Assembly (NCBI GenBank): GCA_963837465.1
Contig: CAWINB010000004.1
Location: forward strand, 793,078-857,077
Length of the DNA stretch: 64,000 nt
Direction of reading: 5' to 3'
Origin: Candidatus Doudnabacteria bacterium
GTDB lineage: Bacteria; Patescibacteriota; Doudnabacteria; UBA920
The notes under the pieces: generated by a model
The model's input: the letters and a program-made list of their open reading frames with translations, nothing else
Told to the model about the DNA's origin: nothing
Database searches by the model: none
Translations under genes and position numbers: made by a program
Shown here: positions 1 to 64,000 of the stretch, one piece after another
Position numbering within the stretch: the first letter of the stretch is position 1
Layout of the letters: every line of letters begins with the position of its first letter

Positions 1-731
1 AAAGTTTAAAGTTGAAAGTAGAAAGTTTGAAACCATCCGTTATCCTTAATTGTGTTGCCTATAACGATGTCGACGGCGCTGAGACGCATCAGGGGAACGC
101 CTATAAAATAAATTCGGAGGCGGTTGGCAATCTCGCTGCCATTACCAGGCAGCTGGATATTCCGCTTGCGCATTTTTCCACCAACTACGTTTTCAACGGC
201 GCGAAAGGGGAATATTTGGAGTCGGATCCGCCTGATCCTATATCTGTTTACGCCCAAAGCAAATACCAGGGCGAATTGGCAATAGCCGCGAATTGCGAAA
301 AATTTTACATAATCCGCGCTGCCGTGCTGTTTGGCCCAAAAGGGGAAAGCCGACTTTCCAAAAAAAGTTTTGTGGACTTAATGCTTGATTTAAGCAAAAA
401 AAATGATACTATTAAAGCGGTGAGCGATGAAGTTTACAGCTTAACTTACGCTCCGGATTTGGCTTTGGCGGTAAAAGGCTTGCTGCAAAATCACCGGCCG
501 TTCGGCATTTACCACATAACCAATTCCGGCTCGTCCAGCTGGTATGATTTTGCCAAAGAGATTTTTGCCATACAACACGACGGCATTAAGGTTGTTCCCG
601 TGCCATCATCAGAATTTCCCAGAACGGCTAAACGTCCGGCACACGCGGTTTTGCTGAACTCCAAACTCCCAAAATTAAGACCCTGGCAGGAAGCCTTGAA
701 AGAATACTTGAGCCCAATCCCTCCAATCTAA
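1..731 (+). CDS. rfbD: dTDP-4-dehydrorhamnose reductase (RmlD), 5' end cut by window edge
   Basis: ORF 12..731 matches the RmlD family along its length (NAD-binding YxxxK region 'YAQSKYQGE'); the ORF opens in frame from the window start. Confidence 0.8.
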   Translation, partial: SLKLKVESLKPSVILNCVAYNDVDGAETHQGNAYKINSEAVGNLAAITRQLDIPLAHFSTNYVFNGAKGEYLESDPPDPISVYAQSKYQGELAIAANCEKFYIIRAAVLFGPKGESRLSKKSFVDLMLDLSKKNDTIKAVSDEVYSLTYAPDLALAVKGLLQNHRPFGIYHITNSGSSSWYDFAKEIFAIQHDGIKVVPVPSSEFPRTAKRPAHAVLLNSKLPKLRPWQEALKEYLSPIPPI

Positions 732-737
732 TCTCTG

Positions 738-758
738 CCGATAAATCGGCGCGCTACT
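738..758. promoter_or_regulatory. P4 motif GCCGATAAATCGGCGCGCTAC directly before the rmlA-like start codon
   Basis: Same 21-mer recurs at 24407 and, split by a 19-nt insert, at 51114; contains hairpin gccga-taaa-tcggc. Confidence 0.5.
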
Positions 759-1472
759 ATGAAAGGCATTATCCTCTCCGGCGGCAACGGCACCAGACTT
801 TATCCGCTTACTAAAATTACTTCAAAGCAACTTTTGCCGGTTTACAACAAGCCGATGATTTTTTATCCCCTGGAAACCCTGCTTAAAGGCGGCGTAAAAA
901 ATATTTTAATAATCGTCGCGCCGGATTATGCCGGGGACTATAAAAAATTACTGGGCGATGGCAGGGATTTTGGGGCGAGTTTCAGTTACAAAATCCAGGA
1001 ATCTCCCGCCGGCCTGGCCCAGGCTTTTATTTTGGGCGAAGATTTTATCTCAGGCGACAATGTCGCCATGATTTTAGGCGACAATATTTTTGAGGATGAT
1101 TTTTCCGCGGCCATTAAAAATTTTAAAAGCGGCGGCCAGATTTTTGCCAAAAAAGTCTCCGATCCGGAGCGTTTTGGCGTGGTCAAGTTTGACGCGGAAA
1201 TGCGCGCCGTTGGGATTGAGGAAAAGCCCAAAGTTTTTTTGTCGGACTTTGCCATAACTGGCCTGTATTTGTACGATACCCGCGCGGCCGAAGCGGCAAA
1301 AACCGCGCGGCCGTCGCTTCGCGGCGAGCTGGAAATTACCGATATCCATAACTGGTATTTAACCCGCGGCGAACTTAAAGTCGATATTGTCAAAGGCCAG
1401 TGGGAAGATGCCGGAACTTTTGAGTCCCTGTTTAAAGCTTCGGAATTAGCCAGAAGGAAAGCCAAAACTTGA
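759..1472 (+). CDS. rfbA: Glucose-1-phosphate thymidylyltransferase-family sugar nucleotidyltransferase (short RmlA-like)
   Basis: N-terminus GGNGTRLYPLTKITSKQLLPVYNKPMIFYPLETL is the canonical RmlA signature; 237 aa is shorter than typical RmlA. Confidence 0.75.
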   Translation: MKGIILSGGNGTRLYPLTKITSKQLLPVYNKPMIFYPLETLLKGGVKNILIIVAPDYAGDYKKLLGDGRDFGASFSYKIQESPAGLAQAFILGEDFISGDNVAMILGDNIFEDDFSAAIKNFKSGGQIFAKKVSDPERFGVVKFDAEMRAVGIEEKPKVFLSDFAITGLYLYDTRAAEAAKTARPSLRGELEITDIHNWYLTRGELKVDIVKGQWEDAGTFESLFKASELARRKAKT

Positions 1473-1473
1473 A

Positions 1474-1560
1474 TTTACGAAGTACGAACAGGTACGAACG
1501 TACGAATCGGGTTCCTTTCGTAAGTTCGTAAGCATTCGTACTTCGTAAAATCTTCGTAAA
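1474..1560. repeat. P1 palindromic intergenic element copy 1 (TTTACGAAGTACGAA...TTCGTACTTCGTAAA)
   Basis: Long imperfect hairpin; homologous copies at 31607, 32303 (degenerate) and 35022. Confidence 0.6.
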
Positions 1561-1565
1561 ATACC

Positions 1566-2522
1566 ATGACTCTAAAATCACAAAAAATAATCTGCTGCTT
1601 ACTTATTGCCCTGGTGGTGGTCGGGGGCTTTGAGGCGCTGATTTATATTTTAAATTTAAACCAGCCCGCTATCTATTTACAGACGGCTTTTTGGATTTTT
1701 GCCTATCTGGTTTTTGAAATAGTTTTTTTGCATGATCTGCACGTTAAAACTTCCGGCCATTTAAGCCGCGCGCGCTTAGAACACGCCCGGGTTAAGCAAA
1801 AACCGCTCCGCTTTATAAAAGTTTTGGGCTCGGCTTTTTACGGTCGTTTTCATCATTTGCGGAAATGGGGTTATATAAAACAATGGCTGGGCTTTTTGCT
1901 GCTGCCGAGTTTTATTTTTTGGTCCACTATTTCCCTGTTTTACGTTAACTTTGGCGATGTAAAAGTCCAGCAGCTTTTGGCCCTGTTTTCCAGCCTGGCT
2001 TTGATTCTGGACTATTGGTTTTTAAAGGAAGCGTTCCTCCGCGGCAGGGAAGTGGCGGACAATGATATTTTTGTGGTCCTGTCCATGATAAAAATTTACG
2101 CCGCGGCCATGCTCTACGCCGCGGCCTTATCCATTTTGCGCTACTATTGTTTAAACCCCTGGTATTTTACCGCCGAGGTTTTTTGTTTTACCTTCCTGCT
2201 TGTTTACCAGGCGCTTTACCACCATCGCCGCGCCGGCATAAAAAATATTTCCGTGGCCCTGGGCATTGCCGCCATAATGGCCGCGGCCGGGTTTATGGTC
2301 TACATTTGGTGGGGTTATAATTATTTCACGGCGGCCGTGTTTTTGGCCGCGCTTTATAATTTAATGTGGGGAGTTTTCCATTACCGCCTGGATAAGGCCC
2401 TGACCTGGCACGCTTTTTGGGAAATTTTACTGGTCAGCATTATTGTTTCCGGTATGGTTTTCAGCGTCACCAACTTTAAGGCCAGGATTTCGGACGAATG
2501 CCAGTATTATCTTGACTTTTGA
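1566..2522 (+). CDS. Polytopic integral membrane protein, function unknown
   Basis: 318-aa ORF with ~9 hydrophobic helices; no recognisable catalytic motif. Confidence 0.55.
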   Translation: MTLKSQKIICCLLIALVVVGGFEALIYILNLNQPAIYLQTAFWIFAYLVFEIVFLHDLHVKTSGHLSRARLEHARVKQKPLRFIKVLGSAFYGRFHHLRKWGYIKQWLGFLLLPSFIFWSTISLFYVNFGDVKVQQLLALFSSLALILDYWFLKEAFLRGREVADNDIFVVLSMIKIYAAAMLYAAALSILRYYCLNPWYFTAEVFCFTFLLVYQALYHHRRAGIKNISVALGIAAIMAAAGFMVYIWWGYNYFTAAVFLAALYNLMWGVFHYRLDKALTWHAFWEILLVSIIVSGMVFSVTNFKARISDECQYYLDF

Positions 2523-2550
2523 TTTTAGTACGGCCACGTTTTAGCCTAAA

Positions 2551-2585
2551 CAAGGGCGCCCCTTTGCTGCAAAGGGGCGCCCTTG
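2551..2585. terminator. GC-rich hairpin between convergent genes (bidirectional terminator)
   Basis: caagggcgcccctttgctgcaaaggggcgcccttg, perfect stem. Confidence 0.55.
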
Positions 2586-2611
2586 CGCGCGGCTGATGCC
2601 TAAAAACCTAT

Positions 2612-3688
2612 TTAAAACCAGTACAAAAACGCCACCACAATAATCGAAATTCCCAGCATCACCAGGTTGTTGGTTTTTTTATCCAGGGAGCCGAGTTTGT
2701 TTTCCAGAATTTTTTTGGCGTCAGAAAGCATTAGCGCCAAAAGCAGGGCGCCGCAAATTAAAATCAGGTAGCGGTTGGCTTGGTAATTGTCAAAAGCGCT
2801 TTCGTCCTCCGCGCCAACTACTGCCGAAGCCGAAGAAGTTTGGCTTGCCTGAGCCGGCGTTTGTTCGGCCGAGCCCGCGGCTTGGGTTGATAAAGCGAAA
2901 TTTTGCTCCTGGTTTGGGGCCGCCTGGCTTGATAATCCGCCGCGAATCGGAATGGGTAGGGCGGTGATAGTTTGGGATGCCTGGCCGATTGCCGGCTGCG
3001 GTATGCCTGAAGCTTGAACTTGGCTGGCTTGTAACGGTTGTGGCGAAGCAGCGTGAGCGGCTGCCGCGGCCGCGACATGGGACGGAAGTTTTTGGGCCGG
3101 TGGTTTAGACGCCGAGGCGACCAGAGCAGCCGGGACTTTAAGCTGAGCTATAGGCGCCAGCGTGCCAAAGGTATTGGTAATGGCGGAATAATATTGTCCC
3201 TGCGCCACATTGCCAAAGGTTAAGCCCATGCCCTGGTCCACAAAACCCGCGTTTAAAATATTGGCGCGATGTTCCGGGCTGTTCATCCAGGCATTTATTA
3301 AACTGTCGGTATCGTAAAACTCAATGGCCAGGTTTTCTCCCAATCGCAAATACGGAGTGTAGCCGTCGGCAACTATGGTATCCCAGATATAGTGCCCTCC
3401 CGGGTCCACATGCGAAAAATAATGGCGGGCTTGCATATCATCGCTCTTGGTCTGCGCGGCTTTAGTCAGTATAGCGTTGGTGTTTAAAGTGGTTAAATCT
3501 CTTAACTGTCTTTGGTTGTTAATGGCTTCCAGGATATTTAGGGTAGTTAAATCCGAAGCCTGAGTGGCATGATTTGGTAAAAATAAGGTGATTAAAACTT
3601 TAACAGCCAAAAAAACTACAACCAAAAGCCCAAAAAGTTTGGTTTTAAAAAAATGATAGTGGATCCTAAAACTGTAGTTTTCGTTCAT
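2612..3688 (-). CDS. Membrane-anchored CAP/SCP (YkwD-like) domain protein with Ala/Gln/Pro/Ser-rich linker
   Basis: HYFSHVDPGGH...NAWMNSPEHRANILN CAP-domain motifs; N-terminal TM helix; low-complexity AQASQ region. Confidence 0.7.
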   Translation of the reverse strand: MNENYSFRIHYHFFKTKLFGLLVVVFLAVKVLITLFLPNHATQASDLTTLNILEAINNQRQLRDLTTLNTNAILTKAAQTKSDDMQARHYFSHVDPGGHYIWDTIVADGYTPYLRLGENLAIEFYDTDSLINAWMNSPEHRANILNAGFVDQGMGLTFGNVAQGQYYSAITNTFGTLAPIAQLKVPAALVASASKPPAQKLPSHVAAAAAAHAASPQPLQASQVQASGIPQPAIGQASQTITALPIPIRGGLSSQAAPNQEQNFALSTQAAGSAEQTPAQASQTSSASAVVGAEDESAFDNYQANRYLILICGALLLALMLSDAKKILENKLGSLDKKTNNLVMLGISIIVVAFLYWF

Positions 3689-3731
3689 ATTTTGCCTATT
3701 AACAAGCCTATATTAACATCTTTTGTTTAAC

Positions 3732-3760
3732 TTGACAAATAGTGATTTATATGATACAAT
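3732..3760 (+). promoter_or_regulatory. Sigma70-like promoter TTGACA-17nt-TACAAT
   Basis: Near-consensus boxes ~45 nt upstream of the sortase start. Confidence 0.5.
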
Positions 3761-3805
3761 CTTAAGTTAATGTTTTTTTAAATTCACTGGTTTAGTATAA
3801 CCACA

Positions 3806-5134
3806 ATGGACCAATCTAAAACAATTAAATACCCTGTCGCGACTCCGGAAGTTGAAAAAATGCTGGGGTTAAACAAGTTAGCCAACCAAAAATCGGACGA
3901 TGACAGTAACGACAATGTCACTTCCGCCAAAACCGGCGCTATGCCGGCTAATTTGCCGGTGGCCAATGCCTCTCCTGCCGCCGCTCCATCGGTCGCCGAA
4001 CCTGCCGATCCCGTCACCGTCCAGCAACAGCAAAATTCCACTGCCACCGCGCGGTCAAAGGCTGTAAATATTATAAAAATAGTTTTGCCTTACGCGGCCA
4101 TTTTTATTGTCGGCATATTTTTGTATTACTTTTTTTTCAGCGCCGTTAATTTTAACGTCAGCGGTATAATCAAAAGCGCGGCCCCCGGCGTGACCGCGCC
4201 CCAACAAACCGCCATCCAACAACTGGAAAGCCAAAATTTGGCCGCTTACAATGCCTGGGTTTCGGGTTTTTATTATGATGTTACCGACCCTAAAGTCCTG
4301 GATCCCAATACCGATAATTCCGGCAACGGCCTGACCAATTTTGAAAAATATCTTTTGGATTTAAACCCCAAAAGTTACGATACTTTAGGCTTGGGAATGT
4401 CCGACAGCCAGGCAATTTCCGACGGCATAAATCCTTTAACCGGCCAGCCTTTGACTCAAGCTCAAACCGCTATTATCTCCAAATATATAGACATGGAGGC
4501 CGTGATGAACCGCCTGGCTTTATACAATATGCAAAACCCGGGGATGGTGGCCGGAGCCAGCATTAACTCTTCCGGCAACAGTACCGGCAACGGCAGCGGT
4601 TCGCAAAATAGCGGCGTGGTTGTGGCGCAAACCTCGGCGGTTTCTTTAGCCCCCTCCAGTTTGGCGCGAAATACTTCCAACGTTAACACCAGTATTCCCG
4701 GCCTGTTGGAAATTCCGGATTTAAAAATCAGCGTGCCCATTGTTTGGACCCAGGATCCCAGCGACTTTGACCAGGACCTGCAGGTCGGCGTAGTCCACTA
4801 TCCCGGCACCGCCATGCCCGGCCAAATCGGCACCACCTACATTGCCGGCCACAGCAGCAACTACGTTTGGGCCAAAGGAAGCTACAACCATATATTTACA
4901 CATTTAGATGATTTGCCCAATGACGCGTCTTTCCAAATTACCGTAACCAACACCAGCGGGCAAAAAGTTATTTACCATTATGTAGCCACAAGTCGCCAGC
5001 AATATTCGCCCACCGACCAGGCCCAATTCGCCAACACCGGCAAATCCATAGTCGCCCTCTCCACCTGCTGGCCGGTCGGCTCTACCGCCAAACGTTTGGT
5101 GATATTTGGCACATTAACTCAAGTGGAAAAATAG
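3806..5134 (+). CDS. Sortase-family transpeptidase, membrane anchored
   Basis: C-terminal domain HYPGTAMPGQIGTTYIAGHSSN...ALSTCWP...AKRLVIFG gives the His/Cys/Arg sortase triad (AGH, TC, R); TM helix near aa 85-115. Confidence 0.75.
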   Translation: MDQSKTIKYPVATPEVEKMLGLNKLANQKSDDDSNDNVTSAKTGAMPANLPVANASPAAAPSVAEPADPVTVQQQQNSTATARSKAVNIIKIVLPYAAIFIVGIFLYYFFFSAVNFNVSGIIKSAAPGVTAPQQTAIQQLESQNLAAYNAWVSGFYYDVTDPKVLDPNTDNSGNGLTNFEKYLLDLNPKSYDTLGLGMSDSQAISDGINPLTGQPLTQAQTAIISKYIDMEAVMNRLALYNMQNPGMVAGASINSSGNSTGNGSGSQNSGVVVAQTSAVSLAPSSLARNTSNVNTSIPGLLEIPDLKISVPIVWTQDPSDFDQDLQVGVVHYPGTAMPGQIGTTYIAGHSSNYVWAKGSYNHIFTHLDDLPNDASFQITVTNTSGQKVIYHYVATSRQQYSPTDQAQFANTGKSIVALSTCWPVGSTAKRLVIFGTLTQVEK

Positions 5135-5251
5135 TTCGCCGCAGCTTTTAATGTTTTTTTCAGACTCACCTATAACAATGCTACAATAAACTATAAAATA
5201 AGGACAATAAATACTTTTGCCTTTATTTATGAGAGTAAAATTGAGAGTTAC

Positions 5252-5280
5252 TTGACAAATCTCAATAAATAGGTTAATCT
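5252..5280 (+). promoter_or_regulatory. Candidate promoter TTGACA-17nt-TAATCT for the large surface protein gene
   Basis: -35 consensus; weaker -10. Confidence 0.4.
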
Positions 5281-5317
5281 GACAAGTTATTTAGGTTATT
5301 AAATCTCCACTACCATT

Positions 5318-8300
5318 ATGAATAAACTCACCTTCACCAAAAGCGGAAAATATTTATCATTTTTCAATTTCAGGATCGGTACTGTTATGGTGGCGATTTT
5401 GGCTATTTCCGTTGTTGGAATTATAGCGCCCCGCAAAGTTGATACTACAAAAGCTGAGGATTGCGCCGATGTTGAGCAAATTCCTACTGTGCCGACATTT
5501 GATCCATTTACCATTGTACCCCAGAATAGCGACGGCTCCTATACAAATACGGCGGGTTCCAATTGTGATGATTTCCCCGAACTGTCGGTTAAGGAATCCA
5601 CCACAGATAGCTATTTTCCTTCCATAAATGCCCAAAGCGGCGACCAGCTTGTTGTGAGCACTTACATCCACAACGGAGCCAGCCAGGATTTAGGCACCCA
5701 GGACGAGGCTTTTAATATCCAGGCTAATTATAATGTTGATACTACTTCCGGTACCAGCCACAACATAACTGTAACGTTAACAGGACAGAATATCAACGGG
5801 AGCCAGATGCAGCCAAAGTCGGAAACGATTACCATAAATACTCCGGCCGGCGCGCAGATTCAGGTAGTTCCGGGCACGGGAGTAATTGAAGATAATAATT
5901 CCAACCCGACCGGTTCGGCCGCGGTAAGCAATGGAAATTTTACGGTTAATTTGGGCAACCAAATGGCTTGTTTTGATTTCGCCCGTTTCTTTAACTTTAC
6001 GGTGCAGGTTGTGGGCGGACAGGCGGCCTCAACCCCTCCCACTGGTACCATTTCCGCTAATTTGGGCGGACAGGTTGGCGGACAGTGTCTTTTGAACGCT
6101 ACCGTTAACTGGTCCACGCAGAATGCCGGCCAGGTTTTGGTAACTGTCAGCAATCCCAATTTAAATTCCAATAATTATTACGACAACGACACAATTTTTT
6201 CCGAAAATCCCCAGGGACCGGCCAACGCTTCCTGGATAACGCCCAATACCAGCTATCGTTTTACTTTATGGGCTGTTGTGCCCAGCGGTACTTCCGGATC
6301 CGCCCAACAGACATTTTTTGTCAGCGGCGGCAGCACCCAAAGTTTTAATGTCATTGAACTTTATGAAACCTGGATTACCGGCGGATCTTTAAACTGCGGA
6401 ACCACTCCTCCTCCGCCCGCCAATACGCCGCAAAGTTTTAGTGTATCTATAACTCCCGGTACGGTTTGTGTCGGCTCGCAATCCAACGTTGTTATTTCCA
6501 ACGCCACCTCAGGCTTAAACGGCGATGAAATTTTCTGGACCTCCACTTTAAACGGCAATACTACCGGCGAAAATATGTCTGGATACGGCCAGTATGTAAC
6601 CAACGGCGGCTTTAACGCCTCAACAAATGCCTGGACCAGCAGTGAAATTGGCACTTGGGTTAAGACCGCGACTATTGGCGGCGTTTCCGTAAGCGCTCCC
6701 GCTTTTGTTGTCCAAAATTGTTCCCAACCCACCCCGCCCGTCCCCCAGAGCTTTAATTTGTCCATAACCTCCGCTTGCGTTAACCAACAGTCTACTGTGA
6801 ATATTTCCAACGCCACCTCAGGCTTAAATGGCGATGAAATTTTCTGGACATCTAGCTTAAACGGCAATCCTACAGGTGAAAATTTGTCCGGGTATAACCA
6901 ATATGTAACCAACGGCGGCTTTAACGGTCCTACCAGCACCTGGACCGCGGCGGAAGCCGGATCGTGGACTAAAATCGCGACCATTGGCAATACCACGGAA
7001 ACCGCTTACTTTAATGTTTATCCTTTAAGCGACACGGCTGATTGCGGCGGCGGGCAGGCGCAAACTTTTACTGCCACAGCCTCGGCCTCCGCCACAGCCT
7101 CGGCCAGTTGTTCCAACGGAACTTCCGCCTCCGCCACAGCTTCCGCCTCTGCTACAGCCACCAGTTCCATTAGCCAGCAGGACGCGCAAAACAAAGCCCA
7201 GGCTAATGCTCAGTCGCAAGCCCAGGCTAATGCTCAGGCTAATGCCAGCGCCTCTTGTCCGGCTTCATCTCCGGCGCAGTTAACTTGCAGCGCCAATCAG
7301 ACTTCTGTTCCCTTAGGCAGCCCCGCAACCTTTAATGCTTCCGGCGGCACCGCTCCTTACACCTGGACCGCGGCCGGCGGTGATTCCGCTACCGGCAATC
7401 CTTTTATTGTTAACTTTGCTTCCGCCGGCAGCAAAACTGTCAGCGTCAGCGATAGTAGAGGAGTAGCAACTACTTGCGGCGTGACTGTCACGTCCTCAAA
7501 CGTCTGTACCGTAAACAGCAACTATGCTTTAAACTCTTCAGCTCCGGTTAAAAACGGCTCTACTTATTCGGTCGCTCTGAATTGGTCTTCCACCGGCAGC
7601 AATCAAATCAAACTCACCGAAGTAAATGGCTCCGGGGAAACCACTTTAACCACCGGTTCCGGCAGCGGCAGCTTTACGGTTACCGGACTTGCCCCGGGCA
7701 CCAGCTATATCTTTAAAATTTATGATGCTTCGTGCGGCAACTTCTTAACATCCGCCCAAGTTACCATACCTGCCAACCCGGGCCAGCTAAGCTGCGGCGC
7801 CAACGTCTCTTCCGCCAATATTGGCGACACAGTTATTTTTACCGCCCAGGGCGGCAACGGAGTTTACACCTGGGCTACCAGCAACAACAGCGATGCCGGT
7901 AACGGCAGCCAGCTTAACGTTAACTTCCAGTCCGCCGGCAACAAGAGCGTAACTTTAAGCGACAGCGCCGGAGACGCGCCGGCTACTTGCGGCGTGGTGA
8001 TTGCCGCTCCTGCCCAAACCCAAAGCACTGGTAACTGCGACAACGATTCCAGTTCCTGTAACAACAATACTAACACCAATAACGATACCAGCTCCGGCAC
8101 CAACAGCTCCAACCAGAATAACAACAACAATGTCAACGGCAACAACAACACCATTACCAACAGCAACGAGAATTGCGTTAATAATTCCTGCGATACTACC
8201 AACACCACCAACAACGTTGTCTATATAAACAGCGCCGGCAGCGTTGTTCCGGCCAATCAGTTCAGCCAGCTCTCTGTAACCAAAATGGTTAGCGCAAACG

Positions 8301-9178
8301 GCACCGGGTTTCAAAACAGTGTCAGCGTCAACAACGGCCAGACTGTAGAGTTTCAGGTCACCGTAACCAATACCGGCGGCGGTACTGCCGATGATGTAAC
8401 TTTATCCGATAATATGCCGAGCGGCTTAAGTTTGATCTACAATAGCGTAACTTTAAGCGGCAGCAATAATTACGGCAGCAACAATCTTGCCAGCGGCTTA
8501 TACCTGGGTAATTTGTCCCAGGGGCAATCCGTTGTGGTTGATTACCAGGCCACAGTTAACAACTACGGGCAATCCAGCATCCAAAATACTGCCACCGCTT
8601 CTTCCAACAACGCGGGCAGTGTACAGGCCAGCGCCTGGGTGTTTGTAAACGGCAGCTCGGGCACGGTACAGGGAGGCAACGTCAATTTGACTTACAGCAA
8701 ATCCGCTTTTAACAACACCAAAAACGCGGATGCTACGACCATCGCGGCTTCTGCCAACGACTCTATCACTTACACTTTAACCGTTTCCAACAGCGGCAAC
8801 GTCCCGGCCAGCAGCTTTATTATTACCGATGACCTGTCGCAGGTACTGCCTTACGCCACCATTACCGATAACGGCGGCGGCAGTTTAAGCGGTAATACAA
8901 TTTCTTTTCCCGGTATAACCGTCCCTGCCGGAGGCAGCGTGACCCGCAGTTTCAAGGTCAGCGTAAAAAGTTCACTGGCCAGCAACCTTAGTTACGTAAT
9001 GAGCAATAGTTACGGCAATACGGTTACCATAAGAATCAACACCCCCCAAGTATTGGGCGCTTTTACCGCCCCGACCACCGGAGCCAACACCAACGCTTTT
9101 ACTTTTGCCGGTTTATTGACAGCCGGAGCCGCGGTGTTTAAAAAGAGAAAGGGTATAACTCAGCTGATTTTCGGTTAA
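5318..9178 (+). CDS. 1286-aa repetitive cell-surface protein with a sorting-signal-like C-terminus
   Basis: N-terminal TM/signal; two ~100-aa near-identical repeats (SGLNGDEIFWTS...YVTNGGFN); Cys-bracketed Ig-like repeats with a GG..YTW motif; poly-Ala/Ser/Thr and poly-Asn tracts; two DUF11-like repeats (VTVTNTGGG..A..V.L.D); tail ...FTAPTTGANTNAFTFAGLLTAGAAVFKKRKG. Confidence 0.8.
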   Translation: MNKLTFTKSGKYLSFFNFRIGTVMVAILAISVVGIIAPRKVDTTKAEDCADVEQIPTVPTFDPFTIVPQNSDGSYTNTAGSNCDDFPELSVKESTTDSYFPSINAQSGDQLVVSTYIHNGASQDLGTQDEAFNIQANYNVDTTSGTSHNITVTLTGQNINGSQMQPKSETITINTPAGAQIQVVPGTGVIEDNNSNPTGSAAVSNGNFTVNLGNQMACFDFARFFNFTVQVVGGQAASTPPTGTISANLGGQVGGQCLLNATVNWSTQNAGQVLVTVSNPNLNSNNYYDNDTIFSENPQGPANASWITPNTSYRFTLWAVVPSGTSGSAQQTFFVSGGSTQSFNVIELYETWITGGSLNCGTTPPPPANTPQSFSVSITPGTVCVGSQSNVVISNATSGLNGDEIFWTSTLNGNTTGENMSGYGQYVTNGGFNASTNAWTSSEIGTWVKTATIGGVSVSAPAFVVQNCSQPTPPVPQSFNLSITSACVNQQSTVNISNATSGLNGDEIFWTSSLNGNPTGENLSGYNQYVTNGGFNGPTSTWTAAEAGSWTKIATIGNTTETAYFNVYPLSDTADCGGGQAQTFTATASASATASASCSNGTSASATASASATATSSISQQDAQNKAQANAQSQAQANAQANASASCPASSPAQLTCSANQTSVPLGSPATFNASGGTAPYTWTAAGGDSATGNPFIVNFASAGSKTVSVSDSRGVATTCGVTVTSSNVCTVNSNYALNSSAPVKNGSTYSVALNWSSTGSNQIKLTEVNGSGETTLTTGSGSGSFTVTGLAPGTSYIFKIYDASCGNFLTSAQVTIPANPGQLSCGANVSSANIGDTVIFTAQGGNGVYTWATSNNSDAGNGSQLNVNFQSAGNKSVTLSDSAGDAPATCGVVIAAPAQTQSTGNCDNDSSSCNNNTNTNNDTSSGTNSSNQNNNNNVNGNNNTITNSNENCVNNSCDTTNTTNNVVYINSAGSVVPANQFSQLSVTKMVSANGTGFQNSVSVNNGQTVEFQVTVTNTGGGTADDVTLSDNMPSGLSLIYNSVTLSGSNNYGSNNLASGLYLGNLSQGQSVVVDYQATVNNYGQSSIQNTATASSNNAGSVQASAWVFVNGSSGTVQGGNVNLTYSKSAFNNTKNADATTIAASANDSITYTLTVSNSGNVPASSFIITDDLSQVLPYATITDNGGGSLSGNTISFPGITVPAGGSVTRSFKVSVKSSLASNLSYVMSNSYGNTVTIRINTPQVLGAFTAPTTGANTNAFTFAGLLTAGAAVFKKRKGITQLIFG

Positions 9179-9191
9179 ATACTCAAATCAA

Positions 9192-9221
9192 CAAAAGGGC
9201 GGCCAAAGGCCGCCCTTTTGT
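9192..9221 (+). terminator. Rho-independent terminator
   Basis: aaaagggcggcc-aaa-ggccgcccttttg followed by T-rich run. Confidence 0.7.
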
Positions 9222-9361
9222 GTATAACTTTTACTTGCAATACTTTTTTAAAGTGCTATGATATAAAAAATCGGTGGTTAGACAAGTTTTAATAAAACAA
9301 AAATAAACAGCCAGAGCGCTGTTTTATTTTTTATCTTTTTAGGACTAATACGCCCACAGCT

Positions 9362-9489
9362 GTCCCATCCCGGATTTTTTAGGGCTCTAAAAATATCCCG
9401 GATCCGGGACAAAGAGTATTCCGGGTTATGCCTTAATCTTGATCCCGGATATTTTCCAGATAAAGCCCTGAAAAATTCCGGGATGGGAC
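9362..9489. repeat. P2 composite hairpin element (CATCCCGGA...TCCGGGATG arms around an internal TCCCGGATCCGGGA palindrome)
   Basis: 25-nt arms gtcccatcccggattttttagggct / agccctgaaaaattccgggatgggac; related copies at 49212 and 54535. Confidence 0.5.
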
Positions 9490-9528
9490 ACTCCGCGGCA
9501 GCTATTTTCACAGTAACTTTCATCCGCT

Positions 9529-10710
9529 ATGGACAATTTTTATCTTTTGGAACTTATCAACGAAGCCAATACCCGCGGCGGGGGATTGGTTTTAAATTTG
9601 GAAACCCAGCCGGCGGCCGTGGTTTTAACAATTAATAAATACAATGAACTAATGCAAAATCAAGCAACATCAGCCAACGATATGCCGACGGATGAATTGT
9701 CCGACCCTGGACCACAAAAACCTTCCGGTCCAAAACAAAAAATTTTAGTCACCGGCGGTGCTGGCTATATTGGTTCGCATTGCGCCGGTGAACTTTTAAA
9801 GTCCGGATACGAGGTTGTGGTTTTGGACAATCTTTCATGCGGCAAAGAGCGTAATGTGCCCAGGGGCGCCAGGTTTGTGGAAGGGGACTTGGCGGATTTG
9901 GGATTGCTTAGGGATTTATTCGCGGGGGAAAATTTTTTCGCGGTTATGCATTTGGCCGCCAGCATAGAGGTGGAAGAATCGGTAAGTCAGCCGGAAAAGT
10001 ATTTTAAAAACAACGCTTTGAATACCGCGGGACTGCTTTCTGTGATGGCGGAGTACGGCGTCCGCAATATCATCTTTTCTTCCACTTGCGCGGTTTACGG
10101 CGAGCAGGTCAAACTGCCAATTAACGAGCAGTCTAAAGTCGGCCCCATAAATCCTTACGGCTGTTCCAAACTTTTGGCCGAAAGGATCATTAAATATTAC
10201 TGCCAATTTTTGGCATTAAATGCCGTAGTCTTTCGCTACTTCAACGCCTGCGGTTGCGGTTTTGACGGCGATGTGGAACCTACCCATTCCACGCATTTGT
10301 TGTCTCAGGTTTTAAAAGTCGCCGCCGGGGAAAAAGCTTCCATCAGCGTATTCGGCAACGACTACGGGACTTTTGACGGCACGTGTATTCGCGACTATGT
10401 CCACGTTTTGGATATTGCCGCGGCGCACGTGGCGGCGTTGCAAAAAATCGATCCGGAAAAATCGGCTTATGAAGTCTATAACATCGGCGCCGGCAAAGGC
10501 AGCAGCGTGCTGGAAATAATCAGTAAAACCGCGGAAGTCCTAAATAAAATTATCCCTATGGAAACCGCGCCCCGCCGCCCGGGCGACGCCCCCGAACTGG
10601 TGGCCGACAACACCAAACTGAAAAATCAACTAGGCTACCATCTAAAGTACAGCGACCTGGAAACCATCATCACCACCAGCTGGAAACAAACGCAGAATTA
10701 TAGTTCTTAA
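9529..10710 (+). CDS. galE: UDP-glucose 4-epimerase (GalE) with a ~60-aa N-terminal Phd/YefM-like extension
   Basis: KILVTGGAGYIGSH Rossmann motif, YxxxK, and the GalE C-terminal half; N-terminus LLELINEANTRGGGLVLNLETQPAAVVLTINKYNELMQ resembles Phd/YefM antitoxins. Confidence 0.8.
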   Translation: MDNFYLLELINEANTRGGGLVLNLETQPAAVVLTINKYNELMQNQATSANDMPTDELSDPGPQKPSGPKQKILVTGGAGYIGSHCAGELLKSGYEVVVLDNLSCGKERNVPRGARFVEGDLADLGLLRDLFAGENFFAVMHLAASIEVEESVSQPEKYFKNNALNTAGLLSVMAEYGVRNIIFSSTCAVYGEQVKLPINEQSKVGPINPYGCSKLLAERIIKYYCQFLALNAVVFRYFNACGCGFDGDVEPTHSTHLLSQVLKVAAGEKASISVFGNDYGTFDGTCIRDYVHVLDIAAAHVAALQKIDPEKSAYEVYNIGAGKGSSVLEIISKTAEVLNKIIPMETAPRRPGDAPELVADNTKLKNQLGYHLKYSDLETIITTSWKQTQNYSS

Positions 10711-10721
10711 ATTTATCAAAC

Positions 10722-10796
10722 CGCCTAGTTTAGGCGGGGCGGTTTTTGCTTGAGTCGCGAGTGTCAAGGGTGACCCTTGACACTCGCGACTCAAAA
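10722..10796 (+). terminator. Tandem hairpins after galE, including a perfect 22-bp-arm palindrome
   Basis: ccgcctagtttaggcgg...ggcggttttt, then ttgagtcgcgagtgtcaagggt-g-acccttgacactcgcgactcaa. Confidence 0.55.
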
Positions 10797-10891
10797 TTAA
10801 AATCAGGTATTTAAAAGTCCCGGAGTTTTATTTAAGTTTTCCGAATAGTTCCAGTATGTTATAATCAAAATATCAAAATTAAAATATTCTA

Positions 10892-11611
10892 ATGAAAAAA
10901 TTATCGGTTATTGTTCCGGCTTTTAATGAGGAGAAGCGGATACAGAGCACTTTGGAGGCTATGGGAAGTTATTTGTCGGGCCAGGTTTACGATTACGAAA
11001 TTTTGGTGGTTAACGACGGGTCCAAAGACAAAACCGCGGAGGTGGTAAAAAATCTGCGGAACAGGATTAAAAATTTAGAGCTTGTAGATAACGCGGAAAA
11101 TCACGGCAAAGGCTGGGTGACTAAGCAGGGGATGCTCCAGGCGACCGGGGACGTCAGGTTGTTTATGGATGCCGACGACTCCACTCAAGTCGATGAAGTG
11201 GAAAAAATGCTGCCGCTGTTTGACCAGGGCCGCGATGTTGTTATTGGCTCCAGGCGCATTAAGGGTTCTGTTATTGCCGTGCATCAGCCGTGGTTCAGGG
11301 ATTTACAGGGTTCGGTGTTTCGTTTTATTGTCCATACTCTGGTGCCTTTGGGAGTCACGGATTCACAGTGCGGCTTTAAGGCTTTTTCATCCGCCGCCGC
11401 GGAAAAAGTTTTCTCCCGCCAGACAATATTCCGCTGGGCCTTTGATGTGGAAATTTTGGCCATAGCCAGGAAATTTGGTTTTAAAATAGCCGAAGTGCCC
11501 GTAAGGTGGATCAATGACGCCGAAACCCACGTAAAATTATCAGGTAAGATTAATATGTTGTTTGAAGTTATAAGTGTTCGGATAAATTTGTGGGCCGGGA
11601 AGTACAGGTAG
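10892..11611 (+). CDS. GT2 glycosyltransferase, polyprenyl-phosphate sugar synthase (DPM1/ArnC-like)
   Basis: SVIVPAFNEE...VVNDGSKD...DAD motifs typical of GT-A family 2. Confidence 0.75.
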   Translation: MKKLSVIVPAFNEEKRIQSTLEAMGSYLSGQVYDYEILVVNDGSKDKTAEVVKNLRNRIKNLELVDNAENHGKGWVTKQGMLQATGDVRLFMDADDSTQVDEVEKMLPLFDQGRDVVIGSRRIKGSVIAVHQPWFRDLQGSVFRFIVHTLVPLGVTDSQCGFKAFSSAAAEKVFSRQTIFRWAFDVEILAIARKFGFKIAEVPVRWINDAETHVKLSGKINMLFEVISVRINLWAGKYR

Positions 11612-11781
11612 TTTTGGATCCCGTCCAGCCCGCCCCGCGCGGCCGAGGGGGAACCGATGGATCTGTTAAAGAAAGAAATGGACTCTTCGGCCCGTTCATT
11701 GAGATGCTGTTGAGGACTCGCCAGGAATGGAAAACATTGGAGCGCGGTCAAAGCCGCCAAATCTGTCCAACCGCGTAACCT

Positions 11782-13647
11782 ATGCGTTCAAAATCAAAAA
11801 ATTTCCCTTTTTCCGTTATCGGCCTGATTTTTTTATTTGGCGCGGTTTTTTCCCCGTTTTCACCGGTTTTCGCAGCGCCGGTCGTTTATGCTGATAGCCA
11901 GCCGGAGCTTTTTACGGTAAAGCTTAAAAGTTCCGGCGACTTCGGTCGGTTGCTGGCTGTCGGCGGCAGCATCCATCACTTATTTTTGGGCGATAATAAT
12001 CCCAGATTTGAAAATATTTACGATTTTACTTCGGGTTATTCTTTGGGTGTCCTGGAAAAAGATTTGCAAAACACTTTTGTTTATTTACAGGCCGAGCAAA
12101 CAACCGAGGCCGCGGGAATAGTGGTGGATGACCCCGGCTTTACCACAAATCCTTTGGATGTAGACAAGCAGTGGGGTTTAATTAAAACCGGCTTTGACCA
12201 GGCCTGGGAAAAAACCACGGGTTCGCAAAGCAATATCGTAGCCATTATAGATACCGGTATTGACGCCACGCACCAGGATTTGCAGGCTATAAATTATGTG
12301 CAGGGTTATGATTTTGTCAACCAAAAACCCATAGCGCCGGGCACGAACTCAGACGACAACGGCCACGGCACTTTGGTTACCGGTGTTTTAGCCGCCACGG
12401 CCAATAACGGGCTTGGCATAGTCGGTACGAATTGGCATATATCGATTATGCCCATAAAAGCCCTGGATTCTTCCGGACAGGGAGACGCCGGCACGCTGGC
12501 TCAGGCTATTGTTTGGGCCACGGACCACGGGGCGCAGTTTATAAATTTAAGTGTCGGCGGCGTGGGTTTTGGCCAGGATGCAACTTTATCCAATGCCATC
12601 TCTTACGCTTTTAATAAAAATGTGGTCATTGTGGCCGCGGCCGGCAACGATACCAACGCCGCGGGGCAAAGCCTGGACGAAAACCCCATCTTCCCGATTT
12701 GCGATGACAACAATTACAATATGGTTATAGGTGTGGCGGCCACTGACGTGAACAATCAGAAAGCCGACTTTTCCAATTACGGCCGCAATTGCATAGATGT
12801 GGACGCGCCGGGCAAGCGTATTCTTTCCACCATCAGTATTGATCCTGTTACAAAAAAACCGACGCCAAATTCCTACGCCTACGCTTCAGGCACTTCGCTG
12901 TCCGTGCCTTTTGTGGTCGGGCAGGCCGCGCTTATAAAGACCCTTTATCCTTCCGCCACCAACATCCAGATTCGGGACCGGATTATCGCCACGGCCGATT
13001 CAATAGACAGCCTAAATCCCACCCAATGCGGCGGCGGTTCCTGCGCCGGACTTTTGGGTGCCGGCGAAATAGACGTGCCCGCCAGTTTAAACCAGCCGAT
13101 TTCCCAAATTTTTTCCGAGGGCGACCTGGTAAAAGTCAGCGACGAGAACGGCGCCATTTACCAGATTTCTGGCGGTCAAAAACGCCTGGTTTCGCCTTTC
13201 GTTTTCAATCAGCGCTTTAGCGACTCCCCGCTAAAAACCGCTACTTCCGCCCAGCTGGCCGATTACCCGGAAGGCGCTTACGTTACGCCGCTTGACGGTA
13301 CTTTGGTTAAGTTTAACCAAAGTCCGGCGGTTTATATTATGGAGGAGGGCCAAAAATCGCCAATAACTTACCAGGTTTTTACGCAGAGAAATTTAAATTT
13401 TTCCAGTGTCAGCACTCTCAGTTCCCCGGAACTTAATTCCTGGACAACCGGTAATTTTTTTCCGCCGCTTGACGGTACTTTGGTCCGCGGGCAGAAAAAC
13501 CCAACGGTTTACTGGGTGGTGGACCAGGCCTTGCATCCTGTGGACAGAGCTTTTTATCTTAACAGGGGCCTGAATATTTTTCCGTTTATGCTGGTGCCTG
13601 ACACGGACATTTCCAGCTACTCTCAGGGCCAGGCTTATATCAGCTAA
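11782..13647 (+). CDS. Secreted subtilisin-like S8 serine protease with a C-terminal repeat module
   Basis: Signal peptide; catalytic triad in AIIDTGID / NGHGTLV / SGTSLSVPFVVG; C-terminal ~220 aa carries DGTLV..AVY repeats shared with the next gene. Confidence 0.85.
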   Translation: MRSKSKNFPFSVIGLIFLFGAVFSPFSPVFAAPVVYADSQPELFTVKLKSSGDFGRLLAVGGSIHHLFLGDNNPRFENIYDFTSGYSLGVLEKDLQNTFVYLQAEQTTEAAGIVVDDPGFTTNPLDVDKQWGLIKTGFDQAWEKTTGSQSNIVAIIDTGIDATHQDLQAINYVQGYDFVNQKPIAPGTNSDDNGHGTLVTGVLAATANNGLGIVGTNWHISIMPIKALDSSGQGDAGTLAQAIVWATDHGAQFINLSVGGVGFGQDATLSNAISYAFNKNVVIVAAAGNDTNAAGQSLDENPIFPICDDNNYNMVIGVAATDVNNQKADFSNYGRNCIDVDAPGKRILSTISIDPVTKKPTPNSYAYASGTSLSVPFVVGQAALIKTLYPSATNIQIRDRIIATADSIDSLNPTQCGGGSCAGLLGAGEIDVPASLNQPISQIFSEGDLVKVSDENGAIYQISGGQKRLVSPFVFNQRFSDSPLKTATSAQLADYPEGAYVTPLDGTLVKFNQSPAVYIMEEGQKSPITYQVFTQRNLNFSSVSTLSSPELNSWTTGNFFPPLDGTLVRGQKNPTVYWVVDQALHPVDRAFYLNRGLNIFPFMLVPDTDISSYSQGQAYIS

Positions 13648-13673
13648 ACTGTTTTAATTACAACAATTTTTTA

Positions 13674-15539
13674 ATGCTCCTTTCCCGGATAAAAAAAATA
13701 ATTGCCTGCGCGTTGCTGCTGAGTTATCCGTCCGTAGTCTTTGCCCAGGCTGTGGATCCCAACGCCGTGGATCCGGCTTTTAACCCCAGCCTGCTCATTT
13801 CCGACAGCGCGTTTTCCGATACCCAGACTTTTGGCGGCGCGGCCGGCATCCAGCAGTTTTTGGAAATCAAAGGTTCGCCTTTGGCAAACACCAGCGTCGG
13901 TTTTTTGGCCGAGCTTAAGGAACCAAACGCGATTTTGCTTAAGGAAGGACTGGACGATCCCGAACCGAATCTGCCGCAGCTTCGCACAGCCGCGCAATTA
14001 ATTTGGGACGCTTCACAAAGCAGCGGGCTTAATCCTCAAGTGATTTTGGTAACCATGGAAAAAGAGCAGAGTTTGATAGACGGGCAGTTTTCCTCGGCCG
14101 GTGATTTGCAAACGGCTCTGGACCACGCTATGGGTTTTGGCTGTCCCGACTCCACGGGTTGCGATGATTTATTTCCGGGTTTTTACTACCAGCTGTTTGG
14201 CAATTATGATTCCAGCGGCAACCGTTATTTGGGAGCGGCCAAAAGCCTTATGAAGTCTTTTAGCACGCCGGGAGGACGGGGACCGGACATCAACGGCCAG
14301 GCTGCCGTTACCGGCCAGACTGTGGATATCCAAAATAGTTTGGGAGGTTTCGACAATATTGCCGCTGACCAGCTTGTCCGGCTGGGCGATAACGCCACGG
14401 CCGCGCTTTACCGCTATACGCCCCATGTTTTTAACGGCAATTATAATTTTTGGAAATTTTTTACTTTGTGGTTTAAATACCAAAACGGCACACTGGTGGC
14501 GTTATCGGGCGACCCCAATACTTATGTTATAGAAGACGGAGGCAAACAATTGGTGCCTGCTTTTGTGGCCCAGGCGCGCGGTTTGAATTTGGCTTCTAAA
14601 ACTACCATTTCTCCCACGGAATTTGCGGATTATCCCACCGGCCAGATTTACACTCCGGCCGATAATACCGTCATCCAAACCCCGGACGGACAAACTTACG
14701 TCTTTGTAAACGGCCAAAAACATCCGGCTTCGGCCTTTGTAATCAGCCAGCGCGGTTTGGGCACATCCACTCCTCTTAGCGCTTCGGCCGCCGATGCCTC
14801 TTTGTTCCCCACATCTTCGGTCCTGCCGCCCAAAGACGGCACGGTAATCCGCGGTAAAACCGAGCCGGCTGTGTATTTGGTCAGGAACGGACAGATTGAA
14901 ATTTACACCGCTTACACTTTTGCCCAAAATAAAATCAAGTCCGGGCAGATTGTGATTGTGCCGGACAATGAGATAAGCGCCTACACTCAAAATGGTCTTG
15001 TTCCGCCGCGGGACGGCAGTTTAGTCAGGACGGCGGACAACGCCACGGTTTACCTGGTCCAGGACGGCACCAGGCACGCGGTGATTTCCGATGTCTTTAA
15101 AAACCAGGGCTACAGTTACAATAATGTCGGGACTATTTCCGATCCCCAAATTAACGCCCTGCCGGTGGGCGCTTATGCCCAGCCAAAAGACTACACTTTC
15201 TTCGCGGTTGATTCCAAAACCGGTCCGCTCTATGAATTTAAAAATGGCGTGACCCACTCAATCTCGTCTTTCGTGGCCAAGCAAAGAGGGATAACGCCGG
15301 ATTACGTCTTTAGTAACGCCGTGTTCGTGGAGTGGTTCGGCGGCATTCCGGTTCCGCCCAGGGACGGGACATTGCTTAAAGGTGATGCCAGCGCCGCCGT
15401 TTACCTGGTCAAAAACGGCCAGCTAAACCCGCTCACTGCCGCGCAATTCGCCGCCGGCCGCTACAGCGCCAAAAAAATCGTAACCCTGCCCCAAGCCGAA
15501 ATAAACTCCTACCCCACGCCGAACTCGGTGACACAGTAG
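13674..15539 (+). CDS. Secreted protein built from at least 5 copies of a ~60-aa repeat (P-[KR]-DG-[TS]-L-[VI]-[KR]...AVYLV.NGQ...)
   Basis: Signal peptide MLLSRIKKIIACALLLSYPSVVFAQA; repeats seen directly in the translation. Confidence 0.7.
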   Translation: MLLSRIKKIIACALLLSYPSVVFAQAVDPNAVDPAFNPSLLISDSAFSDTQTFGGAAGIQQFLEIKGSPLANTSVGFLAELKEPNAILLKEGLDDPEPNLPQLRTAAQLIWDASQSSGLNPQVILVTMEKEQSLIDGQFSSAGDLQTALDHAMGFGCPDSTGCDDLFPGFYYQLFGNYDSSGNRYLGAAKSLMKSFSTPGGRGPDINGQAAVTGQTVDIQNSLGGFDNIAADQLVRLGDNATAALYRYTPHVFNGNYNFWKFFTLWFKYQNGTLVALSGDPNTYVIEDGGKQLVPAFVAQARGLNLASKTTISPTEFADYPTGQIYTPADNTVIQTPDGQTYVFVNGQKHPASAFVISQRGLGTSTPLSASAADASLFPTSSVLPPKDGTVIRGKTEPAVYLVRNGQIEIYTAYTFAQNKIKSGQIVIVPDNEISAYTQNGLVPPRDGSLVRTADNATVYLVQDGTRHAVISDVFKNQGYSYNNVGTISDPQINALPVGAYAQPKDYTFFAVDSKTGPLYEFKNGVTHSISSFVAKQRGITPDYVFSNAVFVEWFGGIPVPPRDGTLLKGDASAAVYLVKNGQLNPLTAAQFAAGRYSAKKIVTLPQAEINSYPTPNSVTQ

Positions 15540-15627
15540 GTTTAATCTCCGTTGTCCAAAGCGGAAGCCTAACCAACTTTAAGTTTGCTCCATTGAACAT
15601 AGTTGATAAATCTGATAAACTGGAAAT

Positions 15628-16233
15628 ATGAATATTTTGCCTGAAGCAAGCTATAAAAAGACCACGCAGGTATTGAATTTTTTTGCCCAAAAAAAAGACG
15701 GCAAGATAAATAGGATGAAGGCTATTAAGCTGGTGTATCTTGCCGATCGTTTGCATTTACGCAAGTATGGCCGTCCTATTGTCGGCGATATTTATTGGGC
15801 GATGAAATTGGGCCCTGTTGGCTAACGCGCGAAAGATGCCGCCGAACTTGCGGATATACCGCCGGGTGTTTTTAGTTATGTAAAAAAATATATTCAGCCT
15901 GTCGACGGGAAAAAACAGATTTTTTCTTCCCTAAAATCCCCGGATTTGGATATTTTTTCAAAAACAGACATAGAATGTTTGGAAGCGGTTTTTGCCAAGT
16001 TTTCCGACAAAGACCAATTTGAACTCGCGGATTACACCCACACTTTAAACGAATGGCTCAAACATAAAAAAGAATTGGATAGCGGGAAAAAAAGAGTTAG
16101 GATGGATTACGACGATTTTTTTACGGATAGTCCAAAAGAAGACGATTTTTTTTCCGAAAATAAAACGGACTTATCTTTATCCAAAGAATCTTTTGATGAA
16201 TTAAAAGGAGTCCTGGAATTTTTTGCGAAATAA
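15628..16233 (+). pseudogene. Panacea (DUF4065/SocA-like) antitoxin-domain gene interrupted by an in-frame TAA at 15823-15825
   Basis: ORFs 15628..15825 and 15946..16233 share a frame and are separated by one stop; KLVYLADRLHLRKYGRPIVGDIYWAMKLGPV is the Panacea core. Confidence 0.55.
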
Positions 16234-16245
16234 TTTTTAAATCCA

Positions 16246-16689
16246 ATGGAAATACCCCCTAAAGTCAGAATTCCATTGCGCGTTGAGCAGGGTTCCGTCT
16301 TTATTTTTTACATCGATTTTGGAGACGCGAAAAGACAGTCAAAGAATCGCTATTTTGTAGTTCTAAGTCAGGAGCCGAAGACTGATACCGCTTTGACTAT
16401 GGTTACCTCTACAACGCAAATATCAAAAAAGTTCGAGTACGTAACCAGGATGGGTATTAGCGAAAAAACGATTGTAGAAATTACAGCCAAAGAATACTCC
16501 GTGTTTGGTTCCAGTAGCTGTTTTAATTGTAATGACGTTTTTGAGGTAAGTTTGAGAGATTTGATCCGCAAAGTTGAAGAAAACGGCTCGGATAATTATC
16601 CCAAAATGCCGTCTCATTTACTTTTAAAACTTATAGATGGGGTAAAAACAAGCCCTCGTGTTCCGGAGGAGTTAAAAAAGATGATCTAA
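16246..16689 (+). CDS. MazF/PemK-fold toxin-like protein, candidate toxin partner of the upstream Panacea gene
   Basis: QGSVFIFYIDFGDAKRQSKNRYFVVLSQEP...MVTSTTQ parallels MazF GDLIWVDFDP...RPAVVLS...VPCTTQ. Confidence 0.5.
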   Translation: MEIPPKVRIPLRVEQGSVFIFYIDFGDAKRQSKNRYFVVLSQEPKTDTALTMVTSTTQISKKFEYVTRMGISEKTIVEITAKEYSVFGSSSCFNCNDVFEVSLRDLIRKVEENGSDNYPKMPSHLLLKLIDGVKTSPRVPEELKKMI

Positions 16690-16899
16690 AAAATTATCGA
16701 TAATCAAAGCTGTTTTTTTCTAAGAAGATGTTTAAAAAGTGCTTTGTAGGCGAAATTACAGAATTTTGCGCGGATTGACGGAAACAAATTTTGACGTTTA
16801 GCCTAAAGCTAAGCGGAAAAATTTTTTCCGGCAAGGCGCCAAACATTCTGGAATTGCGGCCCAAATGACTTTTTAAACAGCTTCTAAGCGAAAAAGCTA

Positions 16900-18345
16900 A
16901 TGAGTTCCCATATTTCCAAAAATATTTTCTGGCTCACGGCCAGCAGAGTGGCGGCGCTGGTTTTGCTGGCGCTGGCTTATTTTGCCCTGTTTAGGTATTT
17001 AAAGCCTTTTGGCTCCGGCGAGTATCAGTTTGTCCTGTCTTACGTGCTGCTGTTTTCCACTGTCGTGGATTTTGGCATTCAGCAGTTTATCACCAAAAAA
17101 ATCAGCGAAGACCCCAGCCGGACCCGCGAATATTTCCAGGAATTTTTTGCCTTTGAAACCGTCATCGCGTTTTCGCTGTACGTTTTGCTTATGATTGTGG
17201 CTTTTTTGCGCCACTACGACCGGACCATCATAGAAGCCATCAGCGTTGCCGGCATAGGCATGGTGGCCAACGCTTTGACTTATCCGTTTTTAGCTGTCAT
17301 GGCCGCTTTCCAGGATTTGCGTAAAGTCGCTTTTATCAATTTTTTAAATTCGCTGGTCAACGTCGGCGTAATTTTCGCGGCCATTATTTTTCACCGCTAC
17401 ATTGTATTTTTATCCTCCGTCCAGGTAATTTTTGGCCTTTTGGATTTGGCCCTGTACCGTTTTTATATTAAGAAGTATATTGCCAACCCCCAAGCCTGGA
17501 AGTCGGCCTTTAAATTTGATTTCCACCTTATAAAAAATATTCTAAAACAAGGCTGGCCGTTTGCTTTGCTGGTCGGCTTTAGCGCCATTTATAACAGGAT
17601 AGATGTAATTTTAATTTCCGCCATCAAGGGCTATACCCAAACCGGTTTGTATACCGCGGCCTATAAAATATTTGATTTGCTCGGATTTTTCCCGTCCGTG
17701 GTTTCCTATACTTTATTCCCGTTTTTTTCCGGATTAATGGCCAAAAAAGCAATAGCGGAAGTTAAGGAAAACTTGGAAAAATATTTGCGGCTGATGCTGG
17801 CGGGAGCCCTGCCCATGGCCATTGGCGGAATGCTTTTGTCCTCAAAATTAATCGGCCTGGTGGCCGGGCCCGGCTATGGGCCTGCCGCGCCGGTTTTGGC
17901 CATTTTAATTTGGGCGCCCGCGATTTTATTCGTTTACATCCCTTTAAATTCTTTGGTCATTTCGCAGCTGACAAAAAAAGCGGTTTTAATAACCGGTATT
18001 AATGTTATTGTTAACACGGTGGGAAATTTAATTTTAATCCCGCGTTTCGGCATCAGGGCTTCGGCCGTCATGACGGTAGTTTCCGAAAGCCTGCAAGGAG
18101 CATTTTATTTTTACTTTGTGCGGAAAAATATCACCAAGTTCAGTTTCTTGCCCATTTTATACAAGCCGTTAATCGCATCTTTGGTAATGGGTTTTTTGCT
18201 CTGGCCGGTGCGGTTTAAGCCTCTGGCTTTAACTTTACCTTTTGGCGCGGGAGTATATGTCGTGGCGCTGCTGCTGCTGGGTTTTATAAAAAAAGGCGAC
18301 TGGTTGTTCATAAAAAGTTTGTTTGGCAACAAAATTCCGGCGTAA
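16900..18345 (+). CDS. Wzx-like MOP-superfamily polysaccharide/oligosaccharide flippase
   Basis: 481 aa, ~12-14 TM helices, PST-family architecture. Confidence 0.8.
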   Translation: MSSHISKNIFWLTASRVAALVLLALAYFALFRYLKPFGSGEYQFVLSYVLLFSTVVDFGIQQFITKKISEDPSRTREYFQEFFAFETVIAFSLYVLLMIVAFLRHYDRTIIEAISVAGIGMVANALTYPFLAVMAAFQDLRKVAFINFLNSLVNVGVIFAAIIFHRYIVFLSSVQVIFGLLDLALYRFYIKKYIANPQAWKSAFKFDFHLIKNILKQGWPFALLVGFSAIYNRIDVILISAIKGYTQTGLYTAAYKIFDLLGFFPSVVSYTLFPFFSGLMAKKAIAEVKENLEKYLRLMLAGALPMAIGGMLLSSKLIGLVAGPGYGPAAPVLAILIWAPAILFVYIPLNSLVISQLTKKAVLITGINVIVNTVGNLILIPRFGIRASAVMTVVSESLQGAFYFYFVRKNITKFSFLPILYKPLIASLVMGFLLWPVRFKPLALTLPFGAGVYVVALLLLGFIKKGDWLFIKSLFGNKIPA

Positions 18346-18387
18346 GCAAATGGAATTAAAAGTTAAGACAGAATTTCCTACTTTCAT

Positions 18388-18810
18388 ATGCCCCCCACCC
18401 GCGTAATGGTTTTTGGCACCTTTGATGTTTTGCATAACGGCCACCTGGATTTTTTTAAGCAGGCCAGAAAATTGGCAAAGCGCCCGTTTTTAATAGTATC
18501 GGTTGCTCGCGACGCGAACGTCAAAAAAATCAAAGGCCAAAAACCCCTGTTTCCTGAAAAATTCCGCCTGCGCCGCGTACGGCAGTCAAAATTGGTTGAC
18601 CGGGCGGTTTTGGGCGGCCTAAACAATTATCTCCCGCACATTATCAGACAAAAACCCCGGATTATTGCTTTGGGCTATGACCAAAAAGCTTATGTTAAGG
18701 GTTTAAAATATTTGCTTTCGCAAAATGGCTTAAGAATAAAAATATTCCGCTTAAAACCGCATAAGCGACATGTATATAAAAGCTCCTTGTTAAAAAAGCG
18801 GGTTTTGTGA
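18388..18810 (+). CDS. Cytidylyltransferase-like nucleotidyltransferase (RibL/TagD-like, HxGH class)
   Basis: GTFDVLHNGHLDFF (HxGH motif); 140 aa. Confidence 0.65.
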   Translation: MPPTRVMVFGTFDVLHNGHLDFFKQARKLAKRPFLIVSVARDANVKKIKGQKPLFPEKFRLRRVRQSKLVDRAVLGGLNNYLPHIIRQKPRIIALGYDQKAYVKGLKYLLSQNGLRIKIFRLKPHKRHVYKSSLLKKRVL

Positions 18811-18870
18811 TATAATGGTTATGAATATTTTAAAATCATTAATTTAAAATAGGTTCTAAAAAATAAAAAA

Positions 18871-19101
18871 ATGCCAACAAACGAAGCCAATAAAAATACC
18901 AAGCATATAAGCACTTTTTGGGCTATGTTTATGGTTTTTGTGGTCACCGCGGTAGCCGGGGGAGTAATTTATTTTTATGCCAGAAATAACCAGTTCCAGG
19001 AAGATCTTTACTCCATAAGTTTTTCCTCGCCGGTGCATTTCCGCAAAGACCATCAGCCCAAAGCTAAAGCCCCTGTTCAAAAAACCATACCTGTAAAATA
19101 A
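18871..19101 (+). CDS. Small single-TM protein, hypothetical
   Basis: 76-aa ORF with one hydrophobic helix, followed by a terminator. Confidence 0.35.
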   Translation: MPTNEANKNTKHISTFWAMFMVFVVTAVAGGVIYFYARNNQFQEDLYSISFSSPVHFRKDHQPKAKAPVQKTIPVK

Positions 19102-19116
19102 ACATCCAAAAAATGG

Positions 19117-19155
19117 CAAAACCGCCCTTGAATTAGAGTTACGGGCGGTTTTTTG
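19117..19155 (+). terminator. Rho-independent terminator
   Basis: aaaaccgccc...gggcggtttttt. Confidence 0.65.
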
Positions 19156-19196
19156 TTATAATACGGGGACTTCCCCGCGTTTAAATTTAACTTATC

Positions 19197-20273
19197 ATGA
19201 CAATTGGCATAGAGGCCCAGCGGGCCAATCATCCTCAAAAAACCGGAGTTGAGCATTATGCCAAGCAATTGATTTTGCGCCTGGCCCAAATTGACCGGGT
19301 AAACAATTATACTTTGTATTTAAGGACCAAGCCCGAAAGCTGGTTTTTAAGTTTGCCGCCGAATTTTAAACTTAAGGTTATGCCGTTTCCGCTGTTTTGG
19401 ACGCAGTTGCGCCTGAGCTGGGAAATGTTGGTTGACGCGCCGGAAGTTTTATTTATTCCCGCTTCCGCCCTGCCGCTTCTGCGCCCCAAAAAATCCGTGG
19501 TCACAATCCACGATCTGGGCTGGAAGTTTTACCCGGAGAGTTTCACCTGGTTTATGAGAAATTTTTTGGATTGGTCAACGGGGTTCGCGGCCAAAAATGC
19601 CTCTAAAATTATAGCTGTTTCGGAAAGCACCAGGCGGGATTTGATAAGGTTTTACAAAATTGATCCGGCTAAGGTCAGTGTTGTGCATCATGGGTACGAG
19701 CCAGATTCCAAATTCCAGATTCCAAATTCCAAATTGGATTTGCCGGATAAATATGTTCTGTTTCTATCCACTTTGCAGCCCAGGAAAAATCTGGAAGGGT
19801 TAATTGACGCTTTCAGGCGGCTAAAGGACGAACATCCCGAGCTGCCGCATAAGCTGGTTGTGGCCGGCAGGCCCGGCTGGAAGTTTAAAGCCATCCTGAA
19901 TAAAATCCAGGCCAACAGCGATATTGTGATTTACCTAAACCACGTTTCCGACGCCGAACGTTTTGCCCTGGTAAAACGCGCCGAACTTTTGGTTCTGCCT
20001 TCCTTTTATGAAGGTTTTGGAATGCAGATTTTGGAAGCTTTTGCCCAAGGGGCGCCGGTCGCCGTGTCCGGCGCTTCCAGTATGCCGGAAGTTGCCGGGG
20101 AAGCCGCCGTTTATTTTAACCCCGGCAACATAAATGAAATTGCAGCCGCGATTAAAAGTATTCTGCTGGATAAGTCTTTGGCAGACAACCTGCGGGAAAA
20201 AGGTTTTAGGCGGCTGAAGGATTTTAGCTGGGAAAAATGCGCGGAAGAAACGTTAAAGCTTCTTACGAATTGA
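19197..20273 (+). CDS. GT4 glycosyltransferase
   Basis: GT-B fold; C-terminal EGFGMQILEA motif typical of GT4 (RfaB-like). Confidence 0.8.
   Translation: MTIGIEAQRANHPQKTGVEHYAKQLILRLAQIDRVNNYTLYLRTKPESWFLSLPPNFKLKVMPFPLFWTQLRLSWEMLVDAPEVLFIPASALPLLRPKKSVVTIHDLGWKFYPESFTWFMRNFLDWSTGFAAKNASKIIAVSESTRRDLIRFYKIDPAKVSVVHHGYEPDSKFQIPNSKLDLPDKYVLFLSTLQPRKNLEGLIDAFRRLKDEHPELPHKLVVAGRPGWKFKAILNKIQANSDIVIYLNHVSDAERFALVKRAELLVLPSFYEGFGMQILEAFAQGAPVAVSGASSMPEVAGEAAVYFNPGNINEIAAAIKSILLDKSLADNLREKGFRRLKDFSWEKCAEETLKLLTN
19701..19735. repeat. Tandem repeat (CCAGATTCCAAATT x2 + CCAAATT) inside the GT4 CDS
   Basis: Direct reading; encodes the inter-domain linker PDSKFQIPNSKL. Confidence 0.7.
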
Positions 20274-21883
20274 AAAAGCTGGAAATATACTTAATCTCTA
20301 AAAGCCGTATGACCAAAGATTTTATCGCCAAAATTAAGGAACTGCCGCGTTTGCGGCTGTTGATAATATTGTTCACTGTCTGGCAATATGTAAGCGTGGC
20401 CGGTATGGCCATACTTAACTGGCCGACTTTTTTTATCTGGCTAAACACCGGACTGCTGCTCGGTTTTATTTTGGTGTGCCCGGTTTACGAATCCCTGCTG
20501 CTGCTTATTTTATCCATTCCGTTTTCCGTGGCTTTGCCCAATTCGCGTTTTGACAGCCTGCCGATGTGGCGCGTTTTATACATTGCCTTGTTCCTGGTCT
20601 GGTTCGTTAAAGATAAAAGATTAAAGATAAAGGATATCCACTTCCTGCCCTGGGATAAATATCTGGCCTGGTTTTTGGGCATAGGCCTGCTTTTGGCTTT
20701 TGTATTCGGCAGTTTCCGCCTGGAAGCCGTAAAGCAGGCTTTATTCTGGCTGAATATTTATTGTCTTTATATAGTTTTGATAAACACGCCGCGCGGCAAA
20801 CAGCAAATTTTTGAACTCATCCGTTATGTTATTTGGGCCCTGGTCATAATTATTACTCTGGGTTTTACCCAGCTTATTGGCACCTTTTTAACCAATCTTA
20901 ATACTTTTTGGGTTTATTGGGACGTCAACATAGCCAGGCTTTATTACGGCAGCAGCTTTGCCGGCGTGGCGCTTTATTCCAATTCCTGGTTTTCCTATTC
21001 AGGAGCCACGGAATTGCGGATGTTCTCCATAATGCCGGACTCGCAAAGTTTTGCCTATATTTGTTTTATCGGCCTGTGCATGGGCACGGCTTTAACCCGG
21101 GGCGTGTTTAAGCACGTAAAAAAATGGCTGTGGAGCGGTATCCGTTTCGCCGCTTTGGGCATGATTCTTTCCGGTACGCGCGCGGTTTGGGTAGGCATGG
21201 TAGCGCCGTTTTTGGCCGTGATAATCGCCTATTACAAAAATTTCCAAAGGCATTTGGCCAAAAAATTCATCTGGCCGTTTTTGATTATTTTTATTTTATT
21301 CGCTTTGTCGCCGTTTATTAACGATGGCCTGGCCTACCTGCAAGTCAACGCTTTCCACGAAGATTTTTTGCTCCGCGCCGAAAGCATTTACAATTTAAAC
21401 GAAGCTTCCAACCGCGGCCGCGTTGCCATGTGGAAAAACAGCGGGGAATTTTTCCTGCGCCATCCCTGGGGCGTGGGTTTTAATAATTTTTTGATCTCCT
21501 TTAACAAAAAAACGCCGGGTGAAAGCTATGACCAGCTGGCCAACCAGGTTAACTCCAATTACAACCTGCCGGTAAAGGATATTTCCGCCCACAGCCTGTA
21601 TCTGCAGGTTTTGGTGGAAACCGGAGTGGCGGGTTTTGGCTTCTTCGCGGCTTTTTGGCTTTGCGTCATGAGATATTTTTGGAAGTTCATCAAAGATTAT
21701 AAAAAAACCGAAGACTTTTTGGTTTATTTTGTGGCCCAGGCGCTGCTGATGGTTTTGTGGATTTTAGCCGCGGCAATTTTTGACATTACTTTGCTCAACG
21801 ACAAGGTTTTAATGTTCTTTTTTATTAACCTGGGGCTGGCGGGGTTGATTGTAAAACGATATCACGAGTATGAAGGGGATTAA
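20237..21883 (+). CDS. O-antigen ligase/polymerase-family (Wzy_C) membrane protein; likely true start at 20309
   Basis: Polytopic membrane protein; HSLYLQVLVETG Wzy_C-like motif; first 24 codons overlap the previous gene. Confidence 0.7.
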   Translation: MRGRNVKASYELKKLEIYLISKSRMTKDFIAKIKELPRLRLLIILFTVWQYVSVAGMAILNWPTFFIWLNTGLLLGFILVCPVYESLLLLILSIPFSVALPNSRFDSLPMWRVLYIALFLVWFVKDKRLKIKDIHFLPWDKYLAWFLGIGLLLAFVFGSFRLEAVKQALFWLNIYCLYIVLINTPRGKQQIFELIRYVIWALVIIITLGFTQLIGTFLTNLNTFWVYWDVNIARLYYGSSFAGVALYSNSWFSYSGATELRMFSIMPDSQSFAYICFIGLCMGTALTRGVFKHVKKWLWSGIRFAALGMILSGTRAVWVGMVAPFLAVIIAYYKNFQRHLAKKFIWPFLIIFILFALSPFINDGLAYLQVNAFHEDFLLRAESIYNLNEASNRGRVAMWKNSGEFFLRHPWGVGFNNFLISFNKKTPGESYDQLANQVNSNYNLPVKDISAHSLYLQVLVETGVAGFGFFAAFWLCVMRYFWKFIKDYKKTEDFLVYFVAQALLMVLWILAAAIFDITLLNDKVLMFFFINLGLAGLIVKRYHEYEGD

Positions 21884-21922
21884 ATAAAATTAACAAATTT
21901 GTTAATTTAAAAATTTTACTTA

Positions 21923-22969
21923 ATGCCAAAAGTCACCGTCATCCAGGTTATTTATAACAACCGCCGGTTTATCGAGCCGGTATTTTCGGCTGTCTTTAAT
22001 CAAAGTTATAAAGATATTAACGTCGTGGCGGTTATCGCGGGAAACGATGACGGCGGCAAAGAATTATTGGCCGAAAAATTCCCCCAGGTGGAAATTATTG
22101 ACCCGGGCTTTAACATCGGCTTTTCCGCCGGGCATAATTTGGTTTTTGACAAATGCGGCAACCTCACCCCCTCCCTCTCCTCAAAAGGAGAGGGAGCGTC
22201 TGAATTTTTCCAGTTGGTCAACCCGGATATGGTTATGGACCCGACCTACATTGAAAATATTTTAAAAGCTTTTGACGACCCCAAAGTCGGCGCGGCAACG
22301 GGAAAGTTGTATCAGGTTGATCGCGATGCCATCGTAGACACAAGGGGAATCCTTTTGATGCAAAAGGATTCCCCTTGTGTCCTGGACACGACCGGAGTTG
22401 TGATTTCCAAATCCGGACGCGCGAGGGACCGGGGACAACATGAGGTTGATAACGGACAATATGACCGATTAACATCAGTTCAGGCTGTTTCCGCCGCCGG
22501 GGCAATGTATCGGAAGACGGCCTTGCAAGCTGTCAGCTGTCAGCTGTCAGCTGACAGATCTTCCCGCGAGTACTTTGATCAGGACTTTCACAGTTACTGG
22601 GAAGACGTAGATTTAACCTGGAGGATGTCCAACGCCGGCTGGAAAAATATTTTTGTCCCGTCCGCGGTTGCTTATCACGGCAGGGGAGCGGCGGCATCGG
22701 AAAACGGCTACGCCGATGTTCTAGGTTTCATCAGCCACCACAAAAAATTGTCTCCCCGCGTCCGGAAGCTAAACTACCAAAACCACATTTTTATGTACAT
22801 AAAAAACTCGCCCTATTTTTACCCCCATTTTTTTGTCCGGGAATTTTTTATGTTTTTTTATATCCTGTTTTTTGAAACCGGCACTTTAAAAGTTTTACCG
22901 CGAATGTTTAAATTATTGCCAAAGATGTGGATGAAAAGAAAATTAATTCAAAGTTCTGTGTCGCCCTGA
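21923..22969 (+). CDS. GT2 glycosyltransferase
   Basis: TVIQVIYNN...D.D GT-A signature; contains an in-frame hairpin insert at 22171-22196 and a heptamer SSR at 22528. Confidence 0.75.
   Translation: MPKVTVIQVIYNNRRFIEPVFSAVFNQSYKDINVVAVIAGNDDGGKELLAEKFPQVEIIDPGFNIGFSAGHNLVFDKCGNLTPSLSSKGEGASEFFQLVNPDMVMDPTYIENILKAFDDPKVGAATGKLYQVDRDAIVDTRGILLMQKDSPCVLDTTGVVISKSGRARDRGQHEVDNGQYDRLTSVQAVSAAGAMYRKTALQAVSCQLSADRSSREYFDQDFHSYWEDVDLTWRMSNAGWKNIFVPSAVAYHGRGAAASENGYADVLGFISHHKKLSPRVRKLNYQNHIFMYIKNSPYFYPHFFVREFFMFFYILFFETGTLKVLPRMFKLLPKMWMKRKLIQSSVSP
22528..22555. repeat. Heptanucleotide SSR AGCTGTC x3 + AGCTGAC inside the GT2 CDS
   Basis: Direct reading; the unit length is not a multiple of three. 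Confidence 0.8.
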
Positions 22970-23390
22970 ATTTATTTCAGGACCCATTTTTAAGATTATG
23001 GATTGTGAAACGAGTTCGGGATCGTATAAAAAACAGGCGTCACCCCAAACGTCAGTGTAAGAATCCCGGTAATTAGATTCTTTACTGCGTTTAGAACGAC
23101 GCCATAAGCTAGGGGACAAACTTGATAAAAAGTTGCGTGTATTCGGGGTAAGACGTGCCGGGTGCGTGCACCCGAACCGTGGTTTTTACGCCCCTCGTAA
23201 ACTCCACGAAAGCGCCAGCAGGGAGGTCTTCGGCACACGGATTATGCCCACCGAAGTTCCATGTTTTACCGAAATAGCTATTATTGTTGTATTTTTGGCA
23301 AAACAGTTTATCCCCAGCTTTAATGACCAGATTTTGCATCTACTCCTCCATTTCGCCGATTGCGAATAACAAAATCTACCATATATATAT

Positions 23391-24368
23391 ATGCCTTTAG
23401 TCAATAAGCAGATTGATTTATCAATCGTCATCCTCTCCTACAAATCCAAATCCCACCTGGAGGTTTTACTGCCGAGTGTTTTCGATAGTTTTGGGGTTGA
23501 TTTTTCAACTCCAAAACTATCGTCCGACGAAGCCTTGGCGAAGTCGGATGGGGATCGGGCGGCCAAGGCTCGCCCCTACACCGCCGAAATAATCATAGTA
23601 GACAACGACTCTCGCGACGGAACCGCGGAATGGATAAAAGCGGAATTCTGTGATTTTGACGGCCGTCAAAATCACAGAATGGTTTCCTTGATCGAGAATT
23701 CCAACAATGGTTTTTCCAAAGGAAATAATCTTGGAATAAAACAGGCCTCCGGCAAATATATTTTGCTGCTTAATCCCGACACCAGGCTTGAGCCCGGAAC
23801 TTTAAAAACTATGCTGGATTTTATGGACAGCCGGCCGGATGTCGGGATTTCCGGATGCAAACTTATTAAAGCCGACGGCAAGCTGGATGTAGCCTGCCGC
23901 AGAAGGTTTCCAAACCCATCCAATAGTTTTAAACGGCTGTTCCTGATGGACCGCATAGACTATAATTATTCCGATATCGATCAAGATAAGGAAATGGAAG
24001 TAGACAGCGTGGTCGGCGCGTTTATGCTTATCCGAAAATTAGCCCTGGATAAAACCGGCCTCTTGGACGAAATTTTTTTTATGTACGGTGAAGATTTGGA
24101 TTTGTGCTGGCGCTGCGAGGAAGCGGGGTTTAAAGTCTGGTATTATCCCAAAACTTTTATCCATCATTACAAAGGCGAGTCCAGCCGCAAAACGCCGTTT
24201 AAATCGTTAAAAGATTTCCATAACGCCATGTGGATTTTTTACAAAAAGCATTACGCTAAAAATTACTTCGTAATTTTTAATTGGCTGGTATGGTTGGGAA
24301 TTTATGCGCGGCTGGCCGTCTTGGTGATTATCAATAAATTCAAAGCCAATCCCAGTGTCAGCAAATAG
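23391..24368 (+). CDS. GT2 glycosyltransferase (rhamnosyltransferase-like) with in-frame palindromic inserts
   Basis: IVILSYKS...IIVDNDSRDGT...GFSKGNN GT2 motifs; extra segment DSFGVDFSTPKLSSDEALAKSDGDRAAKARP. Confidence 0.75.
   Translation: MPLVNKQIDLSIVILSYKSKSHLEVLLPSVFDSFGVDFSTPKLSSDEALAKSDGDRAAKARPYTAEIIIVDNDSRDGTAEWIKAEFCDFDGRQNHRMVSLIENSNNGFSKGNNLGIKQASGKYILLLNPDTRLEPGTLKTMLDFMDSRPDVGISGCKLIKADGKLDVACRRRFPNPSNSFKRLFLMDRIDYNYSDIDQDKEMEVDSVVGAFMLIRKLALDKTGLLDEIFFMYGEDLDLCWRCEEAGFKVWYYPKTFIHHYKGESSRKTPFKSLKDFHNAMWIFYKKHYAKNYFVIFNWLVWLGIYARLAVLVIINKFKANPSVSK
23645..23680. repeat. 36-bp perfect palindrome attctgtgattttgACGGCCGTcaaaatcacagaat, in frame within the GT2 CDS (P3 family)
   Basis: Direct reading; encodes EFCDFDGRQNHRM; related copies at 56846 and 60780 share the ACGGCCGT centre. 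Confidence 0.8.
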
Positions 24369-24406
24369 CGTGCCCGATTTTCTGGGCGTCCTTAAATCTC
24401 ATCAGC

Positions 24407-24427
24407 GCCGATAAATCGGCGCGCTAC
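24407..24427. promoter_or_regulatory. P4 motif GCCGATAAATCGGCGCGCTAC upstream of ctpA
   Basis: Identical 21-mer to 738..758. Confidence 0.5.
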
Positions 24428-24492
24428 GCAGGGTTTTGGTATTTTAAGCAAAAGCTGTTATAATTTAAAAACTTAAACTTTATATTTTATCT

Positions 24493-25770
24493 ATGGATTC
24501 GCAACAAAACCAGTCGCAAGAACAAAACCAAAAATCAAAAAAAACAGGCGCTTATTTTATAAAAGGAGTAGCATTTTTGCTTATTATAGTAATCTCCTAT
24601 TCCGTCGGCTACCAAGCCGGGCATAAAGGTTTTATTTTTAATCCCAAAACTTTTAGCGTCATCAACGAAAATAACGCGCCCCAGACCGTGGACTACAACT
24701 TGCTGTGGGACACCATTAAAATTTTAAACACCAAATACATAAACCAGCCCATTGACCAGCAAAAAATTCTTTACGGAGCGGTTTCCGGAGCCGTGGCCGC
24801 GGTGGGCGACCCGTATACGGAATTTTTCGCGCCGCAGGATTTGCAGAACTTTCAAACCCAGCTGGCCGGAAATTTTGACGGCATTGGCGCCGAAGTCGGG
24901 GTTAACTCAAGCGGGAATATAGTTATTATCGCGCCCATAGCCGGCTCGCCCGCGCAAAAGGCCGGAATTTTGGCCGGAGACGTAATTGCCGGGGTCAATG
25001 GACAGTCCACTGCCAGCTGGACCGTGGACCAGGCCGTGGATGCCATTCGCGGGCCAAAAGGCACAACCGTTACTTTAAGCATTATCCGGGCCGGCAAAGA
25101 TAAAGCCTTTGACGTAAAAATTGTCCGCGACACTATTGTAATTAAAAGCGTCAACTGGACTTACAAGACCGTAACCGCCGCCAACGGTCAAAGCGAAACT
25201 ATTGCCATTGTAACCATAAGCGAATTTGGCGGCGACACCACATCCCTGTTTGGCCAGGCGGCCAAGGATATTTTAGCCCATCGCGTAAACGGCATAGTTA
25301 TAGATTTGCGCAACAACCCCGGCGGCTATTTGCAAAGCGCCGTGGATGTGGCTTCTTACTGGGTAAAAGCCGGAGACGTTGTGGTGTCCGAAGACCACAG
25401 CGACGGTACCAGCATAGTTTACAAAGGCGAAGGCAACCCCGAACTGGCCGGCATTAAAACCGAAGTTTTGATAAACGGCGGCACGGCTTCGGCCGCGGAA
25501 ATTCTTTCCGGCGCGCTGCGTGACCACGGTTTTGCCCAGCTTATCGGCCAAAAAAGTTTCGGCAAGGGCAGCGTGCAGGAATTGGATGATTTGCCGGGCG
25601 GCAGCGCCATTAAAGTCACGATTGCCAAATGGATAACTCCGGACGGGATAAACTTAAACCACAACGGTTTGAACCCCGACATTCCGGTCGCCATAACCCA
25701 GGATCAAATCACTGCCGGCAAGGATCCTCAAATGGACGCGGCAATAGCCCAAATTACAAATTCCAAATAA
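24493..25770 (+). CDS. ctpA: Carboxyl-terminal processing protease (S41 family) with PDZ domain
   Basis: PDZ GDVIAGVNG; S41 catalytic region GGTASAAEI and K. Confidence 0.85.
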   Translation: MDSQQNQSQEQNQKSKKTGAYFIKGVAFLLIIVISYSVGYQAGHKGFIFNPKTFSVINENNAPQTVDYNLLWDTIKILNTKYINQPIDQQKILYGAVSGAVAAVGDPYTEFFAPQDLQNFQTQLAGNFDGIGAEVGVNSSGNIVIIAPIAGSPAQKAGILAGDVIAGVNGQSTASWTVDQAVDAIRGPKGTTVTLSIIRAGKDKAFDVKIVRDTIVIKSVNWTYKTVTAANGQSETIAIVTISEFGGDTTSLFGQAAKDILAHRVNGIVIDLRNNPGGYLQSAVDVASYWVKAGDVVVSEDHSDGTSIVYKGEGNPELAGIKTEVLINGGTASAAEILSGALRDHGFAQLIGQKSFGKGSVQELDDLPGGSAIKVTIAKWITPDGINLNHNGLNPDIPVAITQDQITAGKDPQMDAAIAQITNSK

Positions 25771-25846
25771 CAAATTTCAAACAAAATCCCAAAAGTCAAA
25801 ATTTAATTATTTGACATTTATTGGAAATTTGAAATTGGAAATTTGA
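25750..25846. repeat. CAAATTN heptamer run (x5) and its inverse complement (GGAAATTTGAAATTGGAAATTTGA) flanking a TTGACA box
   Basis: Direct reading at the ctpA-alaS junction. Confidence 0.6.
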
Positions 25847-27801
25847 TATTATTTAAAATGCCCAACATTACCGCTCAGGAACTCCGAACCAAATATCTTG
25901 AATTTTTTAAATCCAAAGGCCACGCTATCATCCCTTCGGCGTCTTTGGTGCCGGAAAACGACGCTACAACTTTGTTCACAGGCAGTGGTATGCAGCCAAT
26001 GGTACCTTATTTGCTGGGCGCGCGGCACGCCAAAGGCGCCAGGCTGGCCGACTCGCAAAAATGTTTCCGTTCCCAGGACATAGAAGAGGTCGGCGATAAC
26101 CGCCACACGACTTTTTTTGAGATGCTCGGCAACTGGTCGCTGGGCGATTATTTTAAACAGGAGCAGATTCCCTGGATGTTTGAGTTTCTAACCGGCGAGG
26201 TCGGCCTTGACCCAAAAAATTTGTACGTTACCGTTTTTCGCGGCAAGCAAGATATAGGCGTGGCGCGCGATGAGGAATCGGCAACTATTTGGGAAAGCCT
26301 GTTTATGGGAGCCGGTCTGGACGCAAAAATTGTGGATTTTCCGGAAAGAGACGGTTTGCAAAACGGCAGGATTTTTTATTATGACGAAAGCAAAAACTGG
26401 TGGTCGCGGGTCGGCGTAACGGCCAATATGCCGGTTGGGGAACCCGGCGGGCCTGACTCGGAAATGTTCTGGGATTACGGGGCGCATTTGCTAATCCATG
26501 AAAAATCTCCATACAAAGACCGGCCTTGCCATGTTAATTGCGATTGCGGGCGCTTTGTGGAAATCGGCAATAATGTGTTTATGCAGTACGTTAAAACCCA
26601 AACAGGGTTTGAAAAACTGCAGCAAAAAAATGTGGATTTTGGCGGGGGACTGGAAAGAATCCTGGCGGCGGCCAACGGCCAGCAGTCGGTTTTTGATACC
26701 GACATTTTTGACCCGATGTTCCAGGTCCTGGAGCTGGACCAGGAAATAATGACCAACGACGAAGTCCGTAAAGCGCGGATTATTTTGGACCATGTCCGCG
26801 CGGCCGTATTTATTGTCGACGACGGCATTGAGCCGTCCAACAAGGACCGTGGTTATGTGCTTCGCCGTTTGCTTAGGCGCGCCATGGTTATGGGGCGTTT
26901 GTTGAATTTAAAATTGCACTGGCTGGAGGCATTAGTCGGAAAAGTTATAGCCACCTACGCCCAAGCCTATCCCGATTTGGTGGAAAATTCGGAAAATATT
27001 TTTGAGGTTATAAAAAATGAGCAGGAGAAGTTTGAGGGAACGCTGGAAAAGGGGTTGAAGGAATTTGAGAAGCTAGTGAGGATGCCATCCGATGTAGGGG
27101 CCGGGCTTGCCCGCCCGCTTTCTGATGACGGGCGGCTAAAGCCAGCCCTTACAGAATCATTGATAAGCGGAAAAGATGCTTTTGACCTTTATCAAACTTA
27201 CGGTTTTCCCTGGGAACTTACCAAAGAACTGGCCGAACAATCCGGACAAAAAATAGACCACGCGGAATTTGAATCCGAATTTAAAAAACACCAGGAACTT
27301 TCCCGCACCGCGTCCGCCGGGCAGTTTAAAGGCGGTTTGCAGTCGCGCTCGGATAAAATCGTGCGGCTCCATACCGCGACTCACTTGATGAACGCGGCGC
27401 TCCGCCAGGTGCTTGGCGACAACGTTTGGCAAAAGGGGAGTAATATTACGGAAGAAAGAACCAGGTTTGATTTTACGCATAATAAAAAAATGACGCCGGA
27501 AGAAATCCTGTCCGTGGAAGCTTTGGTCAACGACTGGATAGCGCGCGACTTAAAGGTAAAAAAAGAAATTATGCCCTACGAACAGGCTCGCCAGCTTGAT
27601 GCCATTGGCGTGTTCGGTGAAAAATACCCGGACACCGTGTCTATATATACGGTTTACGATGAAAAATCAGGTGAAATAATAAGCCGCGAATTCTGCGGCG
27701 GCCCGCACGTGGAGCATACGGGAGTAATCGGCAAGTTTAAGATACAAAAAGAAGAAGCCTCATCTGCCGGAGTAAGAAGAATTAAAGCAGTTATTAGTTA
27801 G
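25843..27801 (+). CDS. alaS: Alanine--tRNA ligase, short form lacking the C-terminal C-Ala/DHHA1 domain; start may be Met at 25858
   Basis: Class II catalytic core (FTGSGMQP, RHTTFFEMLGNWS), editing-domain HxxxH and CGGPHV; ends after the editing domain at 652 aa. Confidence 0.85.
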   Translation: MILFKMPNITAQELRTKYLEFFKSKGHAIIPSASLVPENDATTLFTGSGMQPMVPYLLGARHAKGARLADSQKCFRSQDIEEVGDNRHTTFFEMLGNWSLGDYFKQEQIPWMFEFLTGEVGLDPKNLYVTVFRGKQDIGVARDEESATIWESLFMGAGLDAKIVDFPERDGLQNGRIFYYDESKNWWSRVGVTANMPVGEPGGPDSEMFWDYGAHLLIHEKSPYKDRPCHVNCDCGRFVEIGNNVFMQYVKTQTGFEKLQQKNVDFGGGLERILAAANGQQSVFDTDIFDPMFQVLELDQEIMTNDEVRKARIILDHVRAAVFIVDDGIEPSNKDRGYVLRRLLRRAMVMGRLLNLKLHWLEALVGKVIATYAQAYPDLVENSENIFEVIKNEQEKFEGTLEKGLKEFEKLVRMPSDVGAGLARPLSDDGRLKPALTESLISGKDAFDLYQTYGFPWELTKELAEQSGQKIDHAEFESEFKKHQELSRTASAGQFKGGLQSRSDKIVRLHTATHLMNAALRQVLGDNVWQKGSNITEERTRFDFTHNKKMTPEEILSVEALVNDWIARDLKVKKEIMPYEQARQLDAIGVFGEKYPDTVSIYTVYDEKSGEIISREFCGGPHVEHTGVIGKFKIQKEEASSAGVRRIKAVIS

Positions 27802-27804
27802 GTT

Positions 27805-28056
27805 ATGTTTACAAGAGAGCATGCAAAATTACCAAGAAACCCTGAGACCTATCCTGTGAAATTGGATATTGTGCCTTCCTTGGTAAATGACGAAAGAGAT
27901 CTCCGTGAACATTTAAATATGGGCAACAGGGTGGTGTTCGCAGGCTATGAATCTCCTCAGAGAGAAATTAAAATACTAGTAGGCACACAGGTTCATGCCG
28001 ACTTGGAAGCTGAACTGGGCTTGCCCACTTACCCCCCCCCCTTACTGGTAGCATAA
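27805..28056 (+). CDS. Hypothetical protein in an AT-rich, atypical-codon segment; the ORF is probably longer (to 28200) after correcting the C10 tract
   Basis: 83-aa ORF ends just after a C10 run; the +1 frame stays open to a TGA overlapping the next gene's ATG. Confidence 0.4.
   Translation: MFTREHAKLPRNPETYPVKLDIVPSLVNDERDLREHLNMGNRVVFAGYESPQREIKILVGTQVHADLEAELGLPTYPPPLLVA
28032..28041. repeat. C10 homopolymeric tract
   Basis: Direct reading. Confidence 0.9.
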
Positions 28057-28198
28057 CAATTGACAGAGAAGGAGTTTTAAAATGGAGCGATAATATAGAT
28101 TACTACTTTCAACAAATCGGAATTGATGACCAAAAAGCAAGAGAGTCTTTAAAAAATTCCACAATTGATAGAATTAAAAGAATTTTAGGTTTGATTAA

Positions 28199-29365
28199 AT
28201 GAAACTTGAATTTTATAATTGCCCAAAGCCGGCTGATGCAACTTCGGTAAAATTGCCGGAGACCCCGGAGTTCGTAAACTACGAGCCGGATTTTGGCATG
28301 ATGAAAGAAATATCAGCCCAATATCAGCAATATCCAAATATCCTGGTTATTGGCCACGGCGGCAGTATTACTTCTTTTTATGGTTTTTATAATGTTTTAA
28401 TTGAGCAGGCCAAAAAACAGGTTTATTTTTTATCTACGGTGGATCCCGATTATATTTTTGAGCTAAAAAAACAACTCAAACCCGAAAATACTTTGGTCAT
28501 CGCCGTTTCCAAATCCGGCGAAACCACCACCCAAATAGAAATGTTGGCCCAATTTTTGGATTTTCGGCTGTTGATTATTACCGGCAAAAGCAGTCCCCTA
28601 AGGGCTATAGGAGAAAAGCTGAACGCCAAAATCGTCACGCATCCCAGCATCGGCGGCCGTTATACCGGCCTTACAGAAGTCGGTCTTTTGCCCGCGGCCA
28701 TAGCCGGACTGGATGTGGAAGGGCTTTACGAGGGAGCCAAAAAGTTTTACCAGGTTTATGACAAAGAAAATTTGGCCTGGAAAGCCGCGTCGGTGTTTTT
28801 TCAACTGGAGCAAAAAGGTTTTGTAGATGTGTTTATGCCGTTTTATTCCCGCAATCTTTTTGCCATGGGAAATGTTATTGTCCAGCTCTGCCACGAATCT
28901 TTCGGTAAAAACCAAAAAGGCCAGACTTACTTTGCCCACGAAGCGCCGGAAAGCCAGCACCATACCAACCAAAGGTTTTTTGGCGGCCAAAAAAATATTG
29001 CCGGATTTTTTGTCTCCAGCGAAAGCTTTAACCATCCTGCATTGACCGTCTACCCGCCAGCCCTGCACAGCGTGCAAATTAAAGGCCGCGCCCTGTTTGA
29101 TATTAATAAAATTCCCCTGGAAAAAGCCCTGGAGTTTGAGCTTTACGGCACTTTGGAAGACGCGCGCATTAGCGGCATACCGTTGGCGCTTTTGGAGACG
29201 GCCAGTTTTTCCGCCCGCGAAATTGGCGGCCTGTTGGCTTTTTGGCAGCTCTACGCGGTTTACTCCTCGGCTTTGCGCCAGGTTAACCCCTTTGACCAGC
29301 CCCAGGTGGAAAACAGCAAGATTATCAGTTTCAATAAAAGATTGGCTTATAAGGGGTTGCTGTAA
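28199..29365 (+). CDS. pgi: Glucose-6-phosphate isomerase (short SIS-domain form)
   Basis: AVSKSGETTTQIE and GGRYTGLTEVGL match the PGI signatures. Confidence 0.7.
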   Translation: MKLEFYNCPKPADATSVKLPETPEFVNYEPDFGMMKEISAQYQQYPNILVIGHGGSITSFYGFYNVLIEQAKKQVYFLSTVDPDYIFELKKQLKPENTLVIAVSKSGETTTQIEMLAQFLDFRLLIITGKSSPLRAIGEKLNAKIVTHPSIGGRYTGLTEVGLLPAAIAGLDVEGLYEGAKKFYQVYDKENLAWKAASVFFQLEQKGFVDVFMPFYSRNLFAMGNVIVQLCHESFGKNQKGQTYFAHEAPESQHHTNQRFFGGQKNIAGFFVSSESFNHPALTVYPPALHSVQIKGRALFDINKIPLEKALEFELYGTLEDARISGIPLALLETASFSAREIGGLLAFWQLYAVYSSALRQVNPFDQPQVENSKIISFNKRLAYKGLL

Positions 29366-29434
29366 TTGACGCTCAAAATCAGCCGTATTACAATGGTTTT
29401 GAATAAGGAGTCAGGAATTATGAATTATGGATGG

Positions 29435-29469
29435 GAATTCCTAATTCCTAATTCCTAATTCCTAATTCC
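29435..29469. repeat. Heptamer tandem repeat (G/T)AATTCC x5 ending 5 nt before the start codon
   Basis: gaattcc taattcc taattcc taattcc taattcc, then agctaATG. Confidence 0.85.
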
Positions 29470-29474
29470 AGCTA

Positions 29475-31241
29475 ATGACCGTTCCCAGTGTTTACATAAA
29501 TTTGGAAGATGACGTTTCAAGAGTAGTGACACGGCTTGGCCATCAGTCGGCGCGGCAGGTTGTTTTGGTCTGCCCCAAGCGCTGTTTTCTGTTCAGCGAC
29601 AGCATTAATTTGCGCCTGCTTAAAAAACAGACAGACATGCTTGGCAAGGAAGTTTTTATTTTGACCATGGATGAACGGGGCCAGCTTTACGCCAAGGAAG
29701 CGGGGTTTGGGCTTAAATTTTTACCAAAAAACGGCGGCTCCAGAGTTATGTCGGATGTTCGGATGCCCCAAAAACCTGTAGTCGCGGCCGCATCGGACGA
29801 GCCCTGGGAAGTTGTCGGACCGGAAAAAGACGGGGCTGTATCAGGCTCTTTGGGCGCGATTGCCGGTAACGAGGAGGCCGTTACCCAACAATCCATGCTA
29901 TTGCCTGAAGCGGCTTTGCCCAAAGAGCCGGCGGTTTCTTTGCCAGCTGTCGCGGAGCCATTGTCCCAAACTCAGTCCGATCCTGATATTCCGGTGGCGG
30001 TGACCGAAAGTTTTTTCCCGGCGGAAATTCAGGAAGAGTATAAAGACCAGCCAAAAAAATCCCATTCTTCAAAAATTATTTCGGCCATTGTGGCTTTGTC
30101 TCTAATCTTAATTTTGCTTTTGGTTTTCGTGGTGCTGCCCAAAGCCGAAGTAATTGTTTACCCCAAGGCCGAAGCGCTTACCCGGGATATGGACATAACT
30201 ATCAGCGCCAACGCCACAGGTATTGATCCGCAAAAGCTGGTAATTCCGGCGACTAAGGTAGATGACACCATAAGTGTTTCCGATAACTTTACCAGCCAGG
30301 GAAAAATGCAGGTCGGCAATAAGGCCGAAGGCACGGTCCAGATTTATAATTTCACCCGCCTGCCCATTAACTTAAAAGCCGCTACCACCGTGCTTATGGT
30401 CGGCAGCCAGACTTATAACCTGGTTAACGATGTCGTGGATTTAAAGCCCACCGAATATAAAGATGCTCTTACCAAAGAAGTGGATCCAAACAGTCTGGGC
30501 GCGCCCATAGAAATCATAGCCACGCGGGGCGGGGATGATTATAATTTACCGGCGGGGACGCGGCTGGAAATTACCAACCAGGTGTTCGGCAGCAAGCCGC
30601 AGCTGCTTTACGCCAAAAGCTTTACGGACATTGACGGCGGCACCACCCGTTATCTTTCGCTTATTTCACAGGACGATATCGCCGGCGCGCAAAAACAATT
30701 GCAGGCCGAGGCGCTTGCCCAGGAGCGGCAAAAGCTCCAGGCCCAGGGGTTGGTTTTGGCCGATGGCGCGTATTCGGAAACTGCCGGCCAGTTTTCCGCC
30801 GATAATCCGGTGGGCACCCAGACCCCGAGTTTTAACGCCAGTTCAACCGCGCGGATCACGGGCCTGGCTTTTAAGCAAACCGATCTGAACACTACGGTTT
30901 ACCAGCGCATCAGCCAAAGCCTGAGTTCCGACCAGACTTTGCAAACCGGCAATTCCGCCCAAATTACCTACGTAGTTAATAACCTGGATCTAACCAACGG
31001 GATGGCGGTTTTATCCACCCATTTCCAGGGCGAAGGCGTCTTTGATGTAAATGTCTCCAACCTCGCGCCGGAACTCACAGGCAAAAGCCAAAGCCAGGTT
31101 AATGAAATACTAAGTTCGCGGGCGGAAATAGACAGTGTGCAGATTACCCTCGCGCCGGCCTGGCAGAAAAATTTTCCCCTGTTCGCAAGCAAAATAAATC
31201 TAAGCGTCGCCTCTGCTACCCCGATATCCGGTTCCAATTAG
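29475..31241 (+). CDS. Hypothetical protein with a single TM anchor and a large extracytoplasmic domain
   Basis: 588 aa; TM at IISAIVALSLILILLLVFVVL; no recognisable domains. Confidence 0.6.
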   Translation: MTVPSVYINLEDDVSRVVTRLGHQSARQVVLVCPKRCFLFSDSINLRLLKKQTDMLGKEVFILTMDERGQLYAKEAGFGLKFLPKNGGSRVMSDVRMPQKPVVAAASDEPWEVVGPEKDGAVSGSLGAIAGNEEAVTQQSMLLPEAALPKEPAVSLPAVAEPLSQTQSDPDIPVAVTESFFPAEIQEEYKDQPKKSHSSKIISAIVALSLILILLLVFVVLPKAEVIVYPKAEALTRDMDITISANATGIDPQKLVIPATKVDDTISVSDNFTSQGKMQVGNKAEGTVQIYNFTRLPINLKAATTVLMVGSQTYNLVNDVVDLKPTEYKDALTKEVDPNSLGAPIEIIATRGGDDYNLPAGTRLEITNQVFGSKPQLLYAKSFTDIDGGTTRYLSLISQDDIAGAQKQLQAEALAQERQKLQAQGLVLADGAYSETAGQFSADNPVGTQTPSFNASSTARITGLAFKQTDLNTTVYQRISQSLSSDQTLQTGNSAQITYVVNNLDLTNGMAVLSTHFQGEGVFDVNVSNLAPELTGKSQSQVNEILSSRAEIDSVQITLAPAWQKNFPLFASKINLSVASATPISGSN

Positions 31242-31349
31242 CTTTATTTAAGCTCATTTTGGCAAAATCAAAGGCTTAAGTATTTTTTGAGTTGACAACT
31301 ATCGCGGAGTTATGTTAAACTTTTGCAAGATAATTCAAATTAAATCAGT

Positions 31350-31604
31350 TTGATCTCCAGTAATCAAGACTCAGGGAAGTCACGACAAAATAAGAAAGAT
31401 GTCATTGAACTTGAGGGCAAAGTTATAGAAAATTTGCCTAATGCTATTTTTCGCGTCCAACTTGATTCGGGGCAGATAGTTTTGGGCCATTTGGCCGGAA
31501 AAATGCGGGTTAATATGATTCGCGTTATGCCCGGGGACAAAGTCCTGATTGAAATGACCCCGTATGATTTAACCAAAGGCAGGATAACCAGGAGAATGAG
31601 GTAG
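31350..31604 (+). CDS. infA: Translation initiation factor IF-1
   Basis: [38 protein letters not shown]...ITRRMR. Confidence 0.85.
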
Positions 31605-31606
31605 AG

Positions 31607-31687
31607 TTTACGAAGTACGAATATTTACGAACTTACAAAAAGGTTCGCTTATCGTTCGTACGTTCGTAAATATTCGTACTTCGTAAA
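31607..31687. repeat. P1 palindromic element copy 2 (perfect 26-bp stem)
   Basis: tttacgaagtacgaatatttacgaac...gttcgtaaatattcgtacttcgtaaa. Confidence 0.7.
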
Positions 31688-31693
31688 ATATAT

Positions 31694-31807
31694 ATGAAAG
31701 TCAAAGCTTCAGTAAAACCCAGGTGCAAGAAATGCAAAATCGTCAGACGCTTCGGACGTGTTTATGTTATTTGCGTAATCCCCAAGCATAAGCAACGCCA
31801 AGGATAG
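31694..31807 (+). CDS. rpmJ: Ribosomal protein L36 (not in ORF track, below 60 aa)
   Basis: [37 protein letters not shown]. Confidence 0.85.
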
Positions 31808-31810
31808 TGC

Positions 31811-31911
31811 AATTGACAAGATTGACATAATTTAAAAAATTGACAAAATTAAAGCTGTGTCCTAATTATGTCAATTATGTCAATTTTATTTAATTTTGTT
31901 CAATAAACTTT
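31811..31911 (+). promoter_or_regulatory. Promoter/leader cassette A (TTGACA boxes, inverted TGTCAAT repeats, conserved leader ending at the rpsM ATG)
   Basis: ~95-nt near-identity to 62514..62606. Confidence 0.55.
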
Positions 31912-32301
31912 ATGGCCAGAATCGCCGGAATAAATTTACCCAACGAAAAACGCGTCGAAGCGGCATTGCCCTATATTTACGGCGTGGGTTTAAGTTTGTC
32001 AAAAAAAATTCTCGCTTCGGCCAGCGTGGATCCCGACAAGCGCAGCAAAGACTTAACGGAGCCCGAGTTAAACCGCATCCGCGAATATATTGAAAAGCAC
32101 TTTAAAGTGGAAGGCGAGCTCAGGCAGCAGGTTTTACTCAACATCAAGCGCCTTAAGGAAATTGGTTCCTACCGCGGCATCCGCCATATAAAAGGCTTGC
32201 CGGTCCGTGGCCAGCGCACCAAAACCAACTCCCGCACCCGCCGCGGCAACGTGCGCAAAACCGCGGGCAGCGGCCGCAAGAACGCTTCGGAAAAGACCTA
32301 G
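31912..32301 (+). CDS. rpsM: Ribosomal protein S13
   Basis: [10 protein letters not shown]...[17 protein letters not shown]. Confidence 0.95.
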
Positions 32302-32302
32302 C

Positions 32303-32384
32303 TTCACGAAATACGAACAGGCGCGAACTCACAAGCTTCGCTTATCGATGATTCATATATTCGTAAATATTCGCGCTTCGCAAA
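32303..32384. repeat. P1 element, degenerate copy 3
   Basis: cacgaaatacgaacaggcgcgaac...ttcgtaaatattcgcgcttcg. Confidence 0.4.
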
Positions 32385-32404
32385 TTCTGTAAACTCTATT
32401 ATTT

Positions 32405-32875
32405 ATGGCAGAAGAAACCACAACTGAAACCCAGACGGAAAATTTGCCAAAAGTTTCGGCGACCGAAGCCGTTGTTGGCGATGCCCAGGGTCCTAAAATC
32501 AAGTCCAGGAAGAAAAAGGCCAAGGTCAAGGTTACCAAAGGTAAAATTTACATCAATTCCACTTACAACAATACCATTGTTTCCGCTACGGATATGTCCG
32601 GCAATGTTTTAATCTGGTCAACGGCCGGCAAGAACGGTTTCAAAGGTTCCAAAAAATCCACTCCTTACGCCGGACAGCGGACTATGGAAGATGTTCTGGC
32701 ACGTCTGCGCGAAAGGGGATTGGCGGAGGTTGACGTTTTGATCAAAGGCATAGGCAGCGGCCGCGAGTCTGCCGTCAGAGCGCTTCAGGGCAGCGGTTTA
32801 AGCGTGCTGTCCATTAAAGACCAGACACCCATCCCGCACGGCGGCGTCAGACCCAAGAAACCGCGGCGCGTCTAA
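32405..32875 (+). CDS. rpsK: Ribosomal protein S11 with an N-terminal extension
   Basis: GKIYINSTYNNTIVSATD...GFKGSKKSTPYAGQ. Confidence 0.9.
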   Translation: MAEETTTETQTENLPKVSATEAVVGDAQGPKIKSRKKKAKVKVTKGKIYINSTYNNTIVSATDMSGNVLIWSTAGKNGFKGSKKSTPYAGQRTMEDVLARLRERGLAEVDVLIKGIGSGRESAVRALQGSGLSVLSIKDQTPIPHGGVRPKKPRRV

Positions 32876-32880
32876 TCCGC

Positions 32881-32960
32881 AGTTAAAAGTTATCAAGTTG
32901 CAAGTTATAAAGTAACCGCAACTCATACTTGATAACTTTCTACTTTTAACTTTATAACTA
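32881..32960 (+). promoter_or_regulatory. Nested inverted repeats in the rpsK-rpsD intergenic region (structured leader)
   Basis: aaaagttatcaag/cttgataactttt, gttaaaagt/acttttaac, agttataaagt/actttataact. Confidence 0.4.
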
Positions 32961-32964
32961 ATTT

Positions 32965-33573
32965 ATGAGATACACCGGACCAAAAGTAAAAAAAGCCAGA
33001 CGGCTTGGCATGGCCTTTACGGCCAAAGACGCCAAAATTTTGCAAAAGCGGGGTTTCCCGCCTGGCCAGCACGGCCAGAACCGGGTCAGGCTTTCCGAAT
33101 ACGGGACCCAGTTGCGCGAAAAGCAGAAAGCCAAAATCGCCTACGGAGTTATGGAAAGGCAGTTTGAAATTTATTTCAACAAGGCCTTGAAGCAGCCCGG
33201 CGTTACCGGCGATAATCTGCTCAAGCTTTTGGAAATGAGGCTGGACAACATTGTTTACCGTCTGGGTTTTGCCGAAACCCGCGCCCAGTCGCGGCAGCTG
33301 GTCAATCACGGTTTTTTTGAGGTCAACGGCAAAAAAGTCGACATTCCTTCTTACCAGGTCCGCTCCGGGGACTTAGTCGCCATCAGGGCTGTCAAGCAAA
33401 AAAAAGCCTACCTGGAAAAAATCAGGGAAAAGTTAAAGAATTTTAAAACCATGGACTGGCTGGAATTAAACGGCGGCAAGTTTTCCGGAAAAGTTTTAAG
33501 CTCGCCGCTGGTTGAAGGTCTTGAAAGCAATATCAACACCCAGCTTATAGTTGAGCATTACAGCAGAACATAA
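32965..33573 (+). CDS. rpsD: Ribosomal protein S4
   Basis: MRYTGPKVKKARRLG... Confidence 0.95.
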   Translation: MRYTGPKVKKARRLGMAFTAKDAKILQKRGFPPGQHGQNRVRLSEYGTQLREKQKAKIAYGVMERQFEIYFNKALKQPGVTGDNLLKLLEMRLDNIVYRLGFAETRAQSRQLVNHGFFEVNGKKVDIPSYQVRSGDLVAIRAVKQKKAYLEKIREKLKNFKTMDWLELNGGKFSGKVLSSPLVEGLESNINTQLIVEHYSRT

Positions 33574-33584
33574 TTAATAATAAT

Positions 33585-33647
33585 ATCCTTTATCCTTTAT
33601 CTTTAATCTTTTACCGGTTAAAGATTAAGGATTAAAGATAAAGGATT
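33585..33647. repeat. Heptamer run (ATCCTTT ATCCTTT ATCTTTA ATCTTTT) that is also the left arm of a palindrome around ACCGGT
   Basis: Direct reading in the rpsD-rpoA intergenic region. Confidence 0.6.
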
Positions 33648-33655
33648 CATCTATT

Positions 33656-34594
33656 ATGGAAGCCATCCCTCTGCCAAATCACGCCCATGTTACGGACCTG
33701 GGCGACAATAAATATAGTCTGGTTTTAGAGCCCCTTTATCCGGGTTATGGTGTTACTATTGGCAACGCCATGCGCAGGGTACTGCTTTCTTCCATGCCCG
33801 GCGCGGCAGTAACTTCCGTAAAAATTAAGTTCGTGGACCACGAATTTTCCACCATCCCCAATGTTAAGGAAGATGTCATTCAGATTATCCTGAACTTAAA
33901 ACAGCTTCGCCTGCAGAGTTTTAGCGGCGAGCCGGTTAAGCTGTCGTTAAAAGCAAAGGGAGAAAAAGTAGTGACCGCGGCCGACATAAAAGAAACCGAT
34001 CAAGTCCAGGTTATAAACAAAGGTTTGCATATTGCCACTTTGGACAACAAAAATTCCGATTTTGATATGGAGCTGACGATTGAACAGGGTCGCGGCTACG
34101 TGCCGGTTGAAGCCCGGGAAAACCGCAAGCAGGAAGTCGGCGTTATTGCCATAGACGCGATTTTTACTCCGGTAAAATCCGTCCATTTTGATGTTACCAA
34201 CGTCCGCGTGGGGCAACTGACCAACTTTGACCGTTTGGAAGTTGTTATGGAAACGGACGGCGGGTTAACCGGCCAGGAAGCGTCCGACATTGCCGCGCAC
34301 ATTTTGGTTGACCATTTCAGCATGGTTTTCCTTGGCGGTTTTGGCGCCGCGGAAACTCCAAAGCAAGCCGAGCAATCCGTTCCGGAAGCCCAGGCGCCGG
34401 AGGCCGCGCAAGTGGCCGGTCAGGAAAATGAAATAGAAGCTTCCGCCCTTTCCACCCGCGCCAAGAACGCGCTGGTAAAAAATAATATTACGACCATGGC
34501 CCAGCTTTCCGCCCTTACCAATGATCAGATTTCCAACTTAGGCGGCCTGGGAGATAAGACAATTAAGGAAATTACGGAATTTTTAGGAAGATAG
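33656..34594 (+). CDS. rpoA: DNA-directed RNA polymerase subunit alpha
   Basis: N-terminal dimerisation domain and C-terminal alpha-CTD (ALSTRAKNAL..). Confidence 0.95.
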   Translation: MEAIPLPNHAHVTDLGDNKYSLVLEPLYPGYGVTIGNAMRRVLLSSMPGAAVTSVKIKFVDHEFSTIPNVKEDVIQIILNLKQLRLQSFSGEPVKLSLKAKGEKVVTAADIKETDQVQVINKGLHIATLDNKNSDFDMELTIEQGRGYVPVEARENRKQEVGVIAIDAIFTPVKSVHFDVTNVRVGQLTNFDRLEVVMETDGGLTGQEASDIAAHILVDHFSMVFLGGFGAAETPKQAEQSVPEAQAPEAAQVAGQENEIEASALSTRAKNALVKNNITTMAQLSALTNDQISNLGGLGDKTIKEITEFLGR

Positions 34595-34602
34595 GTAACG
34601 GC

Positions 34603-34672
34603 TAATCAGTAAATCAGCTAATCAGTAATCAGTACTGATATGCTGACCAGCTGATTCGCTGACCAGCTGACA
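34603..34672. repeat. Tandem repeats (TAATCAG-like heptamers, then GCTGACCAGCTGA x2) between rpoA and rplQ
   Basis: Direct reading. Confidence 0.55.
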
Positions 34673-34675
34673 CAT

Positions 34676-35020
34676 ATGAGGCACAAAAAGAAGAAAAAAA
34701 TCGGCAAAGGCAATGACCACAGAAGGAAGCTTCTTCGGACTTTGGCTTCGTCCCTGATTTTATACGAGAAAATCCGGACCGGCTACGCCAACGGTAAAGC
34801 CGCGAAAAGTTATACTGAAAAAGCCATCACCATTTCCAAAACCGGCACGCTCCACGCCCGCAGACAGCTTTTATCCAAGCTTTCGCCAATGGCCGCCAAA
34901 AAAGCCATGGAGGTTTTGGGCCCAAAGTACATCGACCGCAAGGGCGGCTACACCAGACTGCTTAAGCTTAATAATCCCAAGGCCGGAGCATCCAAAGTGC
35001 TGTTAGAATTAGTAGAATAA
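34676..35020 (+). CDS. rplQ: Ribosomal protein L17
   Basis: MRHKKKKKIGKGNDHRRKLLR... Confidence 0.9.
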   Translation: MRHKKKKKIGKGNDHRRKLLRTLASSLILYEKIRTGYANGKAAKSYTEKAITISKTGTLHARRQLLSKLSPMAAKKAMEVLGPKYIDRKGGYTRLLKLNNPKAGASKVLLELVE

Positions 35021-35021
35021 A

Positions 35022-35102
35022 TTTACGAAGTACGAAATCAGTACGAACTTACGAATGGTTCGCATCCGATTCGTAAGTTCGTAAAAATTCGTACTTCGTA
35101 AA
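35022..35102. repeat. P1 palindromic element copy 4
   Basis: tttacgaagtacgaaatcagtacgaacttacgaa...ttcgtaagttcgtaaaaattcgtacttcgtaaa. Confidence 0.7.
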
Positions 35103-35108
35103 CTATAT

Positions 35109-35519
35109 ATGAAATCCCAAAGCATTACATTACCAAAGACAGTAAAACGCTCCTGGCACCAGGTGGATGTTTCAAAGCAATCTATGGGCCGCGTGGCCAC
35201 GGAAATTGCCAATCTGCTTCGCGGCAAGCACAAGCGCGACTTTACTCCTTATATGGATATGGGCGATTTTGTGGTTGCCGTTAACGCCGGATCGTTAAAA
35301 TTTACCGGCCGCAAAGTGGAACAGAAACAGTATTTCCGCCATTCCGGGTACTTGGGCGGACTTAAAAAGACTTCGCTGAAGAATTTACTGGAAAAAAAGC
35401 CGGAAGAAGTTTTAAAAAAAGCCGTCTTTAGCATGCTGGACGACGTTAAATTCCGCAAGTCAATGATGTCCAGACTGAAGATTGTAAAAGATGACAAACA
35501 TATTTACAAAATTGATTAA
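35109..35519 (+). CDS. rplM: Ribosomal protein L13
   Basis: WHQVDVSKQSMGRVATEIANLLRGKHK.. Confidence 0.95.
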   Translation: MKSQSITLPKTVKRSWHQVDVSKQSMGRVATEIANLLRGKHKRDFTPYMDMGDFVVAVNAGSLKFTGRKVEQKQYFRHSGYLGGLKKTSLKNLLEKKPEEVLKKAVFSMLDDVKFRKSMMSRLKIVKDDKHIYKID

Positions 35520-35547
35520 TTAAAATTTTTGAATTAAATAAAATTTT

Positions 35548-36189
35548 TTGATCGATCAATTTTACTTAATTTTGTCAATTTTACTTAATTATTTTATGCC
35601 TACAAAGACCCATAAAACTCCAGCCGAAGGCCATTCCGCCCCGGCCGCAAAACCCGCCGCTAAAGCTCCCCGCAAACCCAGGGCGGCCGCGGTAAAAAAG
35701 CCCGCTGCCCACAAAGCAGAGGAAGACGGTTTGGATATCTCCAAAGTTTCGGAATCAGCGGAAGCCGAGCACGAGGTTCCGGCCAAAGCCCACAGCGAAA
35801 AAGGCAGGTACATTTTTGCCACCGGCCGACGGAAAACCGCCATTGCCAATGTGCGTTTGTTTGAAGGTAAGGGCGATATGGTTGTCAACAAAAAACCTTT
35901 AAAGCAGTACTTTGCTTACAGTTTCCATTACGACGAAATTAGCCGTCCGTTTGAAGTAACCGGGCTTGGCGGCAAGCACTATTTTACCGCCCACGTAAAC
36001 GGCGGCGGCCCGCACGCCCAAGCCACAGCCCTCAGGCACGGCATCAGCATAGCCCTTGGCAAAACTTCCGAAGACGTCCGCAAAGTCCTGAAAAAGAACG
36101 GCTTCCTCACCCGCGACGACCGCAAAAAAGAACGCAAGAAACCAGGCCTTAAACGCGCCAGGCGTGCCGGACAGTGGGCGAAGCGTTAG
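35548..36189 (+). CDS. rpsI: Ribosomal protein S9 with an Ala/Lys/Pro-rich N-terminal extension; likely start 35596
   Basis: GRRKTAIANVRL...GGGPHAQATALRHGISIAL; the conserved leader motif ttaattattttATG ends at 35596. Confidence 0.9.
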   Translation: MIDQFYLILSILLNYFMPTKTHKTPAEGHSAPAAKPAAKAPRKPRAAAVKKPAAHKAEEDGLDISKVSESAEAEHEVPAKAHSEKGRYIFATGRRKTAIANVRLFEGKGDMVVNKKPLKQYFAYSFHYDEISRPFEVTGLGGKHYFTAHVNGGGPHAQATALRHGISIALGKTSEDVRKVLKKNGFLTRDDRKKERKKPGLKRARRAGQWAKR

Positions 36190-36200
36190 AAATTATATCA

Positions 36201-36228
36201 AACACCCTGTAAATACAGGGTGTTTTTT
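36201..36228 (+). terminator. Rho-independent terminator after rpsI
   Basis: aacaccctgtaaatacagggtgtttttt. Confidence 0.7.
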
Positions 36229-36430
36229 ATGTGATTAAAGAACCTCTGCTGCACTAAAAGTAACAAGTCGGGAAAGAAATCAGCGCGCTTAAACAACAGG
36301 CGGAAAATTGGATTAACCTTAACAACCAGCAAAAAAACCTGTTTAAGGACGAAGCCGATGCCTACTTTAAAAGTTACAAATACCTTGGTTTTACTTACAA
36401 ATATGCCTATGAATTTTTAGAACAAACTTT

Positions 36431-36541
36431 GGAGACGAGAAATCCGTCGAGGGTTCTATCAAGATTGGCGCTAAGGGCTTTATAAGCAAGCCCTTCACAG
36501 CAGAAAAAATACTTGCGGCACTGGGAAATGGCACCCTTTAA
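36431..36541 (+). pseudogene. Remnant of a response-regulator receiver domain (C-terminal ~36 aa)
   Basis: GDEKSVEGSIKIGAKGFISKPFTAEKILAALGNGTL* carries the KPF receiver motif; no intact upstream frame. Confidence 0.35.
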
Positions 36542-36757
36542 AGACATGACGGGGAAATGGAGGAAAATTATACGAGTAAACCGAAGATTCTACAAAAATT
36601 CGGCACGGCGGGCAGAGTGTAATTATCTGCCTTCCTTTCCGAGTTCATCAAAAAATTGGTGAATTGAGAAGGGGATATCGCTTGGTTTAATTTAAAAACG
36701 CCCGGCAGAACGATTTTATGCTATACTGTAGGAAATAATATAATTAAACTTAATTTT

Positions 36758-37536
36758 ATGGAATCAAATAATATTTTGCCAAAATGGTTAATAAATTGTT
36801 TGGGTGGTTTGCTGATACTTTTGGTGGCTTTGCTGGTTGTGCAAAAAGCTCAGGATTTGCATACGGCTTTTGCCAATAGTAAGCCAGCTAATACAATATC
36901 GGTTTCTGGTGAGGGTAAGGTTACCGCTACTCCGGATTTGGCTACTGTTACTATTGGTGTAATTTCGCAGGGCGTCGACCGTCGGCGGCCGTGCAGAGCC
37001 AGAATGATGATAAGGTAAATAAGGTTATTGCTTTTATTAAACAGCAGGGGATTGCGGACGCGGATGTTTCCACTTCCCAGTACAATATCCAGCCGCAGTA
37101 CGATTACACCAAGAGCCAGCCTGCAATTACCGGCTACCAGGTTAACCAAAGCGTGGTGGTTAAAGTACGCGGCGTAGATAAATCCCAAACAGTTTTAAAT
37201 GCTATTTTAGACGGCGCGGTAGGTAGCGGAGCCAACGAGATTGATGGTGTAGATTTGTCGGTGGACAACCCCGATGCCCTACAGGAACAGGCCCAGGAGC
37301 AGGCAATTTCCAATGCCAAACAAAAGGCTCAGGCGCTGGCCCAGGCCGCGGGTTTAACTTTGGGTAAAGTTGTTAGTGTTTCGGAAAATTCCGTAACTCC
37401 CGTTCAGCCGATGCCTTACGCCTTTAATTCCTCGCTGGCCATGGGAGCCGCTCCGGCCGCGGCTGTTGCCCCAAGCATCCAAACCGGCAGCCAGGAAATA
37501 GACGAGACAATGACGCTGACTTTTGAGATCAAATAA
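36758..37536 (+). pseudogene. SIMPL/DUF541 (BP26-like) periplasmic protein, frameshifted near 36975 (or a sequencing indel)
   Basis: ORFs 36758..37018 and 36991..37536 together give the SIMPL N-terminus (TISVSGEGKVTATPDLATVTIGV) and remainder (SAAVQSQNDDKVNKVIAFIKQQGI...) in different frames. Confidence 0.6.
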
Positions 37537-37640
37537 CATAATTCTATAGACAAGATCCGCCTAAGCCCTGCGCAAAGGGGGACGAGATTAAATAAATTTA
37601 AAGCAGAGACAAAGAAAGTAAACGGAAGGACACGGATATA

Positions 37641-37673
37641 AAAAATACCATGAGATTTTTCATGGTATTTTTT
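37641..37673. terminator. Bidirectional hairpin terminator
   Basis: aaaaataccatgagatttttcatggtatttttt. Confidence 0.55.
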
Positions 37674-37680
37674 ATGCTCC

Positions 37681-38085
37681 GGGCAAACTCATAAGCCGAA
37701 TTCTGTTTCTCTCCGCCTTCGCGTAAAGCTATGCGGATCAGCGCCGTAAAATAAATTACAGTTGCTGAATAATCATCTATCTAGCCCCGCCATTGCTGGC
37801 GGGATCGAGCAGCCTACCTAATTTGGCCTTGCACTCAAGTAAGGATTTAGCCGTTTCACCCTTCGGCTTCGCTCAGAGCCTCGCGGCCCCGGGTTTATAT
37901 GAAGGTTGATCCAAATTTTGGATCCCCGCGCCTTTCGGCGGCAGGCGTCACTGTTCGCACCTCGCGGATTACTCCGGACGGGGATTACCCGCTACCAATT
38001 TTGATAACTCTTAAGAGGTTATCAAACAAGTGTTCGGACTTTCCTACCCTTAAAATAAATTAAGGATCGATTATTCGGTTTGCCC
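37681..38085 (-). ncRNA. rnpB: RNase P RNA (bacterial type A)
   Basis: Reverse complement contains GGAAAGTCCGAACAC, GGTAGGCTGCTCGA, CTAGATAGATGA and ACAGAATTCGGCTTAT; P1 pairing GGGCAAAC/GTTTGCCC; no ORFs on either strand. Confidence 0.85.
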
Positions 38086-38111
38086 AAAGCCCATAAATAT
38101 TAGCAAAAAAG

Positions 38112-38141
38112 CTTGTTTTTGTCAACCTAAAATGGTATAAT
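38112..38141 (+). promoter_or_regulatory. Candidate promoter with extended -10 (TGGTATAAT)
   Basis: cttgtt...18nt...tggtataat. Confidence 0.45.
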
Positions 38142-38245
38142 AAAACCGCTGAATTCACGCTGAAGACTGCGACGTTGGTTATAACGCTGAATACGAATTT
38201 CAGCGACTGTTTAGCGTTAGAATCGGCATCATTTTAGCGGTTTTT
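38142..38245 (+). promoter_or_regulatory. Structured 5' leader of the WbaP-like gene (CGCTGAA repeats; terminator-like hairpin abutting the ATG)
   Basis: aaaaccgct...(cgctgaa x3, ttcagcg)...agcggtttttATG. Confidence 0.4.
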
Positions 38246-39682
38246 ATGAAGAAAACAGAGCTGATTTTTAACATTATATCCGTTCCCGTGGACGTTATTT
38301 CGCTTTTTTTGGCCGGCGTAGCGTCTTTTTATTTAAGGGAGCATTCCGTAAGCCTGGTCGGACCTATAGTTTACCGGTTGCAGCTGAGGGAATTTTTAAG
38401 CGTGGTCTATAAAATTGTGCCCGTCCTTGTTCTTATTTTCGCTCTGCTCGGTTTGTATAATTTAAGGGGCACGCGCAAATTTATCCCCGAATTCGGCCGG
38501 ATAATCGTCGGCACTTCCATGGGCTTGCTTATTGTGATTTTACTGTTCTTTTTCAACCAAAGCATTTTTCCTTCACGCTTTATCATCCTTGCCACCTGGG
38601 GTTTTGGAATTCTGTTTGTGGTTTTAGGGCGTCTGGCCTTAAAACAGGCGCAGATATTTTTATTCCGCCAAAATCTTGGATTGCACAAACTGGTTATTAT
38701 TAACGGCAATCCGGGCAGTCTGGAATTAATAGAACAGATTTTCAAAAACAGCAAGCACGGCTATAAAGTCATTGCCGAGCTCGATTATTCGCCGGCTGTT
38801 TTTGGCGGGCTGGAAAAGCTGTATCAGGAAAAAAAAGTTGATGAAATCCTCCAGGCCAATCCCGCTTTAAGCGATGACGTGAATTTAAAACTGGTGCAGT
38901 TCGCCAGGGGTAAAGGCTTAAAGTTCAGTTTTGTGCCGAATCTTTTTGAAGTCCAGAGAAATATCGTGGAAACCGACAACTTAAACGGCATCCCGCTAAT
39001 CAGTCTTAAGAATACGCCCCTGGACGGCTGGGGCAAAGTGGCCAAAAGGATACTGGATGTCCTGGCCAGCCTGGCGTGCCTGATTTTAACCTCCCCGGTT
39101 TTTTTGCTGGTCTATGTGGCCATAAAGATTGACTCAAAGGGAAAAGCTATTTATTCCGCCGCGCGGGGCGGAAACGGCAGGGACTTTAAATTTTACAAGT
39201 TCAGGAGCATGTACAGCCACCTGAGCATAGGCGAAAAGTACGGCGGCCGCACGGCTGAACAGATGCGCAAAGACTTGTGGCAAAAAAATGACCGCGGCGG
39301 CGCGGAAGCGCCGTTTTTAAAAATAAAAGACGACCCGCGCGTTACCAAAGTCGGGCGTTTTTTACGCCGGACCAAACTTGATGAAATACCGCAGTTCTGG
39401 AACGTGCTTAAGGGCGACATGAGCATGGTCGGACCGCGAGCCCATGTTTTGGACGAAGTCAAAAAGTACCGCGACAGATACCCGCGCATGTTCAGCATAA
39501 AGCCGGGCATAACCGGCCTTTCGCAAATATCCCAGTTTTCCTGGGCCGATTTGCCGTTCGAGGAAGAAATCCGCCTGAATACTTATTACATAGAAAACTG
39601 GTCTCTGTGGCTGGACGTAAAAATTCTCGCCCAAACTTTCTGGCTGCTGTTTTTTGATGTTGAGCCAAAGGATAATTATTAA
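38246..39682 (+). CDS. Polyprenyl-phosphate hexose-1-phosphate transferase (WbaP/CpsE-like priming glycosyltransferase)
   Basis: C-terminal bacterial sugar-transferase domain RILDVLASL...KFRSM...DEIPQFWNVLKGDMSMVGPR. Confidence 0.85.
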   Translation: MKKTELIFNIISVPVDVISLFLAGVASFYLREHSVSLVGPIVYRLQLREFLSVVYKIVPVLVLIFALLGLYNLRGTRKFIPEFGRIIVGTSMGLLIVILLFFFNQSIFPSRFIILATWGFGILFVVLGRLALKQAQIFLFRQNLGLHKLVIINGNPGSLELIEQIFKNSKHGYKVIAELDYSPAVFGGLEKLYQEKKVDEILQANPALSDDVNLKLVQFARGKGLKFSFVPNLFEVQRNIVETDNLNGIPLISLKNTPLDGWGKVAKRILDVLASLACLILTSPVFLLVYVAIKIDSKGKAIYSAARGGNGRDFKFYKFRSMYSHLSIGEKYGGRTAEQMRKDLWQKNDRGGAEAPFLKIKDDPRVTKVGRFLRRTKLDEIPQFWNVLKGDMSMVGPRAHVLDEVKKYRDRYPRMFSIKPGITGLSQISQFSWADLPFEEEIRLNTYYIENWSLWLDVKILAQTFWLLFFDVEPKDNY

Positions 39683-39684
39683 GC

Positions 39685-40854
39685 ATGATGACAAATTTCC
39701 AATTTCCAGTTTCCAATTTCAAAATCGCTTTGGCCCACGATTCGTTTACCCAGGACGGGGGAGCGGAAAGAGTGATGGAGGGTTTGCATGAGCTGTTTCC
39801 CCAAGCCCCTGTTTTTACTTTGGTGTTTGACCCAAAATTCAGGGAAAAATACAAAGATTGGGACATCCGCACTTCCAAATTGCAGACTTTATACCTGTCT
39901 TTGGGCAAGCTCCAGTACCTTTTGCCGCTTATTCCGTACGGAGTGGATTCCCTGGATTTTTCCGGTTTTGACGTTATAATTTCTTCCAGCTCCGGGTTCA
40001 TTAAAAATTTACGCCGTCCGAAAAACGCCTTGCATATAAATTACTGCCATACCCCGGCCCGGTTTTTGTGGAGCGATGCCAATTACGTAAACGAAGAAGT
40101 CAATCCGGTCTTTAGACCCGCGGCAAAATTTATACTAAACCGGATAAAGCTTTGGGATTTAAAGGGGGCAAAGCGGGTGGATTATTTTATCGCTAATTCA
40201 CACGAAGTCCAAAACAGGATTTCGCGATATTATCAGCGTACTAGTACGCTGATACATCCGTTTGTCGATATGGATTTTTGGAAAAACGTTCAAACCAGGC
40301 AAAATTATTTTTTGCTCGCCGGCAGGCTTCAGGCGCATAAAAATAATGAACTGATTATCCAGATTTTTAATGAACTTGACCTGCCGCTGCGTGTGGCGGG
40401 TACGGGGCGGCAGGAAAATTATTTAAAATCCATCGCCAAACCGAATATTAAGTTCTTAGGGCGCGTCAGCGACGAACAACTGCGGCAGGAATACAGCGGA
40501 GCTCTCGGCTTTATTTACCCCCAACTGGAAGATTTCGGCCTAATGCCCCTGGAAGCCGCCGCCTGCGGCACGGCCACCCTGGCTTACGGCAAAGGCGGAG
40601 CTTTGGAAACGGTGACTTCTGGGGTTACAGGAGAGTTTTTTGGTCCCGACGCAGTTAGCCCATTTATGGGCTGTGGAACTGAACAAACAGCCGATAAATT
40701 GGCTAACTACAAGGACCAAATCAAACAGCTCATCCTAAACTGGCAACCGCAAAAATATAAACCCGACCAACTGCAATCCCAGGCCGAAAAATTCAGCAAG
40801 GAAAAATTTAAGGAAAATATTTTAGAATTTATTAATTCATTAAAAATGAAATGA
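39685..40854 (+). CDS. GT4 glycosyltransferase (carries several dispersed repeat motifs in frame)
   Basis: GT-B fold; EDFGLMPLEAAACG motif; heptamer run at its 5' end, the 22-bp palindrome at 40232 and the P4-variant at 40688. Confidence 0.8.
   Translation: MMTNFQFPVSNFKIALAHDSFTQDGGAERVMEGLHELFPQAPVFTLVFDPKFREKYKDWDIRTSKLQTLYLSLGKLQYLLPLIPYGVDSLDFSGFDVIISSSSGFIKNLRRPKNALHINYCHTPARFLWSDANYVNEEVNPVFRPAAKFILNRIKLWDLKGAKRVDYFIANSHEVQNRISRYYQRTSTLIHPFVDMDFWKNVQTRQNYFLLAGRLQAHKNNELIIQIFNELDLPLRVAGTGRQENYLKSIAKPNIKFLGRVSDEQLRQEYSGALGFIYPQLEDFGLMPLEAAACGTATLAYGKGGALETVTSGVTGEFFGPDAVSPFMGCGTEQTADKLANYKDQIKQLILNWQPQKYKPDQLQSQAEKFSKEKFKENILEFINSLKMK
40232..40253. repeat. 22-bp perfect palindrome ATCAGCGTACTAGTACGCTGAT inside the GT4 CDS (P5 family)
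   Basis: Direct reading; encodes YQRTSTLIH; core shared with 49711..49728 and 49604..49629. Confidence 0.8.
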
Positions 40855-41246
40855 AAAATTGTATATTCTGTCAAATCGTGGCGGGAAAATCGCCAAATTA
40901 TAAGTTATATGAAGACAAAGATTTTTTGGCATTTTTGGACATTAATCCTATGAACTTTGGGCATTTTTTAATCATATCAAAGAAGCATTACAACTATATT
41001 TTTGATTTACCGGAACCCTTGTATTCTAAAATTTTTAAATTAACAAAAAAATTATCCAAGCCCTTAAAACTCGCAACCAAAGCAAAGCGGATTGGAATAG
41101 CTATTGAAGGGCTTGCAGTGCCTCATTTGCATATACATATGGTACCTTTGAACAATTTGTCAGATCTTGATCCAAATCGGGCAAAAAGAGCATTGGATAA
41201 AGAATTGAAGCGAACCCATAAAATGCTAAAAAAATATTTTAAATGA
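40851..41246 (+). CDS. HIT-family (histidine triad) nucleotide hydrolase/transferase
   Basis: HLHIHMVP histidine triad. Confidence 0.8.
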   Translation: MKNCIFCQIVAGKSPNYKLYEDKDFLAFLDINPMNFGHFLIISKKHYNYIFDLPEPLYSKIFKLTKKLSKPLKLATKAKRIGIAIEGLAVPHLHIHMVPLNNLSDLDPNRAKRALDKELKRTHKMLKKYFK

Positions 41247-42361
41247 AAATCGCCGTTGATTTAAGGAGTCTTTCCAGCGGGCAGTTTACCGGGGTGGAAA
41301 ATTACGCGCTTAATTTATTGGACGCGCTTTTGGCTTTGGACAAAAAAAACAGTTATATTTTATTTTACAATTCTTTGGGCAACGGCAAGACTTTGGATTT
41401 GAACTTTATAAATTCCACAACCAAGCTGACCCGCTATCCCAACCGCCTGTTGAATTTGGCTTTAATGGCCAGGGCCACCACCCTGGAAAAAGTCATCGGC
41501 GATTTTGACTGCCTGTTTATGCCCAATTTAAACCAGTTTAACATAGCTCCTTCGGCCAGGCTGGCGCTGACCGTGCACGACTTGTCGCCGGTGGTCACGC
41601 CGGAATTTTACGATGTTAAAAGAAGGATGTGGCACAAATTTTTAAATTACAAACGGGCCTTTGGGCGGGCCAATGTAATTTTTGCCGTGTCAGAATACAC
41701 CAAAAACGATCTTATCCGGATTTTTGGCATCAGTCCGGAAAAAATTAAAGTCGCTTACCCGGGAATTAACAACAACGACTTCCGTCCGGATATTGGCATC
41801 TCCCGCCTCCGCCAGGTCCGTAACATTTACGGCTTGCCGGGAGAATTTATTTTATTTTTAAACACCATTGAACCCAGAAAAAACCTGGCGGGACTGCTAA
41901 GCGCCTTTGAGCGTACCGCCGGAGAATCCAGCTTGGTGATTATGGGCCGCCGGGGCTGGAAATACAAAGCTGTCATGCAAAGCATCAAAAACAGCAAAAA
42001 ATCTGCTAAAATAAAGTACATAGGATACGCCGACGAAAAAGACAAGCCGGCTATTATTAAGCTGGCCAAAATGCTGGTCTACCCCAGTTTTTACGAAGGT
42101 TTTGGCTTTGGGCCGCTGGAAGCTATGGCTGTGGGCACGCCGGTTATTGTAAGCCAGGTTACGGCGTTGCCCGAGGTTTCCGGGGACGCGGCCCTGCTTG
42201 TAAACCCCTATGATACCGGCAGTATTACAACAGCTGTTGAGGCGCTGCTGAAGGACGAAAACTTAAGGCGGCGGCTGGTCGCCAAAGGTCTGGAAAAAGT
42301 AAAGCAATACAGCTGGCAAAAAACGGCGCGGGAAGTTTTAAGCGGATTAAATAGTATATAG
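41243..42361 (+). CDS. GT4 glycosyltransferase
   Basis: GT-B fold; [14 protein letters not shown] motif. Confidence 0.8.
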
Positions 42362-42400
42362 AACCTATTTTAAAAATTAGGGGACAAATTTGTGGAAACG

Positions 42401-42489
42401 GATAAACACGGATTTAAAACAGGTGAACACGGATTACTGCATTCTGTACGTGTTAATCTGTTTGCCCGCTCCGTGTTCATCCGTGTTAT
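42401..42489. promoter_or_regulatory. Nested inverted repeats of AACACGGAT (two direct copies, then two inverted copies)
   Basis: ataaacacggat...gaacacggat...ccgtgttc atccgtgttat. Confidence 0.45.
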
Positions 42490-42546
42490 GTTATATATAA
42501 ACTGTCGGAATATATTTAAAACGAGTTCTTAATTTTATTTAATTCA

Positions 42547-43671
42547 ATGATTATCGGAATTGACGCCCGGATGCTGGGCAGGAGGCACGGAGGAATAGGC
42601 AGATATGTTTTGGAATTATCCAAAAGTCTTTTGGAAATTGACCGCGTCAATCATTACGATATTTTTGTAAACTTAAAGACATCAGATGCGGCCGATGTTG
42701 ACCAATTAAGGAAGTTTGAAAACGCCACCGTTGTTCCGGCCAACATCCGCCATTATTCCCTGGGCGAACAGCTGAGTTTTGCCCGCTTGCTTAATAAGTA
42801 TCCGCTGGACATTGTCCATTTTCCCAATTTTAACGTGGCCCTAAATTACCAAAAGCCGTTCGTGGTTACCATTCACGATATGGTGCACCATAAAATAGGC
42901 GGCGCCAAAAAAAGCCACTTCCCGCATTTTTTGGCTTACAAAAAAGTTATTGAAAGCGCGGCGGAAAAATCAAAAAAAATTATTACCGTATCCCAGGCCG
43001 CGAAAAAAGATATTGCTTCGTTTTTGCGAATCCCGCCGAATAAAATCGCCGTGACTTATGAAGGTTCAAAGCTGAATACCAAAGTTAGTTCGGAACAGGT
43101 AGCGGAAATAAAAAAAAGGTACTTTTTGGACAAACCTTATTTTTTGTTTGTGGGAGTTTTGGAACGTAAAAAAAATCTGGTCAACCTGACCCGCGGTTTT
43201 GACCAATTTTTTCAAAAGTACAACATCGACATGGATTTAGTCGTAGTCGGTAAAACCGATCCACACTATCCGGAAATTAAGCATGAGGCTTTGGATATAA
43301 AACACAACGACCGTCTTGTCTTTACCGGGCAGGTGGAAGATTCCGAGCTGACCGCGCTTTACAAAGGCGCTTACGCTTTTGCCTCGGCTTCGGTCCACGA
43401 GGGTTTTGGCCTGCCGGGAGTGGAAGCTTTGGGTTTTGGCCTGCCGCTGTTAGCCAGCAACAGCGATGTCTTTAATGAAATTTACGACAACGCGGCCGTT
43501 TATTTTAACCCTTTTGATCCGGAAGACATAGCTGAAAAAATGCACCTGCTGGCCCAGGACAAGCAGTTTTATCAACAGTTGCGGGGAAAAAGCCTGCAAA
43601 GGAGCCTGCTGTTTGACTGGCGTAAGACCGCGGAAGAGACGTTGGAGGTGTATAGGATTTGCGTCTTTTAA
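42547..43671 (+). CDS. GT4 glycosyltransferase
   Basis: GT-B fold; EGFGLPGVEALGFG motif. Confidence 0.8.
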   Translation: MIIGIDARMLGRRHGGIGRYVLELSKSLLEIDRVNHYDIFVNLKTSDAADVDQLRKFENATVVPANIRHYSLGEQLSFARLLNKYPLDIVHFPNFNVALNYQKPFVVTIHDMVHHKIGGAKKSHFPHFLAYKKVIESAAEKSKKIITVSQAAKKDIASFLRIPPNKIAVTYEGSKLNTKVSSEQVAEIKKRYFLDKPYFLFVGVLERKKNLVNLTRGFDQFFQKYNIDMDLVVVGKTDPHYPEIKHEALDIKHNDRLVFTGQVEDSELTALYKGAYAFASASVHEGFGLPGVEALGFGLPLLASNSDVFNEIYDNAAVYFNPFDPEDIAEKMHLLAQDKQFYQQLRGKSLQRSLLFDWRKTAEETLEVYRICVF

Positions 43672-43765
43672 GTTTCGTAATATTTCCACATATTCGAGAA
43701 TATAGATGGAAAAATATTGAAATTGAAATAGTAGAAATAGGGTTGAAATAAATGGAAATATTGTT

Positions 43766-44860
43766 ATGAAAATTTTACTGGTCGGCGGCGGCAGCGGCGG
43801 CCCTGTGTCGCCCCTGCTGGCGGTCGCCGAAGAGATAAAAAAAAATCATCCCTCGGCCAAATTCTTACTGGTCGGCACGAACAGCGGGCCGGAAAAACAT
43901 ATGGCGCGAGCCGCGGGCCTGGATTTTACCGCTATTTCGGCGGCTAAGTTGCGGCGGTATTTTTCCTGGCGGAATTTTTTGGCGCCGTTTTTGCTGGCGG
44001 CCGGTTTTTTTCAGAGCTTAAAACTGCTGGCATCCTTCCGCCCCGATTGCGTGCTCGGGGCCGGAAGTTTCGCGCAGGTGCCGCTGGTCTGGGCGGCTTG
44101 GATTCTGAAAATTCCCGTGGTTTTGCACCAGCAGGATTTACTGCCGGGTCTGGCCAACAAACTTTGCGAGTTGGCCGCCTCAACCATCACCGTAAGTTTT
44201 GAAGCTTCTTTAAAAAGCTTTCCCAGCAACTTTGGATTTTTTTACAAAAATACCAGACGTGATAAAATTATCCTGACAGGCAATCCATTCAGACAGGAAC
44301 TTAAATCGGCCGACAAGCAGGAATCTTTAAAGTTTTTTAACCTAAGGCCGGATATGCCCACACTCCTGGTTTTGGGCGGCGGCACCGGAGCGGAATTTTT
44401 GAACGACTTGGTATGTGAAAGCTTGGCGCGGCTGGCCAAAACGGTGCAAATTATCCATTCGGCCGGCCCGGGCAAGCTTAAAGCAGTCCGGGCGGAAAAC
44501 TACCGCGGCTACGAGTTTATAGATAATATGGCCGCGGCTTACGCCGCGGCCGACCTGGTGGTGTGCCGGGGCGGCCTGTCCACCATTACCGAATTGTCAA
44601 ATTTAAAAAAATTAAGTATAATTATTCCTTTGCCCCGTAGTCCGCAGGAAATTAACGCCATGTTTCTGGCGCGGGCCAACGCGGCCATAATTTTAAGCCA
44701 AAACGAAGTCACGTCTATTGGCCTCATAAACCTGGTCCGCAAACTCCTGTTCGCCCACGATCTGCGGCAGCAGCTGAAAAATAATATTTTTAACATTATG
44801 CCAAAAAACGCCGGGGAAAAAATTGCCGAAGTTGTTTTAAGGCTGGCGCTCCATTACTAA
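43766..44860 (+). CDS. murG: MurG-like GT28 (lipid I to lipid II N-acetylglucosaminyltransferase)
   Basis: MKILLVGGGSGG N-terminus and two-domain GT28 architecture; sits next to murC and murB. Confidence 0.7.
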   Translation: MKILLVGGGSGGPVSPLLAVAEEIKKNHPSAKFLLVGTNSGPEKHMARAAGLDFTAISAAKLRRYFSWRNFLAPFLLAAGFFQSLKLLASFRPDCVLGAGSFAQVPLVWAAWILKIPVVLHQQDLLPGLANKLCELAASTITVSFEASLKSFPSNFGFFYKNTRRDKIILTGNPFRQELKSADKQESLKFFNLRPDMPTLLVLGGGTGAEFLNDLVCESLARLAKTVQIIHSAGPGKLKAVRAENYRGYEFIDNMAAAYAAADLVVCRGGLSTITELSNLKKLSIIIPLPRSPQEINAMFLARANAAIILSQNEVTSIGLINLVRKLLFAHDLRQQLKNNIFNIMPKNAGEKIAEVVLRLALHY

Positions 44861-44958
44861 TTTATATTTAAAAGGCAGTCTCCAAGAGTCGTATTGTTCT
44901 TATTTTTTAACCTATCCGCCAAAAAGTAAATTAAAGACGCGGCTTCCGGAAACCCATT

Positions 44959-45906
44959 ATGCTTAACTCGGCAAAACCCAAAGTCGGACTGGCTCTAAGC
45001 GGCAGCGGCGACCGCACGACTTTTTATATCGGCTTTCTGGAAAGCCTGAGCCGGCAAAATGTCCCCATAGATTATATTTCCGCCTGCTCCGGAGGGTCGC
45101 TGGTGGCCGCGGCTTACGCCTGCGGCGCCTTGGAAGAGTTTAAAAAAGAAGCCCTGTCCCTGAACGGCGAAGGCCTTAAACATTACATCGCCAAAAGCAG
45201 GGGCCGCGGAGGTTTTTATTCACTGGATGTGATGGAGGAAAAATTGCGCGGATTTACAAAAGGCAAAACTTTTGAGGAAGTCAGGCCGCTGATGTCGTTT
45301 GTCACAGTGGACATAGAAACAGGCGAGCAAATTAACCTTTGCATAGGCGATATCGCGCGCGCCGCCAGGGTTTCCTGCACCTTGCCCGGGGTTTTTGAGC
45401 CGGTGAAATGGGGCAACCGGACTCTGGTGGACGGCGGCCTGTTAAGCCAAATCCCGCTGGATTCCTTAAAACAGTTTCCGGTTGACGTAACAGTTGGGGT
45501 TAATATGCGCGGCACCAAACATATTTTTACCCAGGGGCAAATCAGCTTAAAAAAACTCCTCAACCTTTTGGGCAAGCTGCTGTTTGTCAGCGAGCTCGGC
45601 AGTTTGGTCAGAGGTTTTTGGGATGAAGACGAAGACGGGGATATTGATTTTGAGCGCAACCCCAGCACGTTTACGGTTTTAAGCAAGAGCCTGAATCTGG
45701 CCATTGCCGCCGAGAAAACGGGCTCGGAGCCGGATATATCCTGCGACCTGATGATAGTTCCCTCCATGCCGCCGGTTAAACGCGACATTACCGAGCAATT
45801 TACATTTTATTACGAAATGGGAAAAAAGTGCGCCGAAGAGTTTGGGCCAAAAATTTTACAACTTGTGGAACAGAAGCAAAAAATTATGGACGCGGTAAAA
45901 TCATGA
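44959..45906 (+). CDS. Patatin-like phospholipase
   Basis: GLALSGSGDR, CSGGS (GxSxG) and DGG motifs. Confidence 0.75.
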   Translation: MLNSAKPKVGLALSGSGDRTTFYIGFLESLSRQNVPIDYISACSGGSLVAAAYACGALEEFKKEALSLNGEGLKHYIAKSRGRGGFYSLDVMEEKLRGFTKGKTFEEVRPLMSFVTVDIETGEQINLCIGDIARAARVSCTLPGVFEPVKWGNRTLVDGGLLSQIPLDSLKQFPVDVTVGVNMRGTKHIFTQGQISLKKLLNLLGKLLFVSELGSLVRGFWDEDEDGDIDFERNPSTFTVLSKSLNLAIAAEKTGSEPDISCDLMIVPSMPPVKRDITEQFTFYYEMGKKCAEEFGPKILQLVEQKQKIMDAVKS

Positions 45907-47408
45907 ACCTGGATGATATAAAAAAAATATATTTTGTGGGTATTGGCGGCATAGCCATGTCCGCGGCCGCTGGTATTGCCGGACAGCGGGGGTTTGAGGT
46001 AACCGGCAGCGACGCGGCAGGAATTTATCCGCCGGCCAAAGATGCGCTGGATGCTTTGGATATCCCTTACTTTACCGGCTACAGCCCGGAGCACCCAAAG
46101 CGGGCGGGCGCCGATTTGTTTATTTTATCCGCGGGGGAAGGGCCGGAAAATCCCGAAGTCGGATATATTTTGGAAAACGGCCTTCCGCGCTCGGGCTTTC
46201 CGGAACTGCTTTATGAGCTGGCCAAAGACCGTCTGCGTCTGGTCGTGGCCGGCACGCACGGTAAATCCACCACAACCGGCCTTTTGGGGCACCTGTTAAA
46301 AAATCTGGACGACAGTTCTTTTTTGGCCGGCGGGGTCCTGCAAAACTACGACAGTAATTTTTATCTGGGCGACGGCAATTATTTTGTGTTTGAGGGCGAT
46401 GAGTACAAATCGGAGTTTGACGACCCGACGCCAAAGTTTCAATACTACAGGGCCGATATTTCGGTTTTGACCAACCTGGAATACGATCATCCCGATATGT
46501 TTGAAAATTTCGAGGTCCTGCGGCAGGAATTCCGTTTGCTGGTTGAAAAAATGCCGGAAGACGGGCTGGTTGTTTACAACGCGGATGACGCGGCCCTGAC
46601 CCAGCTTGTCCATGAATCCAATGTCAGCAGCGTCAGTTTTGGCATAGACAATCCCGCGGATTTTAAGGCGGAAGACATAAATTACTCCTCTGATTTTACG
46701 ACAATTGAAATAATAAACAAATTTTCCAAAGCCATTTCCAGTAAACTGCTCGGGCAAACCGAACAATACAAAATCCAGCTGCCGGGGAAAATCAATGTTT
46801 ATAATTCTTTGGCGGCCATTGCCACGCTAAGGTCTTTGGGTTTTGCGCGGGAGCAAATTGCCCTGGACCTTTTAACTTATAGGGGAATAAAAAGGCGTTT
46901 TGAAGTCGTGGGGGTAAAAAATGGCATTACCATCATCGACGATTACGCGCACCATCCCACCGCGGTAAAAGAAACCCTGGAAGCGGCCCGTCTCCGGTAT
47001 TTCCCTCAAACATCAGGCATCAAACATCAGACATCAAAATTATGGGCTATTTTTGAACCCCATACCTTTAGCCGCACCAAAGCCACATTGGATGACCTTG
47101 CGAAAAGTTTTGACGCGGCCGATGAGGTTTTGATATCGGAAATTTACCCGGCCAGGGAAAAAGCATCAGCCGGTACTGTAACATCTTCGCAAGTTGTCAA
47201 TGCTGTAACGCGCTCTGTAGGGGCTGCGCTCGCGCGCCCGCTCCCCGATGACGGGCGGCCAAGGCCAGCCCCCGCAATACGTTTGGTTTCGGATAAAACC
47301 CAAGCCCTAACCATCCTGAAATCCGAAGCCAAACCCGGCGACGTAATCATCATAATGGCCGTAGGCAGCTTTAACCGACTGGCTTATGAGTTGAAAGAAA
47401 TATTATAA
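45903..47408 (+). CDS. murC: UDP-N-acetylmuramate--L-alanine ligase; start at the ATGA overlap with the previous gene
   Basis: KIYFVGIGGIAMS...GTHGKSTTTGLL Mur-ligase motifs; in-frame tandem repeat insert at 47007-47039. Confidence 0.8.
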   Translation: MNLDDIKKIYFVGIGGIAMSAAAGIAGQRGFEVTGSDAAGIYPPAKDALDALDIPYFTGYSPEHPKRAGADLFILSAGEGPENPEVGYILENGLPRSGFPELLYELAKDRLRLVVAGTHGKSTTTGLLGHLLKNLDDSSFLAGGVLQNYDSNFYLGDGNYFVFEGDEYKSEFDDPTPKFQYYRADISVLTNLEYDHPDMFENFEVLRQEFRLLVEKMPEDGLVVYNADDAALTQLVHESNVSSVSFGIDNPADFKAEDINYSSDFTTIEIINKFSKAISSKLLGQTEQYKIQLPGKINVYNSLAAIATLRSLGFAREQIALDLLTYRGIKRRFEVVGVKNGITIIDDYAHHPTAVKETLEAARLRYFPQTSGIKHQTSKLWAIFEPHTFSRTKATLDDLAKSFDAADEVLISEIYPAREKASAGTVTSSQVVNAVTRSVGAALARPLPDDGRPRPAPAIRLVSDKTQALTILKSEAKPGDVIIIMAVGSFNRLAYELKEIL

Positions 47409-47410
47409 AG

Positions 47411-47665
47411 ATGGAAATCGAAAAAGAAATTCAGGAAATTAAATCGCGAAACCGAAAAGTGGAAGCCGACAAAGCCTGGGAAAGAAGCTGGTCAAGAAGA
47501 CTGTTTATAGTCATCGCGACCTACATAGTGGCTGCTTTTTGGCTGGTGGTTATAAAAGATACGCAGCCTTTCTTAAAAGCCTTAATCCCGGCTGTCGGCT
47601 ATTTGCTTTCGACTTTATCAATACCCTGGGTAAAAAGAATATGGTTAAAGAATCACCCCCGATGA
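47411..47665 (+). CDS. Small two-TM protein, hypothetical
   Basis: 84 aa; stop overlaps the murB start (ATGA). Confidence 0.4.
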   Translation: MEIEKEIQEIKSRNRKVEADKAWERSWSRRLFIVIATYIVAAFWLVVIKDTQPFLKALIPAVGYLLSTLSIPWVKRIWLKNHPR

Positions 47666-48717
47666 AAATCCAGGAAAATATTTTATTGGCTCCATACACC
47701 ACTTTTAAAATCGGCGGGCCGGCGAGGTTTTTTTGCTTCGTGGAAAATCAGTTTGACGCTTTGGCAGGCTATGAGTTTGCCAAAAAAAATAATTTAAAAG
47801 TTTTTGTTTTGGGCGGCGGCAGCAATATTTTGGTTAGTGACAAAGGCTTTAACGGGCTGGTGGTTAAAGTCCAAAATAAAGGGATTGAGGTTATTAATAA
47901 AAACAATGACGATGTTTTGCTTAGGGTCGCGTCCGGCGAGGTTTGGGACGAAGTCGTAAGTTTTGCCGTAAAAAATAGCTGGTGGGGGATTGAAAATTTA
48001 TCGCGCATTCCGGGCTCCAGCGGCGCCATTGCCGTGCAGAATGTTGGGGCTTACGGCCAGGAGGCCAAAAATATTATAAGTTCCGTAACGGTTTTCGACA
48101 CTCAAACGCATCAGATTTCAAATTTAAGCAACGGCGATTGCGGGTTCGGTTACAGGAAAAGCATTTTTAATTCAGAGCAAAAAGGCGAATATGTTATTTT
48201 TTCCATAGATTTTATTTTGTCAAAAATTGCCGGGCCGAACTTAAGCTATGGGGATTTGCGTATTAAATTCGGGGATGCCAGTCCATCTTTGGCTGAAATC
48301 CGAAATGCCGTAATAGGAATAAGGGATAAAAAATTTCCTTTTCCCAGGGAAGCCGTAAAGGGAAACGCGGGATCGTTTTTTAAAAATCCCGTACTGAGCC
48401 CGGAGGGTTATAAAAACCTGCGGGTAAAAATAGCCGCGGAGTTCGGCAAAGCGGCGGCTGGTAATTTGGGGAAAAAGATATTTACGGACGATAACTTAAC
48501 CAAGGTTCCGGCGGCGTTTTTAATTGAACTTTGCGGCTTAAAAAATTTGCAAAGCGGCGGCGCGGGTCTTAATCAAAACCAGCCTTTGGTGATTATTAAC
48601 CAAACAGGAACCGCCACAGCTGAAGATATTATGAATTTAGCCAACCAAGTCAGGAGCGCGGTCCTGGAAAAGACGGGGATCAGCCTTGTTTTTGAGCCGG
48701 AGTTGATTGGGTTTTAA
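47662..48717 (+). CDS. murB: UDP-N-acetylenolpyruvoylglucosamine reductase
   Basis: APYTTFKIGGPARFF...VLGGGSNIL FAD-binding motifs. Confidence 0.85.
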   Translation: MKIQENILLAPYTTFKIGGPARFFCFVENQFDALAGYEFAKKNNLKVFVLGGGSNILVSDKGFNGLVVKVQNKGIEVINKNNDDVLLRVASGEVWDEVVSFAVKNSWWGIENLSRIPGSSGAIAVQNVGAYGQEAKNIISSVTVFDTQTHQISNLSNGDCGFGYRKSIFNSEQKGEYVIFSIDFILSKIAGPNLSYGDLRIKFGDASPSLAEIRNAVIGIRDKKFPFPREAVKGNAGSFFKNPVLSPEGYKNLRVKIAAEFGKAAAGNLGKKIFTDDNLTKVPAAFLIELCGLKNLQSGGAGLNQNQPLVIINQTGTATAEDIMNLANQVRSAVLEKTGISLVFEPELIGF

Positions 48718-48803
48718 GGAAGTATGCTATAATGATTTTGTAAAAAATTAATTTTTAACAGCAAGCTGAACAGCAAAATGCGCGTTATTCGCCCGTTACG
48801 ATT

Positions 48804-49133
48804 ATGAATATCACAATAAAAGCCACCAACACAACTTTAACCCCGGCCATTAAAAGTTTTATAGAAGATAAGCTGGATTCGCTTGCCAAATTCATTAAGC
48901 CGGAAGACAAAGTCAGGGTGCAGATAGAAGCCGACAAAAGGCGCGCCGGCGAATTCGCTTTCCGCGCCGAAATAGACATCCAGCCCCACGGCCATTTTGC
49001 GGATGCCCGCGGTATTGATATTTACGCGGCGTTTGATCTGGTCGTCCCTAAGATTAAGGAGCAGCTGACCAGAAAAAAGGATAAAAAATTAAGCCTGCGC
49101 AGGGCCAAGCTTTCCGTAAAAAATTTAAAATAA
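48804..49133 (+). CDS. hpf: Ribosome hibernation promoting factor (short HPF/RaiA)
   Basis: [24 protein letters not shown]... Confidence 0.8.
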
Positions 49134-49138
49134 AAAAT

Positions 49139-49166
49139 CCCCCGGCCAAACCGGGGTATTTTTTTG
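49139..49166 (+). terminator. Rho-independent terminator
   Basis: atcccccggccaaaccggggtattttttt. Confidence 0.7.
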
Positions 49167-49211
49167 CCATCTCAGAGATGCCAATATCAATCGAGCTGTG
49201 TTTTTGGTGTG

Positions 49212-49265
49212 TCATCCCGGAATTTTTCGCGACAAGCCTATTGAAAGGAAAAATGTCCGGGATCC
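49212..49265. repeat. P2 hairpin element copy (CATCCCGGAATTTTT...AAAATGTCCGGGATCC)
   Basis: Matches 54535..54581 and the arms of 9362..9489. Confidence 0.55.
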
Positions 49266-49308
49266 AGAATCAAGCATGACCTTGATAAATCAGGACGGAA
49301 ACAACCCA

Positions 49309-49584
49309 TTACTTCTCCAGCATCTGCCTGAAACCGCCCTTTTTATTCATCAGTTCCCGCGAGCCGCGTGTTACAGTAGCCACGCTAACCTTAAGATTTT
49401 TGGCGATGTCCCTTTGGGGAACCTTTTGTTCCAGCTGTTTTACAATCTGCCAGCGCACAGCCAGGTCTTTATACTCGGCGGGGGACAGTAAATCGTACAA
49501 AAGCTCGTGCAACAAGGCTTTGCTTTTAGCCGCCTTAAACAACAAATTTTCCATCTCTACCCCGAATTTATAATCGTATTTCAT
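49309..49584 (-). CDS. TrpR-like YerC/YecD-family DNA-binding protein
   Basis: LLSPAEYKDLAVRWQIVKQL...RDIAKNLKVSVATVTRGSREL. Confidence 0.6.
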   Translation of the reverse strand: MKYDYKFGVEMENLLFKAAKSKALLHELLYDLLSPAEYKDLAVRWQIVKQLEQKVPQRDIAKNLKVSVATVTRGSRELMNKKGGFRQMLEK

Positions 49585-49603
49585 GGTATTTTCCTGTTCG
49601 TAA

Positions 49604-49629
49604 ATGTTACTGTACTAGTACAGTAACAT
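49604..49629. promoter_or_regulatory. 26-bp perfect palindrome ATGTTACTGTACTAGTACAGTAACAT, 20 nt upstream of the TrpR-like gene (candidate operator)
   Basis: Direct reading. Confidence 0.5.
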
Positions 49630-49710
49630 GGCCGCCGGAGACGGTCAACAGGCTTTTTATATGTGGATAACTTTGGCTTAGGTTCGATATTTTTTCAAAT
49701 TCGCGTGTTC

Positions 49711-49728
49711 TAGCGTACTAGTACGCTA
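49711..49728. promoter_or_regulatory. 18-bp perfect palindrome TAGCGTACTAGTACGCTA (same GTACTAGTAC core)
   Basis: Direct reading; immediately followed by TTGACG...TAGTAT promoter-like boxes. Confidence 0.45.
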
Positions 49729-50225
49729 TTGACGGCGGATTTTCCTTGATGTAGTATTAGCTTATGATTTTTCAAAAATCCCGACAATCTCAACTATCCT
49801 GGCGGCAGGTTTTGTAACCGCAAAGCCTGGGTTTTGATACACCTTCAAACACCTCCCGGCCTTTTGCGGAAGGTGTTTTTTATTTGTTCTGATGATTGTT
49901 CAGTATAAAAAAGTGTGGCCGCATTTTTTATCCATACGATCACCAGCACAAATCCAAACCAGGATAACAAGGGTGCTGTCTTGCCTGGAAATAAAAGAGG
50001 ATGGAATGCAGTTTTATTTTAGGTGTCGTTTTAGCCACAGGTCTGTCTCGAGAGGGGCATTGGCCAAAATTCTGCACTCTTCCCTGAAGAGTGTCACTTT
50101 GGAGATATTCCAAAGTGGCACGAGTAGCGAAAGAGCTACTCAAATTCAACGTTATGAAATGGAGGAGTTTCTTTATTGTTATTATCGCGCCAATGAGCGC
50201 GATCGGGATGTTAAGAATATACCTT

Positions 50226-50270
50226 CCGCCGTCCTGCGTAATTAGCAGGCTCCGGCGGTTCCATTTTTTT
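50226..50270 (+). terminator. Hairpin plus T-run terminator inside the gene-poor region
   Basis: ccgccgtcctgcgtaattagcaggctccggcgg ttccattttttt. Confidence 0.5.
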
Positions 50271-50561
50271 ATTTTAACGTTTGGATTTTAAAACTTGACA
50301 GTATTAATAGGTTTGCTAAGCTCTATTTAGATGAATAAATTGACTCAAAATTTCTGGTTTTATTTTTACTTTACCCTGGGCGTTGAGGCCAGAAATTTTG
50401 AGTTGATTAGTCCACAGATGAGCAGATAGCGCAAATTGCACAAATGCAAACATCAACTCCAAACTTCCGACCTCAACAGGGGTCGATTTTTTATTGGCCC
50501 GATAAAGATCGGATAGTAATAAAATTCAAAAATCCCGCTTTGCGGGTGGAGGATGGAATAA

Positions 50562-50762
50562 ATGGAAAGAAAAGAAATTATTGCGGCTACCAAAGACGCC
50601 GTTCCCGGGTCTCCGCAAGCAAAGACGTACGAGCTTGCGAGGGAAAACACGTCGGGGTTTGACGTTTGCGGCGCCTGCCACACATCTTTTCCGGAAAACT
50701 CCGGTGAAAGCTGTTGCGGCGTAATTACGGTAACCATTTTTTCTTTGGCATCAAATTGGTAG
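50562..50762 (+). CDS. Small Cys-containing ORF (66 aa) with a GGAGG Shine-Dalgarno
   Basis: GGAGG 9 nt upstream of the ATG; CGACH...CCG; no homology recognised. Confidence 0.3.
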   Translation: MERKEIIAATKDAVPGSPQAKTYELARENTSGFDVCGACHTSFPENSGESCCGVITVTIFSLASNW

Positions 50763-50858
50763 GTAGCCCTTATAGGGCAAGGAAAAAATTCTCGCAAGAG
50801 AGTATTTTCCTGGCCCCAAGAGGGGCGGATCAAAAAAGACAAAAGAAAGGAGGTGGGT

Positions 50859-50912
50859 ATGGGCAATCTGTCCCGAGTTCAATTAACCCGAGCTGAAAGC
50901 GGGTCGCGATAA
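50859..50912 (+). CDS. 17-aa ORF (MGNLSRVQLTRAESGSR) behind a perfect 10-nt anti-16S SD (AAAGGAGGTG), followed by a terminator
   Basis: Direct reading; this strength of SD is otherwise absent from the window. Confidence 0.25.
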   Translation: MGNLSRVQLTRAESGSR

Positions 50913-50923
50913 TTCTTTCAGCA

Positions 50924-50958
50924 CGGCCGGTCCTATTTTTTGGACCGGCATTTTTTTA
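50924..50958 (+). terminator. Rho-independent terminator
   Basis: ggccggtcctattttttggaccggcattttttt. Confidence 0.6.
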
Positions 50959-51113
50959 TACAATAGTTCTGAGTTTTGGCATTTTAACAGCCGATAAATC
51001 GGCTAACTACATCGGGCTAATCCACTTTACAAACCCTTCTTTCGGACAGCTTTTATTTATGAGTGGATTCTGTTATAATATCAACATGTAATTTTAATTA
51101 GATTATCCAGATT

Positions 51114-51153
51114 GCCGATAAATACCGTAGGACGACACAAGTCGGCGCGCTAC
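51114..51153. promoter_or_regulatory. P4 motif split by a 19-nt insert (GCCGATAAAT[accgtaggacgacacaagt]CGGCGCGCTAC) in the secA leader
   Basis: Alignment to 738..758 and 24407..24427; preceded by TGTTATAAT extended -10 at 51071-51079. Confidence 0.5.
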
Positions 51154-51156
51154 ACT

Positions 51157-53905
51157 ATGTCATTTTTATCCAAAATTTTCAGCGGACAAAACAATTCCCT
51201 CGCCAAATTTTCCGGGGAGCTGGACGCGGTTAATGGTTTTAAGGAAGATGTGGAAAAACTTTCCCAGGAAGAGATTAAAGCGGAAATTTCAAATTTCAAA
51301 TTGGAAATTTCAAAGCTCGAATCGGACAGGGAAATTTTCGAGCAGCTGCAAAAAATCGCGTCGCGGGTTTTTGCCTTGACCAGGGAAGCGGCCAAAAGAA
51401 GCATCGGGCAGGAGCACTACGATGTGCAGCTGGCCGGAGGTTTTGTTTTGGCCGAAGGCAAGATCGCGGAAATGAAGACCGGCGAGGGGAAAACCTTAAC
51501 CGCTACTTTGCCTTTGGCTCTGTACGCTTTAGCCAGCAAAGGCGCGCACCTGGTTACGGTTAACGATTACCTGGCCCGCTGGCAGGCCAGCTTAATGGGT
51601 CCGGTTTACCGCTACCTTGGTTTGAGCGTGGCTTCCATCCAGCACGAAGCCAGTTTTTTATATGATCCTGACTACAAACCCGAGCAGGAAGAAATAGATA
51701 AGCTGGAAGGTGAAACCCAGGGGCTGATTATGGACGTTAAGCATATGCGCCCCATTTCCAGGCGGGAAGCTTACGCCGCGGAGATAACTTACGGCACCAA
51801 CAACGAATACGGTTTTGATTACCTGCGCGACAATATGGCCCAGCACCAAAACCAAATTACCCAGCGCGGACTTTTGTTTGCCATTGTGGACGAGGTAGAC
51901 AGCATATTGATAGATGAAGCGCGCACGCCGCTCATTATCAGCGCTCCGGACACCGAGCCGACCAGCAAGTATTACGACTTCGCGCGTTTGGTGGACGGCC
52001 TGGATGAAGCTACGGATTACACCGTGGATGAAAAACACAAAGCCGCCAGCTTAACCGACTCCGGCATCAACAAAATAGAAGCGTTGCTGAAAATCCCGAA
52101 TATTTATGATACCAGCAAAGGCGTTACAACCATCCACCATATTGAACAGGCTTTGCGCTCAAGAACTTTGTTTAAAAAGGACCGCGACTATGTGGTGCGC
52201 GAGGGTGAAATAATCATCGTCGATGAATTTACCGGCAGGCTGATGTTCGGCAGGCGCTACAGCGAAGGTTTGCACCAGGCCATAGAAGCCAAGGAAAATG
52301 TTAAAATTCAGCAGGAAAGCAAAACACTGGCTACAATAACTTTCCAAAACCTTTTTCGGCTTTATAAAAGACTTTCCGGCATGACGGGCACGGCCAAAAC
52401 CGAAGAAGAAGAATTTTTTAAAATTTATCAGCTGACCGTGCGGCAAATCCCGACCCACCGCCCCATGGTGCGCGAGGATTTGTCGGACTTGGTTTATAAA
52501 ACCGAAGACGCCAAATTCAGCGCCATAGCGCGCGAGGTCAAACAGCGGAACCAAAAGGGCCAGCCTGTGCTTATTGGCACCGTCAGCATCGCCAAAAACG
52601 AAATGCTGGCCGAGGTTTTAAAAAAAGAAGGGCTGAAGTTTGAAATTTTAAACGCCAAAAACCACGAACGCGAAGCGCACATTATTTCCCAGGCCGGACG
52701 CTTTGGGCAAATTACTCTGGCCACCAACATTGCCGGACGCGGCGTGGATATTTTACTTGGCGGCAATCCTGTTGATGATGAAGAAGCCGAAAAAGTCAAG
52801 CAGGCCGGCGGTTTGCATATTTTGGGCACGGAAAGGCACGAGTCGCGCCGCATAGACAACCAGTTGCGCGGCCGCGCCGGCCGCCAGGGCGACCCGGGAA
52901 GTTCGCAATTTTTTGTTTCCATGGAAGACGACCTGATGCGTTTGTTCGGCGGCGAGCGCATGAAAAATTTAATGACCAGGCTGGGCTTGCCGGACGAGCA
53001 GCCGATTGAGGCGGGGATGGTTTCCAAATCCATCGAAAGCGCGCAAAAAAGAATAGAAGGCCTGAACTTTGACACCAGAAAACACGTATTGGAATTTGAT
53101 GATGTGCTCAACCATCAAAGAAACGTAATTTACAAAAGGCGGCGGGGTTATCTGGCGGGGAACAATACCAAAGATGAAGATGGCAATGACATCAGCCTTT
53201 CCAATGAAATTTTAGAGATGATTCGCCAGGAAATCGGCGGCATTGTAAGCTACAACCTCAACCTGCTGGATGAATACGGCGGCAAAAAAGAGGACTGGGA
53301 CAATTTATTTAAAAATGCCAACATAATTATTCCGGTAACTCCGGAGCTGGTAAAACAGATTAAGGAAGAAACCGTTAACGCCGCTGATCGTGAATTCGCC
53401 GTCAGCGATGCCTTGTACAACGCGGCTAAAAAATTATGGGACCAAAAAGAACAGGAAATGGGCAAAGATGTGTTTGAAGGCGCGCAAAGGTTTATTGCCC
53501 TGCAGTCACTGGACCAGTTATGGATGGAGCATTTGGATACATATGGACCATTTGCGCGACTCGGTAAGGCTGCGCGGTTACGGCCAGCGGGACCCGCTGG
53601 TGGAGTATAAAAAAGAAGGTCACGGTATGTTCCAGCTGCTGCTTAAGGAGATTAGCAAACAAATTGTTTCCAGTATTTTTCACATCACAGCGCAAAGAGC
53701 TCCGCTTCCTTCGGTAATACCGGCCAATTTGGTAACAAATTTATCCGATGGCTCCTCGGGCCAAAATTCGTCGCCTGCCGAAAATATCGGCCGCAACGAG
53801 CCGTGCCCCTGCGGCTCCGGAAAAAAGTGGAAGAAATGCGGAATGTTAAACACGCCGGAGCATTTAGCAAAGATAAAAACAAAATCCCTAATCCCTAATC
53901 CCTAA
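51157..53905 (+). CDS. secA: Preprotein translocase ATPase SecA, +1 frameshift near 53542 (probably a sequencing indel), SEC-C zinc motif at the C-terminus
   Basis: DEAD motor domains; ORF 51112..53610 ends ...WMEHLDTY, then frame 2 continues MDHLRDSVRLRGYGQRDPLVEYKKEG...CPCGSGKKWKKCG. Confidence 0.85.
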
Positions 53906-53911
53906 TCCCTA
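53884..53911. repeat. Heptamer tandem repeat ATCCCTA x4 ending 4 nt before a start codon
   Basis: atccctaatccctaatccctaatcccta, then cttt ATG. Confidence 0.85.
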
Positions 53912-53915
53912 CTTT

Positions 53916-54203
53916 ATGCCCAACGATTACATAAAAAAAGAACCTTCAAAAACCGAAAAAATGCTGTACGAATTGGCCATGAGCCAGCATCAGTTGGAAA
54001 AAGGTTTGTGGTCAACATCAACCGTGGTTATGGCTTTGGCTGTTTTAAGCAATGCCAAGCCGGACGATGTTGCCAAGCTGATGTTTGACGATGTCAGAAT
54101 TAAGGAATTCAGCGACAAGGTCAACGAAGCCATAAAAAAGCTGCGGGCCGAAAAAGACCAAAAAGCCGAAATCCCGCAAGAGTTTGACAAAAAATCGGAA
54201 TAG
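53916..54203 (+). CDS. Hypothetical small protein (95 aa)
   Basis: ORF with one hydrophobic segment; no recognisable domain. Confidence 0.5.
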   Translation: MPNDYIKKEPSKTEKMLYELAMSQHQLEKGLWSTSTVVMALAVLSNAKPDDVAKLMFDDVRIKEFSDKVNEAIKKLRAEKDQKAEIPQEFDKKSE

Positions 54204-54218
54204 TTTTAACTTAAATGT

Positions 54219-54467
54219 ATGGAAAATCAAAACTTTCAACCCATATTTGATTATATTGATGAAAAGTTTACGAACCTGGAAACGGGGCTACTTTCAGATA
54301 TGGCCACTAAGGCGGATATTGAAAGAGTTATAAATACCATAGATGCTCTTGCAAAAATGACAAAAGATAATGATGACAGACTTACTATTGTAGAAAATAA
54401 GTCTGAGCGTATTGAACATTGGGTTATGAAAGCCGCTGAGAAAACCGAAATTCCCTACAAATCTTAA
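54219..54467 (+). CDS. Hypothetical small helical protein (82 aa)
   Basis: ORF only. Confidence 0.45.
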   Translation: MENQNFQPIFDYIDEKFTNLETGLLSDMATKADIERVINTIDALAKMTKDNDDRLTIVENKSERIEHWVMKAAEKTEIPYKS

Positions 54468-54534
54468 GCCAAAATGCAAAAATAAAAGCAATCTGGTATA
54501 ATCAAGCCAGGTTGTTTTTAGTTGATTGCCTGTT

Positions 54535-54581
54535 CCATCCCGGAATTTTTAAGGGCCTTATCTTAAAAATATCCGGGATCC
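54535..54581. repeat. P2 hairpin element copy, upstream of the GNAT gene
   Basis: ccatcccggaatttttaagggccttatcttaaaaatatccgggatcc. Confidence 0.55.
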
Positions 54582-54600
54582 AGTACGGAGAATTAATTGT

Positions 54601-55125
54601 ATGCCTAAGTTAGTATTGCCCTCGGCCGAATATAAAAAAAGTTTTCTGGAGGACTTTTTGACGCGAGAGGAAATGCAGGATGAGTATTCCTTAACCGGAA
54701 TTTCAAAACAACAAGTTCCAAAGAATTTTAAGTTATTTTTGAAAAAATTACGGCAACAGGAAAAAGGAATTTATCCCGTAAAAGGATTGGTGCCTCAAAC
54801 TGTATTTTGGCTGGTAGACGGAAAAAAATTCATTGGTAAAACCGGGATTCGACATAAATTAAACCACCACTTAAAAACAGTCGGCGGCCACATAGGTTAT
54901 TACATCCGCCCGACCGAAAGGCAGAAAGGTTACGGGAAAATTATTCTAAAACTGGCATTGCGCAAAGCCAAAGCCTTGGGAATTAAGGACGCCGTAGTCA
55001 CCTGCGACATTACCAATTTGGGATCTAAAAAAATTATAGAATCCAACGGCGGCAGGTTAATGGCCAAAGTCAAAATGGGCAAACGCCTGCCGGATAAATT
55101 AAGGTATAGGATAAAGCTCTCATGA
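54601..55125 (+). CDS. GNAT-family N-acetyltransferase
   Basis: RQKGYGKIILKLALRKAKALG acetyl-CoA-binding motif. Confidence 0.6.
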   Translation: MPKLVLPSAEYKKSFLEDFLTREEMQDEYSLTGISKQQVPKNFKLFLKKLRQQEKGIYPVKGLVPQTVFWLVDGKKFIGKTGIRHKLNHHLKTVGGHIGYYIRPTERQKGYGKIILKLALRKAKALGIKDAVVTCDITNLGSKKIIESNGGRLMAKVKMGKRLPDKLRYRIKLS

Positions 55126-55185
55126 ACACTTTTTCTGCTCTGGGTACAGGATTATTTTTATAGTGTAAAAAGTTTTTTTAATGCT

Positions 55186-55797
55186 TTGGCAAGGCCGGGT
55201 CTGGAAGCGGAGTTTAACGATAAAATTTTGGGGAAGGCTCCGATTATTTTGGTTCCCGGTATTGTGGAAAGGTGGAATATTTTCCGTTTCGCGGCCGTCA
55301 GGCTTAGGGATAACGGCCATCCTGTTTATGAAGTTAAAGGTCTTGGCTGGAATTTCATGCCGGTTGAACGGGGCGCGCGGTTGATAAGAAAAATGATTGA
55401 CTGCAATAATCTGGAAAATGTGGTTTTGCTTACCCACAGCAAAGGCGGGCTGATCGGCAAATACGCGCTGGCTTTTTTAAATTCCGACCAAAAAATAAAA
55501 AAAGTCATAGCTATAGCCACGCCCTTTGCCGGTTCAGCTTTGGCGGAAAAAATTCCGCTGGACCCCAACCGTGAGCTAATTCCCGGCTCCGAGGTTTTAA
55601 GGACGCTTGATAACTATCCCGCGCTTAATTCGCAAATAACCTGCGTTTATCCCGTGTGGGACAATCATATTCAGCCTCTGGAAAGCTGCGCGCTGGAAGG
55701 CGCCCAAAACATCCAAGTGGACGTTTTGGGCCACCATAAAATAATTTATGGAAAAGCTACTGAAGACATAATATTAAAATTGGCGGATGATGTTTGA
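55186..55797 (+). CDS. Alpha/beta hydrolase (lipase/esterase-like)
   Basis: LLTHSKGGLIG nucleophile elbow (GxSxG variant). Confidence 0.65.
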   Translation: MARPGLEAEFNDKILGKAPIILVPGIVERWNIFRFAAVRLRDNGHPVYEVKGLGWNFMPVERGARLIRKMIDCNNLENVVLLTHSKGGLIGKYALAFLNSDQKIKKVIAIATPFAGSALAEKIPLDPNRELIPGSEVLRTLDNYPALNSQITCVYPVWDNHIQPLESCALEGAQNIQVDVLGHHKIIYGKATEDIILKLADDV

Positions 55798-56378
55798 TTT
55801 TTATGAAGATAATCGGGATAACAGGCCCTCATGGCGCGGGTAAAGACACTTTAATTAGGGAGATTGTTGCCCGGTTTGGAAAAACACATCCGGGGCTTTT
55901 AAGCAGGGCTGTTAATATTTATACGCGGAAACCAAGAGCTGATGAGATGCTTGGGGTTGATGTTTTTATTGCCGATGAACAGGAATTTATGGAAATGGTA
56001 AAGCGCGGGGAGATTAGCTATTATGAACATGTGGCCGATTATTTGGCAGGAACTTTAGTTAGTGAGCTCAAAAAGTCCCAAGCCGTTATTGTAAACATTA
56101 CTTTAACGGGCATAACCGGGAATAGGGGAATTTTTGATCCAAAAAAGGACAAAGTCCTGACAATATACGTTACCGCGCCGCTTAAACAAAGAAGGCAAAG
56201 GATATTGGCCCGTAATCCCCATATACCGACCGATCAACTGGAGTTTAAGCTGGCCAAAGACCCGAGCGCCAATTTGGACCCGAAAGAGTTTGATTTGGTA
56301 GTGGAAAACTTAGATGGTGATTTTAATTTAACGGTTGATACTATTTACTCGGCAATAAGTGAATTTTTAAATAGTTAA
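55794..56378 (+). CDS. P-loop nucleoside/nucleotide kinase-like protein
   Basis: GITGPHGAGKDTL Walker A. Confidence 0.5.
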   Translation: MIFMKIIGITGPHGAGKDTLIREIVARFGKTHPGLLSRAVNIYTRKPRADEMLGVDVFIADEQEFMEMVKRGEISYYEHVADYLAGTLVSELKKSQAVIVNITLTGITGNRGIFDPKKDKVLTIYVTAPLKQRRQRILARNPHIPTDQLEFKLAKDPSANLDPKEFDLVVENLDGDFNLTVDTIYSAISEFLNS

Positions 56379-56388
56379 CTTTCGCCAC

Positions 56389-56844
56389 ATGGAGATAAAG
56401 CAAAGGCCAAAAGTTGGTATCGCGGTTTATATTTTAAATCATAAAAACCAGGTTTTATTAATGTTAAGAAAAGCTGTCGCAGGGGCAGGTACTTGGTGTC
56501 CGCCCGGTGGCCATTTGGAAATGGGGGAAGAATTTTTTGACTGCGTCAGGCGCGAATCCAAGGAAGAAGTGGGTTTGGCTATTGAAAGCGCGAAGCTCTG
56601 GGCGGTAAATAATAATATTATGGGACCCGAAAGGCATTATGTGAACTTGGATTTTGTGGCTACTGTCTGGCGAGGCGAGCCTAAAAATCTTGAGCCCAAA
56701 AAATGCGAAAAAGTAGAATGGTTTGATTTAAACAACCTGCCCAAACCTTTAATGGAGCCAACGGAGAATTTTTTTAAACAAAATCCTCTCTGCGTTTGCC
56801 AAAGCGGGAAAAAATATTTAGACTGCCATGGGAATAATAATTAA
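56389..56844 (+). CDS. NUDIX hydrolase with a C-terminal SEC-C-type zinc motif
   Basis: Nudix box GGHLEMGEEFFDCVRRESKEEVGL; tail CVCQSGKKYLDCHG. Confidence 0.8.
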   Translation: MEIKQRPKVGIAVYILNHKNQVLLMLRKAVAGAGTWCPPGGHLEMGEEFFDCVRRESKEEVGLAIESAKLWAVNNNIMGPERHYVNLDFVATVWRGEPKNLEPKKCEKVEWFDLNNLPKPLMEPTENFFKQNPLCVCQSGKKYLDCHGNNN

Positions 56845-56845
56845 G

Positions 56846-56883
56846 TATTACGCAATTCTGACGGCCGTCAAAATCGTGTAATA
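56846..56883. terminator. Hairpin with an ACGGCCGT centre (P3 family, deletion-variant of 23645..23680)
   Basis: tattacgcaattctgACGGCCGTcaaaatcgtgtaata. Confidence 0.5.
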
Positions 56884-56894
56884 CAAAATAGCTT

Positions 56895-57458
56895 ATGCTC
56901 AAGTTTATCACAGGAAATAAAAATAAGTTTTTGGAAGTTCAAAGAGTTTTGGCGCCTTTAAAAATCAGCCCGTCGAAGATAGATTTGGACGAAATTCAGG
57001 ACTTGGACCCATATAAGGTTATTCGGCATAAATTAAACCAGGCGCTTAAGCATAAAACGCCCGATTTTTTTATAGAAGATACGTCGCTGGTTTTTAAAGG
57101 CTTAAGCAGCCGGCTGCCTGGCACTTATATAAAGTTCTTTTTGGATGAGCTGGGCGCGGAGGGTTTATTTAAATTTGTAAAAAAAATGGGCAACCCAAAT
57201 TTTGAAATGCGGACTATAATCGCGTACGTACAAAATAACAGGAAGGTTAATTTTTTTGAAGGCAAGCTAAAAGGGATAGTTGTCGCGCCCAAAGGCAGCG
57301 GCGGATTTGGCCTGGATCCTATTTTAAAACCCATGGGATCAAAAATGACTTTGGCTGAATTAAAAGCTTTGGAAAAATACCAGTTAAGTACCCGCTATAA
57401 AGCGGCTTTCAAATTTAAACAATTTTTAATAAAAAATGGTACAATATTGAAACAGTAA
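56895..57458 (+). CDS. rdgB: Non-canonical purine NTP pyrophosphatase (RdgB/HAM1)
   Basis: MLKFITGNKNKFLEVQRVL...FIEDTSLVF. Confidence 0.8.
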   Translation: MLKFITGNKNKFLEVQRVLAPLKISPSKIDLDEIQDLDPYKVIRHKLNQALKHKTPDFFIEDTSLVFKGLSSRLPGTYIKFFLDELGAEGLFKFVKKMGNPNFEMRTIIAYVQNNRKVNFFEGKLKGIVVAPKGSGGFGLDPILKPMGSKMTLAELKALEKYQLSTRYKAAFKFKQFLIKNGTILKQ

Positions 57459-57467
57459 TAATATCTT

Positions 57468-60066
57468 ATGAAAAAAATATCCGTACGATTGCCAGCTTAC
57501 ATCAAGCCCGAGCGTTATAGATTAGCAATTAAACCCGATTTTGAAGGTTTTATTTTTAGCGGCGAAGAGAGTATAGATTTGGTTTTGGGAAAATCCGTAA
57601 GCAGTATAACTTTGCACTCCAAGGAGTTGGAAATTTTTGATGTTGAATTCCAAATTTCTAATTCCTCCGCCAAAAGCGGATCGGCCGTCGGCGGAAAATT
57701 TCCAACCCAAAAGCATCATATACAATGAAAAAGCCGAAACCGCGACATTTACTTTTAGCAAAAAATTACCCAAAGGCAGGGGAGTGTTAAGTCTTAAATT
57801 TAAGGGGCTTTTGACGGATAAGTTGAAGGGTTTTTATTTAAGCAAGTACAAACACCAAGGCAAAGAAAAACATATTGCCACTACCCAGTTTGAGCCAACA
57901 GATGCCAGGCGCGCTTTTCCGTGCTTTGATGAGCCCGCGCAAAAAGCCGTGTTTGAGGTTAGCTTAAAAACCCCAAAAAATTTAACCGCGATATCCAACA
58001 CCATAGAAACAGAAATTTTGGAGCACGAAGGCGGCTACAAGGTGGTAAATTTTGCTCCGAGCCCAAAAATGTCAACTTACCTGCTTGCTTTTATAGTTGG
58101 CGACTTTGAGTTTATTCAAGCGCGTTCCAAAGACAATGTTTTGGTCCGCGTTTTTGTCACGCCCGGAAAAAAATCCCAAGGACAATTCGCTCTGAACACG
58201 GCCATAAGGGCTCTGGAATTTTACAATAATTACTTTGACATACCTTATCCGCTGCCGGTTTTGGACCTTATAGCGCTGCCGGATTTTGCCTCGGCCGCCA
58301 TGGAAAACTGGGGTGCCATCACCTATCGCGAGACCGCCCTTTTGGTGGATGAAAAGCAGACATCAGCGGCCAACAAGCAGTGGGTGGCCATTGTCATTGC
58401 CCACGAAATTGCACACCAATGGTTTGGCAATCTGGTAACAATGGATTGGTGGACCGATTTGTGGCTTAACGAGGGCTTTGCCTCGTATATGGAATACCTG
58501 GCCACGGACAAACTTTTCCCCAAGTGGCAAATGTGGGAGCAGTACGTTTCGGGCAGGCAAGCCGTGGCGCTTCGGCTGGACGCGCTCGGCACCAGTCACC
58601 CCATAGAAATAACCGTGCGTCATCCCGATGAAATTTCCGAAATTTTTGACCAGGTCAGTTACGCCAAAGGCTCCGTGGTAATTCGTATGCTGGCCAATTA
58701 TTTGGGAGAAACTGTTTTCCGCGACGGCCTAAGGCACTATTTAAAAAAGCACAGCTACGGCAATACGGTTACCGAAGATTTATGGAAGTCCTTTGAAGCT
58801 GTTTCCAAAAAACCGGTAAGTAAAATGATGAAGTTGTGGACCAAAAAAACCGGATATCCCCTGATATCCGCCGTTCGCGAGGGCCAGCAAACCAAACTGT
58901 CCCAGCAAAGGTTTTTTTCCAGCAGCCTGTCCGGGAAAAAAAATCGGGACAACACGGTTTGGAAAGTTCCGCTGGAAATTTTAAACTACAAAGGCCAAAA
59001 AAATAAATTTTTGCTGGACAAAAAGTCAGGCCTCATCGGGACAAACGGCAAAGGCTGGCTAAAAATCAATCACGGGGAAACCGCGTTGGTCAGGGTTAAA
59101 TATTCCGCCGGCATGCTTAATGAAATCAAGTCGGCAATCGCTTCCCGAAAATTGGGCCCGATTGACCGCCTGGGCATTATCCGAGACGCTTTCGGGCTGG
59201 CCGAAGCCGGTCATATGGCTACTGTGGAAGCTTTGGAACTGGCCAAATTTTACGGCCGGGAAGAAGCATTGCCGGTCTGGGAAGAAATTTCTTCGGGCGT
59301 AGCTTTGGCCGGCGGTTTTTATAAGGACGAAAAATGGTATAAGCATTTCCGGAACTACGCCCTGGGACTTCACAGGCCGCTGGCGCTTAAGCTGGGCTGG
59401 GAAAAAAAGAAAAACGAAAGTCATGCAACCGGGCTTTTGCGCGGCCTGGCGCTTTTTCAGGCGGGAAATTACGGTGATACCGCCGTAATAAAAAAGGCGC
59501 AAGCTCTTTTTGCCGCTCACTTAAAAGGCAGGCAAATATCTCCGGATGTCCGCGGCGTGGTCTATAATCTGGTGGCCCAAAACGGGGGATTAAAACAATT
59601 CAGCCAAATGGTCGGGCTTTACAAAAAAGCAAGCCAGCACGAAGAACAGGATAGGATTGGCCGGGCACTGGGAAGTTTTCAGGATAAAACAGTCCTTAAA
59701 AAAGTTTTGGAATTTGCCTTAAGCAAAAATGTGCGGGCGCAGGACAGCCCGAGCGTATTTATAGGCGTGGGCAGGAATTTTTACGGCGCGGATTTGGCCT
59801 GGGAGTTTTTAAAAAATAACTGGGATGAAATTTTAAAGCGCTATAATGTTGGCGGCCATCTTTTGGAGTGGTTTATTGTTCCGTTCGGCCGTTTTTATAC
59901 CACAGCCCAAGCCAAAGATTTTAAAAATTTCTTTAAAAAACACCCAACTCCCAACGTGTCCCGCGCCATCAGCCAGGTTCTGGAAAAAATTTATTCCAAC
60001 GAGGCGTGGATAAAACGGGACGGGAAGAATGTCGGTAAATGGCTTGAGGAGACAATTAACAATTGA
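57468..60066 (+). CDS. pepN: M1-family aminopeptidase N, frameshift in the N-terminal region at the A4 run 57695-57698 (likely indel error)
   Basis: HEIAHQWFGN...NEGFASY zinc motifs; ORFs 57468..57728 and 57637..60066 are joined by removing one A in ggcggaaaatttcc. Confidence 0.85.
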
Positions 60067-60780
60067 CGATCAACAATTGACCTTCGGCCTTTTCCAGCGG
60101 CATAAAAGCTTAAGCTATGGGATTTCGGAAAAATCCGACGGCTCTATGAAGCTGCAGGGTTCGGATGTTATGGCTGCAAAAAATCGGAGTAAGTTTTTTA
60201 AGTCCCATGACATCCGTACCGGACAAAATATCACGCCGCTGCAAAGCCATTCCGCCACTATCGCCAAAATTACCTCTGATGATAATCATCAGCCAAGCGC
60301 CGATGGCTTAATTACGGACGTTCCGGACATAAGCCTAACCGTAACCGTTGCCGACTGCTTTCCGGTTTATTTTTACAATCCTAAAACTTCTGCCATTGGG
60401 CTGGCTCATTGCGGCTGGCGGGGGATTGTCGCCGGTCTTCCATCCAAGATGGCGGGGCGATGATCTCGGCGCTAAATTGTCCCGCCGATGATATCCTCGC
60501 AGGCATTGGCCCTGGCATAAGAGCTTGCCACTTTGAAATCAAGCCCGATGTTTTGGAAGAGTTTAACGATTACCCGCTCCATATTAATTTTGTCGGCCAG
60601 AAAATTTTTGTTGACTTGCCCGCAATCATCACATCCCAACTAACAGCCGCGGGAGTTCTCAAACAGAACATCGCCGATTCCGGCCACTGTACCTACTGCC
60701 AAAAAGACAAATACTTTTCCTTCCGCCGCGACCATCCAAAAAAAGTCCGAGCCATGGTTGCTTATATTGGTTTAATTTAA
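60029..60780 (+). CDS. pgeF: PgeF/YfiH (DUF152) purine nucleoside phosphorylase / peptidoglycan editing factor, frameshift at the G4 run 60454-60457
   Basis: VADCFPVYF...GLAHCGWRG and C.YC...YFSFRRD motifs; adding one G restores ...KMAGAMISALNC... Confidence 0.7.
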
Positions 60781-60821
60781 GCTGTTACTATAACGCACGG
60801 CCGTGCGTTATAGTAACAGCT
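60780..60821. repeat. 42-bp perfect palindrome agctgttactataacgcACGGCCGTgcgttatagtaacagct (P3 family)
   Basis: Direct reading, immediately after the pgeF stop. Confidence 0.8.
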
Positions 60822-61050
60822 GTGTCTGACCCGTAGATGCCCGTAGCTAGATAGTAGATATTGTCTGTTAGCATAAGCCCATAAATCGGTTAGCTACAAA
60901 ACCATTGCCAAACTCCGGTAGTCTGCTATAATACCCAAGATATTTGCCGCTGTTGCAGATATTATCTTATCTATTTATAAAATATCCAGGCCGTAAACAA
61001 GTTACTTTTGTCATTTCTGTCAATTTTGTCATTTTTGCTCATTTCCCTTT

Positions 61051-62520
61051 ATGCATCCTAAACTCAAGCTTTTTTCCTCGCTTTTTGCCATTTTACTTAT
61101 AGCTGCCGGTGCTTTGTGGATAGTTTTGCCCCGGGGCGGCCGCATTAATTTAAATAAGCTCAAAATCCCTTACAGCCAGTACTTTACGGTGCATTTGGGT
61201 TTGGATTTGCGGGGCGGCAGCCGGTTGGTTTACCAGGCGGATTTTTCGGGCATTCAGCCGTCGGACCAGGCCGATGCTTTAAACGCCATTCGCGATACCA
61301 TAGAGCGGCGGGTTAACAGCTTTGGTGTTTCCGAGCCCGTGGTACAGGTCAGCGGCAACAACCAAATCAGCATTGAACTGCCGGGAATCAAAAACATCAA
61401 CGACGCCATTAACCAAATTGGGCAGACGCCGACTTTAAATTTTGAAACCCAAAATCCCGCGGCCCAAACCGGCACAGTTTCAGCCAGCGGCACCGTAGCG
61501 CTGAATGCCGCGAGCCAGTGGGTTAGCACTGGGCTGTCCGGCAAACAGCTGGAAAGAGCTACGGTTGATTTTCAGCAGGGCCAGGGATTGAGCAATCAGG
61601 TTGTGGTGGATCTGCAGTTTGACAGCGACGGCACCAAACTTTTTTCCCAGTTAACTTCCGCCAATATCGGCAAACCTATCGGCATATTTTTGGATGGCCA
61701 GCTTATTTCCGCTCCGATTGTGCAGACTGCCATTACCAATGGCACGGCTGTAATCAGCGGCAATTTTACCGTGGATCAAGCCAAAGAATTGGTCAACAGC
61801 TTAAACAGCGGAGCTTTGCCCGTGCCCATTAAACTTATTTCCGAGGAAACAGTGGGCGCGACTTTGGGCAAAGCTTCGGTGGATCAATCCGTGGAAGCCG
61901 GGGTTATTGGTCTTGCCATGATAGTTTTGTTCATGATAATTTATTACCGTTTTCCCGGATTTTTGGCAACCCTGGCCCTGTTTATTTACGCTATTGTTTC
62001 TTTCGCCATTTTTAAAATCGGCATCTCGTTTACCGCGGTTATCCTGGTAGGTTTGTTTTTCTTTTTGGGTCTGACAGTAAACGCCTGGTTTGGGGCTCTG
62101 GCATTGTTGTCTTATTTAATCCTGCTGTTTGCCGGGGGGTTGGCGCCGGTGACGCTGACCTTGGCCGGCATTGCGGGGTTTATTTTGTCCATCGGCATGG
62201 CGGTCGACGCCAACATTTTAATTTTTGAAAGGTTTAAGGAAGAAATCCGCTCCGGCAAGGAAATTGACAGGGCCATTGAACATGGTTTCGCCCGGGCCTG
62301 GTTGAGCATCAGGGATTCCAACATGTCCAGTTTAATTACCACGGCCATCCTTTATATTTTTGGCACGCCGTCCATCCAGGGATTTGCCGTAACTTTGGGC
62401 ATAGGTATTTTAATTTCCATGTTCACGGCCATTACCGTTACCAGGACTTTTTTGAGAGTTTTTGTGGGCAATAATATTTTAACCCATCCGTGGCTGTTCG
62501 GGGTAAGCAGGAAGAATTGA
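61051..62520 (+). CDS. secD: Protein-export membrane protein SecD
   Basis: Periplasmic domain plus C-terminal 6-TM bundle. Confidence 0.9.
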   Translation: MHPKLKLFSSLFAILLIAAGALWIVLPRGGRINLNKLKIPYSQYFTVHLGLDLRGGSRLVYQADFSGIQPSDQADALNAIRDTIERRVNSFGVSEPVVQVSGNNQISIELPGIKNINDAINQIGQTPTLNFETQNPAAQTGTVSASGTVALNAASQWVSTGLSGKQLERATVDFQQGQGLSNQVVVDLQFDSDGTKLFSQLTSANIGKPIGIFLDGQLISAPIVQTAITNGTAVISGNFTVDQAKELVNSLNSGALPVPIKLISEETVGATLGKASVDQSVEAGVIGLAMIVLFMIIYYRFPGFLATLALFIYAIVSFAIFKIGISFTAVILVGLFFFLGLTVNAWFGALALLSYLILLFAGGLAPVTLTLAGIAGFILSIGMAVDANILIFERFKEEIRSGKEIDRAIEHGFARAWLSIRDSNMSSLITTAILYIFGTPSIQGFAVTLGIGILISMFTAITVTRTFLRVFVGNNILTHPWLFGVSRKN

Positions 62521-62606
62521 CAAAAATGTCAAAATTTAAAAAATTGACAAAATTCTCTGTTTATCCAAATTATGTCAATTTTATTTAATTTTGTTCAATA
62601 AGCTTT
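62514..62606 (+). promoter_or_regulatory. Promoter/leader cassette B between secD and secF (near-identical to cassette A)
   Basis: aattgacaaaaatgtcaaaatttaaaaaattgacaaaatt...aattatgtcaattttatttaattttgttcaataagctttATG. Confidence 0.55.
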
Positions 62607-63506
62607 ATGTTCAACACCCTAAAATATTACAAACTTTGGTTTGCGATTTCCGGAATTATGCTGCTTTTTGGCATTGTTTCCCTGTCGGTTTACCATTTAA
62701 AACTCGGCATAGATTTTACCGGCGGCGCCCAAGTGCAACTGCAGTTCAGCCAGCCGCCGAATTTGACCGAAATCCAGAATGGGATTAAAAGCCAGAACCT
62801 GGGCGACTTCCAGCTACAGACGGCGGAAAACTACAGTGTTATTATCCAGACCGAAAATCTTAATCCGGCCCAGCACGCAAGCTTACTGGCTGCTGTTAAG
62901 CAGCAAGCCGGTAATTTTACCGAAACCAGCTACAATACCATTGGCCCGGTTATCGGCTCGGAACTGGAAAAGAGCGCGTTTTGGCAATTATTGTTCGTGT
63001 CTCTTGGTATAATTGTATACATCGGCTACGCTTTCAGAAGAGTGGCTAAGCCCGTGACCTCCTGGCGTTTTGGCGGCGCGGCGTTAATCGCCCTTTTTCA
63101 CGATCTGCTGTTTGTTTTGGGGATTTTTTCCCTGCTTGGACATTTTAAGGGCGTGGAAGTAGACAGCTTATTTGTTACAGCCATGCTTACGGTTTTGGGC
63201 TTCTCGGTCCACGATACTATTGTGGTCTTTGACAGAATCCGCGAAAACCTCCGATTGTTTCCCGGCCAAAGCATTGAATTTGTGGTCAACCACAGCATTT
63301 CGCAGACTATAGTCAGATCTTTAAACACCAGCCTGACCGTACTGTTCGTACTGCTTAGCTTGCTGCTTTTTGGCGGCGACACCATTCGTTATTTCGTCCT
63401 GGCTTTGTTCCTTGGAGTTTTAGTTGGAACCTACTCCTCTATTTTTATTGCCAGTCCGGTTTTGGTTTTGTGGCAAAAATGGAAAACTGCCCCTCAAACC
63501 CGTTAA
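62607..63506 (+). CDS. secF: Protein-export membrane protein SecF
   Basis: SecF TM bundle; LFHDLLFVLG. Confidence 0.9.
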   Translation: MFNTLKYYKLWFAISGIMLLFGIVSLSVYHLKLGIDFTGGAQVQLQFSQPPNLTEIQNGIKSQNLGDFQLQTAENYSVIIQTENLNPAQHASLLAAVKQQAGNFTETSYNTIGPVIGSELEKSAFWQLLFVSLGIIVYIGYAFRRVAKPVTSWRFGGAALIALFHDLLFVLGIFSLLGHFKGVEVDSLFVTAMLTVLGFSVHDTIVVFDRIRENLRLFPGQSIEFVVNHSISQTIVRSLNTSLTVLFVLLSLLLFGGDTIRYFVLALFLGVLVGTYSSIFIASPVLVLWQKWKTAPQTR

Positions 63507-63682
63507 TTTTAGTAATATGTATTCTAATAAAATCCCTCTGATTTAAGAGGGGTTTTATTTTAGAGCCCAATTTGACATCTTAACTTGTTTATGATATACT
63601 GTTGAATATTAATTTACAGCCGGTACTTAATAATCAATAATATACTGGATTGTAAACCAACCGATTAGCAATTATCTTCAAC

Positions 63683-64000
63683 ATGGGAATTCTTGACACC
63701 ATAATTCATACCAAACAAAACGAATCTTTCAGCCAGTTTAAGCCTTCCGACATAGTCGCGGAAGTTTTGGAAAGCTTAAAACAGCGCGACAGGGAAATTT
63801 TGGTTAACCGCTACGGGCTGGAAGGCCGCGAAACCAAAACGCTGGCGGCCATTGGCCAGGAGCAAAAGCTGACCCGCGAACGCGTGCGGCAGATTGAAAA
63901 AGATTTGCTTAAGAGCCTGAAAAAGACCAGCCTGCAAAAGCCGAATTTTGCCTCGGCCAAGGATCTGCTTTTAAATATCATTACCGAGCACGGCCGTATT
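63683..64000 (+). CDS. Sigma-70 region-4-like HTH protein, 3' end cut by window edge (not in ORF track)
   Basis: Own translation: MGILDTII...REILVNRYGLEGRETKTLAAIGQEQKLTRERVRQIEKDLLKSL, a region-4 HTH. Confidence 0.55.
   Translation, partial: MGILDTIIHTKQNESFSQFKPSDIVAEVLESLKQRDREILVNRYGLEGRETKTLAAIGQEQKLTRERVRQIEKDLLKSLKKTSLQKPNFASAKDLLLNIITEHGRI

What the first reader, a model, noticed from the sequence alone, without database searches (positions are those of the whole stretch)
27805..28200. C10 homopolymer inside an ORF; one extra C extends the ORF to an ATGA overlap with the next gene (contingency locus or homopolymer error)
ORF 27805..28056 ends 4 codons after a 10-C run (28032-28041, encoding YPPPL). 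With 11 Cs the frame would run open for another 53 codons (...LTGSITIDREGVLKWSDNIDYYFQQIGIDDQKARESLKNSTIDRIKRILGLIK) and end in a TGA that overlaps the pgi-like ATG. With 9 Cs it stops immediately (TAG). 

The segment 27805-28200 is markedly more AT-rich, with different codon use (AGA, ATA, TTA), than the flanking housekeeping genes. That suggests acquired DNA. 

Poly-C/G tracts of 9 or more are classic phase-variation switches. Equally, this assembly shows other homopolymer indels.
Basis: seen in the sequence. Interest (0 to 1): 0.55.

Follow-up and report, generated by a model that had tools for sequence, protein, structure and literature searches.

The report
Poly-C frameshift in orphan gene
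A run of ten Cs breaks the reading frame of a small, lineage-restricted gene of unknown function wedged between alaS and pgi in a Doudnabacteria (CPR) genome; the break is probably real rather than a sequencing error, but it is an ordinary slippage frameshift, and adaptive phase variation has not been shown.

Summary
C10 lies at 28032-28041 and the 83-aa ORF stops 4 codons later. C11 (or C8) gives a 132-aa (131-aa) ORF whose TGA overlaps the pgi-like ATG.

The repaired protein belongs to a very small orphan family: five other members among billions of proteins. Wherever context is known, the members sit in the same alaS-X-pgi slot and are 120-139 aa long. One has the same ATGA overlap. The 53 codons after the tract are still open (chance 0.4%), align with the family and fold into the predicted domain. 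The lesion is therefore recent.

The assembly is noisy. SecA, a SIMPL gene and a YfiH-like gene are also frameshifted. However, four contigs assembled independently (Logan, run ERR10755945) cover 19.6 kb of the window. They repair the SIMPL break and a T5/T4 error, yet show the same C10. I therefore rate the tract length as genuine (about 0.8).

Best reading: a slippage-generated OFF allele of a dispensable slot gene, which can mechanically revert. A selected contingency switch (about 0.2) cannot be tested without reads, and no homologue carries the tract. An artefact is about 0.15. Programmed frameshifting is unsupported.

The function of X is unknown. Low to moderate interest.

The parts
25843..27801 (+). 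alaS (alanyl-tRNA synthetase, 652 aa). It is the upstream neighbour, and its stop codon lies 3 nt before the ATG of X.
   Evidence: Pfam tRNA-synt_2c E 1.6e-112 and tRNA_SAD. alaS-pgi synteny holds in about 40 related species.
27805..28056 (+). Truncated ORF of gene X as assembled (83 aa). It covers the N-terminal 79 residues of the family domain plus 4 out-of-frame codons and a stop.
   Evidence: A profile built from four syntenic homologues, with no window sequence, hits it at E 2.5e-5 among 1,881 sequences (1,879 six-frame segments of the window plus two added sequences). The exact product is on record from NCBI/ENA and from Logan.
28032..28041 (+). C10 homopolymer (Tyr-Pro-Pro-Pro codons TAC CCC CCC CCC). 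This is the site of the frame break. C8 and C11 are the in-frame lengths.
   Evidence: The tract is identical in the independent Logan contig L001. It is absent from all homologues whose DNA is held.
28041..28202 (+). The C-terminal 53 codons of X plus the stop, displaced into the -1 frame (LTGSITIDREGVLKW...RILGLIK*). The TGA overlaps the pgi ATG (ATGA).
   Evidence: The frame is open in only 0.4% of shuffles, and the codon score is best in this frame. Adding it raises the profile score by 11.4 bits (50.4 vs 39.0, aligned to profile positions 7-121 of 122) or by 5.3 bits with the fully independent profile. The P0003 alignment runs across the junction. AlphaFold places strands 80-86 and 92-95 and two helices here. 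Homologue P0010 in L051 ends in the same ATGA overlap.
28199..29365 (+). pgi-like gene (388 aa, phosphoglucose isomerase family), the downstream neighbour. No terminator-like site on the + strand lies in the alaS-X-pgi junctions, so co-transcription is likely.
   Evidence: Pfam PGI E 1.2e-8. 49 related loci were found. The terminator-like sites of the scan do not separate the three genes.
27778..27805 (+). The 3' end of alaS (AGAATTAAAGCAGTTATTAGTTAGGTTA). It is copy 1 of a short direct repeat whose second copy forms the 3' end of X.
   Evidence: the repeat finder D1, 71% identity over 28 nt, spacing 392. The alaS tail ...RRIKAVIS* resembles the X tail ...DRIKRILGLIK*. This may be a chance match.
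28170..28197 (+). The 3' end of X (AGAATTAAAAGAATTTTAGGTTTGATTA), copy 2 of the direct repeat, immediately upstream of the pgi ATG.
   Evidence: In relatives without an insert, the alaS tail AGAATTAAAGC... sits at this same distance from the pgi ATG.

Best explanation
Gene X is a small (about 130 aa), fast-evolving alpha/beta protein of unknown function. It occupies a variable slot between alaS and pgi in some Doudnabacteria.

In this lineage a Pro-rich loop (YP[K/P]L) became a pure poly-C tract. The dominant genotype carries C10, one base short of the in-frame C11 (or two more than C8). Translation therefore ends 4 codons after the tract. The product is 83 aa and lacks the C-terminal beta-hairpin and two helices of the domain, so the gene is effectively OFF.

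The lesion arose by slipped-strand mispairing and is recent, because everything downstream is still intact. The same mechanism can restore the frame, so the locus behaves as a stochastic on/off switch. I judge this to be incidental, the first step of decay of a dispensable slot gene, rather than a selected contingency mechanism.

Shown: the tract, the frame logic, the homology and synteny of the repaired gene, the intact downstream frame, and the agreement of two assemblies.

Inferred: that the Logan run is an orthogonal, accurate data type, that slippage was the mutational mechanism, that the truncated product is non-functional, and that the switch is not selected.
For: **Tract and frame logic.**

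**The repaired ORF is a real gene.**
- phmmer against 1.8 billion representative proteins finds P0003 (E 3.7e-8), aligned to query residues 12-99, that is, across the junction.
- A profile search adds P0006, P0009 and P0010, which are intact at 120-139 aa.
- P0010, P0009 and the L014 and L021 copies all lie between alaS and pgi. P0010 ends in the same ATGA overlap.
- Profiles built without the window sequence score the repaired protein at 50.4 against 39.0 bits, and at 26.3 against 21.0 bits.
- The downstream frame is open by chance in only 0.4% of shuffles.
- The AlphaFold models integrate the post-tract strands into the fold.

**The tract length is genuine.**
- Logan contigs from run ERR10755945 cover 19,632 bp of the window.
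- They differ from the window at four positions only: C/T at 36910, extra T at 36975 and 36982, and T5 against T4 at 55130-55134.
- Each difference restores an ORF in Logan: an intact 258-aa SIMPL protein and an intact 224-aa ORF with an ATGA overlap.
- Across the tract Logan is identical to the window.

**Decay is plausible.**
- The L021 homologue is itself frameshifted. Its 74-aa product is recorded from NCBI, ENA and Logan on 4 contigs.
- The family is absent from most relatives.
- No homologue carries the tract.
Against: - The window assembly clearly contains indel errors. SecA (essential), SIMPL and a YfiH-like gene are frameshifted. A C tract of 10 or more is the hardest case for nanopore consensus calling (PMC9262707).
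- I could not establish the sequencing platform of ERR10755945. Its independence is inferred only from the errors it repairs.
- A perfectly preserved downstream frame is also what an artefact would leave.
- The tract is a strong outlier in a genome that otherwise avoids C runs. That could reflect selection for mutability rather than accident.
Confidence: 0.55

Rival explanations
1. Selected contingency locus. The poly-C tract is maintained because rapid, reversible ON/OFF switching of X is advantageous. Switching might also affect translational coupling into pgi. The sampled population happens to be mostly in the OFF phase.
For: - C10 is the only G/C run longer than 6 in 64 kb, and CCC-CCC is otherwise avoided.
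- Tract lengths C8 and C11 are ON, while C9, C10 and C12 are OFF.
- X is an accessory gene of atypical composition in a hypervariable slot. In relatives that slot holds DUF559, 23S-IVS/bAvd-like, NUDIX and DUF5674 genes.
- The downstream frame is fully preserved.
- Relatives carry other long G/C tracts inside genes, including a C9 in what looks by eye like a glycosyltransferase (not scanned against Pfam) and a G8 at the 5' end of another slot gene.
Against: - There is no evidence of length polymorphism. Both assemblies give C10, and the C8, C9 and C11 products are absent from a 15-billion-protein collection.
- None of the five homologues has a tract at this or any other position.
- X is a small cytoplasmic-looking protein of unknown function, not one of the classic phase-variable gene classes.
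- The tract lies 60% of the way into the ORF.
- pgi has its own AGGT 8 nt upstream of its ATG (read directly from the sequence).
- In a search of the paper library, none of the 10 listed top-ranked papers combined phase variation with Patescibacteria.
Confidence: 0.2
2. Homopolymer-length miscall. The true sequence is C11, X is intact, and the frameshift exists only in the assemblies.
For: - At least three other conserved genes in the window are frameshifted, including essential SecA, whose relatives run straight across the break.
- Two of the window's indels are homopolymer-length problems: G4 where the frame calls for G5 at 60454-60457 (inferred), and T5 against T4 at 55130-55134 (from the Logan comparison).
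- C tracts of 10 or more remain problematic for nanopore consensus calling, cytosines especially (PMC9262707).
- The required correction is a single-base undercall.
- The downstream frame is pristine.
Against: The independently assembled Logan contig L001 has the same C10. The same Logan run corrects every other discrepancy it overlaps, four positions in 19.6 kb, including clustered CGCG-to-CGTCG errors that look like systematic long-read miscalls. It is therefore not simply echoing the window's errors.
Confidence: 0.15
3. Recoding. Full-length X is made from the C10 template, either by -1 ribosomal slippage of tRNA-Pro on the C run or by RNA-polymerase slippage that adds a C to some transcripts.
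For: Any register shift on a C run keeps codon-anticodon pairing. The tract encodes PPP, which from general knowledge is a ribosome-stalling motif. Long homopolymers are known sites of transcriptional slippage, which is established mainly for A/T runs.
Against: - There is no stimulatory structure downstream. The 89 nt after the tract fold at -5 kcal/mol, weaker than 190 of 200 shuffles (z +1.69).
- There is no Rfam match.
- The site is not conserved in any homologue.
- C CCC CCC is not a canonical X XXY YYZ heptamer.
- Nothing requires two products.
Confidence: 0.05
4. The 83-aa ORF is the functional product, or there is no gene here at all, and the downstream open frame is coincidental.
For: The 83-aa ORF is what gene callers report. 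P0003, the closest homologue, is only 98 aa.
Against: - Intact homologues are 120-139 aa and align end to end with the repaired protein.
- The open downstream frame has a chance probability of 0.004 and ends exactly in the family's ATGA overlap.
- The predicted fold places two strands and two helices after the break.
Confidence: 0.03

Closest known systems
Simple-sequence (homopolymeric G/C tract) phase-variable contingency genes of Neisseria, Haemophilus, Campylobacter and Helicobacter (Moxon-type; from general knowledge)
   Same: A G/C homopolymer of 9 or more lies inside an ORF. Single-base length changes toggle between a full-length and a truncated product. The gene is accessory and has atypical composition.
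   Different: No length polymorphism has been observed. The tract is not conserved in homologues. The gene class is unknown and is not surface, LOS or restriction-modification. The organism is a CPR bacterium, and my one literature search listed no paper combining phase variation with Patescibacteria among its top 10. The tract lies in the distal half of the ORF.
Homopolymer indel errors in long-read (nanopore) metagenome-assembled genomes (Sereika et al. 2022, PMC9262707)
   Same: The tract is a long C homopolymer and the apparent error is a single-base undercall. The same assembly carries several other frameshifts in conserved genes.
   Different: An independent assembly repairs the other indels it overlaps but gives the same C10 here.
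Recent unitary pseudogenes created by slippage in reduced genomes, for example poly(A)-tract frameshifts in endosymbionts that are partly rescued by polymerase infidelity (from general knowledge)
   Same: There is a single frameshift at a homopolymer. The coding sequence downstream is otherwise intact. The genome is small and the gene dispensable. Leaky rescue by slippage is possible.
   Different: The tract is C rather than A/T, and rescue has not been shown. The genome is 46% GC and otherwise avoids C runs.
Orphan alaS-X-pgi slot protein family (unnamed): P0003, P0006, P0009, P0010 and the frameshifted L021 copy
   Same: Profile-level sequence similarity, the same slot, the same length once repaired, and the same 4-nt overlap with pgi.
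   Different: Identity is only 20-25% (38-45% to P0003). The window copy alone carries the poly-C tract and a very AT-rich 3' third.

Membership tests
SSR contingency (phase-variable) locus | A hypermutable simple-sequence tract within the ORF or promoter | tested here: met
   C10 at 28032-28041 lies inside the ORF and is the only G/C run longer than 6 in 64 kb.
SSR contingency (phase-variable) locus | Changes in tract length switch between full-length and truncated product | tested here: met
   In silico, C8 and C11 give 131 and 132 aa ending at the pgi ATG. C9, C10 and C12 truncate.
SSR contingency (phase-variable) locus | Tract-length polymorphism within or between populations | tested here: inconclusive
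   No reads are available. Two assemblies of the same population both give C10. The C8, C9 and C11 products are absent from the 15-billion-protein collection. Two JGI metagenome scans found nothing.
SSR contingency (phase-variable) locus | The tract is retained in orthologues or sister strains | tested here: not met
   The four homologous genes whose DNA is held (L014, L021, L051, L052) use mixed codons and have no tract at the aligned position. No closer strain was available.
SSR contingency (phase-variable) locus | A gene product of a class that benefits from switching (surface, glycosylation, restriction-modification, defence) | tested here: inconclusive
   There are no significant Pfam, NCBIfam, PHROG or PDB-sequence hits, and only one weak PADLOC hit (E 0.032, one of 8 members). 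Foldseek gives no significant match.
Long-read homopolymer assembly artefact | A long homopolymer in an assembly that shows other indel errors | tested here: met
   The SecA, SIMPL and YfiH-like genes are frameshifted and there is a T5/T4 discrepancy.
Long-read homopolymer assembly artefact | An orthogonal data set gives a different, frame-restoring length | tested here: not met
   Logan contig L001 (ERR10755945) has C10. The same run repairs four other positions in 19.6 kb of overlap. The platform of the run could not be checked.
Programmed -1 ribosomal frameshift site | A stimulatory stem-loop or pseudoknot 5-9 nt downstream of the slippery site | tested here: not met
   The minimum free energy is -5 kcal/mol and z is +1.69, with 190 of 200 shuffles folding at least as well. 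There is no Rfam hit.
Programmed -1 ribosomal frameshift site | The shift site is conserved among homologues | tested here: not met
   Homologues are single uninterrupted ORFs without the tract.
alaS-X-pgi slot protein family (orphan, unnamed) | Significant profile similarity over the whole length | tested here: met
   50.4 bits, aligned to profile positions 7-121 of 122. 26.3 bits (E 5.7e-7) with a profile that contains neither the window sequence nor P0003. phmmer to P0003 gives E 3.7e-8.
alaS-X-pgi slot protein family (orphan, unnamed) | Position between alaS and pgi, tightly packed against both | tested here: met
   Window, L051 and L052, and L014 and L021.
Recent unitary pseudogene | A disrupted ORF relative to intact homologues | tested here: met
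   83 aa against 120-139 aa.
Recent unitary pseudogene | Further lesions accumulated downstream | tested here: not met
   The 53 downstream codons contain no stop, and the native ATGA overlap is kept. If this is a pseudogene, it is very young.

The most novel reading that the evidence does not exclude
The poly-C tract is a selected phase-variation switch in a Patescibacteria (CPR) genome. It toggles an orphan accessory protein in the hypervariable alaS-pgi slot, and may also modulate translational coupling into pgi. It could be part of a wider use of G/C-tract switches in Doudnabacteria, since relatives carry a C9 in what looks like a glycosyltransferase (by eye, not scanned) and a G8 at the 5' end of another slot gene.
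Probability: 0.15. Interest if true: 0.6.

Novelty: new member of a known kind. Interest (0 to 1): 0.3.

Why it matters
If the tract length is genuine, this is a cleanly documented case of a homopolymer switching off a gene in an ultrasmall, uncultivated CPR bacterium. It would be a candidate for stochastic on/off variation in a group where my literature search turned up no such switch.

In practice the main value is methodological. The window comes from an indel-prone assembly, with SecA and other genes broken. Exact-product look-ups against independently assembled contigs can separate real frameshifts from artefacts. Here they rescued one gene (SIMPL) and a gene start (the 224-aa ORF at 55130-55134), and upheld the C10.

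The work also defines a tiny orphan family and shows that the alaS-pgi junction is an insertion and turnover hotspot in Doudnabacteria.

Tried and rejected
2. **L017 and L022 slot ORFs.** They looked homologous by eye and in MAFFT. A profile built without them does not find them at E of 10 or less among 9,197 segments. I dropped them, and with them the idea that two X-family genes carry G/C tracts.
3. **More relatives and tract variants.** Two JGI metagenome scans found nothing. P0003 has no recorded contig.
4. **Testing Logan at the SecA and YfiH-like breaks.** Logan has no complete gene call there. A SecA C-terminal homology search returned only relatives of 74% identity or less. It confirmed that SecA is normally continuous, but it did not recover this organism's copy.
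5. **Platform of ERR10755945.** It is not mentioned in the paper library.
6. **Promoter-spacer SSR, terminator, RNA element or tRNA at the site.** Nothing was found.
7. **Chimeric origin of the two halves, suggested by 43% against 28% GC.** Homologues are colinear over both halves, and only one of the three (L051) shows any such contrast, and a much weaker one (0.35 vs 0.29). This is unsupported but not excluded.
Full report
**1. Observation**

The window has exactly ten C at 28032-28041. ORF 27805-28056 starts 3 nt after the alaS stop and encodes 83 aa ending YPPPLLVA*. I varied the tract length in silico:
- C11 gives 132 aa and C8 gives 131 aa. Both end ...RILGLIK* with TGA at 28200-28202, overlapping the ATG (28199-28201) of a pgi-like gene.
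- C9 and C12 stop two codons after the tract.

The tract is an outlier. G/C runs in the window number 1036, 237, 30 and 3 for lengths 3, 4, 5 and 6. There are none for lengths 7-9, and then this single run of 10. None of the 20 Pro-Pro pairs in 31 genes uses CCC-CCC.

**2. Composition**

- The part before the tract is 43% GC (GC3 0.43) and the part after it 28% (GC3 0.21). The window is 46% GC, and 31 genes have GC3 of 0.47-0.60.
- The codon log-likelihood is about 0 in the coding frames, against 0.25-0.56 for all 31 genes. It is still far better than in the other two frames, which score -0.8 to -1.6 and carry 5-8 stops each.
- AGA supplies 8 of 10 Arg codons, against 10% genome-wide.

**3. 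What the gene is**

The flanks are alaS (Pfam E 1.6e-112) and a PGI-family gene. The organism is a Candidatus Doudnabacteria-like member of the Patescibacteria. The PGI protein finds 49 loci in such genomes at 76% identity or less, and the gene lies on an 868,218-bp contig.

The repaired 132-aa protein ("X") matches no Pfam or NCBIfam family. Homologues are very few:
- A word-indexed search of 5.8 billion proteins found only the 83-aa fragment itself.
- Exhaustive phmmer against 1.8 billion representatives found one real relative, P0003 (98 aa, E 3.7e-8). It aligns to query residues 12-99, that is, across the frame break.
- A profile search added P0006 (133 aa), P0009 (120 aa), P0010 (139 aa) and P0008 (74 aa).

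Context could be recovered for P0010 (L051), P0009 (L052), the L014 copy and the L021 copy. In each case the gene sits between alaS and pgi. P0010 ends in the same ATGA overlap with pgi.

Profiles built without any window sequence support membership:
- One profile scores the repaired protein at 50.4 bits against 39.0 for the truncated form, aligned to profile positions 7-121 of 122.
- A profile of only the four syntenic homologues gives 26.3 against 21.0 bits. The N-terminal ORF is the top hit among 1,879 six-frame segments of the window (E 2.5e-5).

The post-tract frame is open in 0.4% of shuffles. AlphaFold models of X (pLDDT 71.6) and P0010 (pLDDT 81.3, pTM 0.78) give one alpha/beta domain, in which two strands and two helices lie after the break.

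The 83-aa ORF is therefore the front of a real gene of about 130 aa. That gene is interrupted by a single length change in the tract, and the lesion is young.

**4. The slot**

alaS-pgi synteny holds in about 40 related species. In about half of them the two genes are 7-121 bp apart. In the rest the gap holds 0.4-1.6 kb of small genes:
- DUF559
- 23S-rRNA-IVS/bAvd-like
- NUDIX
- glyoxalase
- DUF5674
- unknown ORFs
- X

The junction is a turnover hotspot, and X is one of its patchily distributed occupants. Two slot ORFs (L017, L022) looked like X by eye. A profile built without them failed to find them, so I excluded them.

No homologue has a C tract at the aligned position. The L021 copy is itself frameshifted, at a different, AT-rich site. 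Its 74-aa remnant is recorded from three sources on four contigs.

**5. Real or artefact?**

The assembly is noisy. Pfam shows three further split genes:
- A Cu-oxidase_4/YfiH-like gene (60029-60463 and 60409-60780, profile positions 2-128 and 131-229). A G4 at 60454-60457 should be G5.
- A SIMPL/DUF541 gene (profile positions 1-29 and 30-205).
- SecA. Its last scaffold helix and SEC-C motif are in another frame, after an extra base near 53536.

Relatives' SecA proteins run straight across that break. Long C tracts are the worst case for nanopore consensus calling (PMC9262707). On its own, this would favour an artefact.

The collection also holds contigs assembled independently from run ERR10755945 (Logan). 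Four of them cover 19,632 bp of the window (L001, L053, L054, L055). They differ from the window at four positions only:
- T4 instead of T5 at 55130-55134. This restores a 224-aa ORF with an ATGA overlap.
- C instead of T at 36910.
- No extra T at 36975 or at 36982, where the window reads CGCG as CGTCG. Together with the 36910 change, this restores an intact 258-aa SIMPL protein.

Across the tract, Logan contig L001 is identical to the window over 4,315 bp, including C10. An assembly that repairs every other discrepancy it overlaps, but agrees here, is good evidence that C10 is the dominant genotype.

The caveat is that I could not learn the platform of ERR10755945. I put the probability that C10 is genuine at about 0.8.

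**6. Mechanism**

From C11, the nearest in-frame state, a one-base contraction by slipped-strand mispairing gives C10. This assignment is an inference from general knowledge. The product lacks the C-terminal third of the domain, so X is effectively off. The same process can restore the frame, so the locus is mechanically a stochastic switch.

Whether selection maintains the switch is unresolved.
- For selection: the tract is exceptional in this genome, the downstream frame is pristine, and the gene is accessory.
- Against selection:
  - No polymorphism is seen.
  - No homologue has the tract.
  - The gene class is unknown.
  - Another family member is plainly decaying.
  - The family has been lost from most relatives.

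I favour incidental slippage in a dispensable gene (0.55) over a selected contingency locus (0.2).

Programmed -1 frameshifting is unsupported. The region downstream of the tract is less structured than shuffled sequence (z +1.69). There is no Rfam match and the site is not conserved. Leaky rescue by ribosomal or transcriptional slippage cannot be excluded (0.05).

**7. Comparison with known systems**

The locus works like a Moxon-type homopolymeric phase-variable gene. It fails or cannot be tested on the defining features of polymorphism and tract conservation, so I do not file it as one. It meets the surface criteria of a long-read homopolymer artefact but fails the decisive one, disagreement with an orthogonal data set. 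It is best described as a new instance of a known kind: a slippage frameshift in a homopolymer, inside an orphan gene.

**8. Verdict**

- The frameshift is probably real.
- Adaptive phase variation is unproven.
- The function of X is unknown.
- Interest is low to moderate (0.3).

The read pile-up test described under next steps would settle the main question quickly.

Noticed in passing
window 51157-53902 (break near 53536-53545, GATACATATGGAC): SecA is split. The main ORF covers SecA_SW profile positions 1-151, and the remainder (SW 151-199 plus the SEC-C motif) lies in another frame. The window seems to carry one extra base in ACATATG. Relatives' SecA proteins are continuous across this point. 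This is almost certainly an assembly error, since SecA is an essential gene.
   Followed up: partly
window 36668-37536 (36910, 36975, 36982): The SIMPL/DUF541 gene is split into 86-aa and 181-aa products in the window. Logan contig L055 (ERR10755945) has an intact 258-aa gene. The window differs from it by a C-to-T change and two inserted T, both turning CGCG into CGTCG. That pattern looks like a systematic, possibly methylation-linked, long-read miscall.
   Followed up: yes
window 60029-60780 (G4 at 60454-60457): The Cu-oxidase_4/YfiH-like gene is split into 144-aa and 106/123-aa pieces. Adding one G (G4 to G5) gives a continuous 250-aa protein (...KMAGAMISAL...). No Logan gene call covers the site, so the true length was not verified.
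   Followed up: partly
window 55130-55134: The window has T5 where Logan contig L053 has T4. The Logan version opens a 224-aa ORF whose ATG overlaps the stop of the upstream acetyltransferase gene (ATGA). The window version truncates it to a 203-aa call.
   Followed up: yes
loci L002-L049, about 400-1600 bp upstream of the pgi match (gap coordinates): The alaS-pgi junction is a hotspot for small accessory genes across Doudnabacteria-like genomes. It is empty (7-121 bp) in about half. Elsewhere it holds DUF559, 23S-rRNA-IVS/bAvd-like, NUDIX, glyoxalase or DUF5674 genes, by eye a toxin-antitoxin-like pair (not scanned), or orphan ORFs.
   Followed up: partly
window 27778-27805 and 28170-28197; L022 about 5950-5999; L015 about 5967-6000: The 3' end of X repeats the 3' end of alaS (AGAATTAAA...; ...RRIKAVIS* against ...DRIKRILGLIK*). 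The unrelated slot ORF of L022 also ends in an alaS-tail-like ...ARKIKAVLGY*. The 34-bp gap of L015 contains a second AGAATTAAAA. This could be a duplication scar left by insertions into the alaS tail, or it could be chance.
   Followed up: partly
L021 5621-5997: The X homologue in this relative is itself frameshifted (46 aa plus 74 aa) at an AT-rich stretch (TTTATATTATAG). The 74-aa remnant (P0008) is recorded from NCBI, ENA and Logan on four contigs, so this break is probably real.
   Followed up: partly
L013 728-736; L007 1684-1691; L017 5556-5563: Relatives carry other long G/C tracts, all in frame. There is a C9 inside a gene that by eye looks like a GT2 glycosyltransferase (...GLNPPPTST...; not scanned against Pfam), a G8 in what looks like a membrane-anchored protein, and a G8 at codons 6-8 of the orphan ORF in the alaS-pgi slot of L017. 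In 548 kb of related loci only 5 G/C runs are 7 or longer.
   Followed up: partly
window 53882-53910: Four tandem copies of AATCCCT overlap the last codons and stop of SecA (...KSLIPNP*) and the short spacer before the next ORF. A Logan contig begins exactly here.
   Followed up: no
window 25843-27801: AlaRS is only 652 aa and ends right after the tRNA_SAD editing-domain motif (Pfam residues 599-647). It appears to lack the C-terminal C-Ala domain of canonical bacterial AlaRS. X is not a detached C-Ala domain by Foldseek.
   Followed up: no
window 11782-13647 and 13674-15539: Two adjacent ORFs on the same strand, each of exactly 621 aa. They are probably tandem paralogues. I did not examine them.
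   Followed up: no

Follow-up and report, generated by a model that had tools for sequence, protein, structure and literature searches.

The rpsM and secF cassettes and related copies

In the window, i.e., the whole 64,000-nt stretch of DNA analyzed here, the gene names infA, rpsM, rpsK, rplM, rpsI, secD, and secF were confirmed by NCBIfam. TTGACA-rich cassettes occupy the rpmJ–rpsM and secD–secF gaps (Table 1). Pairwise alignment of positions 31790-31925 with 62495-62620 gives a mean column identity of 83%, and the similarity of the two cassettes is far above chance: the 29-mer TGTCAATTTTATTTAATTTTGTTCAATAA occurs twice in the window (0.00 expected), and AAAATTGACAAAATT, with up to two mismatches, 13 times (1.6 expected), all 13 matches falling in five intergenic sites at 21.89k, 31.8k, 35.57k, 61.02k, and 62.5k. 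Both cassettes contain an exact 34-nt block, AATTATGTCAATTTTATTTAATTTTGTTCAATAA, which stops 4 nt short of the ATG, and their TTGACA-rich left arms (AATTGACAA..TTTAAAAAATTGACAAAATT) are close to identical. A preliminary description had the cassettes aligning almost base for base. Near-identity holds for the block and the arms but not throughout: the central ~22 nt are unrelated (aaagctgtgtcct... versus ctctgtttatcca...), and a 9-nt indel, corresponding to one additional TGTCAATTA unit in the rpsM copy, separates the two. After the 34-nt block, a single A/G difference is followed by CTTTATG. An assembly duplication, raised in the same description, was rejected as the source of the two copies, since the loops differ, an indel is present, and the flanks are unique. 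The secF-proximal 35 nt of the cassette are also contained in an independent Logan contig, L001 (run ERR10755945), which breaks at the point where 31-mers lose uniqueness.

The complete element spans ~85-105 bp. Its A-rich arm contains three to four copies of a ~9-bp unit (consensus AATTGACAA); a free loop follows, and then the T-rich arm, in which the units are inverted (TGTCAATTT..TTGTTCAATT). As a palindrome, the element looks alike either way round, with an A-rich arm just past the stop codon and a U-rich, G-poor arm just before the ATG. The conserved block, initially described as a leader, is not specific to a gene: it comprises the T-rich arm's outer half and a short run rich in A and U. 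In the rpsM copy, AAACTTT lies between the right arm and the ATG (31912), and the predicted RNA fold reaches -22.9 kcal/mol (z -3.6). In the secF copy, the secD stop codon TGA (62518-62520) is embedded in the first AATTGACAA unit and an inner stem pairs 62540-62554 with 62568-62582; its fold of -14.7 kcal/mol (z -1.2) is no significant gain over shuffles.

Related sequences had also been proposed upstream of rpsI and secD, and both are borne out. The rpsI site matches the family profile at 35554-35592 (E=0.003; RNA fold -13 kcal/mol, z -2.0), and clearer TTGACA-type copies lie at the rplM–rpsI junction of the relatives L034, L036, and L058. An exact 20-mer of the secD site, TGTCAATTTTGTCATTTTTG (61018-61037), recurs in an element arm at locus L012. 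This secD arm has no partner arm and forms no hairpin (-6.2 kcal/mol, z -0.1), and its TTGACA boxes lie on the antisense strand. The short palindrome at 21884..21922 is a weak family member, with a profile match of only E=3.5.

Canonical promoters (TGnTATAAT) and terminators are found in the window only at operon ends, outside the cassettes. The secD promoter, which is the actual promoter of the operon, lies upstream of both Sec-linked copies, and the next promoter after the secF terminator is at 63572-63600. The relative L011 (SecD 79%, SecF 78% identical) retains the canonical secD promoter and, after secF, the same arrangement of terminator and next promoter, but its secD–secF gap of 56 nt has no cassette and its 35-nt secD leader no array. 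Judging from this close relative, the element appears to be dispensable at secD–secF. The secA gene (51112-53610) has no element and an ordinary TGTTATAAT promoter instead. Shine-Dalgarno sequences are nearly absent, GGAG or GAGG occurring at -20 to -4 in only 2 of 51 genes; in the same start-site survey, position -1 is T in 32 of the 51.

Table 1. Palindromic elements, their parts, and canonical operon signals in the window
Feature	Position	Strand	Remarks
Full TTGACA-type palindromic element, rpmJ–rpsM gap	31811..31911	.	family profile matches on both arms
rpsM copy, A-rich left arm	31811-31851		three AATTGACA units
rpsM copy, unrelated loop	~31852-31862
rpsM copy, T-rich right arm	31863-31904		TGTCAATTA, TGTCAATTT, TATTTAATT, TTGTTCAAT
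Second full element, secD–secF gap	62515..62606	.	next ATG is secF, 62607
Degenerate copy, rplM–rpsI gap	35508..35595	.	rpsI ATG at 35596
rpsI copy, A-rich left arm			AAAATTGATTAATTAAAATTTTTGAATT
rpsI copy, right arm			two tandem 19-nt units, GATCAATTTTACTTAATTT + TGTCAATTTTACTTAATTA
Single T-rich arm, secD 5′UTR	61005..61044	+	6 nt ahead of ATG 61051; four tandem 9-mers: TGTCATTTC, TGTCAATTT, TGTCATTTT, TGCTCATTT
Short related palindrome	21884..21922	.	AAATTAACAAA/TTTGTTAATTT, then AAAAATTTTACTTA; ATG directly after, 21923
TACGAA-flavor hairpin, infA–rpmJ gap	31602..31692	.	same element class, different sequence family
Further TACGAA-flavor copies	1471-1552, 35021-35105		degenerate copy 32302-32404
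AGTTAAAAG/ATCAAGT-flavor hairpin, rpsK–rpsD gap	32876..32964	.	-19.7 kcal/mol, z -4.0
ATCCTTT-flavor hairpin, rpsD–rpoA gap	33585..33646	.	-27.2 kcal/mol, z -4.8
AATCAG/CTGA-flavor hairpin, rpoA–rplQ gap	34591..34677	.	-34.8 kcal/mol, z -6.3
GGAATTATGAATTA / (ATTCCTA)n hairpin	29401..29469	.	same element class; precedes gene at 29475
Canonical secD promoter TTGCCA-16-TG-c-TATAAT	60905..60932	+	11/12 consensus positions, with TG
Canonical intrinsic terminator after secF	63535..63552	+	short GC-rich stem and T-run
Canonical intrinsic terminator after rpsI	36200..36225	+	end of r-protein operon

A dispersed family within a class of intercistronic hairpins

Both cassettes belong to an imperfectly palindromic repeat that is dispersed through intergenic regions and common in Patescibacteria (candidate-phyla-radiation) genomes. 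A search of GTDB species representatives with a 22-nt degenerate core returned 30 loci, 24 of them on Patescibacteria-type contigs: 23 come from 13 Patescibacteria assemblies (GC 0.35-0.55), and the remaining one, L024, belongs to a record labeled Acidimicrobiaceae that is probably mis-binned. The element is present in at least 13 Patescibacteria MAG assemblies, 10 contigs among its loci deriving from one fragmented MAG, and precedes unrelated genes, including rpsC, rplE, a HIT-family gene, a ROK-type kinase, pilC, and a four-helix-bundle gene. With an arm profile, additional copies came to light in genomes related to the window organism. Full elements run from A-arm to B-arm in the window copies and in L010, L019, L023, L024, L031, and L059, and as the exact reverse complement in L004, L009, L012, L028, and L030; single-arm copies also occur. 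The suggestion of a portable element is thereby upheld, as it also is by the lack of a cassette at the secD–secF junction of L011. Curated RNA families gave no match to the element.

The TTGACA element is one flavor of a class of 65-130-nt hairpins in operon gaps of one Patescibacteria lineage, where the class fills almost every r-protein intercistronic gap. This emerges from a comparison of 40 loci at 42-92% RpoA identity (39 of them at 61-92%), in which hairpins whose arms consist of 7-10-nt units in tandem occupy most of the junctions from rpmJ–rpsM through the next six. Some ten flavors recur; the junction at which each is found varies by genome, and orthologous junctions hold unrelated flavors. 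The TTGACA flavor, for example, lies at rpsM–rpsK in L059 and at both rpmJ–rpsM and rpsK–rpsD in L033, while L019 has hairpins at 12 of 13 S10–spc junctions, two of them of TTGACA type. The AGTTAAAAG/ATCAAGT flavor recurs at various junctions of L034, L039, L044, and L038/L043/L048, and the ATCCTTT flavor at the same rpsD–rpoA junction in L035, L036, and L059. The TACGAA-flavor copies of the window fold at -38.6 to -42.9 kcal/mol (z -6.5 to -9.3). In a set of 65 hairpin junctions, the median distance from stop codon to stem is 2 nt (IQR 1-6) and from stem to ATG 11 nt (IQR 6-17), the hairpin spanning a median of 76 nt with 26 pairs. Junctions without a hairpin measure 1-34 nt, and those of more distant relatives only 1-20 nt.

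These comparisons effectively refute the view of the cassette as a leader for r-protein autoregulation, such as the leader of the alpha operon bound by S4, with a chance duplicate upstream of secF. Positions 31841-31944 do match Alpha_RBS (RF00140), but weakly (20.6 bits, E=0.14) and well under the gathering threshold of 38 bits; there is no match at secF, the rpsM junction sequences of relatives are unrelated, and many non-ribosomal genes are also preceded by the element.

Promoter- and operator-like signals in the arms

A portable internal sigma-70 promoter module that boosts genes downstream of intercistronic hairpins, in essence the idea first put forward for the cassettes, is a possible, though on balance unlikely, explanation. 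The innermost TTGACA of the A-arm would serve as -35 box, TAATTT/AATTAT at the start of the T-arm as -10 box, the phased upstream A-tracts as a UP-like element, and the U-rich arm as a conserved ~30-35-nt SD-less leader. As in sigma-70 promoters with UP elements, a perfect TTGACA is followed at 16-18 nt by a -10-like hexamer and preceded by an A-tract, AAAAAA standing immediately upstream of the -35 box. A simple scan finds TTGACA-18-AATTAT on the plus strand of both cassettes (10/12 consensus positions; the -10 is weak on both strands), of 11 promoter-like matches over 5 kb five lie inside the 100-nt rpsM cassette, and the conserved arm reads TTGA(C/A)(A/C)-N18-TAAAAT in reverse complement. 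TTGACA points in the sense direction in most single-arm copies, an arbitrary hairpin unit has low odds of spelling the exact -35 consensus, and in E. coli the alpha operon has a promoter upstream of rpsM. The signals are, however, symmetric on both strands: antisense matches are equal or better (TTGACA-17-TAATTT and TTGAAC-18-CATAAT with TG) and would fire into rpmJ or secD. Moreover, the cassette lacks TGnTATAAT, the signature of every evident promoter in the window, and lies within operons that have a canonical promoter at one end and a canonical terminator at the other, where a close relative does without it. The secD copy, with its antisense boxes, lies downstream of a canonical promoter, the hairpins filling equivalent slots elsewhere have no promoter motif, and GATT variant copies have lost A-tracts and -10 but retained arm complementarity.

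The spacing of the inner hexamers bears on this question as well. Of 14 copies, 9 share a spacing of 22-23 nt despite unrelated loop sequences, giving -35/N16-17/TAATTT, and such a distance is more in keeping with a promoter spacer or with a site for a dimeric DNA-binding protein than with the loop of a hairpin; in the other 5 of 14 copies it is 19, 20, 30, 38, or 45 nt. A fixed inner spacing with a free loop would also fit an array of operator sites. A symmetric DNA-binding protein, which could be a global regulator or a nucleoid-associated protein, would bind cooperatively to inverted AAAATTGACAAAATT half-sites, with phased 9-10-bp units and A-tracts on their flanks, to repress or organize neighboring genes. 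In favor of such an array, the arm is near-invariant across 35-55% GC genomes, unpaired positions included, AAAATT is phased every 9-10 bp as read from the sequences, and the element is orientation-independent. This account is nevertheless improbable, given that the downstream genes form no coherent regulon, no candidate regulator gene was found nearby, single arms and variable spacings occur, and the element is one among many interchangeable flavors in the same slots. One regulator coordinating ribosomal and Sec genes, initially raised as a possibility, finds no support in the unrelated genes downstream, in secA, which has no element, in the secD copy (a single arm in a 5′UTR downstream of a canonical promoter, boxes antisense), or in relatives, in which hairpins of unrelated sequence without promoter-like motifs occupy the same slots.

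Folding itself offers arguments on both sides. The variant copies AAGATTGAC / GTCAATCTT (L033, L036, L058) have arms changed in concert that are still 74-93% complementary, so that arm complementarity is kept through sequence change. Against a hairpin, TTGACA-flavor RNA structures are modest (predicted -10 to -25 kcal/mol), and in the T-rich arm the prediction leaves the best-conserved stretch, TTTTATTTAATTTT, unpaired, so that pairing fails to explain its near-invariance across genomes; for single-arm copies, hairpin formation is impossible. Among 97 hairpin-bearing junction sequences, some of them with rpmJ coding sequence included, the more stable fold is that of the antisense strand in 63 cases and that of the sense strand in 28 (p=0.003), the sense strand having fewer G-U pairs. 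This is opposite to the prediction of simple selection for stable sense RNA; sense-strand G-depletion may be the explanation.

Relation to known repeats and proposed mode of action

We lean, with moderate confidence, towards a REP/Correia-like intercistronic palindromic element that is co-transcribed and looped out as a hairpin. Correia elements (CREE/NEMIS) of Neisseria are likewise multi-copy, imperfect palindromes of ~100-150 bp, inserted in both orientations and mostly intergenic. They are often co-transcribed with flanking genes, their transcript hairpins are reported RNase III substrates, and they carry promoter-like boxes in their arms, such that insertion can create a promoter. The window element differs in showing no sequence similarity to them and no TA target-site duplication, in its arms of 9-bp tandem units running from stop to start inside operons, and in coexisting with about ten other flavors in the same slots. 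Also comparable are REP/BIME, ERIC/IRU, BOX, and RUP sequences, short palindromic repeats that lie between genes within operons, are species- or lineage-specific, and vary in presence at orthologous sites; their transcripts form hairpins and influence mRNA stability. REPs, however, measure 20-40 nt and have a GTAG-type head and a link to RAYT transposases, neither of which was seen here, whereas window-class elements are longer, built of tandem sub-units, and occupy r-protein junctions to near saturation. Mycobacterial MIRUs share the location in operon gaps with ends overlapping stop and start codons (compare the secD TGA in the first unit) but are 46-100-bp direct tandem repeats rather than palindromes. 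The long RNase III processing hairpins between successive cistrons of the phage T7 early transcript may provide a model for the action of the hairpins, as a functional analogy without sequence relation.

A purely selfish, functionless MITE-like insertion, tolerated only since a self-folding insert leaves the coupling of neighboring cistrons undisturbed, overlaps with the co-transcribed hairpin but denies it any role. Presence/absence and flavor replacement at orthologous junctions, a multi-copy family in both orientations, and the sufficiency of 1-20-nt junctions in distant relatives would fit such an insertion. It is very improbable all the same: no transposase, target-site duplication, or conserved MITE-type termini were found at element loci, conservation is greatest in the inner region rather than at the ends, and r-protein gaps are nearly saturated with one element each.

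As a co-transcribed hairpin, the element would be part of the operon mRNA, where folding would loop out ~76 nt and bring stop and start codons to an effective distance of ~15 nt, resembling the 1-34-nt junctions of relatives. This would preserve termination-reinitiation coupling or, alternatively, loading on the U-rich 3′ arm independent of an SD. Long stems may double as RNase III processing or stability sites, and the elements probably spread or swap with one another in the manner of REP, ERIC, or Correia repeats. Rather than co-regulation of rpsM and secF, the close match of the two window copies reflects their membership in one family together with recent copying or gene conversion.

The cassette repeat and its distribution

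The cassettes upstream of rpsM and secF are very probably copies of a dispersed palindromic intercistronic repeat, itself one member of a class of hairpin elements that spans the lineage. The sequences reported in the preliminary description at rpsM, secF, rpsI and secD are all present, and the gene identities at the cassette sites were confirmed. The near-identity claimed for the rpsM and secF copies holds for the left arms, which are almost identical, and mean column identity reaches 83%; it does not extend to the central ~22 nt, which are unrelated, or to an additional 9-nt unit in the rpsM copy. The two copies have in common an exact block of 34 nt, AATTATGTCAATTTTATTTAATTTTGTTCAATAA, which is followed by one A/G difference and then by CTTTATG. 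A 29-mer core occurs twice in the window against 0.00 expected occurrences, and AAAATTGACAAAATT, allowing up to two mismatches, is matched 13 times against 1.6 expected, all in five intergenic sites. The rpsI site is a degenerate copy of the element, and at secD one arm stands alone, made up of four 9-mers in tandem and having an exact 20-mer in common with an element arm in another genome. The 64-kb window carries 4-5 copies. An assembly duplication as the source of the similarity is excluded because an independent Logan contig (L001, run ERR10755945) reproduces the secF-proximal part of the cassette and because the two copies differ in their loops and flanks. The L001 contig stops where the k-mer assembly broke off, and this point does not mark the end of a transcript.

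Features of the window discussed in the text (nt, window coordinates)
Feature	Position	Remarks
rpsM cassette	31811-31911	full copy; rpmJ stop codon to rpsM start codon
secF cassette	62515-62606	full copy; from within secD stop codon (TGA 62518-62520, part of first AATTGACAA unit) to secF start codon
rplM-rpsI copy	35508-35595	degenerate
secD copy	61005-61044	single arm in 5′UTR
Short related palindrome	21884-21922	weak family membership
TACGAA/TTCGTA hairpins (second repeat family)	1471-1552, 31602-31692, 32302-32404, 35021-35105	four copies; a start codon follows within a few nt of the end of each
(ATTCCTA)n tandem heptamers	29401-29469	directly before start codon 29475; pair with upstream GGAATTATGAATTA arm
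(CCCTAAT)n tandem heptamers	~53885-53915	directly before start codon 53916
TGnTA(T/C)AAT-type promoters	3806, 10892, 19197, 24493, 51112, 60905, 63572	
secD-secF operon promoter	60905-60932	
secD-secF operon terminator	63535-63552	
r-protein operon terminator	36200-36225	operon end
Perfect palindrome, 22 bp	10750-10794	intergenic, no T-run
Perfect palindrome, 21 bp	60780-60821	intergenic, no T-run; directly 3′ of ORF ending at 60780, upstream of secD promoter
Perfect palindromes, 21 and 18 bp	22337-22381, 23645-23680	within two glycosyltransferase-family-2 coding regions
Ribosomal protein S9	35596-36189	~70-residue Ala/Lys/Pro-rich N-terminal extension; S9 domain from residue 74
RNase P RNA (class A)	37676-38086, minus strand	101.7 bits, barely over gathering score of 100; surroundings otherwise plus-strand

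A 22-nt degenerate core was scanned against the GTDB species representatives, among which the source genome is not included. Thirty loci were recovered, 24 of them on Patescibacteria-type contigs; 23 of these 24 lie in 13 assemblies labelled Doudnabacteria, Saccharibacteria or 'Patescibacteria group' (GC 0.35-0.55), with ten of the 23 on contigs of one fragmented MAG. The remaining one, locus L024 (CAWIOU010000013.1), carries a complete TTGACA-type element on a 215-kb contig (GC 0.45) whose record is labelled Acidimicrobiaceae; it is probably a mis-binned Patescibacteria contig. The six other genome matches (Oligoflexus, Kosmotogaceae, Mycoplasmatales, Brachyspira, Hodarchaeota, Pelagibacteraceae) are bare 22-mers attributed to chance, as are two viral-contig matches, both located inside coding regions of a single AT-rich phage and not surrounded by arrays. 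In the MAG CAZJLL01 (GC ~0.54; loci L002, L006, L007, L011, L014, L015, L017, L026), the conserved arm is found within a longer composite repeat in which GAGACTAG/GGACGAGA units, the arm, TAAGGAT/GTAAGGA units and TTTTGAC/CTTTGAC units follow one another. The composite repeat is present on at least eight short contigs, in several cases near contig ends, which suggests that such repeats fragment the assembly. A further palindromic repeat, GC-rich and of the type gtcatcc(c/t)gagcg...cgagggatc, recurs between genes in L008, L027, L033 (at rplM-rpsI) and L066.

Taken in the same sense as its neighbouring genes, the element combines an A-rich arm, made of some four 9-bp units (for example AATTGACAAAAATGACATAATTGACAAAATTGAGCAAAA), with a loop whose sequence is free and a T-rich arm, TAATTTTGTCAATTTTATTTAATTTT[TTAAATTTT]GTTCAATT; its invariant core comprises 26 nt, ACAAAATTAAATAAAATTGACAAAAT. 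Orientation, as taken from ORF maps and sequences, varies: full copies are found in the A-rich-first order and as the exact reverse complement, and single arms occur as well. Since the element is a palindrome, in either orientation the stop codon is followed by an A-rich arm whose TTGACA boxes are in the sense direction, and the ATG is preceded by a U-rich arm. Copies precede, among others, rpsC, rplE, a HIT-family gene, a ROK kinase, pilC and a four-helix-bundle gene; secA in the window has no copy. Because these genes are unrelated and secA lacks the element, the suggestion that one regulator coordinates ribosomal and Sec genes is unsupported, and the sequence shared by rpsM and secF should not be taken as evidence for a ribosome-Sec regulon. 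The other suggestion, that of a portable element, is borne out by copies in many genomes, in both orientations and with variable presence at orthologous sites. The close relative represented by L011, with SecD 79% and SecF 78% identical to the window proteins, keeps the same canonical secD promoter, and secF is followed there by the same terminator and the same next promoter. In this relative the 35-nt secD leader contains no TGTCA array and the 56-nt secD-secF gap no cassette. At rpmJ-rpsM, relatives mostly carry other flavours (sequence families of such hairpins) or none.

Hairpins at operon junctions

The window has a GC content of 46%, carries its genes almost entirely on the plus strand and encodes cell-envelope, Mur, Sec and ribosomal functions. 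Its evident promoters take the form TTGACA/TTGCCA-N16-17-TGnTATAAT and its evident terminators consist of a T-run after a short GC-rich stem. A promoter and a terminator of these kinds enclose secD-secF, and such a terminator closes the r-protein operon; the cassettes are therefore internal to operons. Shine-Dalgarno sequences are essentially absent: GGAG or GAGG is found at -20 to -4 in 2 of 51 window genes; T occupies position -1 in 32 of the 51, and G in none. Despite this scarcity, GGAGG is seen 7-10 nt before rpoA in several relatives.

From infA to rpsI, each of the eight junctions contains a long hairpin with arms composed of short units in tandem. The TACGAA/TTCGTA hairpins reach -38.6 to -42.9 kcal/mol in the three intact copies; one copy of this family is not in the r-protein operon but precedes the gene at 1566. 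The comparison set comprised 40 related loci with mapped genes (RpoA 42-92% identical, 61-92% in 39 of the 40). In nearly every close relative the rpmJ-rpsM junction holds a ~90-nt hairpin of unrelated sequence; one relative, L033, has a diverged TTGACA type there, and the gap measures 5-20 nt in more distant ones. At the six junctions that follow, some ten flavours are found repeatedly, and the junctions they occupy differ from genome to genome. The TTGACA flavour itself appears in L059 at rpsM-rpsK and in L034, L036 and L058 at rplM-rpsI. Hairpins of this class also occupy 12 of the 13 junctions of the S10-spc operon in L019. Across the r-protein operons (31350-36189 in the window; L019, L032-L071), nearly every intercistronic gap carries a 65-130-nt hairpin with arms of 7-10-nt tandem units. 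In 65 hairpin junctions, the stem starts a median of 2 nt past the stop codon (IQR 1-6), spans a median of 76 nt with 26 base pairs, and ends a median of 11 nt ahead of the ATG (IQR 6-17). If looped out, the hairpin would leave a stop-start distance of about 15 nt, inside the 1-34-nt range of the relatives' hairpin-free junctions.

Promoter-like motifs and the possible role of the hairpin

The preliminary description had read the shared sequence as a promoter/operator module or a portable promoter element. Internal promoter activity of the cassettes is a serious, though less probable, alternative, judging by motifs: TTGACA-18-AATTAT is found on the plus strand of both copies (10 of 12 consensus positions, with a -35/-10 spacing within 16-18 nt) and an A-tract adjoins the -35. 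In addition, 9 of 14 full copies (from the window and L009-L059) have a distance of 22-23 nt between the innermost hexamers of their arms despite unrelated intervening sequences, which yields -35/N16-17/TAATTT. However, the antisense strand offers equally good matches (TTGAAC-18-CATAAT), the extended -10 form (TGnTATAAT) of the evident window promoters is missing from the plus strand of the cassettes, five of the 14 copies have other spacings, and the secD arm is antisense and lies within a 5′UTR. TTCAAT, 6-7 nt before the ATG, was rejected as the -10 of a leaderless mRNA as it lacks the critical second-position A. A symmetric DNA-binding site is a possible but improbable alternative. By analogy with Correia elements, either promoter activity or a binding site could coexist with a hairpin role.

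Variant copies in which AAAATTGAC is changed to AAGATTGAC carry a matching GTCAATCTT in the opposite arm, and the arms stay 74-93% complementary. These paired variants, together with the slot logic shared by flavours without promoter-like motifs, argue for the palindrome as the constrained feature. The predicted stabilities of TTGACA-flavour hairpins are modest (z -1.2 for the secF copy) and TTTTATTTAATTTT, the best-conserved part of the T-rich arm, is predicted not to pair; pairing does not explain the conservation of this stretch. A strand-asymmetry test aimed at RNA-level selection through G-U tolerance of the sense strand gave the opposite outcome: of 97 junction sequences, 63 fold more stably as the antisense strand (p=0.003). 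This excess is probably due to the G-poor sense strand of the junctions; the result does not decide between RNA-level and DNA-level function.

On balance, a mechanism is favoured with moderate confidence in which the cassettes would be co-transcribed with the flanking operon genes and would act, if at all, as looped-out hairpins that leave a U-rich, G-poor landing region ahead of the start codon and may double as processing or stability sites. It is unlikely that the hairpins constitute a dedicated expression device in this SD-poor lineage. In such a device, a terminating ribosome would melt the outer stem and be handed straight to the next start codon, an idea raised because the hairpin runs from the stop codon to ~11 nt before the next ATG; alternatively, the operon mRNA would be divided into units through cleavage by RNase III. 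In this view, the TTGACA flavour represents a mobile, self-contained 'promoter plus SD-less leader' cassette that could be dropped in front of any gene.

Relation to known elements and significance

Among known kinds of element, the bacterial interspersed palindromic repeats (Correia/NEMIS, REP/BIME, ERIC, BOX) are nearest. As in the REP/ERIC/Correia class, the arms are imperfect inverted repeats able to form a hairpin, many copies are dispersed within and across related genomes in both orientations, and presence at orthologous sites is variable; MIRUs come closest with respect to overlap with stop and start codons inside operons. However, the element fits no named repeat family with regard to sequence, target-site duplication or partner transposase. 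By inspection, no target-site duplication, a hallmark of MITE/Correia elements, flanks the copies; no transposase domain was found among 40 proteins of this one 64-kb window, and no RAYT gene in the window. REP/BIME elements are based on a 20-40-nt unit with a conserved GTAG-like head and go with a RAYT gene, and the window elements differ in units and length.

At the Rfam gathering threshold, RNase P was the only match in the whole window, and at E<=1 the surroundings of the cassettes gave only sub-threshold matches, miRNA-precursor-like ones at the long hairpins and one to Alpha_RBS; none of the known RNA families fits. The alpha-operon leader (RF00140) was rejected at rpsM, where it scores 20.6 bits against a threshold of 38, and has no match at secF. 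An intrinsic terminator was likewise dismissed, no terminator-like site being found in either cassette. Integron attC sites do not fit, as the element ends, AATTGAAC and GTTCAATT, are unlike GTTRRRY (core sites RYYYAAC / GTTRRRY), the genes keep the universal r-protein order and the window contains no integrase. In TIGR arrays, box C motifs and box D motifs flank spacer pairs beside a Nop-domain Tas gene. TIGR-Tas stem-loop arrays occur in Patescibacteria; they were set aside here, with no Tas-like gene among the annotated window proteins and each element standing alone as one hairpin that separates housekeeping genes. No account of these elements in Patescibacteria turned up in full-text searches of the literature.

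Genome annotation is affected too, as the repeats would account for contig breaks in MAGs and can pass for promoters. The r-protein hairpin architecture reaches beyond the specific cassette finding: within a single branch of the candidate phyla radiation, almost all r-protein gaps hold a ~85-nt tandem-unit hairpin, an arrangement for which no description was found in the full-text literature searches. The sequence families that supply these hairpins are few, and they move between junctions. In an SD-poor lineage they may bear on operon processing and on how ribosomes find start codons, and the stop-hairpin-start geometry provides a concrete, testable hypothesis.

Follow-up and report, generated by a model that had tools for sequence, protein, structure and literature searches.

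A TrpR-like gene and three palindromes with a common core

The window, that is, the entire 64-kb stretch of DNA analyzed here, stems from a Doudnabacteria-like Patescibacterium and carries on its minus strand a gene for a 91-aa protein of the Trp_repressor family (Table 1). The transcript divergent from this trpR-like gene contains a leader mini-ORF, a conserved RNA motif, and an orphan ORF. A co-directional envelope cluster is located between positions 38246 and 48717 in the order sugar transferase, GT4, HIT, GT4, GT4, MurG, patatin, MurC, and MurB, and is syntenic with the related locus L002. Three predicted operators with the common 10-mer GTACTAGTAC are found in this region, O1 and O2 upstream of the trpR-like gene and O3 inside the second gene of the envelope cluster.

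Table 1. Features of the window related to the TrpR-like regulator and its predicted operators
Feature	Position	Strand	Basis
GT4 glycosyltransferase gene with O3	39685–40854	+	Pfam Glycos_transf_1 and Glyco_transf_4
Operator O3 (predicted), 24-bp perfect palindrome TATCAGCGTACTAGTACGCTGATA, core 40238–40247, encodes Y-Q-R-T-S-T-L-I	40231–40254		Sequence, orthologues
trpR-like gene, 91 aa, Trp_repressor family	49309–49584	−	Pfam, NCBIfam, structure alignment, conserved residues
Operator O1 (predicted), 26-bp perfect palindrome ATGTTACTGTACTAGTACAGTAACAT, core 49612–49621	49604–49629		Sequence, shuffles
Inferred trpR promoter, −35 TTGACC (49648–49643), 17-nt spacer, −10 TACTGT (49625–49620)	49620–49648	−	Read from sequence
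TTATCCACA box (DnaA-box consensus), about 13 nt upstream of the trpR −35	49662–49670	−	Only exact copy in window
Operator O2 (predicted), 18-bp perfect palindrome TAGCGTACTAGTACGCTA at 49711–49728, core 49715–49724	49710–49729		Sequence, shuffles
Divergent promoter TTGACG-N17-TAGTAT	49729–49757	+	Consensus scan
Leader mini-ORF MIFQKSRQSQLSWRQVL-stop, one Trp codon at 49800–49802	49764–49817	+	Sequence, relatives
Attenuator RNA, hairpin 1 (49790–49837, core 49806–49829) and intrinsic terminator (49847–49878, U-run to 49884)	49790–49884	+	MFE fold
Conserved two-stem RNA motif CCAGCAC..CCAGG..CAAG-GGTGCTG-CTTG-CCTGG, then A-rich stretch, GAGG before ATG	49943–50005	+	Covariation
Orphan 79-aa ORF downstream of leader and RNA motif	50006–50245	+	ORF

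The 10-mer was present in exactly three copies in the window, with 0 expected and no copy in any of 100 dinucleotide-preserving shuffles, and each copy was the center of a perfect palindrome. A scan of the window with up to two mismatches yielded no further convincing copy. The hexamer ACTAGT occurred just four times in the 64 kb, and three of these four sites were O1, O2, and O3. The longest palindrome in each of 50 shuffles was usually 14 to 18 bp and once 22 bp long, so that the 24- and 26-bp palindromes of the window exceed these. The first-pass annotation had described a 26-bp and an 18-bp palindrome upstream of the regulator gene, and both are indeed there: 19 nt separate the first from the ATG (49584), and the second lies 81 nt past the first. 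The third, in the GT4 gene, had been given as 22 bp long; it is perfect and inside the ORF but extends one base further on each side. Other long perfect palindromes exist in the window, one of them within a GT2 gene.

The regulator is a divergent TrpR-type protein

The 91-aa protein matched PF01371 with an E value of 5.8e-20 and 71.6 bits (cut-off 27), covering 76 of the 88 profile positions, and this domain was present in all 157 of its database homologues. On the more specific models, it reached 58 bits with TIGR01321 (TrpR), below the NCBI equivalog cut-off of 67.25, and 22.1 bits with TIGR02531 (YerC/YecD), also below the cut-off of 42.2. By these profile scores, the regulator is a divergent TrpR-type protein, closer to true TrpR than to YerC/YecD and not a certified equivalog. 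Of the label “TrpR/YerC-like” given at first, the TrpR part is retained and the YerC part is not. The YerC/YecD proteins of Firmicutes and Enterobacteria share the small size and the Pfam family with the window protein, which differs from them in its scores and in the linkage of its relatives to trp genes. To our knowledge, no operator or regulon has been assigned to YerC/YecD.

In the alignment to E. coli TrpR structures, the recognition helix VATVTRGSREL of the window protein corresponded to IATITRGSNSL. The co-repressor pocket and DNA-contact residues T44, R54, R69, T81, R84, and G85 of E. coli TrpR, of which R54 and R84 sandwich the tryptophan, aligned with S34, R44, R58, T70, R73, and G74. 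Among 42 CPR homologues, R44, R58, T70, and R73 were invariant and G74 was conserved in at least 90%; the counterpart of E. coli S88 was a Glu residue in at least 90% of the CPR homologues. The protein thus resembles E. coli TrpR in its Pfam family, in its recognition helix, and in the conserved counterparts of the Arg residues, whereas it lacks the N-terminal arm of E. coli TrpR, stays below the TIGR01321 cut-off, and has no trp genes nearby. It would form a dimer, and its co-repressor would probably be L-tryptophan or a close indole compound.

Association of the core motif with trpR-like genes

In 55 of 80 Patescibacteria loci, an exact core was located no more than 200 bp from the trpR-like gene. 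The core density close to this gene (74 sites in 31.5 kb) versus elsewhere (18 in 1.108 Mb) corresponds to an enrichment of about 145-fold. Motif and trpR co-occurred in many classes of the Patescibacteria, and metagenome matches to a 16-mer included trpR-trpE operons outside the CPR. About three-quarters of these matches had no trpR on the same contig, the contigs often being short. The 10-bp center was invariant, and the arms varied without need for pairing; the operator consensus was either TATCAnnGTACTAGTACnnTGATA or CTAG-N4-CTAG-N4-CTAG.

The core also covaried with the regulator. In loci with a recognition helix of class [AS]T, a CTAG-type core was present in 55 of 62 cases, but in none of the nine loci of class [SA]K, four of which contained GTACCAGTAC instead, a sequence with merely two copies in 1.07 Mb elsewhere. 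In the sequences compared, replacement of Thr by Lys in the recognition helix is accompanied by a shift from a CTAG to a CCAG core, and this pairing offers a testable specificity determinant. The conserved recognition helix of the repressor would read the central ACTAGT.

The window operators resemble the E. coli trp operator in that the core ACTAGTAC(GC) equals the right half of the latter, and ACTAGTACGC is common to the E. coli operator, O2, and O3. They differ in the symmetry axis, which in the window passes through one central CTAG flanked by extended arms, but in E. coli lies between two CTAGs 8 bp apart. Synthetic DNA of the single-central-CTAG type was reportedly crystallized with tandem TrpR dimers by Lawson and Carey in 1993 (PDB 1TRR). 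The E. coli operator sequence used for comparison was CGAACTAGTTAACTAGTACGCAAG (PMC11748629).

The proposal that the palindromes are candidate operators of the adjacent TrpR-like regulator gains support from the comparison across genomes, from the covariation of protein and DNA, and from the identity with the E. coli half-site. Probably, the GTACTAGTAC palindromes are the operators of this TrpR-type repressor, O1 at its own promoter, O2 in front of a predicted attenuator, and O3 as a candidate roadblock. Two other explanations need to be considered. The palindromes may be mobile or inserted elements, or may form RNA or DNA hairpins, for instance as terminators or processing sites, and have no connection with the regulator. 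The further long palindromes of the window would fit, as would the metagenome copies of the 16-mer, half of which were perfect palindromes of at least 20 bp, some of 44 to 60 bp. Against this stand the invariant center with arms that do not need to pair, the position of O1 and O2 upstream of or at transcription starts, the enrichment beside trpR, the change of the core along with the recognition helix, and the gap-free alignment around O3 (see below), so that this explanation is largely refuted and highly improbable. Alternatively, the sites may have another reader, such as a restriction-modification system that recognizes ACTAGT or GTAC, both common restriction sites, or a different transcription factor; several metagenome matches adjoin TetR, MerR, or GntR genes. 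The proximity to trpR would then be a coincidence. The co-occurrence with trpR over many classes and in some operons outside the CPR, the covariation of helix and core, and the agreement with the E. coli half-site make this extremely improbable.

We know of almost nothing about transcriptional regulation in the Patescibacteria, ultra-small bacteria that cannot be grown alone. With an invariant 10-bp core in a consensus of about 24 bp, a CPR regulator with a sharply defined predicted operator becomes available, and this motif can be scanned over thousands of CPR genomes as a readout of the Trp regulon.

Position of O1 and O2 relative to the promoters

O1 overlaps the trpR promoter at its −10 site and likely start, and many relatives have a proximal site at −25 to −45 relative to the start of trpR. 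The layout TTGAAA/TTGACC-N17-TAnTGT was also present in two related loci. This promoter is called inferred because it remained under the threshold of the consensus promoter scan; its −10 site is weak. O1 at this position would mediate negative autoregulation by the trpR product. A TTATCCACA box like the one upstream of this promoter had the same orientation in 46 of 51 cases and preceded a TrpR core by 35 to 58 nt, the most frequent distances being 45 and 55 to 56 nt.

O2, with CTAG, CTAG, and CTAT following each other every 8 bp (49710, 49718, 49726), abuts the −35 site of the divergent promoter. The position of the distal site immediately 5′ of a TTGACA is conserved in relatives, and the arrangement of O2 and divergent promoter recurred in nine further loci. 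The two sites had been interpreted as an autoregulatory operator pair; this agrees with the proximal site, whereas the distal one belongs to the divergent promoter. In relatives, the sites overlap two promoters, that of trpR and that of a leader peptide whose gene contains Trp codons in tandem and is accompanied by a terminator, and in Parcubacteria the −10 site directly abuts the core. As in the E. coli TrpR system, the operators are placed on the −10 site and start (trpR) or on the −35 site, and the regulator gene would be autoregulated.

A predicted attenuator behind O2

The leader mini-ORF starts 6 nt past the −10 site and is near-leaderless. Relatives carry tandem Trp residues at this position of the leader (SWWKVL, VWWQAL, and similar) versus a single Trp codon in the window, and 30 of 81 loci had a WW mini-ORF no more than 230 nt from a site. 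The MFE fold of the attenuator RNA had a z value of −2.45. The sequence of region 1 recurs inside the terminator, and therefore region 2 can pair with either. When the Trp codon plus 13 nt was masked in silico, CCGCAAAG paired with CUUUUGCGG and the terminator was lost in the window and in eight of 14 relatives; the others showed no switch. From sequence and predicted folds, the transcript of the divergent promoter would contain a classical ribosome-mediated Trp attenuator, in which a near-leaderless mini-ORF with a Trp codon would be followed by hairpins and an intrinsic terminator. Because the repressor operator and the Trp attenuator would act on one transcript, the genes behind O2 would be gated twice by tryptophan, via the repressor and via charged tRNA-Trp.

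This resembles E. coli trpL attenuation in that a short leader ORF containing Trp codons (in tandem in the relatives) precedes predicted alternative hairpins and an intrinsic terminator. In contrast to E. coli trpL, the window leader is near-leaderless, contains a single Trp codon, and has an orphan ORF behind it in place of trp genes; moreover, repressor and predicted attenuator are combined here on a transcript divergent from trpR. The pairing of classical repressor and attenuator appears to be widespread and old in the CPR lineage. The genes downstream in relatives included trpE, trpG, trpD, trpC, trpB, and prs, or, in Doudna-type relatives, a SerK-like gene plus TrpB2, or a DAHP synthase gene, and trpS was located upstream in 22 of 41 loci. 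In E. coli, aroH is a target of TrpR, so that DAHP synthase in some relatives is a further likeness.

The two-stem RNA motif behind the leader was found in about 20 copies, every one in a trpR-divergent region and with covarying pairs. A search of Rfam with the motif gave no match. The following 79-aa ORF had no Pfam or NCBIfam family, and its sole match among 5.8 billion proteins was itself. No trp genes were found in the 64-kb window, and the source contig had no record of a TrpB2 with 68% identity or more. Since only the RNA motif and the orphan ORF are downstream here, versus trp or indole-salvage genes in relatives, the leader module of the window has the appearance of a remnant or of a Trp sensor put to a new use.

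This raises the question of whether the regulator binds its sites but senses another ligand or none here, with the Trp-linked elements as relics. The missing trp genes in the window and on the record of the contig, the single Trp codon of the leader, the Glu residue in place of S88, and the score below the TrpR equivalog cut-off would agree with this. The invariant counterparts of R54 and R84, the location of the homologue in relatives, with trpS on one side and a Trp-attenuated trp operon on the other, and the alternative fold retained by the window attenuator disagree, and this possibility is judged to be quite unlikely.

A predicted operator inside a glycosyltransferase gene

As judged from the sequences, the operator set is real and of an already known TrpR kind, and its unusual part is the site inside a sugar-transferase gene. 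The first-pass annotation had considered that the GT4 palindrome (RTSTLIH) might be an in-frame palindromic insertion or might link the regulator to the glycan cluster. An insertion, similar to an RPE, was rejected: 15 GT4 orthologues aligned gap-free, with R-T-S-T replacing R-D/E/N-S-E/T. The link to the glycan cluster is favored over it because the DNA motif of O3 is kept at the codon level in several deep lineages.

A core at the position of O3 was also present in L007, L012, L024, L025, and L174, and with one mismatch in L014; the orthologues bearing it are distributed over several deep branches of the tree. The pattern (C/T)GN-ACT-AGT-ACN was kept in six of the 15 orthologues plus one metagenome copy (L174, independent). 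All six site-bearing orthologues used ACT-AGT, and five of them kept the GT ending of the preceding codon for Arg or Cys, although their other 4- and 6-fold synonymous sites were scrambled. In the nine orthologues lacking the site, Ser was encoded by AGT, TCT, TCA, TCG, or AGC, and one had TGT (Cys). Since six lineages keep ACT-AGT and the orthologues without the site scramble these codons, the sequences point to selection on the DNA. O3 fits the pattern of an intragenic operator, being inside an ORF, conserved as DNA, and not associated with a promoter, and would be a clean natural case of a coding sequence that has been adapted to accommodate an operator.

Alternatively, O1 and O2 are TrpR operators and O3 is a non-regulatory by-product, due for instance to a preference of the protein for R-T-S-T or to a short templated or gene-conversion copy of the operator, and is tolerated rather than selected. 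O3 is lacking in nine of the 15 orthologues, among them the closest syntenic relative (L002/L004), and promoter-like elements near O3 were not above chance. Between L024 and L023, six of the nine bases in the three O3 codons differ while 11 flanking codons (TAT CAG to GGT) are nearly identical, which resembles an abrupt event more than steady selection. Against a by-product stand the identical ACT and AGT codons in six lineages with scrambled synonymous sites elsewhere, the required GT kept in five of the six by the codon of a preceding residue that varies, and the fact that O3 in the window, L025, and L174 matches the full 24-bp consensus also present in intergenic operators. A by-product is therefore considered doubtful, albeit with an appreciable chance of being correct.

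If O3 is an operator, it would most probably act as a roadblock: when active, the bound repressor would impede elongation, so that the distal part of the GT4 gene and the envelope genes behind it would be expressed at a lower level. Because O3 is absent from most of the orthologues and no promoter stands out nearby, its effect is a conjecture. Intragenic roadblock operators are known for PurR of E. coli in purB and for CodY and CcpA of B. subtilis inside genes. O3 is comparable as a full-consensus operator hundreds of base pairs into a coding region without a promoter nearby, but its target, an envelope glycan and peptidoglycan cluster, is outside the pathway of the regulator. We know of no demonstration of a roadblock of RNA polymerase by a TrpR-family protein. 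In work on the MCM helicase, operator-bound E. coli TrpR served as a protein barrier on the DNA (PMC11748629).

It is also conceivable, although unlikely, that this reduced genome of the symbiont type, which seems to have lost its genes for Trp synthesis and salvage, keeps and re-uses the module of TrpR, operators, and attenuator as a sensor of external tryptophan, with the O3 roadblock throttling the 10-kb envelope cluster of glycan transferases, MurG, MurC, and MurB, and with O2 and the attenuator gating small orphan ORFs behind the two-stem RNA motif, which is previously undescribed and may itself be a new ligand-responsive element. If O3 does act as a roadblock, an obligate symbiont would thereby couple its envelope synthesis to the amino acids that the host supplies.

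Perfect palindromes with a common core

The 10-mer core GTACTAGTAC was present three times in the window of 64 kb, at 40238, 49612, and 49715, and its count in 100 dinucleotide-preserving shuffles was zero. As had been noticed in the first-pass annotation, each copy formed the centre of a perfect palindrome. These were the candidate operators O1 and O2 upstream of the trpR-like gene and O3 within a gene for a GT4 glycosyltransferase (see table). The palindrome in the GT4 gene was indeed perfect, but extended one base further to either side than had been assumed, 24 bp instead of 22 bp. When up to two mismatches to the core were allowed, no further convincing copies appeared in the window, and ACTAGT occurred there only four times.

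Features of the window, with candidate operators O1 to O3 and the neighboring elements
Feature	Position	Strand	Length	Remarks
trpR-like ORF	49309-49584	-	91 aa
O1	49604-49629		26 bp	Perfect palindrome centred on the core
Inferred trpR promoter	-10 at 49625-49620	-		TTGACC-N17, -10 TACTGT; -10 and start overlapped by O1
DnaA-box consensus TTATCCACA	49662-49670	-		Between O1 and O2
O2	49711-49728		18 bp	Perfect palindrome centred on the core
Divergent promoter		+		TTGACG-N17-TAGTAT; starts 1 base past the end of O2
Leader mini-ORF		+		MIFQKSRQSQLSWRQVL; 6 bases past the divergent -10; near-leaderless
Leader and attenuator	49764-49884	+		Divergent from trpR; Trp-codon peptide, hairpin, intrinsic terminator
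Conserved RNA motif	49943-50005
ORF behind the leader	50006-50245		79 aa
O3	40231-40254		24 bp	Perfect palindrome centred on the core; in GT4 ORF 39685-40854 (+)
ACGGCCGT palindrome	23645-23680		36 bp	In GT2 ORF 23391-24368; encodes EFCDFDGRQNHR
ACGGCCGT core copy	56859-56870		12 bp
ACGGCCGT palindrome	60780-60821		42 bp	Begins at the stop codon of ORF 60409-60780
AAATTAACAAATTTGTTAATTT palindrome	21887-21908		22 bp	Perfect; between ORFs 20237-21883 and 21923-22969 (39-nt gap)
RNase P RNA, bacterial class A	37676-38086	-

The regulator and its predicted recognition of the core

The 91-aa protein matched the Pfam family Trp_repressor at 5.8e-20. In NCBIfam it reached 58 bits with TIGR01321 (TrpR) versus 22 bits with YerC/YecD and was thus much nearer to true TrpR, albeit below the equivalog cut-off of TIGR01321 of 67.25 bits. 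It could be aligned to the sequences of E. coli TrpR crystal structures, with VATVTRGSREL as the recognition helix compared to IATITRGSNSL in E. coli. The E. coli protein sandwiches tryptophan between R54 and R84 and contacts DNA by R69 and T81. These residues corresponded in the alignment to R44, R73, R58, and T70, respectively, all four of which were invariant across 42 homologues from the Patescibacteria (CPR). Homologues were found exclusively in this phylum, the nearest named ones in Doudnabacteria.

The association of core and gene was evaluated in 80 loci from GTDB species representatives of many Patescibacteria classes, with the flanks of these loci as background since the source genome is not a GTDB representative. 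In 55 of the 80 loci, an exact core was located no farther than 200 bp from the trpR-like gene. This amounted to 74 core sites in the 31.5 kb around the gene versus 18 in 1.108 Mb of flanks, an approximately 145-fold enrichment. The symmetric consensus around the core was roughly TGTwwYArY-GTACTAGTAC, and many loci read TATCAnnGTACTAGTACnnTGATA as the operator. The syntenic locus L002, with 76% protein identity, possessed two exact cores 93 bp apart upstream of its trpR-like gene, and the arms had changed symmetrically to give TTAATGTACTAGTACATTAA. Looping between O1 and O2 was considered; the centre-to-centre spacings of 72 to 108 bp in relatives were without clean helical phasing, and looping is not proposed.

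At the position matching T81 of E. coli, the recognition helices fell into two classes, [AS]T and [SA]K. A CTAG-type core was nearby in 55 of 62 loci of the [AS]T class versus none of the 9 loci of the [SA]K class. Four of these nine (L030, L033, L037, and L041, with SK or AK for AT or ST) carried GTACCAGTAC/GTACTGGTAC at the operator position, sequences that were found elsewhere only twice in 1.07 Mb. This covariation is the strongest computational argument that the 91-aa TrpR-like protein would read the core DNA, and the pairing of an SK or AK helix with GTACCAGTAC/GTACTGGTAC is a candidate specificity switch.

In E. coli, the natural trp operator is CGAACTAGTTAACTAGTACGCAAG (PMC11748629). 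Both O2 and O3 include the right half of this operator, ACTAGTACGC. In O2, CTAG at 49710, CTAG at 49718, and CTAT at 49726 follow each other with a spacing of 8 bp, which is the same register as that of the two CTAGs in the E. coli operator. The dyad axis, however, runs through a CTAG in the window sites, while that of the E. coli operator lies between two of them. Synthetic DNA of the single-central-CTAG kind is reported to have bound tandem TrpR dimers (PDB entry 1TRR), so that a pair of overlapping dimers on each site would be a reasonable model; a single dimer per site in a different register is conceivable.

Predicted autoregulation and attenuation

The position of O1 over the -10 motif and start of the trpR promoter, a layout repeated in the related loci L004 and L005, indicates a predicted autoregulation of trpR via O1. 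Palindromes of a mobile or inserted nature, as well as RNA hairpins, were excluded as explanations because there were no indels, the centre and not the paired arms was invariant, the sites were positioned upstream of transcription starts, and the core covaried with the recognition helix.

In relatives, the leader unit contained tandem Trp codons, as in SWWKVL, VWWQAL, and KSWWGAK, and in 30 of 81 loci a WW mini-ORF was found no more than 230 nt from a core site. A GGCTTTGC-like sequence, which forms the 5' arm of hairpin 1, recurred within the terminator loop. When the Trp codons plus 13 nt were masked to mimic a stalled ribosome, the predicted fold flipped, the middle strand paired with the terminator repeat, and the terminator was lost, in the window as well as in 8 of 14 relatives. 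The window leader is predicted to follow the classical trpL attenuation logic, which is supported in silico, not proven. At the gathering threshold, Rfam found only RNase P in the window, outside the leader and intergenic region; a known RNA family in this region was also sought at E values up to 1-10, which yielded only noise.

As judged from these sequence data, the palindromes are a genuine cis-regulatory set of a well-known kind, a TrpR with predicted autoregulation and a Trp attenuator, newly documented here for Patescibacteria. No earlier description of the core motif with TrpR, or of TrpR in Patescibacteria, was found in the literature searched, which provided only the sequence of the E. 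coli operator.

Genes linked to tryptophan

Loci of the Parcubacteria type had the order trpS, trpR, promoter with a -10 motif abutting the core, WW leader, terminator, and trp genes. Class-I W/Y synthetases represented 22 of 41 upstream ORFs, with a scored example passing TIGR00233 trpS. Among the downstream ORFs were those for anthranilate synthase I (5), PALP/TrpB (5), GATase (3), TrpD (3), IGPS (2), and PRPP synthetase (4). In relatives of the Doudnabacteria type, the leader preceded a SerK/SbnI-like protein and a TrpB-like enzyme (TrpB2), or DAHP synthase. Divergent from trpR in L011, L012, and L014, the WW leader was followed by a small SerK/SbnI-like, O-phosphoserine-forming protein and directly thereafter by TrpB2, which suggests a possible salvage route from indole and phosphoserine to Trp under control of TrpR and attenuator.

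Trp genes hidden in the window were searched for by tblastn with TrpB2, SerK-like protein, DAHP synthase, TrpE, TrpS, and TrpB, with no match in the 64 kb. No TrpB2 with at least 68% identity on the source contig of 868 kb was among the best 120 matches, which is suggestive only. The ORFs past the window leader belonged to no Pfam or NCBIfam family and did not resemble small ORFs from related loci, and the 79-aa ORF matched only itself in 5.8 billion proteins. The TrpR/attenuator module of the window would be a relic or else a Trp sensor put to a new use. A loss of Trp sensing by the regulator is possible but unlikely.

The intragenic site in the GT4 gene

The palindrome had also been proposed to be an in-frame insertion encoding RTSTLIH. 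This did not hold: 15 GT4 orthologues aligned by codons without a gap across O3, so that RTSTLIH is not an insertion. The ancestral-looking sequence at this position was R-[D/E/N]-S-[E/T]. Six of the 15 orthologues (window, L025, L007, L012, L024, and L014, the latter with one mismatch in the core) encoded [R/C]-T-S-T with the DNA sequence (C/T)GN ACT AGT ACN, and the GT4 site of the metagenome copy L174 read like these six. The window, L025, and L174 had the full 24-bp consensus operator. All six bearers used ACT for Thr and AGT for Ser, while other 4- or 6-fold degenerate codons of the stretch varied freely. The residue before T-S-T alternated between Arg and Cys, and GT at the last two codon positions was kept in five of the six. 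The nine orthologues without the site used AGT, TCT, TCA, TCG, or AGC for Ser, and one had TGT (Cys). In a neighbour-joining tree, the bearers fell into one clade, where they occupied several deep branches with non-bearers among them; either an early gain followed by repeated losses or more than one gain would fit this pattern.

We infer that O3 is under DNA-level selection as a repressor-binding site, with an elongation roadblock as its simplest role. O3 is one unusual, selection-maintained intragenic operator, still putative, and a repressor bound to it would block elongation within the GT4 gene. PurR, CodY, and CcpA are precedents for such roadblocks. TrpR has been used as a barrier to a DNA translocase (PMC11748629). 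No promoter stood out near O3; one weak antisense match equaled the chance expectation. A non-functional O3 is possible, although less likely. The GT4 gene containing O3 was the second of a co-directional cluster for a sugar transferase, GT4, HIT, two GT4, MurG, patatin, MurC, and MurB, and a physiological sense in coupling Trp to envelope synthesis would be speculative.

Core sites in metagenomes

A search of the JGI metagenome collection for the 16-mer AGCGTACTAGTACGCT gave 101 stretches. A trpR homologue adjoined 22 of these, a number to be read with many contigs being too short to reveal trpR nearby; some were of higher GC content and apparently non-CPR, with trpR followed by trpE. One match was beside trpE on a contig without trpR, one within a GT4 orthologue, and the remaining ones were mostly intergenic. 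Half of the copies were perfect palindromes of at least 20 bp, far above chance extension. In seven related contigs (L088, L091, L093, L120, L128, L156, and L164), AGCGTACTAGTACGCT preceded the start of a Peptidase_M24 ORF by 10 nt; this methionine aminopeptidase gene may be a further member of the regulon. The metagenome locus L114 contained eight GTACTAGTAC cores within 1.1 kb, and L147 three copies of AGCGTACTAGTACGCT about 400 bp apart, each within a perfect palindrome of 26 to 32 bp.

Other elements

The DnaA-box consensus TTATCCACA occurred exactly once in the window. In 35 of 80 loci, the trpR-like gene had an exact copy at a distance of up to 300 bp, versus 24 copies elsewhere in about 1.1 Mb. 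With one-base variants included, 51 copies were no more than 400 bp from the gene, counting that of the window, and 46 of them had one orientation. Where a core followed the box, the distance was 35 to 58 nt, most often 45 or 55 to 56 nt, which corresponds to a box position of about -47/-57 relative to the TrpR-controlled promoter.

The conserved RNA motif consisted of CCAGCRCAAA, N, S2a, GYGCTGG, S2b, an A-rich stretch, GGAG, and ATG. About 20 copies were found, all on the divergent side of trpR-like genes, as a rule some 200 nt beyond a TrpR site and immediately preceding small orphan ORFs (window, L004, L005, L007, L010, L012, L013, L014, L015, L018, L019, L021, L023, L024, L147, L171, and L183). 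The R/Y pair of stem 1 covaried, and the arms of stem 2 varied between copies with complementarity kept. Because there is almost no linker between them, both stems may be alternative folds. The motif had no match in Rfam.

A second family of perfect palindromes in the window shared the core ACGGCCGT, and similar palindromes were near the trpR loci in L007 and L028. The AAATTAACAAATTTGTTAATTT palindrome may be another operator. The RNase P RNA scored 101.7 bits versus a gathering score of 100 bits, and this value barely over the gathering level fits a divergent CPR lineage.
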